Below are positions 1 to 64,000 of a stretch of DNA of 64,000 nucleotides, piece after piece. Location: NCBI GenBank assembly GCA_035493735.1, contig DATJHR010000119.1:3589-67588 (forward strand), given 5' to 3'. Within the stretch, counting starts at the first letter, position 1. Every line of letters starts with the position of its first letter. Made by a program: the position numbers and the translations under genes. The notes beneath the pieces are model-generated. The model had not been told where the DNA came from. It worked only from the letters and a program-made list of their open reading frames with translations, and ran no database searches. The stretch comes from Acidocella sp. Its GTDB lineage: Bacteria > Pseudomonadota > Alphaproteobacteria > Acetobacterales > Acetobacteraceae.

Positions 1-49
1 CGGCCAGGAGGCTGGGGGCGATCAGAAGTCGAGTCGGGCGTGCGTTCAT
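1..49 (-). CDS. rpe: Ribulose-phosphate 3-epimerase, N-terminus only (runs off window start)
   Basis: Hand translation MNARPTRLLIAPSLLA matches the Rpe N-terminal IAPS(I/L)L motif; rsmB-rpe linkage is common in alphaproteobacteria. Confidence 0.65.
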   Translation of the reverse strand, partial: MNARPTRLLIAPSLLA

Positions 50-129
50 GGCGTGAATTGTACCCAGGCCGACACGGTTTTCACAAGCGCTCACCGATAC
101 GTTTCCGCTACGTTTCCGCCGGGCCTGGC

Positions 130-1659
130 TCAGTCGGCGGCTTCGTTCGTCAGGCCGTTGAACCGCAGCAGCACGATATCGAGACCGATCTGCTGCACGG
201 CGCTGGGCGGGCCGAGGGAAGCGATCCGGGTCAGGAACTGCGCCCGGTCCTCGTGATCTGCCTGGCCGATCCGCCCGTGGATGGCCCAGACGCGATGCCC
301 CGCGGCCAGGGCGGCGGCGGCTTGCTGCACGTCCTTGGTCCAGACCGTTTTCGGCAGATGCGCGCCTTGACGCCGCAGATAGAGGTTCATCATGTGCACC
401 GCGCCGGGATCATCCACCAGCAGCAGGTCGCCGGGCTGGAGATCGGTGTTCAGATCCGCTGCGGCGAGGTCCCAGCGCGGCTTGGTCTCGTCATGGTAAT
501 AAGGGTGCAGATTGAGCGCGGCGAGCAGGCCGATCACCGCCACCACGGGCATCTGCAGCCGGCGCGGCACCAGGGTGATGCCAAGCCCCGCGCAAATGAA
601 AAAGGGCGCCGCACTCCACAGCGTATAGCGCGGCATCCAGACCGGGCTGACGGTGGAAATCGCCAGCAGGCTGAGCGGCAAGACGAGAATGGCCGCGCCG
701 ATCACCACCAAAGTGCCGCGCTGCCGGCGCAGCGCATAGGCCCCGCCGGCGGCCAGAAGCAGCACCAGCCAGCCCAGCCCCGGGATGCCGGTGGCGAATA
801 CCCGCACCGCGATCAGGCTGGTCGTGTGCATGAAATAGGTCCCGGCCAGCGTCCACCAGATGCGCGCGGCGCTCAACGGCGGCACCCAGTCCAGCCCGCC
901 CATCGCCCCGCGCTGGCCGAAAAACTTCAGCGCCAGGAACCAGGGCATGCACAACAGTACGATGATGAGCTGCGCCCACAGCCAGTGGCGCCAGAAAGCG
1001 CGCGCCCGGCTGGTGCTGCGCCAGGCAATGGCGATCCCCGCGAGGTTTGCCGCGACGAACCAGAAAATCGAATCGCCGAGCACGTTGAGCGCGGCGATGG
1101 TGCCGAGCACATAGGCCGCCCAGGCGCCGGGCCGGCCACCTGAGGCGCGCAGAGGCCGCGCTGCCCCTTCCGGGTCCTGGGCGAGCAGCACCAGCCCCCA
1201 GAGGGCGACGAGGATGGTGCAGATCAGCAGCGTGTAAGAGCGGGCCTCCTGGCCGTATTGTACCTGCGCGGGCGAGAACACCATCAGCAGCCCGGCGGTC
1301 AGGCCCGCCAGCGTGCCACCCAGCGCCCGCGCCACGCCAAAGGCCAGCGCGCAGGAGAGGGCCCCGAACAGGACCGCCGGCATGCGCACCCAAAGCTCGT
1401 CATGCCCGAAATGCAGTGCCCAGGAGGTGAGGATGAAATAAGACGGGAACTGGTGGAAAAAGACCGAATTCTCGACCATCTGCCAAAGCGGCAGGCGGGC
1501 GCGGTGGATGGTGGTGACCTCGTCCATCCAGAACGGCTTGGCCGCCACGTCATGAAGCCGCGTGGCGAAGCCGAGCAGGAACAAGCCGATGAAGCACAGG
1601 GCGCTCACGCGCGCGGCACGGGGCTGATCTTTGTTTTGGCCTGGTTGCGAAGTCGTCAA
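130..1659 (-). CDS. GT-C fold membrane glycosyltransferase (PMT/ArnT-like, GT39/GT83)
   Basis: Multiple TM segments; FWMDE motif in first loop; QEARSY motif. Confidence 0.8.
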   Translation of the reverse strand: MTTSQPGQNKDQPRAARVSALCFIGLFLLGFATRLHDVAAKPFWMDEVTTIHRARLPLWQMVENSVFFHQFPSYFILTSWALHFGHDELWVRMPAVLFGALSCALAFGVARALGGTLAGLTAGLLMVFSPAQVQYGQEARSYTLLICTILVALWGLVLLAQDPEGAARPLRASGGRPGAWAAYVLGTIAALNVLGDSIFWFVAANLAGIAIAWRSTSRARAFWRHWLWAQLIIVLLCMPWFLALKFFGQRGAMGGLDWVPPLSAARIWWTLAGTYFMHTTSLIAVRVFATGIPGLGWLVLLLAAGGAYALRRQRGTLVVIGAAILVLPLSLLAISTVSPVWMPRYTLWSAAPFFICAGLGITLVPRRLQMPVVAVIGLLAALNLHPYYHDETKPRWDLAAADLNTDLQPGDLLLVDDPGAVHMMNLYLRRQGAHLPKTVWTKDVQQAAAALAAGHRVWAIHGRIGQADHEDRAQFLTRIASLGPPSAVQQIGLDIVLLRFNGLTNEAAD

Positions 1660-1811
1660 GATTTTCAGTCCTCGGCCGGGGTCTGCCCAAGCAGGCGGCC
1701 CGGTGATGTCACCCAGCCGGTGCTGTCACTTGGGGAGCGAAGCGGCGATAATCAAGCACCATTTGCGGGTGCAGACACAAGTGCAAGCCCCCGCATAGCG
1801 CGAGTCGTGCT

Positions 1812-3035
1812 CTAGGCCCGCACCAGCCGGGCGATGAAAAAACCGTCCATGCCGCCGCGCTCGGGCCATAGGCCCGGATGCGTGCGCACATCGCCGTGTG
1901 CCGTCACCGCTTCGGGGAGTTCCGGCAGGTGGAGCGGATCGCGCTTGAGGCCGAGCCGGGCGCAGGCGGCATCGATCCGCGTCGCCCCTTCCTCCGGCTG
2001 CAGCGAGCACACGGCATAGATCAGCCTGCCGCCCGGGGCGAGCATTTCAGCGCTCGCATCCAGCAGGGCATCCTGCGCCTTGGTCAGCATTTGCACGTCG
2101 CGCGGCTTGCGCAGATGCAGCAGGTCCGGATGGCGGCGGATCGTGCCGGTGGCGCTGCACGGCGCATCCAGCAAAATCGCCGCGAATTTTTTCTCCGGCC
2201 GCCAGGTCGCGGCGTCGGTGAGGACCGTTTCGGCGCTCAAGCCCAGCCGGGCGAGGTTGGCCTTCAGCGTGCCCATGCGGGCCGGGTCACGTTCCACCAC
2301 CGTGACGATGCCGCCCGCGGCGGCCAGCTGCGCCGTTTTGCCGCCGGGGGCGGCGCAAAGGTCAAGTACGTGCTCACCAGGCTGCACCGCGAGCATACGG
2401 GCGGGCAGGGCGGCCGCCGCGTCCTGCACCCAGATATCCCCTTCGCCGAAACCCGGAAGTTCGGTCACGGCCGTGCCCGCGGGGAAGCGCACGGAGCCGG
2501 TCGGGAGGGTTTCGCCCGCGAGCGCAAAACCGGGTTTGGTCGAAATATCGAGCGGGGCCTCGTGCGCGTGCGCGGTGGCGATCGCCCGCGCCTCGCGCCC
2601 CCAGCTCGCCCAGGCCCAGCCGGGCGTGTCGAGGCGCGGCATGTCCAGCCCGTCCAGCGCCGCGGGGCCGGAAGCGGCCACCTTGCGCAGCACGGCATTG
2701 ATCAGCCCGGCGAAGGGGGCAAGCTGGCGGGTCCGCGCCAAGTCCACGGCGGTGGCCACAGCGGCGTGTGCCGGTGCATCGAGAAAGATGGCGGCCGCCG
2801 CGCCGAGCCAGAGGATATGCCGCACTGGCACCGGTGGTTCGCGGCGCAGGTGCGCCGCCAGAACTTCATCCAGCGTGCCGGTATGGCGCAGCACCGAAGC
2901 CGCCAGCCGGTGCGCCGCCGCCTTGTCCCGTGGCGCCATGGCCGGCAGCGCGTCGAGTGCCACGTCAAGCGACGTATTCTTGGTCAGCACCGCCTGCAGC
3001 AACGCAAAAGCGGCTTCTCGCGTGGGATCTCGCAT
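1812..3035 (-). CDS. rsmB: RsmB/NOP family RNA m5C methyltransferase with NusB-like N-terminus
   Basis: DLCAAPGGKT, DAPCSATG and YAVCS motifs; start moved to MRDPTR because the longer ORF overlaps the tRNA. Confidence 0.9.
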   Translation of the reverse strand: MRDPTREAAFALLQAVLTKNTSLDVALDALPAMAPRDKAAAHRLAASVLRHTGTLDEVLAAHLRREPPVPVRHILWLGAAAAIFLDAPAHAAVATAVDLARTRQLAPFAGLINAVLRKVAASGPAALDGLDMPRLDTPGWAWASWGREARAIATAHAHEAPLDISTKPGFALAGETLPTGSVRFPAGTAVTELPGFGEGDIWVQDAAAALPARMLAVQPGEHVLDLCAAPGGKTAQLAAAGGIVTVVERDPARMGTLKANLARLGLSAETVLTDAATWRPEKKFAAILLDAPCSATGTIRRHPDLLHLRKPRDVQMLTKAQDALLDASAEMLAPGGRLIYAVCSLQPEEGATRIDAACARLGLKRDPLHLPELPEAVTAHGDVRTHPGLWPERGGMDGFFIARLVRA

Positions 3036-3055
3036 AAATTTTATTCTCGGAGGCA

Positions 3056-3131
<76 letters not shown>

Positions 3132-3269
3132 GGAACCCATGAAGCGGACAGGGTCCATCGTGGTGGGCGATCTCGCGCATTTGCCGGGCGAAGTCAACAG
3201 GCAAGGCGAAAACATTGCCACGGGCGCCCCCCCTGGCTACTCATGCGCCGGCAAAACACGAGGCAATTT

Positions 3270-3578
3270 ATGCTCTTCGCAATTTTTTGGCTGCTCAGTG
3301 AATTAATCCATTTGATGGTCCTGGCCATCATCGCCGCCGCGGTGTTGAGCATCCTGCTCAGCTTCGGTGTGGTAAACGCTCGCAGCCGCTTCATTTATTC
3401 CCTGATGGATTTTCTCACCCGGGTGACCGACCCGGTGCTTAATCCGATTCGCAGCTTCCTGCCGCTGTTCGGTAATGTGGATCTGTCGCCGCTGGTGGCG
3501 ATTCTGCTCCTGCAAGCGCTGCAATTCGTACTGTCGGATGTTTACGGCCGCCTGGTCATGGCCGGGTTGGGATTCTGA
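3270..3578 (+). CDS. YggT family membrane protein
   Basis: TDPVLNPIRSFLP...VDLSPLV motif; start at MLFAIF. Confidence 0.85.
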   Translation: MLFAIFWLLSELIHLMVLAIIAAAVLSILLSFGVVNARSRFIYSLMDFLTRVTDPVLNPIRSFLPLFGNVDLSPLVAILLLQALQFVLSDVYGRLVMAGLGF

Positions 3579-3776
3579 TCACGCTCCCGTGGCGCCAGCG
3601 CAGCGCGGTCTAAAGCCGCTTCGCCCAGCGTTCCTATGGTGCCATAAAGTCGCTCGCGTAAAAAAAGCAGGATGGGAGCATGATTGATGTAAGGCAATCA
3701 TGCTCTATGTGTGCGGCGTGTTTGGAAAGGGTGGGATTTGCGTCTTTTTGTTGTGACCCTCAGTCGGCTGATTGTC

Positions 3777-6374
3777 ATGATCGTCGACACGGCCCGCAGG
3801 TTCGCCTGGCCAGCCGTGATCGCGCTTGTGGCGCTGGCGGTCGCGGGCCTGGCGTATTCGACGCAATATCTGCGGATGGATTCCGACACCGACGACCTGT
3901 TTGCCAGCTCGCTGCCCTGGCGGCAGGCGCAGATCCAGGAAAGCCAGAATTTTCCGCAATTCGACAATCTGATCGTCGCGGTGGTGCGGGCCAAGACGCC
4001 GGAAGAGGCGCGCGAGACCGCGGCGGCGCTGAATGCGGCGCTAAACCAGGACAAAGCGAATTTTATCGGGTCGCAATACCCGGCGGGATTGGCGTTCTAC
4101 GCCCGTGAAGGGCTGTTGCTGTTGCCTGCGGACCAGCTGGTCAAATTGCTGACCTCCATCGTCGCGGCGCAGCCCTTCCTTGGCCAGCTGGCGGCCGACC
4201 CGTCCGCGCGCGGCCTGTTCACCGGCCTTGGCCTGATTGCGCAGGGGGTCTCCACCGGGGCCGACCTGACGCCTTATCAGGCCGCCCTGGAGGGCGTGCG
4301 AAAAAATCTCGCCGCCGCCGCTGCCGGCCATCCGGAGCCGCTTTCCTGGCAAAGTCTGATTACGGGCGGGGTCGGCGGGCAAGACGTCGAATTCGTGTTG
4401 GCGCATCCCAAGCTCAATAAGGGCACGCTGCAGCCGGGCGGGGTCGCCACGGCGACTTTGGCGCGGATCGCGAAAAGCCTGCCGGATGTGCAAGCCGGCC
4501 GCGCCACGGTCAATTATACCGGCCAGGTCCCTCTGGCCGATGAGCAGTTCGCCTCGCTCACCCAGGGGCTGGTGGTGGGCGGTATCATCAGCGTGCTGCT
4601 GATCGCGCTGTGGTTGTTCCTGGCGCTGCGCTCCTGGCGGCTGATTTTGCCGATCCTGGCGACCTTGCTGCTCGGCCTGGCGTTGACGATCAGCTTCGCC
4701 GCCGTGTTCATCGGCGTCATCAACCTGATCTCGGTTGCCTTCGCGATCCTGTTCATCGGCCTGGCGGTGGATTTCGCCATCCAGTTCTGTGTGCGTCTGC
4801 GTGACGTGCGGCATGGTCTGACCGATCTGGGGCGGGCGATTCCAGAGACCGCGCGTCAGGCCGGCGGCCAGATCGCGTTGGCCGCCACCGCCACGGCCTG
4901 CGGCTTTTTCGCCTTCGCGCCGACGCCCTTCGTCGGGGTCGCCGAGCTCGGGGTTATCGCCGGGGCGGGCATGTTCATCGCGCTGTTCTGCACCGTCACC
5001 TTCCTGCCGGCGCTGCTTTGGCTGTTCCGTCCCCGTGGCGAGTCGCTGCCGGTGGTGCTGCCGTTCGGCGCGCCGATGGACCGCGCGCTGCAGCGCGGGC
5101 GCCGCCCGGTTCTGCTGGCGTTTGCGGTGCTGGCGCTGGCCGGGGCGGCCAGCGCGGCGACGATGAGTTTTGACGCCAACCCGCTCGACACCAAGGACCC
5201 GAACAGCGAGAGCATGCGCACGCTGCAAAAGCTGATCTCCAATCCCGCGACCAACCCGTTTTACGCGCAAGCCCTGGCGCCGAACCTGGCGGCGGCCAGG
5301 GCGCTGCAGGCGCGATTCGCGAAGCTGCCTGAAGCCGCGGGGACGATGTCGGGCGGCACCTTCGTGCCGGAGGGGCAGGCGCAGAAGCTGGCGATGCTGG
5401 CGCAGGCGAAAACCATTCTGGCGCCGACCCTCCTGGCCGCGGATTCCGCGCCGCCGGCGGTCACCGCGGCATCGATCCGCGCGGCGATGGCCAAGGCCCA
5501 TGATGCCATCATGCAGGTGGCGGGGAAGTTGCCGAAAGGCTCGCCGCTGCTCGGCATCGCCGCCGTGCTGGCGCAATTGCAGACCGCCAGCGACACCAAG
5601 GTGATGGCCATGAATGCCGCCATCACCCGTTTCCTCCCCGACGAATTGCAGCGCCTCAGCACCAGCCTGGCGGCGCAGCCGATCACGGTGGCGAGCCTGC
5701 CTCGGCAAGTCGCCGCGGACTGGTTCCTGGCAGACGGGCGGGTACGGGTGGAGGTCTTTCCCACGCAAGAGGCGCAGAGCACCGCGGGGCTGCACCGCTT
5801 CGTCAAGGCGGTGCTGGAGGTGGCGCCAGATGCCGGTGGGCCGGCGGTCTCCACCGTCGCCACGGCCGACACCATCCTCTATTCGTTCCGCGAGGCGGCA
5901 GTATTGGCGTTCCTCGCCATCGCGGTGATCCTGGTGGCGGTGTTCCGCAATCTGCGTGACACGCTGCTGGTGCTGGCGACGCTGGCGCTCTCGACGCTGC
6001 TCACGGCCTTGTTTGCGAAGCTATGGGGCTTGTCGATCAACTACGCGAATATCATCGCCCTGCCGCTGCTGCTCGGCGTCGGCGTCTCGTTCAACGTGTA
6101 TTTCGTCATGAATTTCCGCGCCGGCATGCGCAAATTCCTCTCCTCCGCCACGGCGCACGCGGTGCTCTTCTCGGCCCTGACCACGAGCACGGCGTTCGGC
6201 TCACTTGCCGCCTCGCATGACCGAGGCACCGCAAGCATGGGAATTCTACTTCTGCTCAGCCTGGTGGCCGTGTTGATTTCGACGTTCGTATTTCTCCCGG
6301 CCATGCTCTACACGCTGAGCGCCGAGGCTGATCGCCGCGCCGCCATGCCGGAGCGTGATGCTCGAGAAGCGTAG
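3777..6374 (+). CDS. MMPL/RND transporter, hopanoid transporter HpnN-like
   Basis: Two TM bundles, GLAVDFAIQ motif, large periplasmic loops; start uncertain. Confidence 0.8.
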   Translation: MIVDTARRFAWPAVIALVALAVAGLAYSTQYLRMDSDTDDLFASSLPWRQAQIQESQNFPQFDNLIVAVVRAKTPEEARETAAALNAALNQDKANFIGSQYPAGLAFYAREGLLLLPADQLVKLLTSIVAAQPFLGQLAADPSARGLFTGLGLIAQGVSTGADLTPYQAALEGVRKNLAAAAAGHPEPLSWQSLITGGVGGQDVEFVLAHPKLNKGTLQPGGVATATLARIAKSLPDVQAGRATVNYTGQVPLADEQFASLTQGLVVGGIISVLLIALWLFLALRSWRLILPILATLLLGLALTISFAAVFIGVINLISVAFAILFIGLAVDFAIQFCVRLRDVRHGLTDLGRAIPETARQAGGQIALAATATACGFFAFAPTPFVGVAELGVIAGAGMFIALFCTVTFLPALLWLFRPRGESLPVVLPFGAPMDRALQRGRRPVLLAFAVLALAGAASAATMSFDANPLDTKDPNSESMRTLQKLISNPATNPFYAQALAPNLAAARALQARFAKLPEAAGTMSGGTFVPEGQAQKLAMLAQAKTILAPTLLAADSAPPAVTAASIRAAMAKAHDAIMQVAGKLPKGSPLLGIAAVLAQLQTASDTKVMAMNAAITRFLPDELQRLSTSLAAQPITVASLPRQVAADWFLADGRVRVEVFPTQEAQSTAGLHRFVKAVLEVAPDAGGPAVSTVATADTILYSFREAAVLAFLAIAVILVAVFRNLRDTLLVLATLALSTLLTALFAKLWGLSINYANIIALPLLLGVGVSFNVYFVMNFRAGMRKFLSSATAHAVLFSALTTSTAFGSLAASHDRGTASMGILLLLSLVAVLISTFVFLPAMLYTLSAEADRRAAMPERDAREA

Positions 6375-6561
6375 CCTCAGCCTCTCCGGCCATCGCACCA
6401 GTATCGCGCTGGAACCGGAATTCTGGGCGGCGCTGGCGGTTCTGGCGGAAGGGGAAGGGGTGACATTGGCAGCCCTGGTGACCCGGATCGATGCCGGCCG
6501 CGCGCCGGAGCAGAAACTCGCCTCTGCGCTCAGGGTGTTTGCCTTGAACGCAAGGAAGTAA
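6358..6561 (+). CDS. Ribbon-helix-helix domain protein (RHH_4)
   Basis: KRSLSLSGHRTSIALEPEFW...LASALRVF. Confidence 0.85.
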   Translation: MLEKRSLSLSGHRTSIALEPEFWAALAVLAEGEGVTLAALVTRIDAGRAPEQKLASALRVFALNARK

Positions 6562-6704
6562 GGAAGTAGCCGCTTTTTGGAAAAAGCGGCGCAAATACTT
6601 TTTTGACGCTGGGCCGGTGCCGGCGAAACCAGCACGGCCCAGATTAACAAAGTTTTTTTGCTACTTTTTGTTCACAAAAAGTAGCCTTTCTTTTTTCTCG
6701 CTTA
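6559..6704 (+). repeat. Three-hairpin palindromic element, copy 1 (centre type A)
   Basis: GCCGCTTTTTGGAAAAAGCGGC / TGGGCC..CACGGCCCA / GCTACTTTTTGTTCACAAAAAGTAGC, lying between two convergent TAA stops. Confidence 0.95.
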
Positions 6705-9152
6705 TCCGCGCAACACGCCGCCGGTCTTTTTCGCGACCTCGGCAACGATTTTCACGGAAATCGCCTCCAGCTCCGCCTCGGAGAAGCTCTTTTCCGTCGG
6801 CTGCAGCGTCACCGCGATGGCGAGCGAAACCTGGCCTTCGGGCACGCCCTTGCCCTGGTAGCGGTCGAACAGCGCCACGTTGGTGATAACGTTGCGTTCC
6901 GCCCCTTTGGCGGCGCGCAGCAGCGCTTCCACCGGGGCATCTGCGGGCAGCAGGAACGCGAAGTCACGGCGTAGGGGTTGGAAGGCGGGTAGCACGGGGG
7001 CGGCTTTGCGGCGGCGCTTCGGCTCCGCCACCGTGTCCAGGAACACCTCGAAAGCCACGCTGCCGAGCGGCAGGTCGAGTTTCTGGCAGAGGCCGGGATG
7101 CAGCGTGCCGAACGAGGCCAGCACGGTCTTCGGCCCCTGGCGCAGCGTGCCGCTTTGGCCAGGGTGATAGAAGGAGGCGCCTCCCGGAGTTGTTGTCACC
7201 GCATCCAGCGGCACGCCGATGGCGGCCAGCACGGCCAGCGCGTCGGCCTTGGCGTCCATCGCGTCGTAGGGGCGGGAGGGGGCGAGCGCGGAGAGCGGCG
7301 TGTTGCCGACTCGCACGCCGGCGGCGACCAGCGTTTGCGACGTATCGGCTGTGTAGGCCGGGCCGACCTCGAACAGGCTGACATCGCCGAAACCACGCGC
7401 GACGTTGCGGGCGGCGGCCAGCGCCAGGGGCGCCACCGGCGTGTTGCGCATCTGGTCCAGGTCGGCGGCGATCGGGTTGGCCAGGCGCAGCGTCTCCGGC
7501 GTATCGCCGAACAAAGCGGCGGTCTCACGGTCGAGGAAGCTGAATGTCACGCATTCCAACAGCCCGCGCGTCGCCAGAACCCGGCGCGCAAGCGCCGTGC
7601 GCGTCTGCTTCGGTGTCAGCATCGGCGCCGGAATGACGGCGTCGACCGGCAGCGAGACCGGGGCGATGGCATCCATGCCGTTCAGCCGCAGCACCTCTTC
7701 GATCAGGTCCACTTCCGGCTCAATCTGCGCCGCACCCTCGGCGGCTTTGGTGGCGCCGGGGAGGTCGGCCTGGTCCAGCGCCGGCGGCTGGGCGATGTCG
7801 TTGCGCCAGCTCGGCACACGCACCCGCACCTGCTGCGCATCGCGCGCCAGCACGCCAAAGCCGAGCCGCTGCAGCGCGCCCACCGCCTCGTCAGCCCCGA
7901 TCTCGGAGCCGCCAAAGCTTTTGATCCGGAAGAAGCGCAGGCTGGCCTCGCGCGTCCATTCCGGCCGGGCGCCGGCCTCGGACACAGCGCTGGCCTCGCC
8001 GCCGCAGAGCGCCAGGATCATCGAGGTGGCGGCGTCCAGCGCCGCGGGCAGAAGCTGGGAATCGATGCCGCGTTCAAAGCGCTGCCGGGCGTCGGAGAAG
8101 ATGCCGTGGCGCTGGCCGGTCTGGGCGATGCGCACATGGTCGAACAGGGCGCATTCGATGAACACGTTGGTGGTGCCCGCATCGCAGCCCGTGGCCTCGC
8201 CGCCGACAATGCCGGCCAGGGACTGCACGCCGTTGGCATCGGCGATCACGCAGTCTTCCGCGCCGACGCGCACCGGCTTGCCGTGCAGGCCCACGAACTC
8301 TTCGTCCGCGCCCCGGCGCAGGGTCAGCACGCCGCCGGCTACCTTGTCCGCGTCGAACACGTGCAGGGGGCGGCCGAGATCGATGGTGAAGAAATTGGTG
8401 ATGTCGGCCAGGACATTGATCGGCCGCAACCCAATCGAAGTCAGGCGGGCTTTCAGCCAGTCAGGGCTTTCGCCATTTTTCACGTTACGCACGGTGCGGC
8501 CCAGCACCCAAGGGCAGGCTTCCGGAAACGCGTTGCGCCATTGGATGGTGCTGGCGCCGGAGGCGGTGACCGTGCCGGGGACAAAGTCGACCAGCGTGCC
8601 GAGCCCGGCGGCCGCCAGGTCACGCGCCACGCCACGCACCGACAGCGCGTCGCCGCGATTGGGGGTGACGCTGATCTCGATCACCGGATCGTCCAGCCCG
8701 GCCCATTTCGCGTAGGGCGTGCCGACCGGCGCGTCGGCCGGGAGTTCGATGATGCCGTCATGATCCTCGCCGAGTCCGAGCTCGCGCGTGGAGACCAGCA
8801 TGCCCTCGGATTTGACGCCGCGGATTTCGCCCACTTTCAGGGTGATGCCGCTGCCCGGCACGTAGGCGCCGGGCGGGGCGAACACCGCTTTTAGCCCGGT
8901 GCGCGCGTTCGGCGCCCCGCACACCACGGAAAGCTCGCCGCCGCCGGCATTCACGCGGCAGGCGCGCAGCCGGTCGGCATTCGGGTGTTGAACCGCCTCG
9001 ATCACCTCGGCGATGACGAACGGAGCCAGACTCTCGGCCCGGTTCTCCACGCTCTCCACCTCCAGCCCGATGGCGGACAGGGTGGTGACGATCTGCTCGA
9101 GCGTGGCCTCGGTTTGCAGCCAGGTTTTCAGCCAGGAAAGAGAGAATTTCAT
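6702..9152 (-). CDS. pheT: Phenylalanine-tRNA ligase beta subunit
   Basis: MKFSLSWL start, HPNADRL, TPNRGD, RFERG, C-terminal FDX-ACB domain. Confidence 0.97.
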   Translation of the reverse strand: MKFSLSWLKTWLQTEATLEQIVTTLSAIGLEVESVENRAESLAPFVIAEVIEAVQHPNADRLRACRVNAGGGELSVVCGAPNARTGLKAVFAPPGAYVPGSGITLKVGEIRGVKSEGMLVSTRELGLGEDHDGIIELPADAPVGTPYAKWAGLDDPVIEISVTPNRGDALSVRGVARDLAAAGLGTLVDFVPGTVTASGASTIQWRNAFPEACPWVLGRTVRNVKNGESPDWLKARLTSIGLRPINVLADITNFFTIDLGRPLHVFDADKVAGGVLTLRRGADEEFVGLHGKPVRVGAEDCVIADANGVQSLAGIVGGEATGCDAGTTNVFIECALFDHVRIAQTGQRHGIFSDARQRFERGIDSQLLPAALDAATSMILALCGGEASAVSEAGARPEWTREASLRFFRIKSFGGSEIGADEAVGALQRLGFGVLARDAQQVRVRVPSWRNDIAQPPALDQADLPGATKAAEGAAQIEPEVDLIEEVLRLNGMDAIAPVSLPVDAVIPAPMLTPKQTRTALARRVLATRGLLECVTFSFLDRETAALFGDTPETLRLANPIAADLDQMRNTPVAPLALAAARNVARGFGDVSLFEVGPAYTADTSQTLVAAGVRVGNTPLSALAPSRPYDAMDAKADALAVLAAIGVPLDAVTTTPGGASFYHPGQSGTLRQGPKTVLASFGTLHPGLCQKLDLPLGSVAFEVFLDTVAEPKRRRKAAPVLPAFQPLRRDFAFLLPADAPVEALLRAAKGAERNVITNVALFDRYQGKGVPEGQVSLAIAVTLQPTEKSFSEAELEAISVKIVAEVAKKTGGVLRG

Positions 9153-9157
9153 CGCGG

Positions 9158-10225
9158 TTAGAAACCTTCGTGCAGCATGGCGGGGGCGAGGGCGGAGAAG
9201 CCGTAATGGCGCAGCCAGCGCACATCACTCTCATAGAACAGGCGCAGATCGGCGATGCCGTGCTTGAGCATGGTGATGCGCTCGATGCCGACGCCGAAGG
9301 CGAAGCCCTGATATTCACGCGGATCGATGCCGCAATTGGCCAGCACGTTGGGATGGACCATGCCGGAGCCGAGAATCTCCAGCCAGTCGCCGCCTTTGCC
9401 GATCTCGCCGGTCTTGCGGTTCCAGCCGATATCCACCTCCATCGAGGGTTCGGTGAACGGGAAATAGCTGGCGCGGAAACGCACCGGCAGATCGGGCGCA
9501 TCGAAAAAGGCGCGCAGGAAATCGATCAGGCAGCCCTTCAGATGGCCGAGCGTGATGTCTTTGCCGATCACCAGCCCTTCGGTCTGGTGGAACATCGGTG
9601 AATGCGTGGCGTCGTGGTCGGCGCGGAAGGTGCGGCCAGGCACAATGATGCGGATCGGCGGTTGCGCCGCGAGCATGGTGCGCACTTGCACGGGCGAGGT
9701 GTGGGTGCGCAGCACCGGCGGGCGGCTGCCCGGGGCGGCGCGGAGATAAAACGTATCCATCATCGCCCGCGCCGGATGATGCGCGGCAATGTTCAGGGCC
9801 GAGAAGTTGTTCCAGTCATTTTCAATGTCCGGCCCTTCCTTGATCGAGAACCCCATGGCACCGAAGATCGCCGCGATTTCCTCCATGGTGCGGCTGATCG
9901 GGTGGATCGCGCCGGCCACGTCGGGGCGCGGCGGCTGGGTGACATCGATTCGTTCCGCTGCCAGCCTGGCATTCAGCGCTGCCTCATCCAGCACCGCTTT
10001 ACGCGTGTTCAGCGCCTCGGTGATTTGTCCCTTGATCTCATTGACTTCGGCACCGGCTTGCCGGCGCACGTCCGGCGGCATGCCGCCCAGCGATTTCAGC
10101 GCGGCTGTGACGCTGCCATTCTTGCCGAGCAAAGCGACGCGCAGCGCCTCCAGCTCTTGCGCATCCGCCTGGCCGATCCGGTCCAGATCGTTCAGCAGTG
10201 AAAGCTTCATGTCCTCGGTCAGCAT
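9158..10225 (-). CDS. pheS: Phenylalanine-tRNA ligase alpha subunit
   Basis: LRTHTSPVQ, HSPMFHQ, FPFTEPS, GFAFG motifs. Confidence 0.97.
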   Translation of the reverse strand: MLTEDMKLSLLNDLDRIGQADAQELEALRVALLGKNGSVTAALKSLGGMPPDVRRQAGAEVNEIKGQITEALNTRKAVLDEAALNARLAAERIDVTQPPRPDVAGAIHPISRTMEEIAAIFGAMGFSIKEGPDIENDWNNFSALNIAAHHPARAMMDTFYLRAAPGSRPPVLRTHTSPVQVRTMLAAQPPIRIIVPGRTFRADHDATHSPMFHQTEGLVIGKDITLGHLKGCLIDFLRAFFDAPDLPVRFRASYFPFTEPSMEVDIGWNRKTGEIGKGGDWLEILGSGMVHPNVLANCGIDPREYQGFAFGVGIERITMLKHGIADLRLFYESDVRWLRHYGFSALAPAMLHEGF

Positions 10226-10630
10226 GGCATCACCTAATCTCGGTCTCCGAAGCACCGCTGGACGTGCGCCGCGAAGATGGAATTCGATTAAAAATTAGAT
10301 CGTTAAGGAACGATCCTTCAACCCGCATGCCGACCGTTTGCGTTGGGCGGCGGAATGCGTCGGGGAGGGCAGACATTTTCAGTGAGCAAATGTCAAGCGC
10401 CGCAGCGCAGGCCGGGGCCGCGCGACGGCTGGCGAAGTGTTACTAAATCTCAACAGCGGGATATAAACCGTTAAATCCCCCTAAACATCTCGACATTTCG
10501 CCCCGTGTCGTGCTTGACCCTTCTGTGCCGGGCAGAGTATGGCCGGCGAGGAAGCGTAATCATAGTGGTTTCGCAACTAAGTTAACTGACTAAGTTGACC
10601 TCACCATCACGGACAGGGATCGGTTTTACT

Positions 10631-11128
10631 ATGAAATTCAAAGCATTGGGCGCTTTCGCCGGCCTTGCCCTGCTGGCAGCGTGCTCCACCACCCCGACGA
10701 CGAGCACCACTGCCACGGGCGCTGGTATGGCAAGCACCGGCGCGGCGCCGGGCGGCGAGCAGGATCTGGTGGCGAACGTCGGCGATCGCGTGTTCTACGC
10801 GTTCAACCGGTCCACCCTGAGCAACGACGCGGATGCCACCCTCAGCCGTCAGGCCGCCTGGCTTAAGAAGTACCCGAACGTGAACGTTCTGGTCGCCGGC
10901 AACGCCGACGAACGCGGCACCGAGACCTACAACCTGGCGCTCGGCCAGCGTCGTGCCAACCAGGCGCGTGACTACCTGGTTGCCCAGGGCGTCTCCCCCT
11001 CGCGCATCCAGACGGTCTCCTACGGCAAGGACTGCCCGGTTGCCGCCGGCAATGACGAAGCGGCCTACCAGCAGAACCGTAACGCGATCACCTCGGTGCA
11101 GGGCTTCAACCCGCAGAACTGCCACTAA
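10631..11128 (+). CDS. pal: Peptidoglycan-associated lipoprotein (OmpA family)
   Basis: Lipobox LAAC; GNADERGT.YNLALGQRRA; VSYGK. Confidence 0.93.
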   Translation: MKFKALGAFAGLALLAACSTTPTTSTTATGAGMASTGAAPGGEQDLVANVGDRVFYAFNRSTLSNDADATLSRQAAWLKKYPNVNVLVAGNADERGTETYNLALGQRRANQARDYLVAQGVSPSRIQTVSYGKDCPVAAGNDEAAYQQNRNAITSVQGFNPQNCH

Positions 11129-11171
11129 CATTTCCCGCACGCCGGCTTGATCGGCGTGTCGTCGTCCAGGC

Positions 11172-11212
11172 CGGCGGTACCTCGGGAACGAGGTGCCGCC
11201 GGTTTTGTTTTT
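11172..11212 (+). terminator. Intrinsic terminator after pal
   Basis: CGGCGGTACCTCG-gaa-CGAGGTGCCGCCG-type stem followed by GTTTTGTTTTT. Confidence 0.7.
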
Positions 11213-11266
11213 GCCCGTCAAAGGGATATAACCGGTTTTATGTCGTCCAAGCACCCGGAACCTTGC

Positions 11267-12175
11267 ATGCGCCCCCATTTTTTCGCCGTTGCCGCGTTCG
11301 CTGCCCTGCTGCCCTTCGCCGCTCATGCTCAGCCGATCGTGCAGAGCCAGGAGGGCATCGCGTTGGAAAACCAGATTCTGCAATTGCAGCAGCAGGTGCA
11401 GCAGTTGCAGCAGTCGCCGAATAACGGCGGCAATGGCGGGTCGGTCCTGGGCGGGGGGCAGGAGGCACCGCCGCCGTCCTCATCCGGCGCGGCGCCCGAG
11501 GGCGGCATGGTCGCCTCGTTGCTGAACCAGGTGTCCCAGCTGCAAATGCAGGTGCAGAGCCTGCACGGCGAGGTCGATACCCTGCAGAATCAGGTCAACA
11601 CCCAGCATGCCCAGACCGAACAGGAAATCGGGGATCTGAAATTCCAGATGACGAATGGCCAGGGCGGCCAGGGGCAAGCGGGCCAGGGACCGGCACCCGG
11701 CCAGGCCCCGCCACGCGGCCCGGCGCAGGAAGCGGCCATGCAGGCGCCGCGGGCGGCGAACAACCCGCCGCCGAGCCCGGCCGCCCCGGCCTCGCCGCGC
11801 GCTTTGCTGCGCACGGCGCAGCACGATTACGACCAGCATGACTTTGCCGGGGCCGAAGCTGCGTCCCGTGCCATCCTCGGCCATGCCGGCTCCAGCCCTG
11901 AAGCCTATCGCGCGCAGTTCCTGCTGGCCCAGTCGCTGGCGGCGCAAAACCGGCCGCAAGAGGCAGCGATCGCGTATGACAAGACGTACAATCTCAACCG
12001 TGCGGGTGCGGAAGCGCCGGCCTCGCTGCTCGGCCTCGCCCGCGCGTTGGCAGCGATCCATCAGAACGAGGCAGCCTGTCAGACATTGGCTTCGCTGAAC
12101 AGCCAGTTCCCCACGCTTCCCCAGGGCATGGACGCGCGGGTTAATGCCGTGCGGCATCTGGCGCGGTGTTCCTGA
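11267..12175 (+). CDS. Tol-Pal system protein CpoB/YbgF-like
   Basis: Signal peptide, coiled coil, C-terminal TPRs; lies between pal and tilS. Confidence 0.8.
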   Translation: MRPHFFAVAAFAALLPFAAHAQPIVQSQEGIALENQILQLQQQVQQLQQSPNNGGNGGSVLGGGQEAPPPSSSGAAPEGGMVASLLNQVSQLQMQVQSLHGEVDTLQNQVNTQHAQTEQEIGDLKFQMTNGQGGQGQAGQGPAPGQAPPRGPAQEAAMQAPRAANNPPPSPAAPASPRALLRTAQHDYDQHDFAGAEAASRAILGHAGSSPEAYRAQFLLAQSLAAQNRPQEAAIAYDKTYNLNRAGAEAPASLLGLARALAAIHQNEAACQTLASLNSQFPTLPQGMDARVNAVRHLARCS

Positions 12176-12214
12176 CCTGTAACGTCTCAAACCTGCCGTA
12201 CCGGGGATGAGCCG

Positions 12215-13381
12215 GTGACGGCTCTGCCGGACGCTTTCGCGACGGCGATGGCCCGGCTGGGCCCCTTTACCGCCGGGCCGCGTCTGGCCGTGGCGGTGTC
12301 CGGCGGCGCGGACAGTACCGCTCTGGCGCTACTTGCCCAGGATTGGGCGGCGGCGCGGGGCGGCGACATTCTGGCGCTGATCGTCGATCACGGCCTGCGG
12401 CCGACTTCGGCCATGGAGGCGGCGCTGACCGCTTCGCGCCTGCAAGGTTGCGGCATTGCCAGCCGGGTTCTGACCATTTCCGATCTGCACGGGCCAGGCT
12501 TGCAGGAGCGGGCCCGGACGGCGCGTTATGAAATTCTTGGGCGCGCCGCGCATGCGGCCGGACGGCCGCATCTCCTGCTCGGCCATCATGCCGCCGATCA
12601 GGCAGAGACCGTGGCGATGCGGGCCGCGCGCGGCACCGGCGGCGCTGAAGGCATGCCCGCCTGGTCCGCCCGCCACGATGTGATTTTGCTTCGGCCGCTG
12701 CTCGGCGTCATGCCGGACGCGTTGCGGGGCTATTTGCGCGCGCGCGGGATGGAATGGGTCGAGGACCCCTCCAACCTCTCGCGCCGTTTCGAGCGCGTCC
12801 GTTTTCGCCAGGACGGGGTCGCGCCGGCCGCTACCGCAGCCGTGGTGGCGGCGCGGCGGGCGCAGGAGACGGAGGCGGCCGCGTTTCTCGCCGAGGCTGC
12901 GACATTCTGGGGACAGGGATTTGCCCGGCTCGATGCGCCGGCCACGCCGCCCTTGGCGCTCGCCGCCCTGCTGCGGAGCATCGGCGGCGCAACGCACAAG
13001 CCGCGCCAGGCGGCGGTGGCGGCCCTGGCGAAAAAGCTGCGCCCGGCGACGCTGGGCGGCGTGCGCATTCTGGCGGCGGGCCGGTTAGGTTCCGGTTGGC
13101 TGCTATGCCGCGAGCCCGCCGCCTGCGCGCCGCCCACGGAGGCTCGCGCAAGCGTGATCTGGGACCACCGTTTCCGGCTGGACATGCAGCCCCCGCCGGG
13201 CAGCTGGGTTGGTGCACTCGGGGCGGATGCCGCGCAGTTTCGCAAATTCAACGGCTTGCCAACGATTGTGTTGCAGACCATGCCGTGCTTGCGTGGGCCC
13301 GGTGAAGCGGCGCTGATGTTTCCGGTCCAGGCGCAATTTTTGCCACCTGCTCCTGTTACATCCCTCCCATTCTTTGGCTGA
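12215..13381 (+). CDS. tilS: tRNA(Ile)-lysidine synthetase
   Basis: AVSGGADS PP-loop, VDHGLR, HHAADQAET, EDPSN. Confidence 0.93.
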   Translation: MTALPDAFATAMARLGPFTAGPRLAVAVSGGADSTALALLAQDWAAARGGDILALIVDHGLRPTSAMEAALTASRLQGCGIASRVLTISDLHGPGLQERARTARYEILGRAAHAAGRPHLLLGHHAADQAETVAMRAARGTGGAEGMPAWSARHDVILLRPLLGVMPDALRGYLRARGMEWVEDPSNLSRRFERVRFRQDGVAPAATAAVVAARRAQETEAAAFLAEAATFWGQGFARLDAPATPPLALAALLRSIGGATHKPRQAAVAALAKKLRPATLGGVRILAAGRLGSGWLLCREPAACAPPTEARASVIWDHRFRLDMQPPPGSWVGALGADAAQFRKFNGLPTIVLQTMPCLRGPGEAALMFPVQAQFLPPAPVTSLPFFG

Positions 13382-13494
13382 AGGCAATTTATTTGTACTG
13401 TGCTGGGAATTCAGTGCAGAGTGCTTACATCATGATCAATTCAAAGCCGCAAACCTGTGGTGGCGTCTGTATGAAAGAATTGGATAGAGGCTAG

Positions 13495-15408
13495 ATGAAT
13501 AATCTTGGTCGAAATATTGCCCTCTGGGTTGTGGTCGCGCTGTTCCTGGTCGTCCTGTTCAACGTCTTTCAACCGTCCACCACCACGCCCAACGCCACGC
13601 CGGTCGCTTATTCCAGCTTCCTGGATGAGGTGAAGAACGGCCAGGTGCAGGATGTCACGATTGCCGGCCATGACATCACCGGCACCACGAAGGACGGCAA
13701 GAACTTCGAGACCTATACGCCGAACGATCCGTCCCTGGTCAGTCAGCTCGTGGCCGCGAACGTGCATGTCGAGGCTCGGCCGGAAGGGGATACGATGAAT
13801 CCCTTCCTTAAGGTGCTGATCTCCTGGGCGCCGATGCTGCTGCTGATTGGGGTGTGGATCTTCTTCATGCGGCAGATGCAGTCCGGTGGCGGCCGCGCCA
13901 TGGGCTTCGGCAAGTCCCGCGCCCGCCTGCTGACCGAGAAACAAGGCCGCATCACCTTCGAGGATGTCGCCGGCATCGATGAGGCCAAGGGCGAATTGCA
14001 GGAGATTGTGGAATTCTTGCGCGACCCGCAGAAATTCCAACGCCTGGGTGGCAAAATTCCGAAAGGCTGCCTGCTGGTCGGCCCGCCCGGCACCGGTAAG
14101 ACGCTGCTGGCCCGCGCCATCGCGGGTGAGGCGAACGTGCCGTTCTTCACCATCTCCGGCTCGGATTTTGTGGAAATGTTCGTGGGCGTCGGCGCCTCCC
14201 GTGTGCGCGACATGTTCGAGCAGGGCAAGAAGAATGCGCCGTGCATCATTTTCATCGATGAAATCGACGCGGTCGGCCGTCATCGCGGCGCCGGCCTCGG
14301 CGGCGGCAATGACGAGCGCGAGCAGACCCTGAACCAGATGCTGGTCGAGATGGACGGGTTCGAAAGCAATGAGGGCGTGATCCTCATCGCCGCCACCAAC
14401 CGTCCCGATGTGCTTGATCCGGCCTTGCTGCGTCCCGGTCGCTTCGATCGTCAGGTCGTGGTGCCGAACCCGGATGTGATGGGCCGTGAGAAAATCCTCA
14501 AAGTGCACATGCGTAAAGTGCCTTTGGCCTCCGACGTGGATCCGAAGACCATCGCGCGCGGCACCCCCGGCTTCTCCGGCGCCGACCTTGCCAACCTGGT
14601 CAACGAGGCGGCGCTGCATGCGGCCCGCATCGGCAAGCGCGTGGTTGCCATGGCCGAGTTCGAACACGCCAAGGACAAGGTGATGATGGGCGCCGAACGC
14701 CGCTCCATGGTCATGTCCGACGATGAGAAGCGCATGACCGCGTATCATGAGGGCGGCCACGCGATCTGCTCGATCACCTTGCCGGAATGCGATCCGGTGC
14801 ACAAAGCCACCATCATCCCGCGCGGCCGTGCGCTGGGCATGGTGATGTCGCTGCCTGAGGGTGATCGTTATTCCACCAGCAAGGCCAAGCTGCTGCAGCA
14901 GCTGATCATGGCCATGGGCGGCCGTGCCGCGGAAGAGATCGTCTTCGGTCCGGACAAGGTTTCCAACGGTGCGTCCGGTGACATCAAGATGGCGACCGAC
15001 ACCACCCGCCGCATGATCACCGAATGGGGCATGTCAGAAAAACTCGGCATGATTTCGTACGGCGATAACGGCCAGGAGGTGTTCCTCGGCCACTCCGTGA
15101 CGCAGAACAAGAACGTGTCCGAAGCCACAGCCCGCGAGATCGACAACGAGATCAAGGCCGTGATCGACCACGCTTATGCCGAGGCCAAGCGCATCCTCAC
15201 CGAACGCCGGGAGGATCTGGAGGCGCTGGCCAATGGCCTGCTGGAATATGAGACGCTCTCGGGCGATGAGATCCAGCAGGTGCTGCGCGGCGAAAAGATC
15301 GTCCGCAAGGTGGTCGACGAGCCCGCTGCCGACAGGAGCCGCGCTTCGGTGCCGACTTCCGCGCCGCGTCCGGACCTGCCGGGCGGACTGGGACCGGTGC
15401 CGGCTTAA
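13495..15408 (+). CDS. ftsH: ATP-dependent zinc metalloprotease FtsH
   Basis: GPPGTGKT Walker [16 protein letters not shown] zinc motif. Confidence 0.98.
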
Positions 15409-15580
15409 AGGCGCAAGGAAGGCAAGGGGCTCCGCCCCTTGACCCCGCCGGGGCCGGGAGGCCCCGGACCCCAGAACTTAAAACGGCGCCTGTTGGCGCC
15501 GTTTTGCTTGAGCGCCAATGGGCCAAAGGACAAAAAGTTTTTGCGCCGCTTTTTTCAAAAAGCGGCCACTTCCTCCTTTA
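15406..15580 (-). repeat. Chimeric palindromic element, copy 2 (standard GCCGC arm plus a different GC-rich arm)
   Basis: Right part AAAGTTTTTGCGCCGCTTTTTTCAAAAAGCGGCCAC; left part has hairpins CAAGGGGCTCCGCCCCTTG, CCGGGGCC..GGCCCCGG, AAAACGGCGCC..GGCGCCGTTTT. Confidence 0.85.
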
Positions 15581-15582
15581 CG

Positions 15583-16362
15583 TCAGGCCGTGGGAAACGC
15601 CTGATTACGGACCTCTTCGGCGTAGCCGGAAATCGCCTTCTGGATCAGCTTCGCGCCCTCCAGATAGGCCTTGGCGAAGGCCGGAACATGGTCCTGGTTC
15701 AGGCCCAGCACGTCATGTAGCACCAGCACCTGGCCGTCCGTGCCGGGTCCGGCGCCGATGCCGATGGTCGGCACGGCGAGGCGCTGCGTGATGTCGCTGG
15801 CGAGCGGCGAGGGGATGGCCTCCATCAGCACGATGCGCGCGCCGGCCTCGGCGAAAGCGACTGCGTCCTGCAGTAGCCGCGCCGCCGCCTCCGGCGTCTT
15901 GCCCTGGCGCTTGAAGCCGCCGAACTGCCGTACATGCTGCGGCGTCAGCCCGATATGGGCGCAGACCGGCACCGCCCGCGCCGAGAGATAGGCCACGGTC
16001 TCGACCATGGCCTCGCCGCCTTCCAGCTTCACGATGTCGGCGCCGGCCTTCATCAGCCGCGCGGCGCTGGCCAGCGCCTGGGCCGGGCTTTGCTCGTAGC
16101 TGCCGAACGGCAGGTCGGCCATCAACAGCGCCTTTTGCACGCCCTTGGCGACGATCTTGGTGTGGTATTCCATCTGTTCCAGGCTGACGCGCAGCGTGTC
16201 GGCGTCGCCGGCCACCACCATGCCAAGCGAATCGCCGACCAGAATCGCATCGATCCCCGCCGCGTCTGCCATCCGCGCGAACGGATAGTCATAGGCAGTG
16301 ATCATGGTCATCTTGCGACCATCGCGTTTGGCTTTGTCCCAAACGCCAAGGTTCTTACTCAT
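15583..16362 (-). CDS. panB: 3-methyl-2-oxobutanoate hydroxymethyltransferase
   Basis: TAYDYPFA, LVGDSLG, KLEGG, HIGLTPQ, GIGAG..DGQVLV. Confidence 0.96.
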   Translation of the reverse strand: MSKNLGVWDKAKRDGRKMTMITAYDYPFARMADAAGIDAILVGDSLGMVVAGDADTLRVSLEQMEYHTKIVAKGVQKALLMADLPFGSYEQSPAQALASAARLMKAGADIVKLEGGEAMVETVAYLSARAVPVCAHIGLTPQHVRQFGGFKRQGKTPEAAARLLQDAVAFAEAGARIVLMEAIPSPLASDITQRLAVPTIGIGAGPGTDGQVLVLHDVLGLNQDHVPAFAKAYLEGAKLIQKAISGYAEEVRNQAFPTA

Positions 16363-16841
16363 GAATTTACTCCATCCCATAATAGCTGCAGGGCATATAA
16401 GGTGCTGGCGGCGCGGATGGCCTGGCGATCGCCGGGGAACAGCTTGTGGTGGGTGAAAACCTGCCCATCCGCGGCGGCCAGCCCGAACCAGACCGTACCG
16501 ACCGGCTTTTCCGGGCTGCCGCCATCCGGCCCGGCGACGCCGGTGACCGAAACCGCCGCATCCACCCCGGCTCGTTGCTTGGCGCCTTGGGCCATGTGCC
16601 GCGCCACTTCCTCCGACACCGCCCCAACGGAAGCGATCAGCGCCGCCGGCACGCCCAGCAGCTCGCTTTTCGCTTCGTTGGAATAGGTGACGAAGCCACG
16701 GTCGAACGCCGCGGATGAGCCGGGCACCGAGGTAATGGCCGCGGCGACCATGCCGCCCGTGCAGCTTTCCGCGGCCGCCAAGGTCAGCCCCTTCGTGCGG
16801 CAGTGCTGCACCAGCTTGGCCGCGAGGGTCTCGGCGCTCAT
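16359..16841 (-). CDS. CinA/PncC family NMN deamidase
   Basis: AESCTGG, VTYSNEAK, GVAGPDGGS.EKPVGTV. Confidence 0.92.
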   Translation of the reverse strand: MSAETLAAKLVQHCRTKGLTLAAAESCTGGMVAAAITSVPGSSAAFDRGFVTYSNEAKSELLGVPAALIASVGAVSEEVARHMAQGAKQRAGVDAAVSVTGVAGPDGGSPEKPVGTVWFGLAAADGQVFTHHKLFPGDRQAIRAASTLYALQLLWDGVNS

Positions 16842-17284
16842 AGCGGCCACACCAAGCGGATCAGGAGCAAAAGAATCGCCGCGGCGATTCCGGCCAGCCA
16901 GTCATCGCCCATGACGCCCCAGACATCGTGGCGGCCGTCCACCCAGCCGATCGGGCCGGGCTTGGAGATGTCGAAAAAGCGGAAAGCGATGAAGGCCAGA
17001 ACCAGTCCAGCGGGCGAGACATGCGGCAGCGCCAGCAGCGCGATCATCTGCCCGGCGATTTCATCGATGACGATCCAGCCCGGATCGGCCTGTCCTTCAT
17101 TGAGCGCAGCAATCGACCATAGGCCGGCCATGCTGGCCACGAGAATGCCGGCCACCAGAAACAGGTGGCCCGCAGTGAGGAGGGTGGCGCCGATGAGCAA
17201 GCCGACCACGGACCCCGCCGTGCCCGGCGCGGCTGGTGCATAGCCGGCGCAAAAACCGCTCGCGAGCAAGCGCGGAATTGTCAT
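16838..17284 (-). CDS. pgpA: Phosphatidylglycerophosphatase A
   Basis: APGTAGS, DPGWIVIDEIAG, FRFFDISKP, VMGDD. Confidence 0.9.
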   Translation of the reverse strand: MTIPRLLASGFCAGYAPAAPGTAGSVVGLLIGATLLTAGHLFLVAGILVASMAGLWSIAALNEGQADPGWIVIDEIAGQMIALLALPHVSPAGLVLAFIAFRFFDISKPGPIGWVDGRHDVWGVMGDDWLAGIAAAILLLLIRLVWPL

Positions 17285-18870
17285 TTCTGCATCCAGCGCG
17301 TCAGCGGGTCGTCCGTCGAGCCATGCAGCAGGGCCTGGTAGACGACAATGCTCTCGACCACGCGCTGCACGTAATTGCGGGTCTCGGCGAAGGGAATTTC
17401 CTCGATCCAGTCGATGATATCGGCGCCGCCGGCACGACTGCCAAGCTCGGGGTCGCCGTTGGTGGCTAGCCAATGGGCGACATTGGTGGGGCCGGCATTA
17501 TAGGCGGCGATGGCGAGCGGCAGGCACTCGCCGAAATCATTGATCAGCCCATCGAAATAGGCGCTGCCGATTCGCATGTTCTCCTGCGGATCGAAAAGAT
17601 TGCCGCGATACGGGATGCCGTCGTGGTGGGCGGTGTGCCGCGCCGTGGCCGGCATCAGTTGCATCAGCCCGACCGCGCCAGCGCCGGAGACCACATTCGG
17701 ATTAAAGCTGCTTTCCTGGCGCATGATGCCGTAAATGACGGCCGAGGGCAGGTCTGCCGGCGGGTCGACAGGCATCGGCCAGCCTTGCCGCACCAGCATT
17801 TGCCCGGCGACGCCGGCGGTTCGCGCGATCGATACGGCGCTCGAGGGCAGGCCAAGCCCCAGCGCCAGCCGGGCCGCCAGCTCCCGGGTCCGATCATCCG
17901 CAGCGACCACGCCGATCCGGTTGAGAAAGATTTGCGCATCCCGCGGGTCGTTCATCTGCATCAGCAGCACTGCGGCGCGCGGCAGCTCCATCATGGCGAA
18001 ATCCAGCACCTGCCGCGCCGTGAAGGATGGCTCGCCGGCGTGAAGAATCCGCGCTGCGAGCTGTTGCGGCGTGTCGCCAAGCGCCAGGGCGGCGAGCTGT
18101 CCGTAATAGGTATCGGGATACTGCGCGGCCCGGGCGTAATCGGCCTGCGCCGTGGCGCCGGTCTCGCTGCGCCCCAGCCAATACCAGGCGCGCGCCTGGG
18201 TGATCACGGCGGTGGAGGAGCTTGCGAGGTCCGTGAACCAGGTCGCTGCTTCCTGAGGCTCATGCAGGAAGCGCAGGAGTAAAAAACCGGCGAGAAAATC
18301 ACGGTCGGCGATTTGTTCACGCGCCTGCGCCCCGGCAATCGGCGGGTCCACGGCAATCACCACCTTATAGGCATCCTTGGCATCGCCGGCGGCGAGCAGG
18401 TCGCGGGCCAGCGCGTTCTGCGCGGGCCAGAACATCAGCCGCTGGCCGGCATCGGCCGCGGCGGCGGCCGCCTTGCCCTGCGATGCCCACAGCTGGGCGG
18501 CGGCCTGGTCTTGCCCCGCCTCGTGCAGCGCTTCGACCTGCTGCAGGAACGCTGGTTTCACTTCCGGAACTTGCCGCGGGACAATCCCTTCCGCCTGTTG
18601 TTCGCGCAGAGCCAGCAGCCCCTGTTCCGGCCAGTCCGGATTCTGCGCGATGAAGGCCCGGATCTCATCCGCCGTGCCGCCGCCTGGATCGAGCAGGCGG
18701 AAGAAAGTTACCAGCTTTTGTGTCAGCGGATCGCCGGTGGCCGCCGCCAGGGCGGAGGCGGCGTTGAAATTCCCGGCATACACATCGGTCATGATTTGCG
18801 GGGACGCAGGACCCTGCGCCCAGGCCAGGGCGGGCAGAGCAGCGAACAGCAGGACGCCAAGAATTTTCAT
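17281..18870 (-). CDS. Soluble lytic transglycosylase (SLT domain)
   Basis: RQES, GLMQLMP.TA, AAYNAGP, ETRNYVQRV. Confidence 0.92.
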   Translation of the reverse strand: MKILGVLLFAALPALAWAQGPASPQIMTDVYAGNFNAASALAAATGDPLTQKLVTFFRLLDPGGGTADEIRAFIAQNPDWPEQGLLALREQQAEGIVPRQVPEVKPAFLQQVEALHEAGQDQAAAQLWASQGKAAAAAADAGQRLMFWPAQNALARDLLAAGDAKDAYKVVIAVDPPIAGAQAREQIADRDFLAGFLLLRFLHEPQEAATWFTDLASSSTAVITQARAWYWLGRSETGATAQADYARAAQYPDTYYGQLAALALGDTPQQLAARILHAGEPSFTARQVLDFAMMELPRAAVLLMQMNDPRDAQIFLNRIGVVAADDRTRELAARLALGLGLPSSAVSIARTAGVAGQMLVRQGWPMPVDPPADLPSAVIYGIMRQESSFNPNVVSGAGAVGLMQLMPATARHTAHHDGIPYRGNLFDPQENMRIGSAYFDGLINDFGECLPLAIAAYNAGPTNVAHWLATNGDPELGSRAGGADIIDWIEEIPFAETRNYVQRVVESIVVYQALLHGSTDDPLTRWMQK

Positions 18871-18977
18871 AAGTGCCGTTCTAGCAGGCCCTGGGTTGCA
18901 GGCCATCCCCCGCAGGATTACGTGGTGTTGTACGCGCGCAGGGCCGGGAGGGCCGGTGCCTGTCATGGGGAAAAGCA

Positions 18978-19856
18978 ATGTTTCACGGATCTCTGACCGC
19001 TTTGGTGACGCCGATGCATGCCGACGGGCGCATTGATGAAGACGCTTTGGCGCGTCTGATCGACTGGCAAATCGCCGAGGGCACGCAGGGACTCGTTCCG
19101 GTCGGCACGACCGGCGAATCGCCGACCCTGTCGCACGAGGAACATGAGCGCGTGGTCGAGCTGACCATCGCCAAGGCGAAGGGCAGGGTGCCGGTGATTG
19201 CCGGTGCCGGTTCCAACTCCACGGCCGAGGCGATCAGCCTGGCGGCGCACGCGCAGAAGGCCGGTGCCGACGCCGTGCTGGTTGTCACGCCCTATTACAA
19301 CAAGCCGACCCAGGAAGGCCTGTACCGTCATTTCAAGGCGATCATCGATGCTACCGACATTCCGGTGATCATTTACAACATTCCTGGCCGTTCGGTGGTC
19401 GATATGTCGGTTGAGACCATGGCGCGGCTGGCGCAGGAGAAGAACATCGTCGGCGTGAAGGACGCGACTGCGAACCTGACCCGGCCGCTGCACACCACCC
19501 GCGCCTGCGGGGCCACCTTCAACCAGCTTTCCGGTGAGGATCATACGGCCCTTAGTTTCCTCGCCGCCGGCGGGCATGGCTGCATCTCCGTCACCGCCAA
19601 TATCGCGCCGCGGCTCTGCGCCGAGATGCATGCGGCCTGGGCCAAAGGTGAAATCGCCCAAGCGATGGCGATCCAGCAGCGTCTGGTGCCGGTGCACGAT
19701 GCGATGTTCGTCGAGACCAATCCCGGCCCGGTGAAATACGCGGCCTCGCTGCTCGGCTTCGGCACCGCCACCAGCCGTCTGCCGGTGGCCCCGGTCAGCG
19801 CCGCCACCGCCGAGAAGGTGCGCGCGGCGATGAGGGAAGCAGGATTGCTGAATTGA
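18978..19856 (+). CDS. dapA: 4-hydroxy-tetrahydrodipicolinate synthase
   Basis: GTTGES, PYYNKP, YNIPGRS, GVKDA. Confidence 0.97.
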   Translation: MFHGSLTALVTPMHADGRIDEDALARLIDWQIAEGTQGLVPVGTTGESPTLSHEEHERVVELTIAKAKGRVPVIAGAGSNSTAEAISLAAHAQKAGADAVLVVTPYYNKPTQEGLYRHFKAIIDATDIPVIIYNIPGRSVVDMSVETMARLAQEKNIVGVKDATANLTRPLHTTRACGATFNQLSGEDHTALSFLAAGGHGCISVTANIAPRLCAEMHAAWAKGEIAQAMAIQQRLVPVHDAMFVETNPGPVKYAASLLGFGTATSRLPVAPVSAATAEKVRAAMREAGLLN

Positions 19857-20338
19857 CCGGTAGTGCCAAGTCCAAGTCGGGTTACATCTCGCACGGCATC
19901 GCCTCGCAGAACCGCAAGGCGCGGTTCGACTATAAGATTCTCTCCACGGTCGAGGCCGGCATCGTACTGAGGGGCGTAGAGGTGAAATCGCTGCGCCTCG
20001 GCCGCGCCACGCTCACCGAGGCCTGGGCCGGCGAGCGCGACGGCGAGCTTTATCTCTTCAACGCCTATATTCCGGAATACCAGAACGGTGTGCTGTCGCG
20101 CTTCGATGTGCGCGGCGCCCGCAAGCTGCTGGTCAAGAAGAAGGAACGGGGCCAGTTGCTCGGCGCGGTCGCCCGCGAGGGCGCGACGCTGGTGCCGCTC
20201 GACATCCATTTCAATGAGCGCGGTCTGGCGAAAGTTACGCTCGGCATCGCCGAAGGTAAGCAGAAGCACGACAAGCGGCAGGCGGTCGCGGCGCGGGATT
20301 GGCAGCGGGATAAGGCTAGGCTGCTGCGTAACAGGTAA
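19853..20338 (+). CDS. smpB: SsrA-binding protein
   Basis: NRKARFDY, EAGIVL.G.EVKSLR, GKQKHDKR. Confidence 0.96.
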   Translation: MTGSAKSKSGYISHGIASQNRKARFDYKILSTVEAGIVLRGVEVKSLRLGRATLTEAWAGERDGELYLFNAYIPEYQNGVLSRFDVRGARKLLVKKKERGQLLGAVAREGATLVPLDIHFNERGLAKVTLGIAEGKQKHDKRQAVAARDWQRDKARLLRNR

Positions 20339-20477
20339 AAAAGAAAGTGGCCGCTTTTTGAAAAAAGCGGCGCAAAAACTTTTTCGACGCTGGGCCTGAG
20401 GCGCTGAAACCAGCACGGCCCAAGTTTAAAAAAGTTTTTTGCTTCTTTTTTTCAAAAAAGAAGTGCTTTCTTTCTTA
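20336..20477 (+). repeat. Palindromic element, copy 3 (centre type A)
   Basis: Same three-hairpin layout between the smpB TAA and the UDG TAA. Confidence 0.95.
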
Positions 20478-21149
20478 AGCGGCTGTGCCGATAAAATCCC
20501 TGATCTCACCAACAACTTCTTCGAACATGTCCTGGGTGAGTCGGCGCGTGCTCGTGTTGTAACGCGAGACATGATAGCTGTTGAACAGCCGCACGCCGCC
20601 TGTTTCATGCATGGCGCCATGGGCGAATTTATGTGCCGCGGCACGTGCGCCCAGCGCGCGCAGGCTCATCAGATGCGCGACGGTGCCCAAGGTGAGGATG
20701 GCGCGCAGGCGCGGCATGGCCGCGATTTCCGCTTTGAGGAACGCGTTGCAGCTTTTATTTTCCGCCGGCGTCGGCAGATTCTGCGGCGGCACGCAGCGCA
20801 CCGCATTGGTGACGCGGCAGTTGTGCAAGCGCAGCCCGTCATCTGGCCGCTCCTGATAATCGCCGGTGGCGAAGCCGAATTTGATCAGCGTGTGATAGAG
20901 CAGCAGGCCGGCATAATCGCCGGTGAAGGGACGGCCGGTGCGGTTGGCACCGCGCACGCCGGGCGCCAGGCCGACGATCAGAAGTTCCGCGTCCAGCGCG
21001 CCGAAACTCGGTACCGGCGCATTATGCCAGGCCGGTTCCTTGGCCCGATTTTCCGTGCGGTAGAGGACCAGACGCGGGCATAAGCCGCAATCCCGGCCCG
21101 GATTTGTCAGCGCCGCAGGCGCGGCGACATGGCTTGTGATTTCTGGCAT
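20475..21149 (-). CDS. Uracil-DNA glycosylase (family 4/5)
   Basis: C..CPRL, GLAPG..GANRTGRPFTGD, RCVPPQN.P, YHVS.YN. Confidence 0.9.
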   Translation of the reverse strand: MPEITSHVAAPAALTNPGRDCGLCPRLVLYRTENRAKEPAWHNAPVPSFGALDAELLIVGLAPGVRGANRTGRPFTGDYAGLLLYHTLIKFGFATGDYQERPDDGLRLHNCRVTNAVRCVPPQNLPTPAENKSCNAFLKAEIAAMPRLRAILTLGTVAHLMSLRALGARAAAHKFAHGAMHETGGVRLFNSYHVSRYNTSTRRLTQDMFEEVVGEIRDFIGTAA

Positions 21150-21171
21150 TTCAGAGCTGCTGCGACCGCGA

Positions 21172-21744
21172 TCAGCCGTCGGTTTCACTGCGGCTCATGC
21201 GGCCGCGTGGCTCGCTGGTGCGCCGGCTGAATTCCGGGGCGATGTCGGCCAGATCAAGAAACTGGTCGGCCTGGCGCCGCAATTCATCGGCGATCATCGG
21301 CGGGCTTGTCCTGATCGTGGAGACGACCGACACGCGCACACCTTTGCGTTGCACCGCCTCGACCAGACGGCGAAAATCGGAATCGCCGGAGAACAGGATC
21401 ACATGGTCGAGGCGCGGCGCCAGCTCCAGCATGTCGATCGCCAGCTCGATATCCATGTTTCCCTTGATCCGTCTCCGTCCTTGCGCATCGGTGAACTCCT
21501 TGGCCGGCTTGGTCACCAGGCTGTAGCCATTATAGGCCAGCCAGTCCGTCAACGGTTTCAGCGGGGAATATTCCTCGGTTTCCAGCAGCGCCGAATAATA
21601 ATAGGCGCGGATCAAATTCAGGTTCACGCCGAAGTAATCGAGGAGCTTGCGATAATCGATGTCGAAGCCGAGGCTTCTCGTCGCCGCATAGAGATTTGCC
21701 CCGTCGATGAACAACGCGGTCCGTTCTTGCGCGGCGAATCTCAT
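21172..21744 (-). CDS. NYN domain (LabA/DUF88) protein
   Basis: FIDGANL, KGNMDIEL, SGDSDF motifs. Confidence 0.92.
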   Translation of the reverse strand: MRFAAQERTALFIDGANLYAATRSLGFDIDYRKLLDYFGVNLNLIRAYYYSALLETEEYSPLKPLTDWLAYNGYSLVTKPAKEFTDAQGRRRIKGNMDIELAIDMLELAPRLDHVILFSGDSDFRRLVEAVQRKGVRVSVVSTIRTSPPMIADELRRQADQFLDLADIAPEFSRRTSEPRGRMSRSETDG

Positions 21745-21863
21745 AACACTGCTCTTTTCACTCAAAAGTCCTCTGTAAATTTTCATATATACATCTCTGC
21801 AAAATGTTAGATAAGAGCCGCTTACGTATCTTGAAAAGGTTTTGGCGTGCGGGGGCTTGTGCA

Positions 21864-22367
21864 ATGATTTTGGTGGCGCTGGGCGCAAATTTGCCCGGTT
21901 TGAATGGCGCTTTGCCGATTGAGACATGTCGCGCCGCCGCCGCGGACGTTCGCGAAATTCCCGGTTTGAGTTTCGTTGCCGCGTCCTCCTGGTACCGCTC
22001 GCCGTCAATTCCGCGTTCGGAGCAGCCGGATTATTGCAACGGGGTCGTGCGCCTGGAGGGCGATGCCGATCCGGCCTGGCTGCTCACGCAGCTGCAAGCG
22101 ATTGAAAACAAATACGGCCGGCAGAGGTCGGTGCCGAATGCGGCGCGCACCCTCGATCTCGATATCATCGACCTCAACGGCCTGGTGCGCGGCAGCCCTG
22201 ATCCGATCCTACCGCATCCGCGCGCGCATCTGCGCGCCTTCGTGCTGCGGCCGATCGGGGATGTGGCGCCGGATTGGCGGCATCCGCAGTCCGGGAGCAG
22301 CATTAGCGCGCTGCTCGCCGCGTTGCCGGGGCAAGAGATCTCCCTTTGGGCACAAAACAGCGATTGA
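21864..22367 (+). CDS. folK: 6-hydroxymethyl-7,8-dihydropterin pyrophosphokinase
   Basis: ALGANL, RTLDLDII, PHPR...RAFVL.P. Confidence 0.93.
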   Translation: MILVALGANLPGLNGALPIETCRAAAADVREIPGLSFVAASSWYRSPSIPRSEQPDYCNGVVRLEGDADPAWLLTQLQAIENKYGRQRSVPNAARTLDLDIIDLNGLVRGSPDPILPHPRAHLRAFVLRPIGDVAPDWRHPQSGSSISALLAALPGQEISLWAQNSD

Positions 22368-22483
22368 ACCGCGTCGAAACCGGGGCAAAAGGCTGATCAG
22401 CCTGCCAAAAATGGCTTCAGGCTTGCATCGCGGCGGCGCGCTTGGTAGATCACGCGTTCAATTCTCTGCCTGGAGCGTATCGG

Positions 22484-22891
22484 ATGGCCCGCGTCACCGT
22501 TGAAGACTGCGTTTTGAAAGTGCCGAACCGGTTTGAACTGGTTCTGCTGGCGGCCCAGCGTGCCCGCAATATCAGCCGCGGCGAACAGCTCACCATCGAC
22601 CGGGACAACGACAAGAATCCGGTGGTCGCGCTGCGTGAGATCGCGGAAGAGACGTTGACGCTGCCCGCGCTGGAGCAGGATCTGGTGAAATCCCTGTCCC
22701 GTGTTCCCGAGCCGGAGCCGGTGGATGAGGAAGTGCTCGACCTGATCCCGACCGACCAGAATATTTTCGGCCTGCAGGATGTCTCCGCCGAGGAAGAGGC
22801 CGCCGCCATGGCTGCCGAGGGCGAGGAAATGTCGCCCGAGGACATCCAGGCTGCGATCGAGGCAGAGCTCGGCGGCAAGACCCGCCGCTGA
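22484..22891 (+). CDS. rpoZ: RNA polymerase omega subunit
   Basis: [34 protein letters not shown]. Confidence 0.97.
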
Positions 22892-22899
22892 GTCGTGCC

Positions 22900-25152
22900 A
22901 TGGCAGGCTATTGGAGCCGAAGCCTGCCATTTGCCCCCGAGGGGCTGGCCAGCGCCAGTCCGCATCCGGAACTGAGCGGCCTGCTTTCACGCATTGCCGC
23001 CTATGACAGCAAGATCGATCCGGCGGTCATCGACGACGCTTATGGCGTCGCCTTCCATGCCCACGAAGCGCAGAAGCGCGACAATGGCGAGCCCTACATA
23101 ACCCATCCTCTGGCGGTGGCGACAATTCTGGCCGGCTACAAGCTGGACACGTCCTCCATTGTCACCGCCTTGTTGCACGACGTGATCGAGGACACCCCGG
23201 TCACGCTGACCGCCGTCCAGAAGCGCTTCGGCGCCGAGGTGGCCGGTCTGGTCGACGGCGTCACCAAGCTCACCCGGTTGGAATTGCAATCGGACCGCAC
23301 CAAGCAGGCGGAGAATTTCCGCAAGCTGGTTCTGGCGATGAGCAAGGATATCCGCGTGCTCATCGTCAAGCTCGCGGACCGTCTGCATAATATGCGCACC
23401 ATCAATGCCGTACGCGCGCCTGAGCGGCGCCAGCGCATCGCGCGCGAGACGATGGAGATTTACGCGCCGCTGGCCGAGCGCATCGGCATGGAATCGGTGA
23501 AGACCGAGCTGCAGACCCGCTCGTTCGCCGAACTTGACCCCGAGGCCTACGACACGATCCAGGCGCGCCTGAATTTTCTGCGCGGGCAGGGGGCCGACGT
23601 CATCGAGGAGGTGCGCCAGGAACTCTTACGCGTCTGCCGTGAGGCCGAGATTGAGGTGGTGGAAATTGCCGGGCGCGAAAAATCGCCTTAGTCCATCTGG
23701 GAGAAGATGCAGCGGCGCATTGTCGCCTTCGAGCAGCTCTCCGACATCATGGCCTTCCGCATCATCGTGCCGACGCGCGAGGCCTGCTATGTGGCGCTGG
23801 GTGCCATCCATGCCGCCTACCCGGTGATCGCCGGGCGGTTCAAGGACTATATTTCGACGCCCAAGGCCAACGGCTACCAGTCGCTGCATACCGGCGTGAC
23901 CTTGCGCCACCCGCGCAACCAGAAAATCGAAATCCAGATCCGCACCGCAGACATGCAGATGGTCGCGGAAAACGGCGTCGCCGCGCATTGGCTCTACAAG
24001 CAGGCCGATGCCACGCCGGCGGACCTGAAACGGTTCCGCTGGGTGCAGGACCTGCTCGAAATTCTCGAGAACTCCTCCGCCCCGGACGAGTTTCTCGAAA
24101 ATACCAAGCTGGAACTGTACCAGGACCAGGTGTTCTGCTTCACGCCGAAGGGCCAGCTGATCCAGCTGCCGCGCGGCGCCACGTCGGTTGATTTCGCCTA
24201 TGCCGTGCACAGCCAGATTGGCGATAGCTGCGTCGGCGCGCGCATCAATGGCCGGCTGATGCCGCTGCGCTATGAGCTGCAAAATGGCGACCAGGTGGAG
24301 ATTCTCACCGCGCGCGGCGGCACGCCGTCGCCAGCCTGGGAGCGGTTTGTCGTCACCGGCAAGGCGCGTGCGCGCATCCGCCGCTTCCTGGCCCAGCAGA
24401 TGCGCGAGCAGCATCGCGATGCCGGCAAGTCCGCCCTGGCCAAGGCCTTCCGTCAGGAAGGCGTGGACGGTTCGGAAAAAGTCCTGGAAGCCGCAGCAAA
24501 GACGCTCAAGCAGGCATCGCTCGACGATCTTTATATCGCGGTCGATACGGGCATTATCGGCGCCAAAGAGGTGGTTCACACTGCCTATCCGGAACTGCGC
24601 GAGCAGCGTGCGCCGCGCATGCTGCCGGGCTTCATGGGCCAGGCGCTCACCGCGCGCTCGCCGCGCCATGCCGGCGTGGCCGATACCGGCATGGCGGTCA
24701 CCGGCCTCGTCGCCGGCATGGATGTGCATTACGCCGGCTGCTGCCACCCGCTGCCCGGCGACAAGATTGTCGGCATCGTCGCCACCGGCAAGGGCGTCAC
24801 GGTCCATACGAAGGATTGCGCGACGCTGGAAACCTTTGCCGCCACGCCCGAGCGCTATATCGACGTCGATTGGGACGACAATGTCATCGCCCGCAGCGAC
24901 CGCAAGTCCGGCCGTTTCATCGGTCGCATCAGCGTCATTGCGAGCAACAATCCCGGGGCTTTGGCAAGCTTGACGAACGCCGTCGCCAAGCAGGAAGGCG
25001 CCATTTCCAATCTCAAGGTGGTGCACCGGCAGCAGGACTTTTTCGAGGCGCTCGTCGATGTGGAGGTGCGCGACGTCCGGCATCTGTCGCAGGTTATCGG
25101 CGGGCTGCGTGGCGCCGCCGGCATTGCCCAGGTGGAGCGCGCGAAGGCATGA
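22900..25152 (+). pseudogene. spoT: Bifunctional (p)ppGpp synthetase/hydrolase Rel/SpoT interrupted by an in-frame TAG at 23689-23691
   Basis: ORFs 22900-23691 and 23707-25152 share one frame; reads GREKSP*SIWEKM (normally Y); HD motif LLHDVIED, synthetase KDYI..PK.NGYQSLH, then TGS, CCHP and ACT domains. Confidence 0.85.
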
Positions 25153-25559
25153 TCATCGGCCTCGGTTCCGACATTTGCGACATTCGTCGCATCGAAGCCG
25201 CTTTGGCGCGCTTTGACGGGCGCTTCACCTTCCGCATCTTCTCCGAGGTGGAGCGGGCGCGCTCCGAGCGGCGGCCACAGGCAAGGGCGGCCAGCTACGC
25301 CAAGCGCTTCGCCGCGAAGGAAGCCTGCGCCAAGGCGCTCGGCACCGGGTTCAGGCACGGCGTGTTCTTCTCCGATCTGCGTGTGACGAACCTGGACAGT
25401 GGCCAACCGACCATGACCCTGCATGGCGGCGCGCTGGCGCGGCTCGCGGCGCTGATCCCGCCGGGTCATGCGCCGCACATCGCCGTCTCGCTGACCGACG
25501 AATATCCTTATGCCTACGCTCAGGTCATCATTTCCGCAGAGCGGCTCGCCGGCGATTGA
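25149..25559 (+). CDS. acpS: Holo-ACP synthase
   Basis: [22 protein letters not shown]; ATGA overlap with the rel stop. Confidence 0.95.
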
Positions 25560-25605
25560 CGGCTCCGCGCCGGGGATGACACCGCTCATACACACGGAGC
25601 CGACG

Positions 25606-26220
25606 ATGACCATGTATTTTTACGAACCCACCGCCGGGCATGGGCTGGCGCATGATCCGTTCAACGCCATCGTCGGGCCGCGGCCGATCGGCTGGGTCTC
25701 GACCCGGGGCGCCGATGGAAGGGTGAATCTCGCCCCGTACAGTTTTTTCAACGCCTTCAATTACACGCCGCCGATCGTCGGCTTTGCCAGCACCGGCCCG
25801 AAAAATTCGGTGCGCAACGTGCAAGAGACGCGCGAATTCGTGTGGAACCTGGCGACCCGCAAGCTGGCCACGCAAATGAACGCGACTTCGGCTTCCGTGC
25901 CGTACGGGGTGGATGAATTCGAACTGGCCGGGTTGGACAAAGCGCCGTCACGCCTGGTGGCGCCGCCGCGCGTGGCCGCCAGCCCGGTGCATTTCGAGTG
26001 CAAACTGGCCGATATCGTCCAGCTGAAGAGTTCGACCGGCGCGCTGGTCCCGACCTGGCTGGTGCTGGGCGAGGTGGTCGGCGTGCATATCGACCCGGCT
26101 TTGCTCAAGGACGGCCTGTTCGATACGTTCGGCGCGGAGATCATCCTGCGCGCGGGCGGCCCGTCGGCCTATGCGGCGATCGCGCCGGATGCCCGGTTCG
26201 ACATGGTGAGGCCAAAGTAA
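25606..26220 (+). CDS. Flavin reductase family protein
   Basis: PRPIGWVST, NLAPYSFFN, SPVHFEC. Confidence 0.9.
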   Translation: MTMYFYEPTAGHGLAHDPFNAIVGPRPIGWVSTRGADGRVNLAPYSFFNAFNYTPPIVGFASTGPKNSVRNVQETREFVWNLATRKLATQMNATSASVPYGVDEFELAGLDKAPSRLVAPPRVAASPVHFECKLADIVQLKSSTGALVPTWLVLGEVVGVHIDPALLKDGLFDTFGAEIILRAGGPSAYAAIAPDARFDMVRPK

Positions 26221-26350
26221 GGAAGGGCCGCTTTTTGAAAAAAGCGGCGCAAAAACTTTTTTAAACTGGGCCGGTGGCGGTGCAACCAGCACGGCCCAGA
26301 TGAACAAAGTTTTTTTGCTACTTTTTGTTCACAAAAAGTAGCCTTTCTTA
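26218..26350 (+). repeat. Palindromic element, copy 4 (centre type A, minimal 133 bp)
   Basis: TAAGGAAGGGCCGC...GTAGCCTTTCTTA; both ends are TAA stops of convergent genes. Confidence 0.95.
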
Positions 26351-26593
26351 CTTTTCCGCATCGCGGAAATAGGGCTCGACCGTGCCTTTGAGCCGCATGG
26401 TCAGCGGCTTGCCGTGGCGGTCGACGCTTTTGCCGACGGCCACCCGCACCCAGCCTTCGGACACGGAATATTCCTCGACATTGTTTTTCTCGACGCCGTT
26501 GAAGCGGATGCCGATGCCGCGTTCGAGCAGGGCCTCGTTATAGTGCGGGCTGTCGGGATCGATCGAGAGGCGATCGGGAGGTGTGTCGCTCAT
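26348..26593 (-). CDS. DUF3297 family protein
   Basis: PDRLSIDP.SP, GIRFNG.EK.NVEEY..SEGW. Confidence 0.85.
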   Translation of the reverse strand: MSDTPPDRLSIDPDSPHYNEALLERGIGIRFNGVEKNNVEEYSVSEGWVRVAVGKSVDRHGKPLTMRLKGTVEPYFRDAEK

Positions 26594-27831
26594 AGGTATC
26601 TGCTCAGTTTCAGCTTCAGTTTGGTGACGAGGCTCGCGGGCGGGGAATCGGTCAGGGCGACCACGGCGCTGGTGCCCAGCGTCTTGCCGTCCAGCGTGTA
26701 GGTGACCGTGCCCAATGTTTCGCCTTTGGTTACGCCCGGCGTCAGGTCAGCCGTATAGGTGATCTTGTACGCCACTTTGGAGACGCCGTCAGAGGGCAGG
26801 GTGAGGTCGAGCGTTTGCGCGACGCCGACCGGGACCATGCCGGAATTCAGCGCTGGGCTCTTGAGTGTGGCGATCTGCTGGCCGGCGGTGGAAATGGCCG
26901 TATCGGTGTAGAATTTCTGGCCGTAATCGAGCAGCGCCTCGATGGCCCCCGTGCTGGCGTGCCAGGAGGGACCGCCCATCACCACGGCGATCAGGCGCAT
27001 GTCGCCGCGCACCGCCGTGGCGTCGATGCAGTGCCCGCTTTCGTTGGTCAGGCCGGTCTTCAGCCCGTCCACGGTGGGGTCCACCGCCAGAACCGGGTTC
27101 CAGCTGGTCTGGGTGATGTTGTCGTACGTGTAGTTCGGCAGCTTGGAGATGTTCAGGATCTGCGGCTCGTCCTGCAGAATTGCGCGGCTCAGCATGGCGA
27201 CGTCGAGCGCGCTGGTATGCAGCCCCGGGTCGGGCAGGCCGTCGACATCGGTGTAGTGGGTGTTCGTCAGGCCCAATTCCTGGGCGTCCCGGTTCATCAG
27301 CTGCACGAAACTATCCTGCGTGCCGGCGACGGCCTGAGCCAGCGCTACGGCGGCATCGTTGCCGGAATCGATGATCAGCCCGTGCAGCAGCTCATCGACG
27401 GTGACATTCGTGTTCGGGTTGATGAACATGCGCGAGCCGCCGGTATGCCAGGCGTTCACGCTGACCGGGACCGTCTGGTTCATGGTCAGGCTGCCATTCT
27501 TGACCGCCTGATACACGATGTGGGCGGTCATCAGCTTGGTCAGGCTGGCCGGCGCCACCTGCAGGTTCGGATTGGCCTCGGCGATGATGGCGCCGGTGCG
27601 GGCATCCATCAGCACATAGGAGCTCATGTCAGGCAGAACCGGCGGGGTCGGGGTGTTGGGATCGGCGATCGGGCTGACCGGCACGGGCGCCGGGCCGCTC
27701 GGGGGCGGCGTCTTACCCGTCATGGAGAAGTTGCTGGGCAGGGGGCGCGCCACGGCCGGGGCGCCAAGGGCGACGGCCGCGGCGATGGCGACGAGAGAAG
27801 AGATGCCGGCGGGTTTGATCATGAGGCGCAT
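26590..27831 (-). CDS. D-alanyl-D-alanine carboxypeptidase (peptidase S11)
   Basis: SLTK (SxxK), SGN (SxN), KTG motifs; signal peptide; start approximate. Confidence 0.92.
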   Translation of the reverse strand: MRLMIKPAGISSLVAIAAAVALGAPAVARPLPSNFSMTGKTPPPSGPAPVPVSPIADPNTPTPPVLPDMSSYVLMDARTGAIIAEANPNLQVAPASLTKLMTAHIVYQAVKNGSLTMNQTVPVSVNAWHTGGSRMFINPNTNVTVDELLHGLIIDSGNDAAVALAQAVAGTQDSFVQLMNRDAQELGLTNTHYTDVDGLPDPGLHTSALDVAMLSRAILQDEPQILNISKLPNYTYDNITQTSWNPVLAVDPTVDGLKTGLTNESGHCIDATAVRGDMRLIAVVMGGPSWHASTGAIEALLDYGQKFYTDTAISTAGQQIATLKSPALNSGMVPVGVAQTLDLTLPSDGVSKVAYKITYTADLTPGVTKGETLGTVTYTLDGKTLGTSAVVALTDSPPASLVTKLKLKLSRYL

Positions 27832-27936
27832 GTCTTTCTGCTGAGTCAGGCAATTGCGCCGTCTCTCTGCACCGATTTCTTGACAAGCCGCAAGCGCCGC
27901 GCTTGATGCTGCGGCCCGTTCTGATAGGCTCCTGTT

Positions 27937-28728
27937 ATGGCATTCTTCCATCAAAAATCTTCGCCCGCTAGTCGCAAACCAGCCCAAGCTGGACAGCGGA
28001 AAGCAGCCTCCACCTTGGAATTTATCAAGACGGTCATTTATGCCGGACTGATCGCAGTGGGGATTCATACCTTCCTGTTCGAACCGTTTTTTATTCCATC
28101 GGGCAGCATGGTGCCGACCATGCTGGTGGGCGATTACCTTTTTGTAAATAAGTTTGCCTACGGTTACTCACATTTTTCTCTGCCTTTCGCGCCTGACCTG
28201 TTCTCCGGGCGCATCTTCGGCAGCACGCCCAAGCGCGGCACGGTCATCGTGTTCCGCCCGCCGGGCGACCCCAGCACGGACTACATCAAGCGCGTGATCG
28301 GCCTGCCGGGCGACACGGTGCAGATGAGAGACGGCCAGCTTTACGTTAACGACCAGCTGGTGCCGACCACCACCGTAGGCCATTACGTCGACACCAGCTC
28401 CGGCGGCCCGGTGGTCGCGACCGAGCTGCAGGAGCACCTGCCCGGCGGCAAGGTGAACGACATCCTCAAGGAGACCGACCAGGGCTACGCCAACAACACG
28501 CCGGTCTTTCAGGTTCCGCCCGGGCATTTGTTCGTGATGGGCGACAACCGCGATGACAGCGAGGATTCCCGTTTCATGGACGGGCCGGTCGGCTATGTGC
28601 CGATCGCCAATGTTGTCGGCCCGGCGGACCTGATTTTCTTCTCGATCGACCTGCGCCACCCGTTCTATGAGTTCTGGTATTGGCCCACGGAAATCCGCTG
28701 GGATCGGCTGCTCAAGATCATCCATTGA
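27937..28728 (+). CDS. lepB: Signal peptidase I
   Basis: IPSGSM.PT, YIKRVIGLPGD, MGDNRD.S.DSR. Confidence 0.96.
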   Translation: MAFFHQKSSPASRKPAQAGQRKAASTLEFIKTVIYAGLIAVGIHTFLFEPFFIPSGSMVPTMLVGDYLFVNKFAYGYSHFSLPFAPDLFSGRIFGSTPKRGTVIVFRPPGDPSTDYIKRVIGLPGDTVQMRDGQLYVNDQLVPTTTVGHYVDTSSGGPVVATELQEHLPGGKVNDILKETDQGYANNTPVFQVPPGHLFVMGDNRDDSEDSRFMDGPVGYVPIANVVGPADLIFFSIDLRHPFYEFWYWPTEIRWDRLLKIIH

Positions 28729-29396
28729 GCGGCCTGGATGATGCGCAGGCGTTGCTCGGGCACCGGTTTCAGCGCCCGAAGCTTCTCGCCGAAGCGCTGA
28801 CGCACCGCTCCGCCGCCGGCGCGCGCGGGGTGGGCTCCAACGAACGTCTGGAATTCATCGGCGACCGCGTCCTCGGGCTTGTGGTCGCCGAATGGCTGCT
28901 GGAGCGTTTTCCCGACGAGCAGGAGGGCAAGCTTGGCCCGCGGCTCGCGGCCTTGGTCTCGAAACCGTCCTTGGCGCAGATCGCGGAGGCCAATGGTGTC
29001 GCGGCTTTGCTGAGCGTGGCCCCCGGTGAGGCCAAGCGCGGGGTGCGCAGCCAAGCCACGGTGCTGGCCGACGCGCTGGAGGCGATGATCGGCGCGCTGT
29101 ATCTTGATGCCGGGCTCGCCGCGGCCCGCGATTTTATTCGTAAAGTTTTGTGTCATGTCCTTGAGCAGCAATATATTCCGCCGAAAGACCCCAAAACCGC
29201 TTTGCAGGAATGGGCGTTGAAGCGCGCCTTGCCGCTGCCGGCCTATGAGACGGTCTCCATGTCCGGCCCCTCGCACGAGCCGCATTTCCTGGTGAAGGTC
29301 AGCGTCGGCGATGCCGCCGCGCGGGGCGAGGCCGGCTCCAAGCGCGCCGCCGAGCAGGCGGCTGCGCGCACCTTGCTGGCGAGGCTCCCGGAATGA
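28725..29396 (+). CDS. rnc: Ribonuclease III
   Basis: ALTHRS, NERLEFIGD, ADALEA.IGA.YLD, DPKTALQE; probable TTG start. Confidence 0.95.
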   Translation: MSGLDDAQALLGHRFQRPKLLAEALTHRSAAGARGVGSNERLEFIGDRVLGLVVAEWLLERFPDEQEGKLGPRLAALVSKPSLAQIAEANGVAALLSVAPGEAKRGVRSQATVLADALEAMIGALYLDAGLAAARDFIRKVLCHVLEQQYIPPKDPKTALQEWALKRALPLPAYETVSMSGPSHEPHFLVKVSVGDAAARGEAGSKRAAEQAAARTLLARLPE

Positions 29397-30286
29397 CCAA
29401 ATGCGGCTTCATCGCCTTGATCGGCGCGCCCAATGCGGGAAAATCCACGTTGCTCAACCGGCTGACCGGGGCGAAGCTCTCCATCGTCACGCCGAAAGCG
29501 CAAACCACGCGGGCGCGGGTGCTGGGCATTCTCATGCGCGGCGAGGCGCAGATCCTGTTCGTCGACACCCCGGGCATTTTCGCGCCGAAACGCCGGCTGG
29601 ACCGGGCCATGGTCGCGGCCGCCTGGGACGGGGCGGGGGACGCGGATTATCTGCTCCTGCTGGTCGACGCCAAAACCGGGCTGACCGAGGCCGTGCGCGG
29701 CATCATCGCCCAAGCCGCGGCCACCGGCCGCAAGATGGCGCTGGTGTTGAACAAGGTGGATCTGGTGGAACGGCACCGGCTGCTGCCGCTGACCCAGGAC
29801 ATCGCAGGGCTCGCGAGCTTCGAACAGGTGTTCATGATCTCCGCCGCCACCGGCGACGGCATCGACGTGCTGCTCGATTTCTGCACCGCCAAGCTGCCCG
29901 AGGGGCCGTATCTGTACCCTGAGGACGAGCTCACCGACCTCCCGGACCGGCTGCTGGCGGCGGAAATCGTCCGAGAGCAGATTTTTCTGCAGACCCGCGA
30001 CGAGGTGCCCTATGGCACCACGGTCGAGACCGAGAGTTTCAAGACGCAGAAAGACGGCGCGGTGCGGATCGACGCCGTCATCTACGTCGCCCGGGCCGGG
30101 CACAAGGCGATTCTGATCGGTGCCAAAGGCGCGCGGATCAAGGATATCGGCGCCCGCGCGCGGCGGGAACTGAGCGCGCTGCTGGAATGCAACGTGCATC
30201 TGTTCCTGCGCGTGAACGAACGCCCCGGCTGGGATGAGGAAGCCGAACGGATCCGTGCGACCGGGCTGAACGATCCGAAAAGTTAG
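29393..30286 (+). CDS. era: GTPase Era
   Basis: GAPNAGKST, DTPG, NKVD, KH domain. Confidence 0.97.
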   Translation: MTKCGFIALIGAPNAGKSTLLNRLTGAKLSIVTPKAQTTRARVLGILMRGEAQILFVDTPGIFAPKRRLDRAMVAAAWDGAGDADYLLLLVDAKTGLTEAVRGIIAQAAATGRKMALVLNKVDLVERHRLLPLTQDIAGLASFEQVFMISAATGDGIDVLLDFCTAKLPEGPYLYPEDELTDLPDRLLAAEIVREQIFLQTRDEVPYGTTVETESFKTQKDGAVRIDAVIYVARAGHKAILIGAKGARIKDIGARARRELSALLECNVHLFLRVNERPGWDEEAERIRATGLNDPKS

Positions 30287-30441
30287 AAAAGCAAAGGAAG
30301 CGCTACTTTTTGTGCACAAAAAGTAGCAAAAAAACTTTGTTAGTTTGGGCCGTGCTGGTTTCGCGGCCACCGGCCCAAAGTCAAAGAAAGTTTTTGCGCC
30401 GCTTTTTTCAAAAAGCGGCCCTTCCTTCCCTCGTTTCGTTA
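30284..30441 (-). repeat. Palindromic element, copy 5 (centre type A, reverse orientation)
   Basis: Starts at the era TAG; GCTACTTTTTGTGCACAAAAAGTAGC ... GCCGCTTTTTTCAAAAAGCGGC. Confidence 0.95.
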
Positions 30442-30481
30442 GCCTAAAGGCCGCTCCAAAGCTTGGGCGGAGGCGCGGCGC

Positions 30482-32167
30482 GTGACTGAATTTGTATTCG
30501 GGCTAACAAAATGGCGGGGGCACGGCTTGGCGCTCGCCCTCTATGCGGCCGCCTCGTTCCTGTTCATCGATCATTTTACGTCCCCAACCAAATATATTCT
30601 GGGGTTTGGCCACGATCCCGGCATTTTTATCTGGTTCTTTGCATGGTGGCCCTGGTCGCTCGCGCACCATCTTTCGCCGCTGCATACGGATCTGGTTTGG
30701 CAGCCGCAGGGCTTGAACCTGGCCTGGACGACGAATGTTCCGTTGCTGTCGGCGTTGGCGCTGCCGATCACCGTCATGGCGGGTCCCGTCCTCGCTTATA
30801 ACGTTTTAACGTTGTGCGCGCCGGTCGCGGCGGCCATGGCCGCCTATTTTCTTTGCCTGCACCTTACCAGGTCGTCCGTCGCGTCCCTATTCGGCGGGTA
30901 TATCTTTGGCTTTTCATCCTATGAGATGGCTGAAACGCTGGATCATTTAAATCTCGATGTCACGGTTTTTGTGCCCTTGCTGGTTTTGGTCGCGGTGCTG
31001 CGGGTTCAGGGGCGGCTGAGCAGAATGGCCACGGTGTGGCTGGTTGCCATGGGCATGGCCTGTCAGTTCATGATTTCCACGGAAATCACGGCAACGGGCG
31101 CCATTTTCAGCGTGCTCATCTGGGGTGTCGCGCTGGTCGTTTTGCCTGAGGCGCGGGCGATGCTGTGGCGTTTGGCGGTCGATATCAGCCTGGCGGCCCC
31201 CATCACAGTCCTCTTCGTCTCGCCGCTTCTTTGGGCGATGATTCACGGCAGTCAGGATCTGGCGTTGCCCTCCTTTTGGACGTTCCAATATTCGAATGAT
31301 TTGACCAGCTTCGTGGTGCCGACATTCTCGTCGATCATCGGCGGCTTGTCTTTTTACGGGTTCACACAGCACTTCTCCAACTATGTGGACGAGCAGGGGG
31401 CTTATATCGGCTTGCCTCTGCTGTTCATCATTGGCCTTTTTTTCTGCAAACGCTGGGAATGGCCTGTGGCGCGGTTTTTGGCGTTGGGGTTCGCCATCAT
31501 CGTCGTTGCCAGCCTTGGGCCAAACTTATGGATCGGCGGCCATTTTTCTGGAGTGGCCTTGCCGTGGTACGTGGCAACGAAGGTGCCAGTGCTGTCGGCG
31601 GCTGAGCCCGATCGGTTCGCGCTGTTCATGTGGTTGATCATCGCCATCGTCGCGTCTTTTTGGCTGGCCGAACCGCGCTCCGCCGAAGGCGCCCGCAGGA
31701 GCCGGTTGTTAGCCGCTTTCGCCTGCGTCATGATCGTGCCGGTCTTGCATCCCGTGGAGCCCGTTCCTGAACAGAAACTGTTTGAGCCCAAGAATTTTCA
31801 GGCGGAGATCTGGCCGAATAAGCGCGTTCTCATTCTGCCGTTCGGTATTCATGGAAATTCCACTTATTGGCAGGAAGAAAGCCGTTTCGGTTTCGTTCAG
31901 ACGGGCGGCTATCTAGGGTATCCACCACGGAACGATGCCAATATTCCGGCTGTGTCCGAATTATTCAATCGGCACTACCGGGCAACGTTTGTGGCGGATT
32001 TGGAACGATATTGCCTGAACACCGGCACGCAATTCGTGATTGCGGATAAGAACGTGGATACGGCTGTAAAGGCCGCCCTTGCCCAATCGGGATGGCCGCG
32101 ACGGCAATATGGCGATTTGTATATTTACTCCGTGACCAGCCGGGGCGCGGACAATCCGCATGGGTAA
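30482..32167 (+). CDS. Polytopic membrane protein, probable GT-C glycosyltransferase
   Basis: Many TM segments, GHDP..FIW.F.WWP loop, FGFSSY; visibly more AT-rich codons than the flanks. Confidence 0.6.
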   Translation: MTEFVFGLTKWRGHGLALALYAAASFLFIDHFTSPTKYILGFGHDPGIFIWFFAWWPWSLAHHLSPLHTDLVWQPQGLNLAWTTNVPLLSALALPITVMAGPVLAYNVLTLCAPVAAAMAAYFLCLHLTRSSVASLFGGYIFGFSSYEMAETLDHLNLDVTVFVPLLVLVAVLRVQGRLSRMATVWLVAMGMACQFMISTEITATGAIFSVLIWGVALVVLPEARAMLWRLAVDISLAAPITVLFVSPLLWAMIHGSQDLALPSFWTFQYSNDLTSFVVPTFSSIIGGLSFYGFTQHFSNYVDEQGAYIGLPLLFIIGLFFCKRWEWPVARFLALGFAIIVVASLGPNLWIGGHFSGVALPWYVATKVPVLSAAEPDRFALFMWLIIAIVASFWLAEPRSAEGARRSRLLAAFACVMIVPVLHPVEPVPEQKLFEPKNFQAEIWPNKRVLILPFGIHGNSTYWQEESRFGFVQTGGYLGYPPRNDANIPAVSELFNRHYRATFVADLERYCLNTGTQFVIADKNVDTAVKAALAQSGWPRRQYGDLYIYSVTSRGADNPHG

Positions 32168-32173
32168 TTATAG

Positions 32174-33841
32174 TCAGAGACGGTGCAGGGGAGGGGCGGT
32201 TTTGGACGAACCGTGGGAGGTCACAAAGTTTCGGAGATCACAGCCGATCTCATTTATTACAGAGCCCCACGCGCCGGGCTGGGACTGCCGATAGAGCCTA
32301 AGTGTCGGGTACCATGGGCTGTCACGTCTCTCTTCAAGCCATCGCCAACATGAATCAAAACGATTCATAAGCCATACTTGTTTCCCAAGAGCGGCCGCCA
32401 AATGTGCAACCGCTGTATCGACGGAGATCACGAGGTCGAGATTCGTGACCAATGCCGCGGTATCGGCGAAATCATCCACCTCCTTCATGAGGTCAATCAG
32501 AGGAAATGCTCCTGATGCGCCCGGGCCGGATTTTTGTAGGCTGAAGAACTTTAGCCCGGAGATTTCAAATAGCGGGGCCAGAAATTCTGGAGACATCGAA
32601 CGCCGGCGATCGATAGCCATCAGACTCGAAGAATGGTTGTAAGGTCTGCCGGCCCAAACGATCCCGATTTTTGGGCCTTGGTTGGCGATCTGGTCAAGGC
32701 GTGTTCGCCAATGCGCGGCCGCAACGGCCTCGGCATGCAGATAGGGAACCTCATTTGGAATCGACTCCAAACGCGTACCAAATGCCCGTGGCAAGCTCAG
32801 CAAAGGAGAGTGGAGATCAAACGGCGGCAATTGGTCACCATGCGCGATGACAAGATCTATGCCAGGAAGTCCGCGCAACAAGCGGAGAAGCGGTTTTTGT
32901 ACTTCTAGGATCACCCGAAGCCCGCGTGCCGCCGCAAGTGGTGCATATCGGCAAAATTGCAACGTGTCCCCGAATCCCTGTTCGGCATGGATAAGGAGGG
33001 TTTGGCCGTCCGCGCGTTCACCATGCCATTGCGGCTGAGAGAACTTACGTTGTTCGGAAAGCAAATGGCGTGTTTTCCAGCGCCATTCATATTCCTCCCA
33101 TCCCATCTCCATGTTGCCCTGTGCTAAAAGGGCCATGGCCAAATTGTTGTGTCCGTCGGGAAGGTCTGGCGTCAGATCGAGCGCGCGTCTGTAGCAGGCG
33201 ATGGCCTCAGCCAGGCACCCCTGCTGACCGAGGGTAACCCCCAAGTTGATGTGTGCCTCGGGAAAATTCGGTGCTAATTCGATCGCTCTACGATTGTAAG
33301 CGGCAGCCTCATTTAAGCGGCCTAACTCTCCAAGCGCTTTGCCAAGATTCGTGTGCGCCTATGGAAAACCTGGTTCAATTTCGAGAGCTTTACGAAAACA
33401 GATAGCCGCCTCTTCCAGTCTCCAGAGGTCGCCGAGCACGTTGCCAAGATTCGCATAAATGTCGGCGTTGTCTGGCCAGAGCTGAACGGCTTGGCGATAG
33501 GAGGCCGCGGCCTCATCCAGCTGTCTGACCTCCTCAAAAGCACGGCCGAGATTGAAATGGTAGGGTGCGACCCGGTCGTTAAGGTCTATGGCTCTTTTGA
33601 TCAGACCAATGGCTGTGTCGAAATGCCCCATATGATGTTCGATCATGCCGAGCATATGCAGGCTATCCGCATGTAATGGATTTTTTTGCGCGACCTCGCG
33701 ATAAAGCGCACGGGCTTCGTTGAAGCGGCCCGCTTGATGATGACGCAAGGCACTAGCGAATGCCGCCTCAAGGGCCGGGGAGGTGGCTGTCTTTCCCAGC
33801 CCCTCTTGCTTCATTTTCGCACGGCGTTGTTGGCGGTTCAC
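32174..33841 (-). pseudogene. TPR-repeat plus GT9-like glycosyltransferase with an in-frame TAG at 33359-33361
   Basis: PGFP*AHTNLGKALGELGRLNEAAA...PNFPEAHINLG continues in frame into EQGFGDTLQF.RY, DLVISVDTAVAHLA and SPWYP; start GTG 33841 or ATG 34021. Confidence 0.8.
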
Positions 33842-34098
33842 CGATGATCCTTCCAATTTGTTGCTGATCCGATAGATCAAAAACCCGCGCAACCCAAGAC
33901 GCTTGTTGAAAGGGAAGTGAATCGGCGCGGTTGGCAGTTTCATTTGCGCGCCGTTTGCGGAGGTATCAGCCTGGCGTTGGTCGGAGCCCGGTGGCGGGGG
34001 ATGGTCACCGCCGCCTGTCATGCGCTCCGTCCTTATTAACCGTGGTCACGGCGGCTGAATAAAGCTATACTCGCCCGAGTACAGAGCGAGGGGTGTGC

Positions 34099-34929
34099 AT
34101 GCGGGTGAGTGTGGTCCAGATGTCGCCGACGGCGGACAAGACCGAGAACATCGCCCAGGCCAGCCGCCTGATCGTCGGCGCCGTGGCCAGCGAGCGTCCG
34201 GATCTGGTTGCTTTGCCGGAGATCTGGACCTGTCTCGGCGGCACGCGGGACCAAAAATTCGCCGCGGCGGAGGCGTTGCCGGAGCCGGGCGACAAGGGGG
34301 GCGCCGCTTATGAATTCCTGCGCCAGGCGGCGGTCGCCAACGGCATCCATGTGCATGGCGGCTCGATCGGCGAGTTGGCCGGCGGGCGGCTGTTCAACAC
34401 CAGCCTGGTTTTCGCGCCTTCCGGGCAGGAGCTGGCGCGCTACCGGAAAATACACCTCTTCGACATCACCACCCCCGATGGCACCGGCTACCGCGAAAGC
34501 GAAACCTATGGCGCGGGCGAGGAGATCGTGACCTGCGACATTGCCGGCACCAAGGTCGGCCTCGCCATCTGCTACGATGTGCGCTTCCCTGAACTGTTCC
34601 TGGCGCTGCGCCGCCGTCATGTGGATCTGATCATGCTGCCCGCCGCCTTCACCTTGCAAACCGGCAAGGACCATTGGGAAGTCTTGCTGCGCGCCCGCGC
34701 GATCGAGACGCAGACCTGGTTCGCGGCCCCGGCCTGCACCGGCCCGCACCGGGGGGGCAAGGGCGATATCCGCTTCACCTACGGCCATTCGATGATCGTC
34801 GACCCCTGGGGCCATGTCGTGGCGCGGGCCTCGGACGGGCTCGGTTGGGCCACCGCCACCATCGACACAGCGCAGGCGGCGCGTGTGCGGGCGGATATGC
34901 CGGTGCTGGAGCACCGCCGGCTTGCCTAA
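34099..34929 (+). CDS. Carbon-nitrogen hydrolase (Nit1-like, deaminated-glutathione amidase family)
   Basis: [27 protein letters not shown]. Confidence 0.92.
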
Positions 34930-34966
34930 CGTTCTGGCCCTGGGCGATGCCATGGCGCCGTTGGCC

Positions 34967-35725
34967 ATGGATATCGCGTTCATCGCGGCGCAGACGGAGT
35001 CCGCGGAGGCCGCGCGCGCGCGCCTGACGGCCCGTTATGGCGATTGCGCGCCGAAAGATGCCACCGTCATCGTCGCCCTGGGCGGCGACGGGCTGATGCT
35101 GGAATGCCTGCACACAGTGCTCGGCACCAAACAGCCGGTCTATGGCATGAATTGCGGCTCGGTCGGCTTCATGATGAACGAATATCATGAGGACGACCTG
35201 CCCGGCCGCATCGCGCGGTCGCTCTCCAGCGTCCTGCATCCGTTGCGGATGCATGCCATCACCGCCTCCGGCGTGGTCGAGGAGGCGATGGCGATGAACG
35301 AGGTGGCGCTGCTCCGTCAGTTGCGCCAGGCGGGGAAAATCCGCATCAGCGTTGACCACCGCGAGCGTCTGCCCGAGCTGATTTGCGACGGCGTGCTGAT
35401 TTCCACGCCGGCCGGCTCCACGGCCTATAACCTGTCCGCCCACGGCCCGATCATTCCGCTCACCGCGAACCTGTTGCCGCTCACGCCGATCTCCGCCTTT
35501 CGTCCGCGGCGCTGGCGCGGCGCGTTGCTGCCCTCCACGGCGGATGTGCTGTTCGAAATTCTTGAACCGGAGAAGCGCCCCGTGGCCGCGGTGGCGGATT
35601 TTACCGAAGTCCGCAACGTGGTCTCGGTGGCGGTGAGCGAGGACCGAAGCATCGGCGCCACGGTGCTGTTCGACCCGGATCGCGGGCTCTCGGAGCGGAT
35701 TCTGACGGAACAGTTCACGGTTTAA
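34967..35725 (+). CDS. NAD kinase
   Basis: LGGDG, NE motif, DG...[15 protein letters not shown]. Confidence 0.93.
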
Positions 35726-35782
35726 ACGCAGGGGGGGCCGGGGCCCTTGCTTGAAAAGTGCCCGTTCATTATGCCCCGTGCC

Positions 35783-36262
35783 ATGGCCCAGCATTACTAT
35801 ACGGTCACATGGGATCAGCTGCATCGGGACGCCAAGGCGCTGGCCTGGCGGCTGCATGGGCGCGCGCCCTGGCAGGGCATCGTCGCCGTCTCCCGTGGCG
35901 GGCTCATCCCCGCGGCGATCGTCGCCCGTGAGCTGGAATGCCGCCTCATCGAGAGCGTTTCCGTCGTCACCTATCACGACGAGAATCGCGGCGAGCCGGT
36001 GGTGACCAAGCCGCCGGCGGCGGCGGGCGAGGGGGAAGGGTGGCTGATCATCGACGACCTGGTCGATTCCGGCACCACCGCCCGGCTGGTGCGCAGCCTG
36101 CTGCCGAAGGCCCATTTCGCCACCATCTATGCCAAGCCGGCCGGCAAGCCGGTGGTGGACACGTTCATCACAGAGGTTTCCCAGGACACCTGGATCCTCT
36201 TCCCCTGGGATACGGAGCCGCAATTCATCGCACCGCTGGCGCGCGCCCATGGGCCGGGATAA
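35783..36262 (+). CDS. gpt: Xanthine phosphoribosyltransferase
   Basis: [27 protein letters not shown]. Confidence 0.93.
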
Positions 36263-36610
36263 CCGCGCCGGGACAACCCCGAGGGATAACCGCAGCCTAG
36301 CCTTGCCCATAAAACTCAGGTAAGAGCGGATGAGCACGCCAGGGGGCGCGCTCGTGGCAGGCCTATGGCCAGCCGCGTTGTTTGAGACGAGCGGCAGAAC
36401 GGGGCTTTAGGAACGCAACCGGTCGAACCGCGCCGCCACCGGTTTTCACAACCGCGGCGTTTCCGGCCACATGGTCCGTGGTCTGTGAATTCGTGTTCGC
36501 ACCTTCACAGCCAGACCCATGCCGCCCGAGGCGCCGCCCAAACCCCGGTCGCACGCGATTCACCGTTACCGCGTTTCTTAACCCGCTCCGCCGTTGTTGG
36601 AGTGGTTGAG

Positions 36611-38755
<2,145 letters not shown>

Positions 38756-38760
38756 TTTTT

Positions 38761-38788
38761 AAAAAGGGCGGCTTCGGCCGCCCTTTTT
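38761..38788 (+). terminator. Bidirectional intrinsic terminator after pnp
   Basis: AAAAAGGGCGGC-TTCG-GCCGCCCTTTTT. Confidence 0.9.
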
Positions 38789-38801
38789 CATCAGAGGCCC
38801 C

Positions 38802-38961
38802 AAGGCAAGCGAAAGGCTTCTTTTTGTGAACAAAAAGAAGCAAAAAAACTTTATTTACTCTGGGCCGTGGGCGTTGGCGGCGACACAGACTCAGGCCCAG
38901 CTGAGCCAAAAGTTTTTGCGCCGCTTTTTTCAAAAAGCGGCCACTTTCTTGACTTTCCTTA
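38802..38961 (-). repeat. Palindromic element, copy 6 (centre type B)
   Basis: Centre CTGGGCCGTGGGCGTTGGCGGCGACACAGACTCAGGCCCAG; ends at the TAA of the Sel1 ORF. Confidence 0.95.
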
Positions 38962-40170
38962 GGCCGATGCGCCGCGGAACCAGACAGCGAAATTGAACGC
39001 GCCGATCGGGTCACAGGCTTCGGCGGCACGTTCGTACCATTCGGGCAGAGGTATGGAGCCGGTCGGCTGCGCGCCGGTGCGGCGGTTCAGCAGCAGGGTG
39101 GCGAGATCGGCCTGGGCGGCCGGATCCCCGGCCGCGTTGGCCCGCTGGAACCAGGTCGCGGCCGCGTCGGCATCGCGGCCGACGCCGGCGCCGGTCAGGT
39201 ACAGCACACCCAGGGCCCGGGCGGACTCACGATCCCCAGCGTCGGCGGCGCGGCGGAACCAGAGTGCCGCCGCACCGTAATTCGGCGGCAGGTCGCTGCC
39301 ATTGGCGTAAAGCTGGGCGAGGGTCGCCGCGGCTTCAACATCCCCGGCCAGGCCGGCGCGGCGCAGCCAGGCTTCGCCCTGCGCCCGGTTCGCCTTCAGC
39401 CCCAGCCCGCGGAACAGCATGGCACCATATTTCGTCTGGGCGGCTATGCTGCCGGCCTGCGCCGCCTGACCATAATAGGTGGCGGCGAGCGTGGCGTCGG
39501 CGGGCACGCCGATCGCCTTTTCGTAGATCAGCCCAAGATAATAATACGCGGTGGGAACCTTCTCGTCCGCCGCTCGGCGGATATGCGCGATGGCGGCGGA
39601 TATGTCGGCATCGGTTTTCGCACCGTGGAGAAGAACCGCGCCGTACCCCAGATGCCCGCGCGCGGCACCGGCCTCGGCCGCCTTGCCGTACCAGAATCTC
39701 GCCCGGGCGGCGTCGCGCAATTCTTCCGGGCCGGCGGCATAGATGAACCCCGCCATGACTTGAGATTCGGCATCGCCTTCCGCGGCGGCCAGCAGCGCCC
39801 AGCGCAAGGCGGTGGCGAAATCGGGTTCGGCACTGTCCTGGCGGAACAAAGCCGCCTCGGCGCCGCTTTCGGGATGCCCGGCCATGGCCAGCCCGGCGAG
39901 ATAGCGGCGCGCATCCGTGTCGCCCTTGTCCGCAGCGCGGCCGAACCATCGCGCCGCCTCGGAACGGTTGCGCGGCACCGCCTCGCCCCGCAGATAGCAG
40001 CGGCCGAGTTCACGCTCCGCCACGGTGAGACCGGCCGTGGCGGCGACGGCGAAAAGCTTGACCGCGCGAAGGTGATGGCCCGCTGCCTGCAAAGCCTGCG
40101 CCCGCGCCAGCGCATTGTCCGGCTTGCGGGCGGCCAGCCGGTCGGCGATCGTCAGCCGCGCTTTCGGCAT
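38959..40170 (-). CDS. Sel1-repeat protein, probably C-terminally truncated
   Basis: Repeated A..LG..Y..G.GV..D...A..WF..AA units; last unit stops part-way; start uncertain (40170 or 40242). Confidence 0.8.
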   Translation of the reverse strand: MPKARLTIADRLAARKPDNALARAQALQAAGHHLRAVKLFAVAATAGLTVAERELGRCYLRGEAVPRNRSEAARWFGRAADKGDTDARRYLAGLAMAGHPESGAEAALFRQDSAEPDFATALRWALLAAAEGDAESQVMAGFIYAAGPEELRDAARARFWYGKAAEAGAARGHLGYGAVLLHGAKTDADISAAIAHIRRAADEKVPTAYYYLGLIYEKAIGVPADATLAATYYGQAAQAGSIAAQTKYGAMLFRGLGLKANRAQGEAWLRRAGLAGDVEAAATLAQLYANGSDLPPNYGAAALWFRRAADAGDRESARALGVLYLTGAGVGRDADAAATWFQRANAAGDPAAQADLATLLLNRRTGAQPTGSIPLPEWYERAAEACDPIGAFNFAVWFRGASA

Positions 40171-40560
40171 GGCGCGGGATGAGGGGGCGCCGCTCACACC
40201 CACAGTCAGCGTGGCATCGGCATCCAGAGGCAAACTGTTCACTCACTTCATCCTTGCGTCGATCATGCAAGCTGTTATGAAAGTGCAACGATTTAAAATA
40301 CGTTCATCAGAGAGTCTAGTTTATTTTGAACTTGTAACGATTGTGTCGGGGCGGTCGTGCATTGGTCGTGAGGCGGACACACGATGGAGAAGACATTTTT
40401 GGGCCGGCATATCACCGCCGAGGCGCGCTTTAACATTTCCGATTTTTCATCTTTTTGTTGCGCCGCGTCGCGCCGGCTTGGGGGCGTGGTTTGAATTGCG
40501 CCGGCGAATCTGTCTCCTTGGGTTAGGGCCGCGACTCAGGGCCGCATCACGGAGGTTCGC

Positions 40561-41061
40561 ATGGAAATTCTAAACGCGACTGAAGCGGATCTCGAAGACG
40601 CACAGGCGATTTACGCGTACCATGTTCTGCATGGCACCGGCACGTTCGAAGAGGTGCCGCCCTCGCTCGAGGAATTCACGCAGCGCTACCGGGCGATCAT
40701 CGAGGGCGGTTATGCCTGGCTGCTGGCGCGCGACGCCTCAGGTTGCCTTGGCTTTGGCTATTACGGCCCGTTCCGCGCCCGCAGCGCCTATCGCTTCACC
40801 GTCGAGGACAGCGTCTATGTGCGCGAGGGGGTGCGGGGCCAGGGCGTCGGCAAGGCCATCGTCTCCGCGCTGGTCGCCCACGCCACACAGGCGGGGTTTC
40901 GGCAGGTGCTGGCGCTGATCGGCGATTCCGAGAATGTCGCCTCGGTGGGCGTGCATGCCAGCCTCGGCTTCCAGTCGGTCGGCACGATGCGCCGTGTTGG
41001 CTACAAGTTCGACCGCTGGCTCGATGTGGTGACGATGCAGAAGACGCTGGCGCGCGGATAA
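40561..41061 (+). CDS. GNAT N-acetyltransferase (Pat/YncA-like)
   Basis: TFEEVPP, RSAYRFTVEDSVYV, RGQGVGK, VGYKFDRWLD. Confidence 0.92.
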   Translation: MEILNATEADLEDAQAIYAYHVLHGTGTFEEVPPSLEEFTQRYRAIIEGGYAWLLARDASGCLGFGYYGPFRARSAYRFTVEDSVYVREGVRGQGVGKAIVSALVAHATQAGFRQVLALIGDSENVASVGVHASLGFQSVGTMRRVGYKFDRWLDVVTMQKTLARG

Positions 41062-41201
41062 ATAAGGAAGAAAGTGGCCGCTTTTTGAAAAAAGCGGCGC
41101 AAAAACTTCTTCGAACTGGGCCGGGGGCGTCGAAACCAGCACGGCCCAGTTTAAAAAAAGTTTTTTGCTTCTTTTTTCCAAAAAGAAGCCTTCCCTTCCT
41201 A
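41059..41201 (+). repeat. Palindromic element, copy 7 (centre type A)
   Basis: Lies between the GNAT TAA and the glutamine-synthetase-like TAG. Confidence 0.95.
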
Positions 41202-42551
41202 CATCCGTTCAAACGACCGGAAACGCTCCCAGTCCGTGACGGCGGCGTTGAACACGTCCAACTCCACCTTCGCCATGTTGGCGTAATGCGCCACCACATC
41301 CGCGCCGAACGCCGCCCGGGTGAATTCGTTTTCGGCAAACAGAAGCGCCGCCTCGTGCAGGGTTTTGGGCACGCGCGGCAGGTCTGCCTCATAGGCGTTG
41401 CCGGTGAACAGGGGCGCTGGCGGCAGGTCGCGCTCGATGCCGTCCAGCCCGGCGGCGATCATCGCGGCGAGCGCCAGATAGGGATTCACATCGCCGCCGG
41501 GCAACCGGTTCTCCACCCGCAGCGAGGTGCCGTGGCCCACCACCCGGTAGGCGCAGGTGCGGTTGTCCATGCCGCAGGCGAGGGTGGTGGGCGCGAAACT
41601 GCCGGCGGCGAAGCGTTTGTAGGAGTTGATGTTCGGCGCGTAGAACAAAGTGAGCGCCGGCGTATGCGCCAGCAGCCCGGCGAGGAATTGCAAAAACAGT
41701 TTCGATGGGCTGTGCCCGTCCGCCGCCACAAAGGCCGGCTGTCCGGCGCTGTCGCGGAGCGAGAGATGGACATGGCAGGAATTGCCCTCGCGCTCGTTGA
41801 ACTTCGCCATGAAGGTGAGGGCATGGCCGGCTTCCGCGGCAATCTCCTTCGCCGCTTCCTTATAGATCACATGTTGGTCGGCAGTGATCATCGCCTCGCG
41901 ATAGGCGAAATTGATCTCGTGCTGTCCAAGGTTGCATTCGCCCTTGGAGGTTTCCACCTGGATGCCCGCCTGCTCCATCGCATTGCGGATTTTCCGAATC
42001 ACCGGCTCCACCCGTGCGGTGCCGAGAATGGAGTAATCGTTGTTGTACTGGTTTGCCGGTGTCAGGCCCCGATAGGCTTTTTCCCAAGCGTCCTCATAGG
42101 AATTGCGGAACAGGAGGAATTCCAGCTCGGTCGCGGCGAAGGCGGTCAGCCCGCGCGCGGCCAGGCGCTCGAGTTGCTGGCGCAGCATGGTGCGCGGCGC
42201 CACCGGCGCGGGGCGGTGGCCGGCAAGTTCGATATCGCACAGCACGATCGCCGCTCCCGGCTGCCAGGGGGCGAGGCGCAGCGTGCTCAGGTCCGGCGTG
42301 AACAGGAAATCGCCATAGCCCTGGTCCCAGGAGACCAGCTCGTAGCCTGGCACCGGCCGGCACTCGACATCGGTGGCCAGCAGATAGGAACAGCCTTCCG
42401 TGGCCTCGCTGGAGAGGAAGAATTTCGGCATCAGACGCTTGCCTTGCAGCCGCCCTTGCATGTCCGGCGCGGCGAGGATGACCGTGTCGATCTCGCCGCG
42501 CTCGGCCATGGCGCGCAGGGTGGGCAGGCTGAGGGGGTTTGAGCCGGGCAT
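41199..42551 (-). CDS. Glutamine synthetase family protein (gamma-glutamyl-amine ligase, PuuA-like)
   Basis: DMQGRLQGKR, ELEF, GQHEINF, GNSCHVHLSL, NSYKR, DNRT, ENRLPG.D.NPY. Confidence 0.9.
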   Translation of the reverse strand: MPGSNPLSLPTLRAMAERGEIDTVILAAPDMQGRLQGKRLMPKFFLSSEATEGCSYLLATDVECRPVPGYELVSWDQGYGDFLFTPDLSTLRLAPWQPGAAIVLCDIELAGHRPAPVAPRTMLRQQLERLAARGLTAFAATELEFLLFRNSYEDAWEKAYRGLTPANQYNNDYSILGTARVEPVIRKIRNAMEQAGIQVETSKGECNLGQHEINFAYREAMITADQHVIYKEAAKEIAAEAGHALTFMAKFNEREGNSCHVHLSLRDSAGQPAFVAADGHSPSKLFLQFLAGLLAHTPALTLFYAPNINSYKRFAAGSFAPTTLACGMDNRTCAYRVVGHGTSLRVENRLPGGDVNPYLALAAMIAAGLDGIERDLPPAPLFTGNAYEADLPRVPKTLHEAALLFAENEFTRAAFGADVVAHYANMAKVELDVFNAAVTDWERFRSFERM

Positions 42552-42618
42552 CGCTAAATCCTTGCTATCCAGGGTTTAAGCACAAGCGACGCGTCAGGGG
42601 GAAGGCGCGGGTGGGCGC

Positions 42619-42657
42619 GAAAGAAAAGCGGCCGCTTCCGGGCGAAAGCAGCCGCTT
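42619..42657 (-). terminator. Intrinsic terminator after the XRE gene
   Basis: Minus strand AAGCGGCTGCTT-TCGCCCGG-AAGCGGCCGCTT followed by TTCTTTC. Confidence 0.7.
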
Positions 42658-42709
42658 GGGCCGACAGACAAACTCCTGAACCGATCGCGATTTGGTTGCG
42701 CAAATCGCG

Positions 42710-43204
42710 CTAGCGGCCCGGTGCGGCGGACTCGAACGCCGCCCCCTCGGGCGGGGCCAGGGACTTCATCAGGTCGAACATGCGCTTGCGCATCGCGGGG
42801 TCGGTAATGCGGTAATAGGCGCGCACCAGCTCCAGTGTTTCGCGCTTGGTCAGCTGGTCGTCGACGCCGGTGGAGAACGTTTCCTGCGGCTCGGCGAAGC
42901 CGTACATGCGGCCGCGTGGGCCTGAGACGGGGCCTTCGGACATGCCCTCGGGCATATCCTCGAAAAAGAAGCTGATCGGCACATCCAGCACGCGGGAAAT
43001 ATCGAACAGGCGCGAAGCGCCGACCCGGTTCACGCCGCGCTCGTATTTCTGCACCTGCTGGAAGGTGAGGCCGAGCGCGTCGCCGAGGCGCTCCTGGGAC
43101 ATGCCGAGCAGCGTGCGGCGCAGGCGGATGCGTGATCCAACATGGATATCGATGGGGCTGGGGCGGCTTTCACGCTCCGGACGATCAGCATGTTCTTCGG
43201 CCAT
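42710..43204 (-). CDS. XRE-family helix-turn-helix transcriptional regulator
   Basis: PIDIHVGSRIRLRR..LGMSQE.LG..LGLTFQQVQKYERG.NR. Confidence 0.93.
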   Translation of the reverse strand: MAEEHADRPERESRPSPIDIHVGSRIRLRRTLLGMSQERLGDALGLTFQQVQKYERGVNRVGASRLFDISRVLDVPISFFFEDMPEGMSEGPVSGPRGRMYGFAEPQETFSTGVDDQLTKRETLELVRAYYRITDPAMRKRMFDLMKSLAPPEGAAFESAAPGR

Positions 43205-43446
43205 GAGACACATCTTCTCCAACAATGGCGACAATTCGTTTTGGCGCCTAGACTTTCCTGACGATATCCGCTCCCACGCGGAGCGAGCAGAGGGACGCGC
43301 CACATTCTTGTAATGTTTGTCGCACTGCGCGGATACCGTGCAGCCGATAGCGTAATGGTTACCAGAGGTTAACGATTAAAACAATACAAAAATGACGCGC
43401 GTTGGATTATTAAATAGACAATCCAAGCGCGTTTGCAATCACTAAT

Positions 43447-44997
43447 TTAGACGACCAGGGTCAACAACAACCCGGCCAGCACGGTCAAAACCGCCATGGA
43501 AGCAGGGATTCCCAAGCCCAGCCTGGCATAGACCGTCGCTGGTAACTTTCCCGGGAGCGGAGCGACCAACACGCCCTGGCTATCCAGCGGCAGGCGGGCG
43601 GTGACGCGTCCAAAGGCATCGATCATGGCCGATGTCCCTGAATTCGCGTCACGGGCGAGTGGCAGCCCTTCCTCGACGGCGCGCAGCCGCGCGTTGACGA
43701 AATGCTGGCGGGGGCCGGCGGAGTTGCCGAACCAGGCATCGTCGGTGACGGTGACCAGCCAGGACGGCCGGTCCTTCTCGTCGACAATCTCGCCGGTGAA
43801 AATATCCTCGTAGCAGATCAGCGGGCCGAAGGGCGGCAGACCGGGCACGTGCAGCGTCGTCGGGCCGGGACCGGGGGTAAAGCCGGTGCCGAGCACATCC
43901 GGGGTGATTTTTACCGGAATCCAGCGCGGCATGTATTCGCCGAAGGGCACCAGCTTCCATTTGTCATAGACCGCGACCGCCGGGCCCGGACCGTCGGTGA
44001 CGACCAGGGAGTTCCGGTAATCGGTGGGCCCGGCCGCGCGCAGCGAACCGGCGAGGATCGGCGTGTGTCCGGTGACCCCGGCGAGTTGCGCGCGGGCCAC
44101 CGGGTCGCTGTCCAGCAGCCAGGGGCTGGAGCCTTCCGGCCAAATCACGGTGTTGGCGCCGGCTTTCAGCCCGGCCTGACTCATGGCCAGCAGGCGCTGC
44201 CAACGGGAGATCAGCGCCGCGCGGGTATAGGAGCCCGGAACCGGGAAGTCCGGCTGCACCATGGCCACGGTGATGCCGGTGGGCCGCACCGGCGTCTGCA
44301 ACCGCCAGATGCCGAAGCCCGCCCAGACGAGCAGGGCGGCGACCAAAACCACCAGGCCGCGGCGCTTGAACAAGGGCAGGCCGGCGAGGAACACGGTGAG
44401 CAAGGTCAGCCCGTGCACGCCGAGAATGGCCGCGGGCTGGATGAAAATGTTGCCGAGCGTGCCGGGAATGGTCCAGTCGGTGCCCCACAGGTTCCAGGGA
44501 AAGCCGGTGAAGGCGAATTGGCGGATCAGGTCGGAGATCACCCAGGCGCCGGAAAAAACCAACAGGCGCGGCAGACCGGGTTTGGCGGCCCAGGCGGCGA
44601 AAGCCGGGATCAGGGTGTAGAACGCCACGGCGCTCGCGAGCAGGGGGGCGGCCAATGGCACCAGCCACCAGAACGTCGCGGCCTCGGTCAGGATCGGTTC
44701 GGTGATCCAGTATAGCCCGGCGAGATTCAGGCCGAAGCCGAACAGCCAGGCGATCCAGGCCAGCTGCTTTTTGCTCTCTGCCGCGCCGATCAGGCGCAGC
44801 AGGGCTGGCACGCTGAACAGCAGCACCGGCAGCAAATGGACAGGGGGCAAGGCCAGCGCCGAGGCCAAGCCCCAGAGGAAGGCCCGCAGCAGCGGGCGCG
44901 CCGACAGATAGGCGATGAGCGCGTGGCGCGGTGCGGGGCGCGGCGGGGCAGCGGAAATTTCCGGGGTGCGGTCCTGGGGCGGGAGCGAGTCAGCCAC
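43447..44997 (-). CDS. lnt: Apolipoprotein N-acyltransferase
   Basis: FTGFPWN, IWPE, YDK.KLVPFGEY, LICYE, DDAWFG, RAVEEG. Confidence 0.94.
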   Translation of the reverse strand: MADSLPPQDRTPEISAAPPRPAPRHALIAYLSARPLLRAFLWGLASALALPPVHLLPVLLFSVPALLRLIGAAESKKQLAWIAWLFGFGLNLAGLYWITEPILTEAATFWWLVPLAAPLLASAVAFYTLIPAFAAWAAKPGLPRLLVFSGAWVISDLIRQFAFTGFPWNLWGTDWTIPGTLGNIFIQPAAILGVHGLTLLTVFLAGLPLFKRRGLVVLVAALLVWAGFGIWRLQTPVRPTGITVAMVQPDFPVPGSYTRAALISRWQRLLAMSQAGLKAGANTVIWPEGSSPWLLDSDPVARAQLAGVTGHTPILAGSLRAAGPTDYRNSLVVTDGPGPAVAVYDKWKLVPFGEYMPRWIPVKITPDVLGTGFTPGPGPTTLHVPGLPPFGPLICYEDIFTGEIVDEKDRPSWLVTVTDDAWFGNSAGPRQHFVNARLRAVEEGLPLARDANSGTSAMIDAFGRVTARLPLDSQGVLVAPLPGKLPATVYARLGLGIPASMAVLTVLAGLLLTLVV

Positions 44998-45658
44998 GCG
45001 GTAGTCCGTATTTAGCCGCCACCTCCGCGAAATCGGCCGCGCGGTCATGGTCGGGGCAGGACTTCGTGCCGTCCTCGGGGCGGACCAGCTGGCAGGTGCG
45101 CAAGCCGGCCCCGCGCGCGGCGTCCAGCTCGGCGGCGACATCGGAGAGGAACAGCGTCTCGCCGGGTGCCAGGCCGGCGCCGCGGCAGATGGCGGCATAA
45201 CTCGCCGCATCGCGCTTGGGGCCCACGGCCGTGTCGAAAAAGCCGGAGAAAAGCGGCGTCAGATCGCCCGTATCGCTGTGCCCGAACAGCAGTTTTTGCG
45301 CGGGGACAGAGCCGGAAGAATAGACGAACAGCCGCAAGCCGCCCTGGGCCCAACGCTTCAGCGCCGGCGCGACGTCCGGGTAAATCACCGATTTGAGGGT
45401 GCCGGCGCGATAGCCTTCCTCCCAGATCATGCCCTGAATGGTCTTCAGCGCGGTGATCTTCTCGTCCCGGTCCATCCAGGCCAGCAGCGTGTCCAGCACC
45501 GGCTCGGGCACGTCGGCCAACGCTTTGTGGCCGCGATTCGCGGCGCAAAACGCCGCAAGCCGCGCCCGTGCATAAGGGAACAAGGTTTTATGCACGAAAT
45601 CGATCGGCGTGGTGGTGCCTTCGATGTCCGTGATGATGGCGGCGGGGGGCAGGCTCAC
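44990..45658 (-). CDS. mtnC: Enolase-phosphatase E1 (acireductone synthase)
   Basis: DIEGTTT, LFPYAR, VYSSGS..AQKLLF, LFLSD. Confidence 0.93.
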   Translation of the reverse strand: MSLPPAAIITDIEGTTTPIDFVHKTLFPYARARLAAFCAANRGHKALADVPEPVLDTLLAWMDRDEKITALKTIQGMIWEEGYRAGTLKSVIYPDVAPALKRWAQGGLRLFVYSSGSVPAQKLLFGHSDTGDLTPLFSGFFDTAVGPKRDAASYAAICRGAGLAPGETLFLSDVAAELDAARGAGLRTCQLVRPEDGTKSCPDHDRAADFAEVAAKYGLPRG

Positions 45659-46194
45659 GCGACGGGGAAGCGGTCGGCGATCCGGTCACCGGTGAAATGG
45701 GCGACCCAACCGGACGGGTCAGTGAAAACCCGCAGAGCGGTGAAGAACGGCCTCTCGCCGGCATCGAACCAGTGCTTGGTGTTGGCCGGCACCGAGATCA
45801 GGTCGCCCGCCTCGCAATAGGCGTCATACACCTTGCCGTCGACATGCATGATGAAATGCCCGCCGCCATGCACAAAGAAGCGGATCTCATCCTCGGTATG
45901 GATGTGCTCGGAGAGAAATTTCTGGCGCAAGGCCGCAGCGTTGGGGTTGTCCGGCGTCAGCTTCAGCACGTCGGCCGAGCCGGCGCCCTTGGCGCCCATC
46001 AGCGCGTCGAGATAGGGGCGATAGGCCTCGAGAATGACTTCGGCGTCATCATCGGGGCTCAAGCTCACCGGGCTTTCCCAGCGGTCAAACTGCACGCCGA
46101 TCCGGCCAAGCTCGCTCGCCATCCGGCCGGCGTCTTCGGTCAGGATCACCGGGCTGTCCGGGTTATGGTCTTCGAAAACTGTCAGACGGCTCAT
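45655..46194 (-). CDS. mtnD: Acireductone dioxygenase
   Basis: KFL.EHIH.EDEIRFF, GDLISVPA.TKHWFD. Confidence 0.93.
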   Translation of the reverse strand: MSRLTVFEDHNPDSPVILTEDAGRMASELGRIGVQFDRWESPVSLSPDDDAEVILEAYRPYLDALMGAKGAGSADVLKLTPDNPNAAALRQKFLSEHIHTEDEIRFFVHGGGHFIMHVDGKVYDAYCEAGDLISVPANTKHWFDAGERPFFTALRVFTDPSGWVAHFTGDRIADRFPVA

Positions 46195-46784
46195 TTGGTG
46201 CGTCTCCGTTCGAGCTCGCAGCTTAGCAGAAATTCCAGCGCCTCGAGCCGCCAATAAGCATGCTCGACGCTGGTGCCCCAGGCATATACACCGTGCCCCG
46301 CGATAACGTAACCGATCGGCGGCTCGCGCACGAGCAGCGGTTCGATGAAGCTCGCGAGACGGGCGATGTCCTGGTCGTTCTCATAGACCGGCAGCGTCAC
46401 ATCCAGCTCATGCGTGGCAAAGCCGAAGGCTTTCAGAATCTCGTAATTGGAGAAAGTGATCGGCCCCTGCATCGAGAGCACGGTGGCGGCGACGGAATGG
46501 CCGTGCAGCACCGCGCCGACCGGCGGAAACAGCCGGTAGAGCTGGCAATGCAACAGCGTTTCCGCGCTCGGCTTCAGCCCCGGGCTTAAAGCCTTGCCGT
46601 CAAAATCCACCGCCATGATGTCGGCTTCGGTGAGCCGGCCCTTATGAACACCGCTACGGGTGATGGCGATGGCGGAGTCGTCGATCCGTGCCGACAAATT
46701 GCCGGCGGAACCCGGAACCCAGCCGCGCCCATCCATGCGCTGGCCGATTTCAACCAGCGCGGCGGCATGCCCCGCGGGAACCAT
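46191..46784 (-). CDS. mtnB: Methylthioribulose-1-phosphate dehydratase
   Basis: GN.SAR, SG.HKG, KPSAET.LH, LHGHS, HG.YAWG; class II aldolase next to mtnD and mtnC. Confidence 0.9.
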   Translation of the reverse strand: MVPAGHAAALVEIGQRMDGRGWVPGSAGNLSARIDDSAIAITRSGVHKGRLTEADIMAVDFDGKALSPGLKPSAETLLHCQLYRLFPPVGAVLHGHSVAATVLSMQGPITFSNYEILKAFGFATHELDVTLPVYENDQDIARLASFIEPLLVREPPIGYVIAGHGVYAWGTSVEHAYWRLEALEFLLSCELERRRTK

Positions 46785-46786
46785 GA

Positions 46787-47023
46787 TCAGCCCTGATTGA
46801 CGGTCGTCTTCTGAGACTCGGGCACAGCTGTACCGGGCGCGCTCAGCTCGCTCATCGCCGCGTCCTTGGTCTTCTTCTCATCGTCCTCGGAGGCGACGTT
46901 CTGCTTGAACACTTTGATGCCCTTGCCGAACTCGCCCATCAGGTTGCTGACCTTGCCGGTGCCGAACAGCAGCATCACCACCACCAAGACGATCAGCCAA
47001 TGCCAGATGCTCAAACCACCCAT
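46787..47023 (-). CDS. tatA: Twin-arginine translocase TatA/E
   Basis: [12 protein letters not shown]...LLFG..K...LMG.FGKGIK.FK. Confidence 0.93.
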
Positions 47024-47098
47024 CGTAAAAACTCCACGCGACTATCAGCCGTCAGTCTACCTCGATCACCAAGGGATGGCAAAAATTCGTACCCCTGG

Positions 47099-48052
47099 TC
47101 ATTGCAACAGCGCGACCGCCAGCATCGAGCCGCCATTATAGAGGATATGGAGCAGGATTCCGGGCCGAATCGAGCGGAATTTGAGCCGGAGCACAACCGC
47201 CGCCAGCGCCACCAGACCGACATCGACAAAGCCGGGCGGGTAATAAATTTTTTGCGGCGCGTGCACCACGACGAAGAGGGCTACGGAGACGATTGCCGCC
47301 CAGACGGTGCCGAACCGTGCCGCTAGGCCGGCAAAGGCGATCCCGCGAAAAATGATTTCTTCCAGCGCCGGGGCCAGGAAGGTGGCGATGAGGATGGGCA
47401 GCAGCAGCGCCGGGCCGCTCACGGAGAACAGCTTCGCCATCGGGAGGTTCTGCAGTTTTGTCATGTCAGGCGGCACCAGATGGTACATCACGATCACCTG
47501 GGCGATGATCGCCAGCGCGAACAGGGCCGCCACCGCATAAGCGCGCCCCGGTGCGGCGCGCCAGGCGATGCCGGTGGCGCCGCCATCCGCGCGCTGCGCC
47601 GGGCTGAACCGAAGGAGGTAATGCACCGTGAACAGCGCCACGGCGGCTTCCACCGCGAGAAAATTTGTCAGCAGATAGCCGCTTCCGTGAAAATCGATCA
47701 GATGGCGCGCATGGTGCACGATCAGCACCGCCTGCGCGGCGCCGAGCACGATGTTGATCAGCAGCGAGGCCGCCAGCATGGTCGCGGCGTAACCCAGAAC
47801 CGCCCAGACGCCTTGCGCCAGGCCGAGCTTTGGCGCCGCCCCAGGCGGGCGCCTGGCGCCGGGCAGCAGGGCGAAGCAGACGCCGAAGAGAAACAGGTCC
47901 GCCCCTGCGGCCGCGCCGCCGCCGAGCAAGCGCAAAGCGAGGGCGGGGGGCGGCATGCGGTGGATGAGCGCGGCACCGAAGGCAATTCCGGCCAGCGCGC
48001 CGAGCAGCAGCAGGAGCAGGAGCCAGGCGACGCTGGCGGCAAGCCGTTTCAT
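47099..48052 (-). CDS. CPBP (CAAX/Abi) family intramembrane glutamic endopeptidase
   Basis: EEIIFRG, F..VH, H..YN motifs; multiple TM segments. Confidence 0.88.
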   Translation of the reverse strand: MKRLAASVAWLLLLLLLGALAGIAFGAALIHRMPPPALALRLLGGGAAAGADLFLFGVCFALLPGARRPPGAAPKLGLAQGVWAVLGYAATMLAASLLINIVLGAAQAVLIVHHARHLIDFHGSGYLLTNFLAVEAAVALFTVHYLLRFSPAQRADGGATGIAWRAAPGRAYAVAALFALAIIAQVIVMYHLVPPDMTKLQNLPMAKLFSVSGPALLLPILIATFLAPALEEIIFRGIAFAGLAARFGTVWAAIVSVALFVVVHAPQKIYYPPGFVDVGLVALAAVVLRLKFRSIRPGILLHILYNGGSMLAVALLQ

Positions 48053-48873
48053 CGCTTCAGTCCTTCTTCGAACCCGCGAAGAATGTCTTGCGGGTCCGCG
48101 CCCGCGGCGCGCAGCGCCCGCAAGGTCGCCGCCTGGTCGCGCTTGGCCAGGCGCTTGCCGGCCGCATCGGTCAGCAGGCGATGATGCGCATAGGCCGGCG
48201 TGGGCAGATCCAGCAAAGCCTGCAGCAGCACATGAAGATGCGTGACCGCGCGCAGATCCTCGCCGCGAATGACATGGGTGACCCCCTGCAGCGCGTCGTC
48301 ATGTACCACGCACAGATGATAGCTGGTTGGCACATCGCGCCGCGCCAGAATAACGTCGCCGAAGGCTTCCGGGACGGCGGTGGTCCAGCCGTGAGCTTCG
48401 TCGAAAAATCTCCGCGCCGGGCCGGCTTGCCGCAGCGCTTCTGCCATGTCGAGCCGCAGCGCATAGGGTGCGCCGGCGGCGATTTTCGCGGCGCGCTCAG
48501 CGGCGGGCAGATGGCGGCAGGTGCCGGGATAGACCGGATCGGCGCCATGAGGTGCGGCCTGGGCGCGGAGGATCTCGGCGCGCGAACAGAAGCAGGGATA
48601 AAGCAGGCCGCGTTGTTCGAGTCGCCCAAGTGCTGCGCCATATTCCGCAAAATGTTCCGATTGCGCGCGCACCTCCGGCTCCCAGTCGAGACCGAGCCAG
48701 GCGAGATCCTCCAGAATCCCGGCGCAAAATTCCGGGCGGCAGCGGCTTGTGTCGATATCTTCGAGTCGGAGCCAGAAACGGTCCGCGCGTGCCCAGGCGG
48801 TCCAGGCGGAAAAAGCATGTCCGAGATGCAAAAATCCCGTCGGGCTGGGCGCAAAGCGCGAGGTGATGCTCAT
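48049..48873 (-). CDS. gluQRS: Glutamyl-Q tRNA(Asp) synthetase
   Basis: RFAPSPTG.LHLGH, YPCFCSR, YPGTC, RLAKRD; no anticodon-binding domain. Confidence 0.88.
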   Translation of the reverse strand: MSITSRFAPSPTGFLHLGHAFSAWTAWARADRFWLRLEDIDTSRCRPEFCAGILEDLAWLGLDWEPEVRAQSEHFAEYGAALGRLEQRGLLYPCFCSRAEILRAQAAPHGADPVYPGTCRHLPAAERAAKIAAGAPYALRLDMAEALRQAGPARRFFDEAHGWTTAVPEAFGDVILARRDVPTSYHLCVVHDDALQGVTHVIRGEDLRAVTHLHVLLQALLDLPTPAYAHHRLLTDAAGKRLAKRDQAATLRALRAAGADPQDILRGFEEGLKR

Positions 48874-49113
48874 GTTCGTCAGCAGATATAACCACGGCCG
48901 GCAAAATGAAGATATTGACGGACCATTTTCAGGCCGCTCACCGCCGGAGCTAAACCAATCGTCATATGACAACTGCTTGACAGAGGGCGGTTTACCTTGC
49001 GGTACGCCGAAGGTTTTGCCATAACGTCACCATGACTCGCATTGACCACCAAATATGGCTGGGATTGGCGACCAAACCCCAGCATTTAGTCCCTTTTTGG
49101 GATAGGTTCAGTA

Positions 49114-49674
49114 ATGCCTGACGGCGGGATGCATTTTCCCGCCCTTGTTTTGAATGCGGACTTCCGTCCGCTGTCCTATTTTCCGTTGTCGACTTGGACC
49201 TGGCAGGATGCCGTGAAAGCGGTGTTCCTTGACCGGGTTTCAGTGCTTTCGGAATATGACCGTGAAGTCCGCTCGCCGAACTTCTCCATGCGCCTGCCCA
49301 GCGTCATCGCCTTGCGGGACTTCATCCCCTCGGCGCGGATGCCGGCTTTCACCCGCTTCAATGTGTTCCTCCGCGATGGCTTTACGTGCCAGTATTGCGA
49401 TGATCGCCGCGCCGCGCAGGAGCTGACCTTTGACCATGTGATCCCACGCGCCCGGGGCGGACGCACCAGTTGGGAGAATGTTGTCACTGCTTGCGGCCCG
49501 TGTAATCTGCGCAAGGGCAGCAAGCTGCCGCGGGAATGCGATATGATCCCACGGCAGGAGCCCAGGCGGCCCACCAGCTGGGAACTGCAGGATAGGGGGC
49601 GGGGTTTTCCACCGAACTATCTGCATGAAAGCTGGCGGGACTTTCTCTACTGGGATACGGAACTGGAGAATTAG
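49114..49674 (+). CDS. HNH endonuclease (McrA-like, conserved alphaproteobacterial type)
   Basis: LVLNADFRPLSY.PLS, CQYC, TFDHVIPR..GG...WENVVTAC..CN. Confidence 0.92.
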   Translation: MPDGGMHFPALVLNADFRPLSYFPLSTWTWQDAVKAVFLDRVSVLSEYDREVRSPNFSMRLPSVIALRDFIPSARMPAFTRFNVFLRDGFTCQYCDDRRAAQELTFDHVIPRARGGRTSWENVVTACGPCNLRKGSKLPRECDMIPRQEPRRPTSWELQDRGRGFPPNYLHESWRDFLYWDTELEN

Positions 49675-49676
49675 AA

Positions 49677-50099
49677 TTGTTGGATTTGGAGACGGCTAAG
49701 AAGATTTTGGACACGGCTCTGGCCCATGCGGTCGCGCATAAATTCAAGCCGATGGCGATTGTCGTGCTCGATGCGCGTGGCGCCATGAAGGCTTTTGTCG
49801 CGCAGGACGGCACCAGCCTGAAGCGTGCGGAAATTGCGATCGGCAAGGCGCATGGCGCGCTGGCCATGGGCATGGGCACGCGGGCGCTGATGCAGCGGGC
49901 CGAGACGCAGCCTTATTTCATCGCCGCGGCGACCGCGGCGGTTGGCGGCGCGCTGATCCCGGTGCCGGGCGGCGTGCTGATCAAAAAGGGCGGCGCGGTG
50001 GTCGGTGCGATCGGCCTGTCCGGCGACACGTCCGACAATGATGAGGCCGCGGCCTTTGCGGCCATTTCGGCGGCCGGGCTCGAGGCCGACGGCGGCTAA
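49677..50099 (+). CDS. GlcG/HbpS family heme-binding protein
   Basis: A.GKA, PGGVLI...VVGAIGLSG..SD.DE. Confidence 0.88.
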   Translation: MLDLETAKKILDTALAHAVAHKFKPMAIVVLDARGAMKAFVAQDGTSLKRAEIAIGKAHGALAMGMGTRALMQRAETQPYFIAAATAAVGGALIPVPGGVLIKKGGAVVGAIGLSGDTSDNDEAAAFAAISAAGLEADGG

Positions 50100-50260
50100 G
50101 CAGTAAGACAAGAAAGGGCTTCTTTTTTGAAAAAAAGAAGCAAAAAACTTCTTTCAAAAAACTTCTTTAAACTTGGGCCGTGCTGGTTTCGCGGCCACCG
50201 GCCCAGTTTCGAAAAAGTTTTTGCGCCGCTTTTTTCAAAAAGCGGCTTCTTTCTTACTTA
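50097..50260 (-). repeat. Palindromic element, copy 8 (centre type A, with internal 14-bp tandem duplication)
   Basis: Lies between two TAA stops; CAAAAAACTTCTTT occurs twice at 50141-50168. Confidence 0.95.
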
Positions 50261-51754
50261 AAATCCCAAATCCAGCTGCGCGCTTTTCGCCGCTGCCCGT
50301 ACCGCCACCTCGCCATCGGCGAACCTGATGTTTAACGCGGCGTTAGGGGCGACCTCGGCCGCTTTCTGCACCGGCGCGCCCTTTGCATTCGTCACCAGGG
50401 CGAAGCCGCGCGCCAGCACGGATTCATAGGATACCGAGTCCAGCCGGACCGACAAATGTTCCAGCCGCAGCCGGGCTTCCCGCAACTGGCCAGGCAGGGG
50501 CGCGTCCAGCCTTTGCGCCAGCAGGGCCAGGCGGTTGCGTCGTGAGGAAATTTCCGTGCCGGGAGCGGTAAGGCGGTATCCCGCATTGTCCAGCCGCTTA
50601 CCGTAATTGCGCAACAGATTGGGCAAAGCGTGCGCCAGCCGATGTTCGAGCAGCGCGACGGTGTTGCGGTGCTGGCCGAGAATTTCGCGCGGGTGGCGCA
50701 ACCGGTTGGCGAGCCAGTCCATGCGGCGGTGCTGGGTGGCGACGTAATTGGGCAGCGCCAGGGTCAGGCGTTCGGCACGGTCGTCCAACCGCTGTCGGGC
50801 GACGCTCAACATGGCAGGCAGATCCGGCAGCCGCGCACCGGCCTGGTTGAGCTGCAGGCGCGCGGTGTTGGCGGTGCGCGAGAGCGCGCCGGTGAGGCGC
50901 GCGGTTTTCTGCGCCAGATCGGCAAGCAGTTCGAGCCGGGCGGGAATCGCCATTTCCGCCGCCGCGGTCGGGGTGGGGGCGCGGCGGTCCGAGACGAAGT
51001 CGATCAGCGTCGTGTCGGTCTCATGCCCGACCGCGGAAATCAGTGGGATGGTGCAGGCGGCGGCGGCGCGCACCACGATCTCGTCGTTGAAGGCCATCAG
51101 GTCTTCCAGGCTGCCGCCGCCGCGCGCGACGATCAGCACGTCCGGCCGGGGGATCGGCCCGGCCGGCGGCAAGGCGGAGAAGCCGTCGATGGCGGCGGCG
51201 ATTTTCTCCGCTGCCCCGTCGCCCTGCACGGCCACCGGCCAGAGCAGGATGGGCGTGGGGAAGCGCCGGGCGATGGTGGTCTTGATGTCCTGCAGAACCG
51301 CGCCCTGGGCGGAAGTAACCACGCCGATGAGGCGCGGCAGCATCGGCAGGGGCCGCCGCCGCTCCGGCGCGAACAGCCCTTCCGCCGCCAGCTTCGCCTT
51401 CAGCGCCTCGATGCGCGCCAGTAGCGCGCCAGCCCCGGCATATTCCAGCCGCTCGACGATCAGCTGATATTCCGAGCGCTCGGGATAAGAGGTAATGCGG
51501 CCGGTGGCGATCACCTCCACGCCGTTTTCCGCCTTCAGCCCGACTCGGGGGGCGACGGTTTTCCAGATGATGGCGCGGACTTTCGCGCTTTCGTCCTTGA
51601 GGCAGAAATATTGGTGGCCGGACCCATAGGCCTTGAATTCGGTGATCTCGCCGCGCACACGCACGCGGCCGAACGCGCCTTCCAGGGTCTTTTTGACGGC
51701 GCCCGCCAGTTCGGAGACGGAAAATTCGGGAATGTTGGGCAGCAGGTCGCTCAT
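50258..51754 (-). CDS. xseA: Exodeoxyribonuclease VII large subunit
   Basis: OB fold, IVARGGGSLEDL..FN, SAVGHETD, APTPTAAAE. Confidence 0.96.
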   Translation of the reverse strand: MSDLLPNIPEFSVSELAGAVKKTLEGAFGRVRVRGEITEFKAYGSGHQYFCLKDESAKVRAIIWKTVAPRVGLKAENGVEVIATGRITSYPERSEYQLIVERLEYAGAGALLARIEALKAKLAAEGLFAPERRRPLPMLPRLIGVVTSAQGAVLQDIKTTIARRFPTPILLWPVAVQGDGAAEKIAAAIDGFSALPPAGPIPRPDVLIVARGGGSLEDLMAFNDEIVVRAAAACTIPLISAVGHETDTTLIDFVSDRRAPTPTAAAEMAIPARLELLADLAQKTARLTGALSRTANTARLQLNQAGARLPDLPAMLSVARQRLDDRAERLTLALPNYVATQHRRMDWLANRLRHPREILGQHRNTVALLEHRLAHALPNLLRNYGKRLDNAGYRLTAPGTEISSRRNRLALLAQRLDAPLPGQLREARLRLEHLSVRLDSVSYESVLARGFALVTNAKGAPVQKAAEVAPNAALNIRFADGEVAVRAAAKSAQLDLGF

Positions 51755-51804
51755 GCCCAGACTCTATGATACAGCGCGGCGAAGTGACAAAGGGGTTTTG
51801 AGAC

Positions 51805-53085
51805 ATGCGGGTGTTGATTGTCGGGTCCGGCGGACGGGAACATGCTCTGGCCTGGGCGATTTCAGCGAGCCCGTTGCTGACGGAATTATTTGTCGCCCCG
51901 GGCAATCCGGGCACCGCTTCCGTCGCCACGAACGTGCCGCTGCGCACCAACGATATTGATGGCTTGGTGAAGTTCGCGGTGGCGCAAAAGATCGATCTGG
52001 TGGTGCCGGGGCCGGAGGCGCCGCTGGTGGCGGGGCTCGCCGATGCGTTGGCGGCGGAAAAAATCGCTTGCTGCGGGCCGAGCGCCGCCGCCGCCCAGCT
52101 TGAAGGCAGCAAGCGCTTCACCAAGGAAATCGCCGATGCCGCGCGCATCCCCACCGCGGCCTGGAAGGCCTTCACGGAGGCGGATGCCGCGCACGATTAT
52201 GTCGAGGCGATGGGCGCGCCGATCGTGATCAAGGCCGACGGTCTGGCGGCGGGCAAGGGGGTGGTCGTCGCCACCACGCTGGACGAGGCGCATGAGGCGG
52301 TCACCGCCATTATGGAAGACCGGGTGCATGGCGCCGCCGGCACGGAAATCGTCATCGAGCAATGCCTGGTGGGTGAAGAGATTTCCGTCTTTGCGCTGTG
52401 TGACGGGGAGGATGCGCTCTATCTCGGCTGCGCGGCCGACCATAAGCGCGTCGGCGACGGCGATACCGGGCCGAACACCGGCGGCATGGGCGCGATTTCG
52501 CCGCCGCCCTGGGCCAGCCAGCCGGTCATCGACACGACCATGGCGCGCATCATCCGTCCGGCGCTCGCCGAGATGGCCCGGCGCGGCACGCCGTTCCGGG
52601 GCTTTCTGTTCGCCGGCCTCATGGTCGAAGCGGACGGGCCGAAGCTCATCGAGTTCAATGTGCGCTTCGGTGACCCGGAATGCGAGACGCTGCTCCCGCT
52701 GCTGCGCTCCGACATTCTGCCGGCGCTGGTGGCCGCCACCGAAGGCGAGCTGAAGCATGTGGACCTGCGCTGGCGCGACGCGGCCTCCGCCACGGTGGTG
52801 ATGTGCTCCAAGGGCTATCCTGGCGCTTACGCCACCGGCGGCGAAATATTCGGGCTCGAAGAGGCGGGCGCGCTGCCGGAAGTGACCATCTTCCATGCCG
52901 GGACGATGGCGGACCAGGGCGGCATCCTGGCCAATGGCGGGCGCGTTCTGGCGGTGAACGCCACCGGCGCGGATCTGCAGCAGGCGGTGGCGCGGGCCTA
53001 TGAAGCGATCGACACGATCGAATGGGAGGACGGATTCTGCCGCCGCGATATCGGCCGCCGGGCGATTTTTGCGGCGAAGGGGTAA
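51805..53085 (+). CDS. purD: Phosphoribosylamine-glycine ligase
   Basis: GSGGREHAL, KADGLAAGKGV, GPNTGGMGA, EFNVRFGDPE. Confidence 0.97.
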   Translation: MRVLIVGSGGREHALAWAISASPLLTELFVAPGNPGTASVATNVPLRTNDIDGLVKFAVAQKIDLVVPGPEAPLVAGLADALAAEKIACCGPSAAAAQLEGSKRFTKEIADAARIPTAAWKAFTEADAAHDYVEAMGAPIVIKADGLAAGKGVVVATTLDEAHEAVTAIMEDRVHGAAGTEIVIEQCLVGEEISVFALCDGEDALYLGCAADHKRVGDGDTGPNTGGMGAISPPPWASQPVIDTTMARIIRPALAEMARRGTPFRGFLFAGLMVEADGPKLIEFNVRFGDPECETLLPLLRSDILPALVAATEGELKHVDLRWRDAASATVVMCSKGYPGAYATGGEIFGLEEAGALPEVTIFHAGTMADQGGILANGGRVLAVNATGADLQQAVARAYEAIDTIEWEDGFCRRDIGRRAIFAAKG

Positions 53086-53244
53086 GGAAGAAAGTGGCCG
53101 CTTTTTGAAAAAAGCGGCGCAAAAACTTTTGGCTCAGCTGGGCCTGAGTCTGTGTCGCCGACAACGCCCACGGCCCAGAGTAAATAAAGTTTTTTTGCTA
53201 CTTTTTGTTCACAAAAAGTAGCCTTCCTCCCTTCATCTTCCTTA
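53083..53244 (+). repeat. Palindromic element, copy 9 (centre type B)
   Basis: Near-identical reverse complement of copy 6; starts at the purD TAA. Confidence 0.95.
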
Positions 53245-53246
53245 CT

Positions 53247-55010
53247 TCAATGCAGCCCCTGCGCGCGCACCAGCCGGGCGAAGGCGCCGTCCCGGGCCAG
53301 CAGCGTTTCATGCGTGCCCTGTTCCACGGCCTGGCCGTCGGCCATCACCACGATCAGGTCGGCATCGCGCACGGTGGAGAGGCGGTGCGCGACGACGATG
53401 GTGGTGCGGCCCTGGCGCAGCCTGGCCAGCGCCGCCTGCACCGCGGCCTCGCTCTCGGTATCCAGCGCCGAGGTCGCTTCATCGAGCAGCAGAATGCGCG
53501 GGTTGCGCAGGATCGCGCGGGCGATGGCGACGCGCTGGCGCTGGCCGCCGGAGAGGCGCTGGCCATTAACGCCGACATTGGTGGCAAAGCCTTGCGGCAT
53601 CTGTTCGGCAAAGCCGCAGGCGGCGGCCTGGGCGGCTGCCATCACCTCCTCATGCGTCGCATCCGGCCGGCCGAGGCGGATATTCGCCTCGATCGTGTCG
53701 GCGAACAGCAGGGCATCTTGGCCGACATAGGCGATCGAACTGCGCAGGCTGGCAAGCTTCACATCCGTGATCGGCGCGCCATCCACCAGAATGCGCCCGC
53801 CGGTCGGCGTGTAAAGGCGCGGGATCAGCGCCAGGGCGGTGGACTTGCCGGCCCCGGAACTGCCCACCAGCGCCAGCATCTTGCCCGGTGCGGCGGTGAA
53901 GCTCAGATCCTTCAGCCCTTCGCGCCCGTCCGGATAGGCGAAAGCGACGTGGTCAAACACCACGGCGCCCGGCCCGGCGGGAAGCGGCTGCGCATTCGGA
54001 GCATCGGCGATGGCGGCGGGTTCATCGATCACGCTGAACACGCGCACCAGCCCGCCTAGGCCTTCCTGGACGGCGGCGTTCATCGTGCCAAGCGCGCGCA
54101 AGGGGCGCGAGGCGATCAGCAGCGCCGAGATGAAGCCCATGAAATTGCCGACGCCGTTGTCGCCGGTGGCATTGCGCCAGCCTTCAAAGCCGATCACCAG
54201 CGCCACCGCCACGCCGCCCAGCACTTCCAGCATCGGGTCCAGCCGGGCGCGCGTGCGGGTCATGCGGATCAGCGCGGTGTAGAGCTGCTCGAAGGTCCGG
54301 TTGGCGCGGCTTTGTTCATGTTGCTCCAGCCCGTAGGCGCGTACCGTGCGCGCCTGGGCGAAACTCTCATTCAGCATGGCGGCGGCCTCGCCCATGCGCT
54401 CCTGCATGCCGCCCGAGGCGCGGCGCATGCGCGTGCCGATTTTCTGCACCGGAATGCCGGCGAGGGGATAGAGCAGGGCGGCGATCAGGCTCAGCTTCCA
54501 GTCGATGGTGATCATCGTCACCACCAGCCCGACCAGGGTCGCGGCGTCGGCCACGGCGTTTACCGCGCGGGCCATGGCCTCGCGGATCACCGTGGCATCG
54601 TTGGTAAAGCGCGCCGCCAGCGCCGCCGGCGCCTCCCGCTCGACGCGGGCCAGCGCGGCATTGGAGAGATGGCCGAACATCGCGACCTGCAGCCGGCGGA
54701 TCACCAGCAGCACCATGTCCTGCGTCAGCACCGACTGAAAATACATCGACAGGCCCTTGATCGCCGTCACCACCAGCACCAGCAGCGGTACCTGGTAGAG
54801 AATCCGTGGGTCCTTATGGGCGAACATGTTGAACGCCCAGTCGATCAGCGCCGGATACAGCGCCGTGGTGCCGGACATCACCAGCGTCATCACCACGATG
54901 AGGACGATGCGGCCCCGGTAATGCCGCACATGGTCGCGCCATAGGCGGCGGACGAGCGTGGCGGTTGAATGGTCCTGAAGCAAGGCAGGCGAGGCGAGCG
55001 GGTGATGCAT
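53247..55010 (-). CDS. ABC transporter permease/ATPase, MsbA-like
   Basis: TM domain plus GSSGAGKST, LSGGQRQR, LLLDEATSALD, AHRLST. Confidence 0.9.
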   Translation of the reverse strand: MHHPLASPALLQDHSTATLVRRLWRDHVRHYRGRIVLIVVMTLVMSGTTALYPALIDWAFNMFAHKDPRILYQVPLLVLVVTAIKGLSMYFQSVLTQDMVLLVIRRLQVAMFGHLSNAALARVEREAPAALAARFTNDATVIREAMARAVNAVADAATLVGLVVTMITIDWKLSLIAALLYPLAGIPVQKIGTRMRRASGGMQERMGEAAAMLNESFAQARTVRAYGLEQHEQSRANRTFEQLYTALIRMTRTRARLDPMLEVLGGVAVALVIGFEGWRNATGDNGVGNFMGFISALLIASRPLRALGTMNAAVQEGLGGLVRVFSVIDEPAAIADAPNAQPLPAGPGAVVFDHVAFAYPDGREGLKDLSFTAAPGKMLALVGSSGAGKSTALALIPRLYTPTGGRILVDGAPITDVKLASLRSSIAYVGQDALLFADTIEANIRLGRPDATHEEVMAAAQAAACGFAEQMPQGFATNVGVNGQRLSGGQRQRVAIARAILRNPRILLLDEATSALDTESEAAVQAALARLRQGRTTIVVAHRLSTVRDADLIVVMADGQAVEQGTHETLLARDGAFARLVRAQGLH

Positions 55011-55106
55011 GATGGCCGGGTTAACCACAATTCCGCCGGGGCACCAATCGGCCGGCGGCGAAGCGTGGCTGGCGGTGGCGCGGAGGCTCGCTTATAAGCG
55101 CCGTCA

Positions 55107-55778
55107 ATGGACACGATTTACAAGGGCGATCTTTCGACCAAAGCCGGACGGCGCAACGCCTGGATCGACGCTTTGTTCGTCGACCATGCGGTGTTTCGCA
55201 TCCTTTGGACCAATTTTTCGGTCGTGCAGCCGGGGGTGTTGTATCGCTCCAACCACCCGACGCCGGACAATCTCGCCGCATTCCAGCGCAAGGTCGGAAT
55301 CAAAACGGTGATCAACCTGCGCGGCCAGGCGAAGAACGGGTCCGATGCGCTGTCGCGCGACGCGGCACTGCGGTTGGGGATGGATTTTTACGACATGGCG
55401 CTGGAATCACGCGGCGCGCCGCATCGCGACCGGATCCTGCGGCTGGCCGACATTCTTGCCACCATGCGCATGCCGGCCCTGGCGCATTGCAAGTCGGGCG
55501 CGGACCGCGCGGGACTGGCTTCCGCGCTGTTCGTGATGATCCAGGGCGGGACCACGCAGGCCGCGTTGAAGCATCTTTCCTTGCGCTACGGCCATATCCG
55601 TCAGTCCAAGACCGGCATTCTCGATGCGTTCTTCTACATGTATCGCCGCGAGGCCGAGGGGCGGAAGCCGTTTCTCGATTGGGTGCGCGAAGATTACCAC
55701 GAAGACCGGCTGCGTGCCGCCTTCAAGGCCGGCGCGCTGGCCTCCTTCATTAATGACAGGCTGCTGGTCCGCGAGTAG
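55107..55778 (+). CDS. Tyrosine/dual-specificity phosphatase family protein (CtpA-like)
   Basis: YRSN.P, INLRG, HCKSGADRAG P-loop; divergent from the msbA-like gene. Confidence 0.85.
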   Translation: MDTIYKGDLSTKAGRRNAWIDALFVDHAVFRILWTNFSVVQPGVLYRSNHPTPDNLAAFQRKVGIKTVINLRGQAKNGSDALSRDAALRLGMDFYDMALESRGAPHRDRILRLADILATMRMPALAHCKSGADRAGLASALFVMIQGGTTQAALKHLSLRYGHIRQSKTGILDAFFYMYRREAEGRKPFLDWVREDYHEDRLRAAFKAGALASFINDRLLVRE

Positions 55779-55842
55779 GCGGAGCCCTCACGAATCGCAT
55801 GATCGGCGGCGGGCCGAACATGCCGCGGAGCCGAGTCCGGCC

Positions 55843-55967
55843 AAGGCAAGGGAAAGGCTTCTTTTTGTGAACAAAAAGAAGCAAAAAAACTTTATTGACT
55901 CTGGGCCGTGGGCGTTGTCGGCGACACAGCATCAGGCCCAGCTGAGCCAAGAGTTTTTGCGCCGCTT
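55843..55967 (-). repeat. Palindromic element, copy 10a (type B, GCCGC arm truncated)
   Basis: Complete GCTTC arm and centre; breaks off at GCGCCGCTT. Confidence 0.9.
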
Positions 55968-56100
55968 AGGTGCCGCGCGGCGGAATAATCGTGAGAATCA
56001 ACCGGGACGTCTGGCCAAAGACCTTAAAATTGTCTTACTCTTGTTTGTTTGTAATAGTGACGGTCATCAATTGAACCTAACCATCAAGCGTCGACCGGAC

Positions 56101-57537
56101 TTGCTGAGCCGTGTCAGACTGCACAGCTTTTTGCCTCCTTTGGATGAAGCGGCGGCCATTACCATCGTTGTCGCCGGGGTGGAAATTCTCGGGTTGCTGC
56201 TGTTTAGAGGGGTTCATGGACAGCCGACCATACGGCTCGCCAACGGCGTTCTTCTGGGGATCCTGCTAACCTCACGCCGCTCGCACGGGCCCGCCTACTT
56301 TGCCTACGGCGTTATCACCAATGTTATCGCGGCCTATCTCGTTGGGTTTCCCCTTCGTTTCATCGTCAGTGATCCCCTGGTCAACCTGCTGGAGCTGGGC
56401 CTCGCGCTCGCTTTGTTGCACAGGTTCGTCGGTGAAAGCTACGATCTGTCACAGCCACGGATTCTGGCGCGATTTTTCGTGATCGCGGCGGTGTTGGTGC
56501 CGGCGGCGTCTACGCTGCTCCACGCGGTGGCGTTTGCCATGCATGGCGACAACACGACTTTCCTTCTCGGGCTGTTTCTCGCGCATGCGCTTGCCATCAT
56601 CACGGTCACACCCGTTATTTTGGCGCTGCGGAGCCCAACCTATGCCCGTTTCGCCAAACAGCCGCGTCCGTTGCTGTCAGTGAGCGTCTGGGCACTGTTC
56701 CTGGTCACGACGATTCTGGTGTTCGCGCAGTGCCGTTATCATTTCCTGTTCCTGGTGTACCCGCCGCTGGTATTCATGGTGTGTCTGCGCGGACTGGTCG
56801 GGGGCAGCTTGGCGCTGTTTTTCACCACTTTCATTGCCATCGGCTTTACGGTGCACGGCTTCGGTCCCATGGTTTTGGACGTGCCAGGCTCGACAAGTTT
56901 CCGCATCCTGATGGTGCAAATGTTTGTCAGTGTTGCTGCATTTCTGGTTTTGCCGCTTTCCGCGATCCTGGCTGAGCGCGATCGTGCGGCACTGGAGCTG
57001 GAACGGAGCCGGGAGCAGCTGGCGGAACTGGCGCGCACGGATGCGTTGACCGGGCTCGCCAATCGCCGGCAGTTGGACGAGACGCTGGAGCGCGAATGCC
57101 GGCGGGCTAATCGCAGTGATGCGGCGCTCTCGTTGCTGCTGCTGGACGTGGATCATTTCAAGGCGTTCAACGATCAATACGGTCATCGGGCCGGTGACGA
57201 ATGTCTGCGCGCCGTGTCGGATGTGGTGAAGACATTCGGTCGCCGGCCGGGCGACGTGGCGGCGCGGTATGGCGGCGAGGAATTGGCGGTGCTGCTGGCG
57301 CCGGCTCCGGACGAGGGGGCTTGGGCGCAGGCCGAGGCGCTGCGTCAGGCCGTGCAGGATCTGGGCCTGCCTCATGCCGGCAACGAGGCGAGTGGCGTGG
57401 TGACGGTGAGCGTCGGCGTCGCGACCGTGCATCCGCAAAACTTGCCCGTCACGCCCAGGATGCTGATCGAGCGCGCCGACGAGATGCTCTATGCGGCCAA
57501 ACGCCAAGGACGTAACCGGGTGATGGCGAGCCTCTGA
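56101..57537 (+). CDS. Membrane (MASE1-like) sensor diguanylate cyclase
   Basis: Multiple N-terminal TM segments, TDALTGLANRR, DVDHFK.FND.YGH..GD, RPGD I-site, GGEEL; start uncertain. Confidence 0.88.
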   Translation: MLSRVRLHSFLPPLDEAAAITIVVAGVEILGLLLFRGVHGQPTIRLANGVLLGILLTSRRSHGPAYFAYGVITNVIAAYLVGFPLRFIVSDPLVNLLELGLALALLHRFVGESYDLSQPRILARFFVIAAVLVPAASTLLHAVAFAMHGDNTTFLLGLFLAHALAIITVTPVILALRSPTYARFAKQPRPLLSVSVWALFLVTTILVFAQCRYHFLFLVYPPLVFMVCLRGLVGGSLALFFTTFIAIGFTVHGFGPMVLDVPGSTSFRILMVQMFVSVAAFLVLPLSAILAERDRAALELERSREQLAELARTDALTGLANRRQLDETLERECRRANRSDAALSLLLLDVDHFKAFNDQYGHRAGDECLRAVSDVVKTFGRRPGDVAARYGGEELAVLLAPAPDEGAWAQAEALRQAVQDLGLPHAGNEASGVVTVSVGVATVHPQNLPVTPRMLIERADEMLYAAKRQGRNRVMASL

Positions 57538-57541
57538 TTGA

Positions 57542-57629
57542 CCGTGGGCGTTGTCGGCGACACAGAATCAGGCCCAGCATAATAAAAGTTTTTGCGCCGC
57601 TTTTTTCAAAAAGCGGCCGCTTTCCTCTA
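57542..57629 (-). repeat. Palindromic element, copy 10b (type B, lacking the GCTTC arm)
   Basis: CCGTGGGCGTTGTCGGCGACACAG...GCCGCTTTTTTCAAAAAGCGGC; ends at the TAG of the next gene. Confidence 0.9.
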
Positions 57630-58496
57630 GCCTTTCTTTTTCAGCTTGGCGTTGAGCACCACGTCCTGGATGCCGTTGGCGGCCTCCGACGCGGCGGCGG
57701 CGGCGACGTCACCCCAATAGGGCGAGATATCGCTGAGGGCGAGGACATGCAGCTGCGTCACCTGGCCGATCTTGCGGTGATTGCCGTCCAGCACAGTCCA
57801 GTCCAGCTCCACCGTCACGTGGCCCGGGCTGCTCGGCGTCGCCTTCACCGCGCCGGTCACGGAGAAGTCCGCCTGTTTCGCCGTGGTGACCAGCTCCAGG
57901 TTAGGGCTGGGCAGGTCGCGGCTGAGATCGAGCGGCAGCGCCGTGTCACCGTCACCGGGCGCGCCGGTGACCGTGCCGATGAAAACGCGCGGGGGGCGGT
58001 TTTCCAGCGAGAGCGGGTTGCTCTGTTGCACCTGCGCGTTGATGTTGCCCAGCAGTTTCGACAGCGGCTTGGCGTCGGCCGCCGCGCCGCTTTGCAGCGC
58101 GGTCGCGGCACCGTCGGACCAGGCGGCGGCGGAGACTGGCGCGCCCTGAAGCCGGCCATAGATTTTGCCGTTCGGGCCGATCACCGCGTAGGCGGGGATC
58201 ACATTGTTGCCGTCGAGCTTCGCGGTGGTGACCAGCTGCCAGTCCCCTTTGGCGGCCGGGCCGAAAATGCTCGGCACCTCCATGTTCGCGAGCTGCGCGG
58301 CGAGGTCCTTGGCATAGAGTTTTGCGGCATCGTTGCCGAGCAACGCCCCGGTCGGCGCCGGGACCATCAGGACCGGCGCCGGAGGAATGGACAGGATCGC
58401 CCCTTCGCGGCCGGGATCGCCGTAAAAAGGTTCCGGCAGGGTGCCGCAGGCGGCCAGCGCCAAAGGCAGGCCGAGGATCAGGTTTTTTATGCGCAT
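57627..58496 (-). CDS. Hypothetical lipoprotein
   Basis: MRIKNLILGLPLALAAC lipobox; host-like codon usage. Confidence 0.75.
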   Translation of the reverse strand: MRIKNLILGLPLALAACGTLPEPFYGDPGREGAILSIPPAPVLMVPAPTGALLGNDAAKLYAKDLAAQLANMEVPSIFGPAAKGDWQLVTTAKLDGNNVIPAYAVIGPNGKIYGRLQGAPVSAAAWSDGAATALQSGAAADAKPLSKLLGNINAQVQQSNPLSLENRPPRVFIGTVTGAPGDGDTALPLDLSRDLPSPNLELVTTAKQADFSVTGAVKATPSSPGHVTVELDWTVLDGNHRKIGQVTQLHVLALSDISPYWGDVAAAAASEAANGIQDVVLNAKLKKKG

Positions 58497-59227
58497 ATTA
58501 CGGAGATCTGATGGCCGATGGCCCCCTCGCCGCGCAGGGTGCGGCGGCGGTGGGAGAAGAAATCTTGCTCCTCCGCGCAGGTATCGTGAGGCAGGATTTC
58601 CGGCGCAATGCCGGCGGCCCGCAGGCGGGCGGCACAATAACCAGGAAGATCGAAGTGCCAGCGCTCCGGGCGGCCGGGGGTGAAAAAACGCGCATCGTCG
58701 GAATCACGGGCGAGCACAGGACCGCGCAGATCGGCCGAGACCTCGTAGCTTGGCTGCTGGATGCAGGGGCCGATCACCGCGCGGATGGTTTGCGCGCCCA
58801 AGGCCCGCATGGCCTCGGCCGTGGCCTCGAGCACGCCGGCCAGCGCGCCGCGCCAGCCGGCATGGGCCGCGCCGACGATGCGGCGCGTCTCGTCAGCGAA
58901 CAGGACCGGGGCGCAATCGGCGGTGATGATGCCGAGCGCGATGCCGGCTGTGGATGTGACCATCGCATCCGCCGCCGGGCCTGCGCCGACCGCCCATGGG
59001 GCGCTCACGGTGACGACCTCCGCGCCATGGACCTGGCGGAGCCCCAGCAGACATTCCGGCGCGATGTCGAATTGCGCCGCCACCAGCGCCCGGTTGTGCC
59101 GGACATTGGCCGGATCATCGGCACCGGAGAGGCTGCAATTCAGGTTGGCAAAAGGTCCTGTGGAGACCCCGCCCTGACGCGTGAAAAAGCCATGCGGGGT
59201 GGAAAGCTCGCCACGAAAATACTTCAA
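58487..59227 (-). CDS. pgeF: YfiH/PgeF family (polyphenol oxidase-like, purine nucleoside phosphorylase)
   Basis: HGFFTRQGGVS, QVHG, TADCAPVL, AHAGWRG, FFSHRR. Confidence 0.92.
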   Translation of the reverse strand: MKYFRGELSTPHGFFTRQGGVSTGPFANLNCSLSGADDPANVRHNRALVAAQFDIAPECLLGLRQVHGAEVVTVSAPWAVGAGPAADAMVTSTAGIALGIITADCAPVLFADETRRIVGAAHAGWRGALAGVLEATAEAMRALGAQTIRAVIGPCIQQPSYEVSADLRGPVLARDSDDARFFTPGRPERWHFDLPGYCAARLRAAGIAPEILPHDTCAEEQDFFSHRRRTLRGEGAIGHQISVICA

Positions 59228-60147
59228 ATTTCAAATCCCGGCAGTCTTGGCAGATGTGTAGGGCATAAAGCCATGGCTTTGAACAGGCTCCCCATGGCCT
59301 CCGGCGCGGTGAGGCGCTGCGCCGCCAGTGCGAACTGCCGCGCTTTGTCGGGAAATTTACGGGCGAGAACATCGCTGCGCTGGAACAGGCCAAGCCCGGT
59401 GAGAAAGGCATTCTGCTTCACCGGCCCTTGCACATTTTTAACGTGCGCGGCGATGGCGGCGAAATCGACATGGGCGGTCAGGTCGGCCTGCCCCGGAAAC
59501 GACAGTGGATCGGCATAGGCGCCGTCGCGGATCGCCTGTACCGAGCTGCCGGGGGCGCTCTGCAGGGGGCCGTAATCGAGGAACAGCGCCACCGCGTCAC
59601 GCGCCGCCAGTTTAGCGCAGAATTCCAGCGCGGCCTCATTGCGTTCGCGGACGGTGCCTGGGGGATCGTCCGGCAGGTCGATGTCGGTCGGCAGTTCGCG
59701 GTACGCGCCGTCCTCGACATAAAGCTCGCACCAGCCGGCTTCGCGGCGAACGAATTGCCGCACCGGCAGCGCATCCAGAAACTCATTGGCGAGCAGGATC
59801 AGCGGCCCGTCGGGGATGGTGTCCAGCGAGTCATGCCAGACGGCGTTGGGTACCCGCGTGGCTTGTTGCGCCCGCAGGCGGGGCGAGGTTTCGATCAGAT
59901 GCACCTGCGCGCGCGGCCACAGGCGCAGCGCGTCCGCCATTAGCGTGCCGCGTCCGGGCCCGGCCTCGGCCAGGATGATCGTCTCCGGCGCGCCCATCAT
60001 CTGCCACACGGTCTTCGCCCAGGCGCCGAGGATTTCGCCGAAAACCTGAGTCAGTTCCGGGGCGGTGGTGAAATTCTTGAACGGGTCCTGCGTCGCATAA
60101 TACGCGGCGTTGGCCCGGGCCATGAAGTGATCGAAGCGTTCCATCAT
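59224..60147 (-). CDS. SAM-dependent methyltransferase, NDUFAF7/MidA family
   Basis: FTTAPELTQVFGE, EAGPGRGTL, ANEFLDALP, DLTAHVDF, MGSLFK. Confidence 0.9.
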   Translation of the reverse strand: MMERFDHFMARANAAYYATQDPFKNFTTAPELTQVFGEILGAWAKTVWQMMGAPETIILAEAGPGRGTLMADALRLWPRAQVHLIETSPRLRAQQATRVPNAVWHDSLDTIPDGPLILLANEFLDALPVRQFVRREAGWCELYVEDGAYRELPTDIDLPDDPPGTVRERNEAALEFCAKLAARDAVALFLDYGPLQSAPGSSVQAIRDGAYADPLSFPGQADLTAHVDFAAIAAHVKNVQGPVKQNAFLTGLGLFQRSDVLARKFPDKARQFALAAQRLTAPEAMGSLFKAMALCPTHLPRLPGFEI

Positions 60148-60290
60148 GGAAGAAAGCAAGTGGCCGCTTTTTGGAAAAAGCGGCGCAAAAACTTTTGCTG
60201 AGCTGGGCCGGTGGCATCGACACAAGCACGGCCCAAGTAACCAAAGTTTTTTTGCTTCTTTTTGTTCACAAAAAGAAGCCCTTCCTTGGC
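60148..60290 (+). repeat. Palindromic element, copy 11 (type A variant), inside the lgt operon
   Basis: Same arms; centre CTGGGCCGGTGGCATCGACACAAGCACGGCCCAA. Confidence 0.95.
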
Positions 60291-60297
60291 TTTCGGC

Positions 60298-61110
60298 TCA
60301 CGCCTTGCCCGCCAGACGCGGCCGGGTGCCGGCGAACCAGATGATGCCCAGCCCCGCGAGCACCATGGGGATGGAGAGTACCTGGCCCATTGTAATGCCG
60401 AAACTCAGGTAGCCCAGGAACCAATCAGGCTGGCGGAAACATTCGGCGATGATGCGGGCAATGCCGTAGCCGACGACGAACATGCCCGTAAGCGTGCCGG
60501 CCCGGCGGCGCAGCCGTTCGGAGCGCGACGCCAGCACCATGATGATGAACAGCACCACACCTTCGAGAGCGGCCTCGATCAGCTCGGAGGGATAGCGCGG
60601 CTGGGGACCGGCATCAGGGTAGACCATCGCGAACGGGAACCAGGAGGGGGCAGGGCGACCCCAGAGTTCGCCATTGATGAAATTGGCGCAGCGGCCGAGG
60701 AACAGGCCGATCGGCACCGCCACGGCGATGCGGTCGGCGAAGGCCAGGATGTTGATCCGATGCTTGAGGCAGAACCAGATGATGGCGACAGTGACGCCCA
60801 GAAACCCGCCATGAAAGCTCATGCCGCCATCCCACACCGCAATGATTTGTTTGGGGTGGGTGAAGAAATAGCCCGGCTGATAGAACAGCACGTAGCCAAG
60901 CCGCCCGCCGAGGATGATGCCCAGCGTCGCCCAGGTGAGGAAGTCATCCACCTGTTCGCCGGTGGATGCGATGGGCGGGCGGCGGACCAGGTAGCGCACC
61001 AGACGCCAGCCGAGCAGCAGCCCGATAATGTAAGCGAGCGCGTAAAAATGGATGGTCAACGGGCCGATATGGATGGCGCGCTGGAAGACAGGCAGAAAGA
61101 TGGGATTCAT
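60298..61110 (-). CDS. lgt: Prolipoprotein diacylglyceryl transferase
   Basis: GGRLGYVLFY, GGMSFHGG, GR.ANFINGELWGR, ECFRQPD. Confidence 0.96.
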   Translation of the reverse strand: MNPIFLPVFQRAIHIGPLTIHFYALAYIIGLLLGWRLVRYLVRRPPIASTGEQVDDFLTWATLGIILGGRLGYVLFYQPGYFFTHPKQIIAVWDGGMSFHGGFLGVTVAIIWFCLKHRINILAFADRIAVAVPIGLFLGRCANFINGELWGRPAPSWFPFAMVYPDAGPQPRYPSELIEAALEGVVLFIIMVLASRSERLRRRAGTLTGMFVVGYGIARIIAECFRQPDWFLGYLSFGITMGQVLSIPMVLAGLGIIWFAGTRPRLAGKA

Positions 61111-62087
61111 CGATATGGGTCCGGCTGGGTCAGGTAGGACTTGATATAGGCCTCAATGCCTTGTTCTAAAGTCTTGAAGTCATGATTGAAGCCGGCCTTG
61201 CGCAGCCTCGTCATCGGCGCCTGGGTAAAGGACTGGTACTGGCCGCGCAGAGTTTGCGGCATGTCGATGAATTCGATGTTTGCGGTCTGGCCATTGGCGG
61301 CGCAGACCGCGAGGCCCAGCTCGTAATAGGTGCGGGCGAGCCCGGTGCCGAGATTGTACAGCCCGGCCAAGGTGGGGGCCGTGAGCATGAAGCGCAGCGC
61401 CGCCACCACATCGTCGATATAGATGAAATCCCGTGCCTGGGCGCCGTCGGCCAAGCCCGGCCGGTCCGAGCGGAACAGTTTGATCGGGCCGCCGGCACGA
61501 AGCTCGTCGTGCTTGACCTTCACGACCGAGATCATCTTGCCCTTATGATACTCGTTCGGCCCATAGACGTTGAAGAATTTGACGCCCGCCCAGGCGGGTG
61601 GCGCCGGGGCGCCGGCTGCCACTTGGCGCGCGACCCAAAGGTCGAACGCATGCTTGCTCCAACCATAAAGGTTGAGAGGGCGCAGTTGGTTCAGAGCGGC
61701 GAGAGAAAAGTCATCGTCGAAGCCGGCCCCGCCGTCGCCATAGGTGGCGGCGGAGGACGCATAGATGAAGCGCACCCCGTGTCTTGCACACCAGGACCAG
61801 AGTTTCTGGCTAAGGCTGACATTGCTGCGCCAGACGAGGTCACCGTCGGTGGCCGTGGTCTCGGAAATGGCGCCGAGATGCACCACCGCGTCCAGCGCCG
61901 GCGCCGTCTCGAGAAAATCGTCCAACGCTTCCGGCGCGATCACGCGCCCGGGCGGGTGGTGGCGTAAATTACGCCATTTTCCGTCGCTGCCCAGCCAGTC
62001 GGCAATGATGGTGTCATGCCCGTCGGCCTGGAGCGCCGCATGAAGATTCGAGCCGATGAAACCGGCGCCACCCGTGACCAATATCAT
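61107..62087 (-). CDS. rfaD: ADP-L-glycero-D-manno-heptose 6-epimerase
   Basis: TGGAGFIGSNL, YASSAATYG, PLNLYGWSK, FNVYGPNEYHKG.M.S, YQSFTQA. Confidence 0.93.
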   Translation of the reverse strand: MILVTGGAGFIGSNLHAALQADGHDTIIADWLGSDGKWRNLRHHPPGRVIAPEALDDFLETAPALDAVVHLGAISETTATDGDLVWRSNVSLSQKLWSWCARHGVRFIYASSAATYGDGGAGFDDDFSLAALNQLRPLNLYGWSKHAFDLWVARQVAAGAPAPPAWAGVKFFNVYGPNEYHKGKMISVVKVKHDELRAGGPIKLFRSDRPGLADGAQARDFIYIDDVVAALRFMLTAPTLAGLYNLGTGLARTYYELGLAVCAANGQTANIEFIDMPQTLRGQYQSFTQAPMTRLRKAGFNHDFKTLEQGIEAYIKSYLTQPDPYR

Positions 62088-62134
62088 GGGGGCGCTTATA
62101 AAGCGTCAGAGATTTCAGAGAAGGCCCTGGGACC

Positions 62135-62413
62135 ATGAATGAACGTCCGAAATTTTTTGATGACCTTGCCGGCGTCGCCGGCGGGGCGCTGTCGGCTTTG
62201 TCCGGCCTGCGCGAGGAGATGGCGTCGATGGTGCGTGCGCGGGTCGATGAGGCGGTGCGGCGCCTCGACCTGGTGAGGCGTGAGGAGTTCGAAGCGATGG
62301 CCGAGGTGGCCCGGCGCGCCAAGGCCCAGGTGGAGGCGCTGGAGATCCGCGTGGCGCGGCTCGAGCTGGACAAGCCCGACGTCACCCCTGAGCCTGACGA
62401 CATTACCGGCTGA
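62135..62413 (+). CDS. Accessory factor UbiK (BMFP) family protein
   Basis: LDLVRREEFEA plus C-terminal coiled coil. Confidence 0.85.
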   Translation: MNERPKFFDDLAGVAGGALSALSGLREEMASMVRARVDEAVRRLDLVRREEFEAMAEVARRAKAQVEALEIRVARLELDKPDVTPEPDDITG

Positions 62414-62433
62414 ACCGCCGCGACACGCCCGCC

Positions 62434-63093
62434 GTGGAAGGTGACCATCGGACCTTCGTCCGGCAGCATACGACGTTGTCCTCCGCGCGGCTGGTGCCGG
62501 ACATCAAACTGCATCTTGCCACGGAGATCACGCCGCTCTGGCTGGCGAGCGAGGCGTTCCTGCAGGCGCATGACATGCCGCCGCCTTTCTGGGCCTTTGC
62601 CTGGCCGGGTTCGGAGGCGCTGGCGCGCCATGTCGCCGACCACCCGGCGCTGGTGGCAGGGAAAAAGGTGCTGGATTTCGCGGCCGGTAGTGGGCTGGCC
62701 GGGATTGCTTGCGCCAAGGCCGGGGCGGTGCGGGTGGAAGCCGCGGAGATCGACCCGTTCGCGGCCGCGGCGATCGCCCTCAATGCCGCGGAAAATCATT
62801 GTGACGTCACAGTGCTGCTCGACGATGTCGTGGGCGCGCCGTGCCGCTGGGACGTGTTGCTGTGCGGCGATGTGTGCTACGAGGCGCCGATGGCCCGGCA
62901 CATCATGCCGTGGCTGCGGCGCTGCGCCGGGCAGGCAGTGGTGCTGCTGGCGGATCCGGGCCGGAAATATGCCCCAGATGAAGGCACGCGGGTGGCGCGC
63001 TACGAGGTGCCGACCAGCCTGGATCTTGAGGATTCCGCGAGCCGTTGGGTCGAGCTGATGCGCCTCGAACCGGTTGCGGAAGGTGAACGATAG
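62434..63093 (+). CDS. Class I SAM-dependent protein methyltransferase (family 16/PrmA-like)
   Basis: PPFWAFAWPG..ALAR, VLDFAAGSG, GDVCYE, ADPGR.Y. Confidence 0.88.
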   Translation: MEGDHRTFVRQHTTLSSARLVPDIKLHLATEITPLWLASEAFLQAHDMPPPFWAFAWPGSEALARHVADHPALVAGKKVLDFAAGSGLAGIACAKAGAVRVEAAEIDPFAAAAIALNAAENHCDVTVLLDDVVGAPCRWDVLLCGDVCYEAPMARHIMPWLRRCAGQAVVLLADPGRKYAPDEGTRVARYEVPTSLDLEDSASRWVELMRLEPVAEGER

Positions 63094-63226
63094 GGAGGGG
63101 CTATGCATTCATCGATTGCATTGCAGGCCTCTGCGCATGGGGGGCCTGCGGCGTTGACCCTGCCAGACCCGGGGACTAAGCAACTGCAGCATAAATTTTA
63201 GTAACGACCTCTTAGAAAGGTTTGCT

Positions 63227-63658
63227 ATGTCCGATGTCCGCGAAGCCCTGATGGTGGGGCGCAATTCGGAGGGGAAACTGGTTCGCCGCCCTCTGTCGCC
63301 ACATTTACAGGTCTACAAGCCGCAATTGTCCTCGGTGACATCGATTTTTCATCGCGGCACGGGCATCGCTCTGGGCGTCGGTACGTTGCTGCTCACCGCC
63401 TGGCTGGTTTGCGCCGCCACCAGTGACGGCGCCTTTTCCGTTATCCAGTCATTGTTCGCGACCTGGATCGGCATCCTCGTGCTGATCGGCTTCACCGTCG
63501 CGCTGTTCTATCATTTTTGCAACGGCATCCGCCATTTGCTGTGGGATGCCGGGCGTGGATTCGAGCTGCCGGACATGCATCGCAATGGCCGGCTCGTGTT
63601 CGCGGCGACGGCGGTGCTCACGGTCGCGTTCTGGATCATCGCGTTTTTGGTGTGGTGA
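63227..63658 (+). CDS. sdhC: Succinate dehydrogenase cytochrome b556 subunit
   Basis: RPLSPHLQVY, SIFHRGTG, H..NGIRHL.WD. Confidence 0.95.
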   Translation: MSDVREALMVGRNSEGKLVRRPLSPHLQVYKPQLSSVTSIFHRGTGIALGVGTLLLTAWLVCAATSDGAFSVIQSLFATWIGILVLIGFTVALFYHFCNGIRHLLWDAGRGFELPDMHRNGRLVFAATAVLTVAFWIIAFLVW

Positions 63659-63664
63659 ATGAAC

Positions 63665-64000
63665 ATGGATAAGCACAACACTTCCTCGATCCACGCTCCC
63701 TCAATTCATGTCATGCGCAGCCAGCTCAGCCGGGCGCGCGGCCTCGGTTCGGCGAAATCCGGGCTGCATCACTGGTGGATGCAGCGCATCACCGCCATCG
63801 CACTTCTGCCGCTCTCGCTCTATTTCGTGCTCTCGGTGCTGATGCTGGCCGGCGCCTCGCGCGCTGAAATGGCGGCCTTCATGGCGGAACCCTGGAACAC
63901 GGTCCTGTATCTCTGCCTGATCGCCGCTCTGTTTTATCATCTGGCGCTCGGCATGCAGGTGGTCATCGAAGACTATGTCCATAACGAGGCGAAGCGGCGC
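63665..64000 (+). CDS. sdhD: Succinate dehydrogenase membrane anchor (runs off window end)
   Basis: Hand translation: RARGLGSAKSGLHHWWMQRITA...YHLALGMQVVIEDYVH. Confidence 0.92.
   Translation, partial: MDKHNTSSIHAPSIHVMRSQLSRARGLGSAKSGLHHWWMQRITAIALLPLSLYFVLSVLMLAGASRAEMAAFMAEPWNTVLYLCLIAALFYHLALGMQVVIEDYVHNEAKRR

Follow-up and report, generated by a model that had tools for sequence, protein, structure and literature searches.

A non-coding three-hairpin palindromic repeat family in Acidocella and part of the Acetobacteraceae

Small palindromic repeats for which no mobiliser is known, among them Correia, ERIC and RIME, have long been a loose end of bacterial genome biology. The REP, BIME and REPIN sequences of Enterobacteria and Pseudomonas are short palindromes found solo, paired as inverted doublets or combined with other motifs in mosaic clusters. 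A genome has hundreds of them outside genes, usually downstream of a gene or where two genes converge, at sites common to species and with a sequence that follows the genome's own family; they leave no target duplication, and mRNA 3' stabilisation and termination have been proposed as their roles. The Correia elements of Neisseria (CREE/NEMIS) are about 100-160 bp long, with inverted ends, no coding capacity and no known transposase, lie close to genes with which they are co-transcribed, and make up 2% or more of a small genome in hundreds of copies. RIME and Sm-repeats of Rhizobiaceae and ERIC/IRU of Enterobacteria are intergenic mosaic palindromes of 100-180 bp in Proteobacteria, again with no known mobiliser, while SPRITE, BOX and RUP of Streptococcus pneumoniae are modular small repeats that mimic terminators or lie at gene ends. 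These traits recur, or probably recur, in the repeat family that we describe here from an Acidocella genome. The known families have further traits of their own: Correia elements end in well-conserved terminal repeats of 26 bp, duplicate a TA and carry an IHF site, RIME, Sm-repeats and ERIC/IRU occur in tens of copies rather than hundreds, and RUP has an IS630-type partner.

The genome in question (G000) is a metagenome-assembled genome (MAG) that is 82% complete, consists of 207 contigs and has most IS elements missing from it. Within a 64-kb window, the whole stretch of DNA that was analysed, a profile HMM built from nine copies identified 12 repeat loci, nine full and three partial, which include every locus listed by an earlier sequence-only reading. 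The centre pattern TGGGCC..GGCCCA matches ten times in the window, against 0.5 matches expected. The loci are:

6550..6711, plus strand: full element, arm 1 to arm 2, at a convergent junction (nhmmer 170.9 bits, HMM 9-170)
15506..15583, minus strand: partial copy with arm 1, linker and half of the centre, after ftsH (nhmmer, HMM 11-88; FtsH domains)
20329..20490, plus strand: full element between smpB and a UDG-family gene, the anatomy exemplar (nhmmer 155.8 bits; flanking Pfam domains; fold)
26213..26368, plus strand: full element at a convergent junction (nhmmer 160.2 bits; gene stops at 26220 and 26348)
30277..30439, minus strand: full element after an Era-like GTPase gene, in tandem context (nhmmer 158.3 bits; Pfam)
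38790..38963, minus strand: full element of the long centre type at a convergent junction (nhmmer profile)
41053..41210, plus strand: full element at a convergent junction, with an orthologous copy in Acidocella genome G016 (nhmmer 153.8 bits)
50096..50260, minus strand: full element between an HbpS-like gene and xseA, one linker duplicated (nhmmer profile, Pfam)
53073..53245, plus strand: full element, long centre type, flanked by purD and an ABC transporter gene (nhmmer profile, Pfam)
55840..55967, minus strand: truncated copy with arm 2 and centre, broken within arm 1, upstream of a MASE1-GGDEF gene
57543..57625, minus strand: truncated copy with half of the centre, linker and arm 1, after the same GGDEF gene; full copy in G016
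60141..60303, plus strand: full element in tandem (minus/minus) context (nhmmer 166.4 bits; ORFs)

The stop of a minus-strand ORF at 6702 falls within the pyrimidine-rich end of the 6550 copy, and the partial copy at 15506 is joined to a second repeat, which is GC-rich, and to a hairpin that resembles a canonical terminator. At the 38790 site, G016 is longer by 6.7 kb and contains a tandem cluster of three copies. The absence of a mobilising gene from the window, as claimed from the sequence alone, was borne out. Two candidates had been considered. A 3.6-kb segment missing from G016, which begins directly after the 30277 copy at a synteny break, is no mobility cassette, as it codes for TPR proteins, an unknown protein and one that resembles glycosyltransferases. 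The gene between the 55840 and 57543 copies encodes a MASE1-GGDEF protein rather than a transposase. An exact look-up of one window protein returned no record.

Searching the 3.0-Mb MAG with the window-derived profile (nhmmer) revealed 637 loci, comprising 408 full inverted doublets and 229 partial or solo loci. The suggestion that there might be hundreds of copies genome-wide was thus correct, and the description as a high-copy, non-coding palindromic family is supported. Together the loci occupy 79.9 kb, or 2.66% of the MAG, at one per 4.7 kb. The family had not been assignable to a named one, and we likewise found no match in Rfam or the searched literature. In the window, only a tRNA reaches its Rfam gathering score, the best other matches scoring 25 bits against cut-offs of 54-68, and searches on the organism, the element type and the arm sequences returned nothing on this repeat family.

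Full elements measure 145-160 bp and contain three hairpins. The originally proposed order of ends, arms, linkers and centre is kept across the 408 full copies, as purine-rich end, GCCGC arm, A5CT5 linker, GC-rich centre, A3GT7 linker, GCT(A/T)C arm and pyrimidine-rich end. The copy after smpB exemplifies this anatomy:

20336..20349, plus strand: purine-rich end, whose first three bases are the TAA stop of smpB (ORF 19853..20338)
20350..20371, plus strand: arm 1 hairpin with GCCGC foot and T5/A5 inner stem (stem conserved across copies)
20372..20390, plus strand: linker 1 (GCAAAAACTTTTT...), pairing with linker 2 in the predicted fold
20391..20422, plus strand: GC-rich central hairpin TGGGCC..GGCCCA with a variable inside (centre pattern)
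20423..20440, plus strand: linker 2 (..AAAAAAGTTTTTT), which with the start of arm 2 forms the family-wide 19-20-mer
20441..20464, plus strand: arm 2 hairpin with GCTTC foot, short-loop subfamily (compensatory pairs)
20465..20477, plus strand: pyrimidine-rich end, whose last three bases are the stop of the convergent gene, read as TTA on the plus strand (ORF 20475..21188, minus strand)

Across copies, the left flank follows the profile RRnRAAGRAAGnG and the right flank CCYTYCCYTY. The arm 1 motif has 467 exact copies in the genome, and its stem positions are identical in 376-385 of about 387 copies (about 98-99%). Mean pairwise identity is 0.69 in the central hairpin; the centre itself was confirmed, and its proposed division into two types was too narrow, as it is variable with more than two types. 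Pairing between the linkers, also anticipated, is Watson-Crick in 286-382 of about 390 copies per position. Arm 2 contains two pairs that are fully compensatory across copies (T-A/A-T in 252/141 and G-C/T-A in 337/61). The basic unit of the family is about 45-50 nt long and consists of an A3-4 G T6-7 linker, a hairpin of 22-26 nt and a pyrimidine-rich tail. Within the hairpin, the inner C-T5-7 / A5-7-G stem is invariant, while the foot of 4-5 bp is variable yet complementary. In this Acidocella, two inverted units bracket a variable GC-rich hairpin to form the three-hairpin element.

The whole element is predicted to fold into a four-way junction on either strand (z-scores of -3.3 and -5.3). 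Within copies, the purine-rich and pyrimidine-rich ends do not covary; copy-level selection therefore does not act on the stem that closes this fold. In an alignment of 23 sequences from different genera, 11 pairs change on both sides and the covariation score is 0.286, compared with 0.125 in shuffles (0/500 reach it) and 0.06-0.13 in slid controls. Across modules, subfamily markers show linkage (Cramer's V 0.3-0.6), which fits whole-element copying with some recombination.

Gene context, as judged with a crude GC3-based gene caller, places nearly all copies between genes. An element is present in 41% of the junctions between convergent genes, in 14.5% of tandem and in 8% of divergent ones, with no bias in orientation relative to transcription (114 vs 88). 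Stop codons lie 9-30 nt from the hairpin foot, with one or two exceptions below 9 nt, and 63% of those next to copies are TAA or TAG, compared to 47% genome-wide. A simple, loose terminator scan picks up the distal arm with its CTTTCTT tail; overall, terminator-like matches are not enriched (23 vs 19.2 in shuffles), the stem being A/U-rich and the tail interrupted by C. Since canonical GC-rich terminators adjoin some copies (window 15484-15515, L002 and C165) and phage copies lie between co-transcribed genes, strong termination by the element is unlikely. The element probably acts on RNA 3' ends.

An exact 19-20-mer spanning linker and arm was found in 21 of 80 other Acetobacteraceae genera, at up to 387 per genome, and in none of the remaining 59 genera sampled. 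It was absent from all 150 other families of the class (0/150), and the reversed 19-20-mer gave 0 matches as a control. The repeat family is specific to part of the Acetobacteraceae and not to one genus. Solo units are present in other genera, and the arm-plus-linker module is near-identical, letter for letter, in many of them, a point missed by the sequence-only reading. Three full copies were found within a myovirus-like late gene cluster. A search of the plasmid collection yielded a single degenerate copy, carried by an Acidiphilium plasmid. At least one RefSeq record (Acidiphilium pACMV3) has a copy annotated as a hypothetical protein.

Empty orthologous sites, which had been proposed as a check, do exist. 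Comparison against G016 showed three to four full G016 copies at sites that are empty in G000 and two reverse cases (C32, C6). At the purD junction, several Acidocella species have no element, and others carry a different variant or one in the opposite orientation; the same convergent genes can lie 4-25 nt apart in related species, with no hairpin between them. The family thus reaches new sites, as seen from empty orthologous sites, species-specific copies, tandem clusters and copies in a phage late operon. No target duplication was seen, against G016 or within the MAG, in filled and empty sites, which are 87-93% identical with boundaries too diverged to read. At old sites, other family members overwrite the copies, as is evident from a site and orientation common to both species and a subfamily that is not. 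Relative to a species about 87% identical, orientation agrees in 29 of 30 orthologous pairs, yet their subfamily markers agree no better than chance and the copies often belong to different subfamilies. Identity between orthologous copies equals that between non-orthologous copies in every module (arm 1, 0.945 vs 0.944), and arm 1 at orthologous sites exceeds third codon positions (0.945 vs 0.80). Two contigs that are 93% identical differ by one element that was flipped or replaced. The dissimilarity of copies at shared sites points to in-place replacement or gene conversion, the latter suggested by the shuffling of markers among the 30 pairs of a single two-species comparison. Contigs from four public soil DNA runs showed very high depth over element bins and chimeric joints, with no joints that skip an element; in practice, the repeat breaks metagenome assemblies.

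How such a family spreads can be compared with several known models. The earlier label of REPIN-like would imply inverted REP doublets moved in trans by a single-copy RAYT (Y1/HUH) transposase. Inverted doublets and solo units in hundreds of extragenic copies fit that architecture, no target duplication was seen, as IS200-type chemistry would predict, and RAYT-positive genomes are enriched among element-positive ones across genera (8/14 vs 15/66, Fisher p 0.02, uncorrected for kinship). However, profile NF047646, used after Pfam PF01797 proved too insensitive (true RAYTs at 25-34 bits), has no match in G000, in six element-rich Acidocella genomes (G004, G010, G016, G019, the closed G021, and G022) or in three high-copy genera (G098, G112, G120). 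Acidocella genomes that do carry a RAYT are element-poor, and the RAYTs examined in relatives are flanked by their own classic GTAG REPs, with 0/16 loci bracketed by A/T-tract arms. The arms also have no conserved GTAG or CGTC head: arm 1 is preceded by A-G-N-G, position -2 being T in 47% and position -1 being A in 19%, and the outer side of arm 2 reads CCYT. With no RAYT in G000 or the element-rich Acidocella searched, and arms that never bracket one, the REPIN label did not hold, and we regard this origin as largely refuted. Small size, lack of coding capacity, presence/absence variation, ends inverted in composition and the excess of TAA and TAG stops would instead suit an IS-derived MITE, Correia-like or IS630-like, that inserts at TA (often that of a stop codon) and uses the purine and pyrimidine ends as terminal inverted repeats. 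Such an origin appears improbable, as stop-to-foot distances keep no fixed register, the ends are only 53% identical between copies and unmatched between left and right within a copy, no duplication is visible at the compared sites (with their diverged boundaries), and the ends of the one IS630 copy (C53), of ISL3 (C30) and of the IS4/IS5 fragment (C62, C129) found in this fragmented MAG are unrelated to the repeat. No mobilising enzyme for the repeat was found in the fragmented MAG and the relatives searched.

Two further models require no transposase. A host cis-acting module would be maintained by selection, with recombination alone, and no transposition, behind its spread or homogenisation; it might be a terminator or attenuator working in both directions, a stabiliser of mRNA 3' ends or a binding site for a conserved nucleoid or RNA-binding protein. 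Near letter-for-letter conservation across genera, arm identity far above the neutral level at shared sites, the position at gene ends and the terminator-like tail of the distal arm all speak for it. We nevertheless consider it unlikely, given that related species dispense with any hairpin between the same convergent genes, most sampled genera have no element, new loci arise even in phage, orientation is unbiased and canonical terminators stand beside some copies. DNA uptake sequences of the kind found in Neisseriaceae and Pasteurellaceae (DUS/USS-like), spread by biased uptake and recombination and often forming inverted pairs after genes, would share a short motif conserved family-wide in hundreds of copies, overwritten orthologous sites and equally common orientations. 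Yet a 45-50 nt unit with a covarying hairpin foot is needless for a double-strand receptor site, and uptake sequences are common inside genes whereas these copies are almost all intergenic, which makes this model hardly credible.

We therefore favour, at a probability of just under 0.6 for the full account including copying and an RNA 3'-end role, a non-coding, REP/BIME-like, hairpin-dependent and non-autonomous mosaic palindromic repeat of part of the Acetobacteraceae. Copying would require the hairpin to be folded, in single-stranded DNA or in RNA, and recognised by a protein that acts in trans and is not a RAYT, and ectopic gene conversion between copies would then homogenise them. Copies would survive where they are harmless, just past stop codons, and there may most likely serve as exonuclease barriers or weak, partial terminators at RNA 3' ends, like E. 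coli REPs. More tentatively, the invariant T5-A5 hairpin with its covarying foot could be what an undescribed enzyme, other than RAYT, recognises in order to mobilise or convert the repeat. One Acetobacteraceae clade would share this enzyme, in a new repeat/enzyme partnership that also colonises the clade's phages. With 22 of 81 sampled genera carrying the element and the other 59 lacking it, phyletic profiling could lead to the partner gene. The family is unusually tractable, with hundreds of copies, a near-identical module across many genera, a clean present/absent pattern across the Acetobacteraceae, culturable carriers (Acidocella, Acidiphilium) and phage copies, and it shows dispersed copies kept uniform via mutual overwriting at fixed sites.

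Set against the known systems, the Acidocella repeat differs from SPRITE, BOX and RUP in phylum and sequence, and from RIME, Sm-repeats and ERIC/IRU in sequence, as judged by the lack of an Rfam match. Unlike Correia elements, it has poorly conserved ends and no TA duplication was seen; its conserved parts are the internal hairpins. It differs from REP, BIME and REPIN sequences in having no GTAG/CGTC head and no cognate RAYT found, in a hairpin with an A/T-rich interior and a short G+C foot where theirs is G+C-rich, and in a unit that includes a fixed A/T linker, nearly unchanged across many genera.

All the repeat loci proposed in the sequence-only reading were recovered when a profile HMM was built from nine copies, and in total this model identified 12 loci in the window. 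The TGGGCC..GGCCCA pattern of the centre matches the window 10 times, against 0.5 matches expected.

Repeat loci in the window (start positions, profile HMM)
Full copies (n = 9): 6550, 20329, 26213, 30277, 38790, 41053, 50096, 53073, 60141
Partial copies (n = 3): 15506, 55840, 57543

Nine of the 12 loci separate convergent genes, and the other three separate co-directional ones. The neighbouring genes have ordinary housekeeping functions, including ftsH, smpB, purD, xseA and genes for a UDG-family protein, an Era-like GTPase and an ABC transporter. The window was said to hold no mobilising gene, and this is correct: the gene between the partial copies at 55840 and 57543, considered as a candidate mobility gene and rejected, encodes a MASE1-GGDEF protein. 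Several other features adjoin the elements. Half-copies are fused to a second, G+C-rich repeat with core CCGGGGCCGGGAGGCCCCGG and an ACCCC tail, found at window 15425-15480, near position 7382 of contig C121 of the same genome (G000), and, in a second Acidocella species (G016), in the region syntenic to window 35700; by exact 20-mer count, the genome has only three copies of this repeat. After ftsH, a canonical bidirectional terminator-like hairpin (A4-CGGCGCC..GGCGCCG-T4, 15484-15515) adjoins the partial element, and similar canonical terminators are found next to elements of G016 (L002) and of contig C165. Directly after the element at 30277 begins a 3.6-kb segment (30440-34030) that is not found in G016. 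It encodes a 561-aa protein of lower GC3 (0.70) matching no Pfam family, a TPR/glycosyltransferase-9-like protein and a TPR protein. Finally, the junction at 38784-38981 is longer by about 6.7 kb in G016 (contig C12), with three tandem element copies resembling a BIME cluster.

The window belongs to a 3.0-Mb MAG of 207 contigs (82% complete, 63% G+C), and among named relatives, those closest at the purD locus are MAGs and strains of Acidocella. An nhmmer search of this genome identified 637 loci without overlap (408 full), equally distributed over both strands, which bears out the suggestion of hundreds of copies genome-wide, with the caveat that the bin may mix two related strains or species. 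Such a mixture is suggested by contig pairs, among them C87/C147, C116/C194, C27/C186 and C58/C122, that are 85-96% identical over 0.8-2.5 kb and that also lend themselves to comparison at close range. Together the elements span 79.9 kb, which amounts to 2.66% of the genome and roughly 16% of the space crudely classed as non-coding. Contig depth at element-containing bins was tens- to hundreds-fold that of the flanks in four soil metagenomes. Using a crude GC3-based gene caller, we found that elements occupy 41% of the junctions between convergent genes, 14.5% of those between tandem genes and 8% of those between divergent genes. Stop codons of the facing genes lie 9-30 nt from the hairpin foot in no fixed register, with one or two exceptions below 9 nt, and genes adjoining a copy use TAA and TAG stops more often than expected. 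The orientation of the element relative to transcription is unbiased (114 to 88).

Consensus modules of the element, in order
Purine end: RRnRAAGRAAGnG
Arm 1: GCCGC foot, T5, short loop, A5-6, GCGGC
Linker 1 (between arm 1 and centre): GCAAAAACTTTT
Centre: GC-rich
Linker 2 (between centre and arm 2): AAAGTTTTTTT
Arm 2: GCT(A/T)C foot
Pyrimidine end: closes the element after arm 2

The modules differ sharply in conservation: mean pairwise identity is highest for the arms (0.90), followed by the linkers (0.70) and the centre (0.69), and lowest for the ends (0.53). Across 387 copies, about 98-99% share the same base at positions of the arm 1 stem. Arm 2 contains two pairs with perfect compensation, one being T-A or A-T (252 and 141 copies) and the other G-C or T-A (337 and 61 copies). 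In an alignment of 23 sequences drawn from Acidocella species plus seven further genera, pairing reaches 89% in one arm and 96% in the other, and both sides have changed in eleven pairs. The covariation score of 0.286 was reached by none of 500 shuffles (0.125), and slid controls scored 0.06-0.13. Left and right ends showed no covariation within a copy. For either strand the predicted fold is a four-way junction that carries three hairpins (z of -3.3 and -5.3). Because the inner T/A pairs of the arms are invariant in this alignment while the foot covaries freely, recognition of a folded strand would fit better than recognition of a duplex site. A permuted element was observed downstream of purD in Acidocella facilis and a relative (L027 and L019), in which the linkers lie on the outer side of the arms and the foot differs (GGGGAC..GTCCCC); the arm-plus-linker unit can therefore face either way relative to the centre.

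In a sample of Acidocella genomes, copy numbers range from hundreds (G016, G004) through tens in several species to none in some. A BLAST search of one genome per genus of Acetobacteraceae gave matches in 23 of 80 other genera, most of which match a linker-plus-arm 45-mer at 92-100% identity. Loci in these genera follow the arm-linker-centre-linker-arm plan or are solo units. An exact 19-20-mer pattern occurs 404 times in G000 and 1 to 387 times per genome in 21 of the 80 other genera; it was absent from 150 other families of the class, and its reversed control had no match in any genome. Plasmid pACMV3 of Acidiphilium multivorum carries one degenerate copy (L154, 1197-1343), over which a 48-aa hypothetical protein is annotated (WP_154653566.1), probably a spurious gene call. 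The pattern is also present in at least 119 IMG/VR contigs. One of these (L233) encodes major head, tail sheath, baseplate and fibre proteins, and contains three full elements between its co-directional late genes.

The window and G016 are syntenic, with nucleotide identity of about 87% overall and 80% at third positions of codons. The orthologous site in G016 is occupied for 10 of the 12 window loci. Three to four of about 45 full copies mapped in 400 kb of G016 correspond to empty sites in G000, two full copies of G000 (C32 and C6) correspond to empty sites in G016, and five more sites have a full copy in G000 versus a half or partial copy in G016. Empty orthologous sites thus exist, and the purD junction is likewise empty in several Acidocella species, where only 4-25 nt separate the stops; other species have a different variant there, or an element in the opposite orientation. 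At none of the compared sites were the insertion boundaries clean enough for a target duplication to be read. In 29 of 30 orthologous full pairs the orientation is the same, and this sharing of site and orientation implies shared insertion ancestry. Yet in these pairs orthologs are no more identical than non-orthologs in any module, and subfamily markers, including a compensatory arm 2 pair and a loop indel, agree only at chance level, whereas the same markers are linked across the element within G000 (V up to 0.6). Such shuffled content at shared sites indicates that copies are overwritten in place. Between two 93%-identical G000 contigs, one element is conserved and one flipped or replaced. 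Ectopic gene conversion would be the simplest mechanism of overwriting, and would help explain an arm identity of 0.945 against a neutral 0.80.

What mobilises the element was sought among candidates that include the two raised in the sequence-only reading, a REP-associated tyrosine transposase (RAYT) and an IS630-family transposase flanked by the same arms. Pfam Y1_Tnp had no match in G000 or five relatives; this profile picks up true RAYTs only weakly, and the search was rerun with the RAYT profile NF047646. No RAYT was found in G000, in the element-rich Acidocella genomes G004, G010, G016, G019, G021 (closed) and G022, or in the high-copy genomes G098, G112 and G120 of other genera. RAYT-bearing Acidocella genomes are element-poor, and across genera RAYT and element are weakly positively associated (Fisher p 0.02, kinship ignored). 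Of 16 RAYT loci, not one has the A/T-tract arms on both sides, and the RAYTs inspected are enclosed by GTAG REPs of their own. Those of other Acidocella species (L132-L137) and of G083 (L127) are bracketed by classic GTAG REPs (GTAGGATGGGT..ACCCATC and GTAGCCCGCATC..GATGCGGGC), and therefore represent a separate, orthodox REP/RAYT system within the same family. The ends of IS630, ISL3 and IS4/IS5 elements in G000 are unrelated to the element, although a fragmented MAG is a poor place for IS elements and this search is thus incomplete. An IS630-family element with ends CTAGAGCGNGATGAG lies at the start of G000 contig C53 (L005, 1-1060), and its transposase is frameshifted or in two parts.

At the RNA level, a loose scan for terminators accepts the distal arm together with the CTTTCTT tail. 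Strong termination is nevertheless unlikely, since such matches are not enriched overall, some copies have canonical terminators beside them, the same junctions in related species have no hairpin at all, and copies are present between late genes of a phage, presumably transcribed together. Our best guess is a REP-like role, in which the element may block 3′ exonucleases or act as a terminator in part.

The element has no Rfam family, and the literature searched contained no paper with the arm sequences and none describing such repeats in Acidocella or Acidiphilium, which agrees with the earlier statement that it could not be assigned to a named, characterised family. With Correia elements it shares size, abundance and a missing transposase, but its ends are different. 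The label REPIN-like holds in part: unlike in REPIN/RAYT systems, no RAYT partner was found for the element and it has no GTAG head, while in architecture, placement and concerted evolution it is like REP/BIME/REPIN, its closest known kind.
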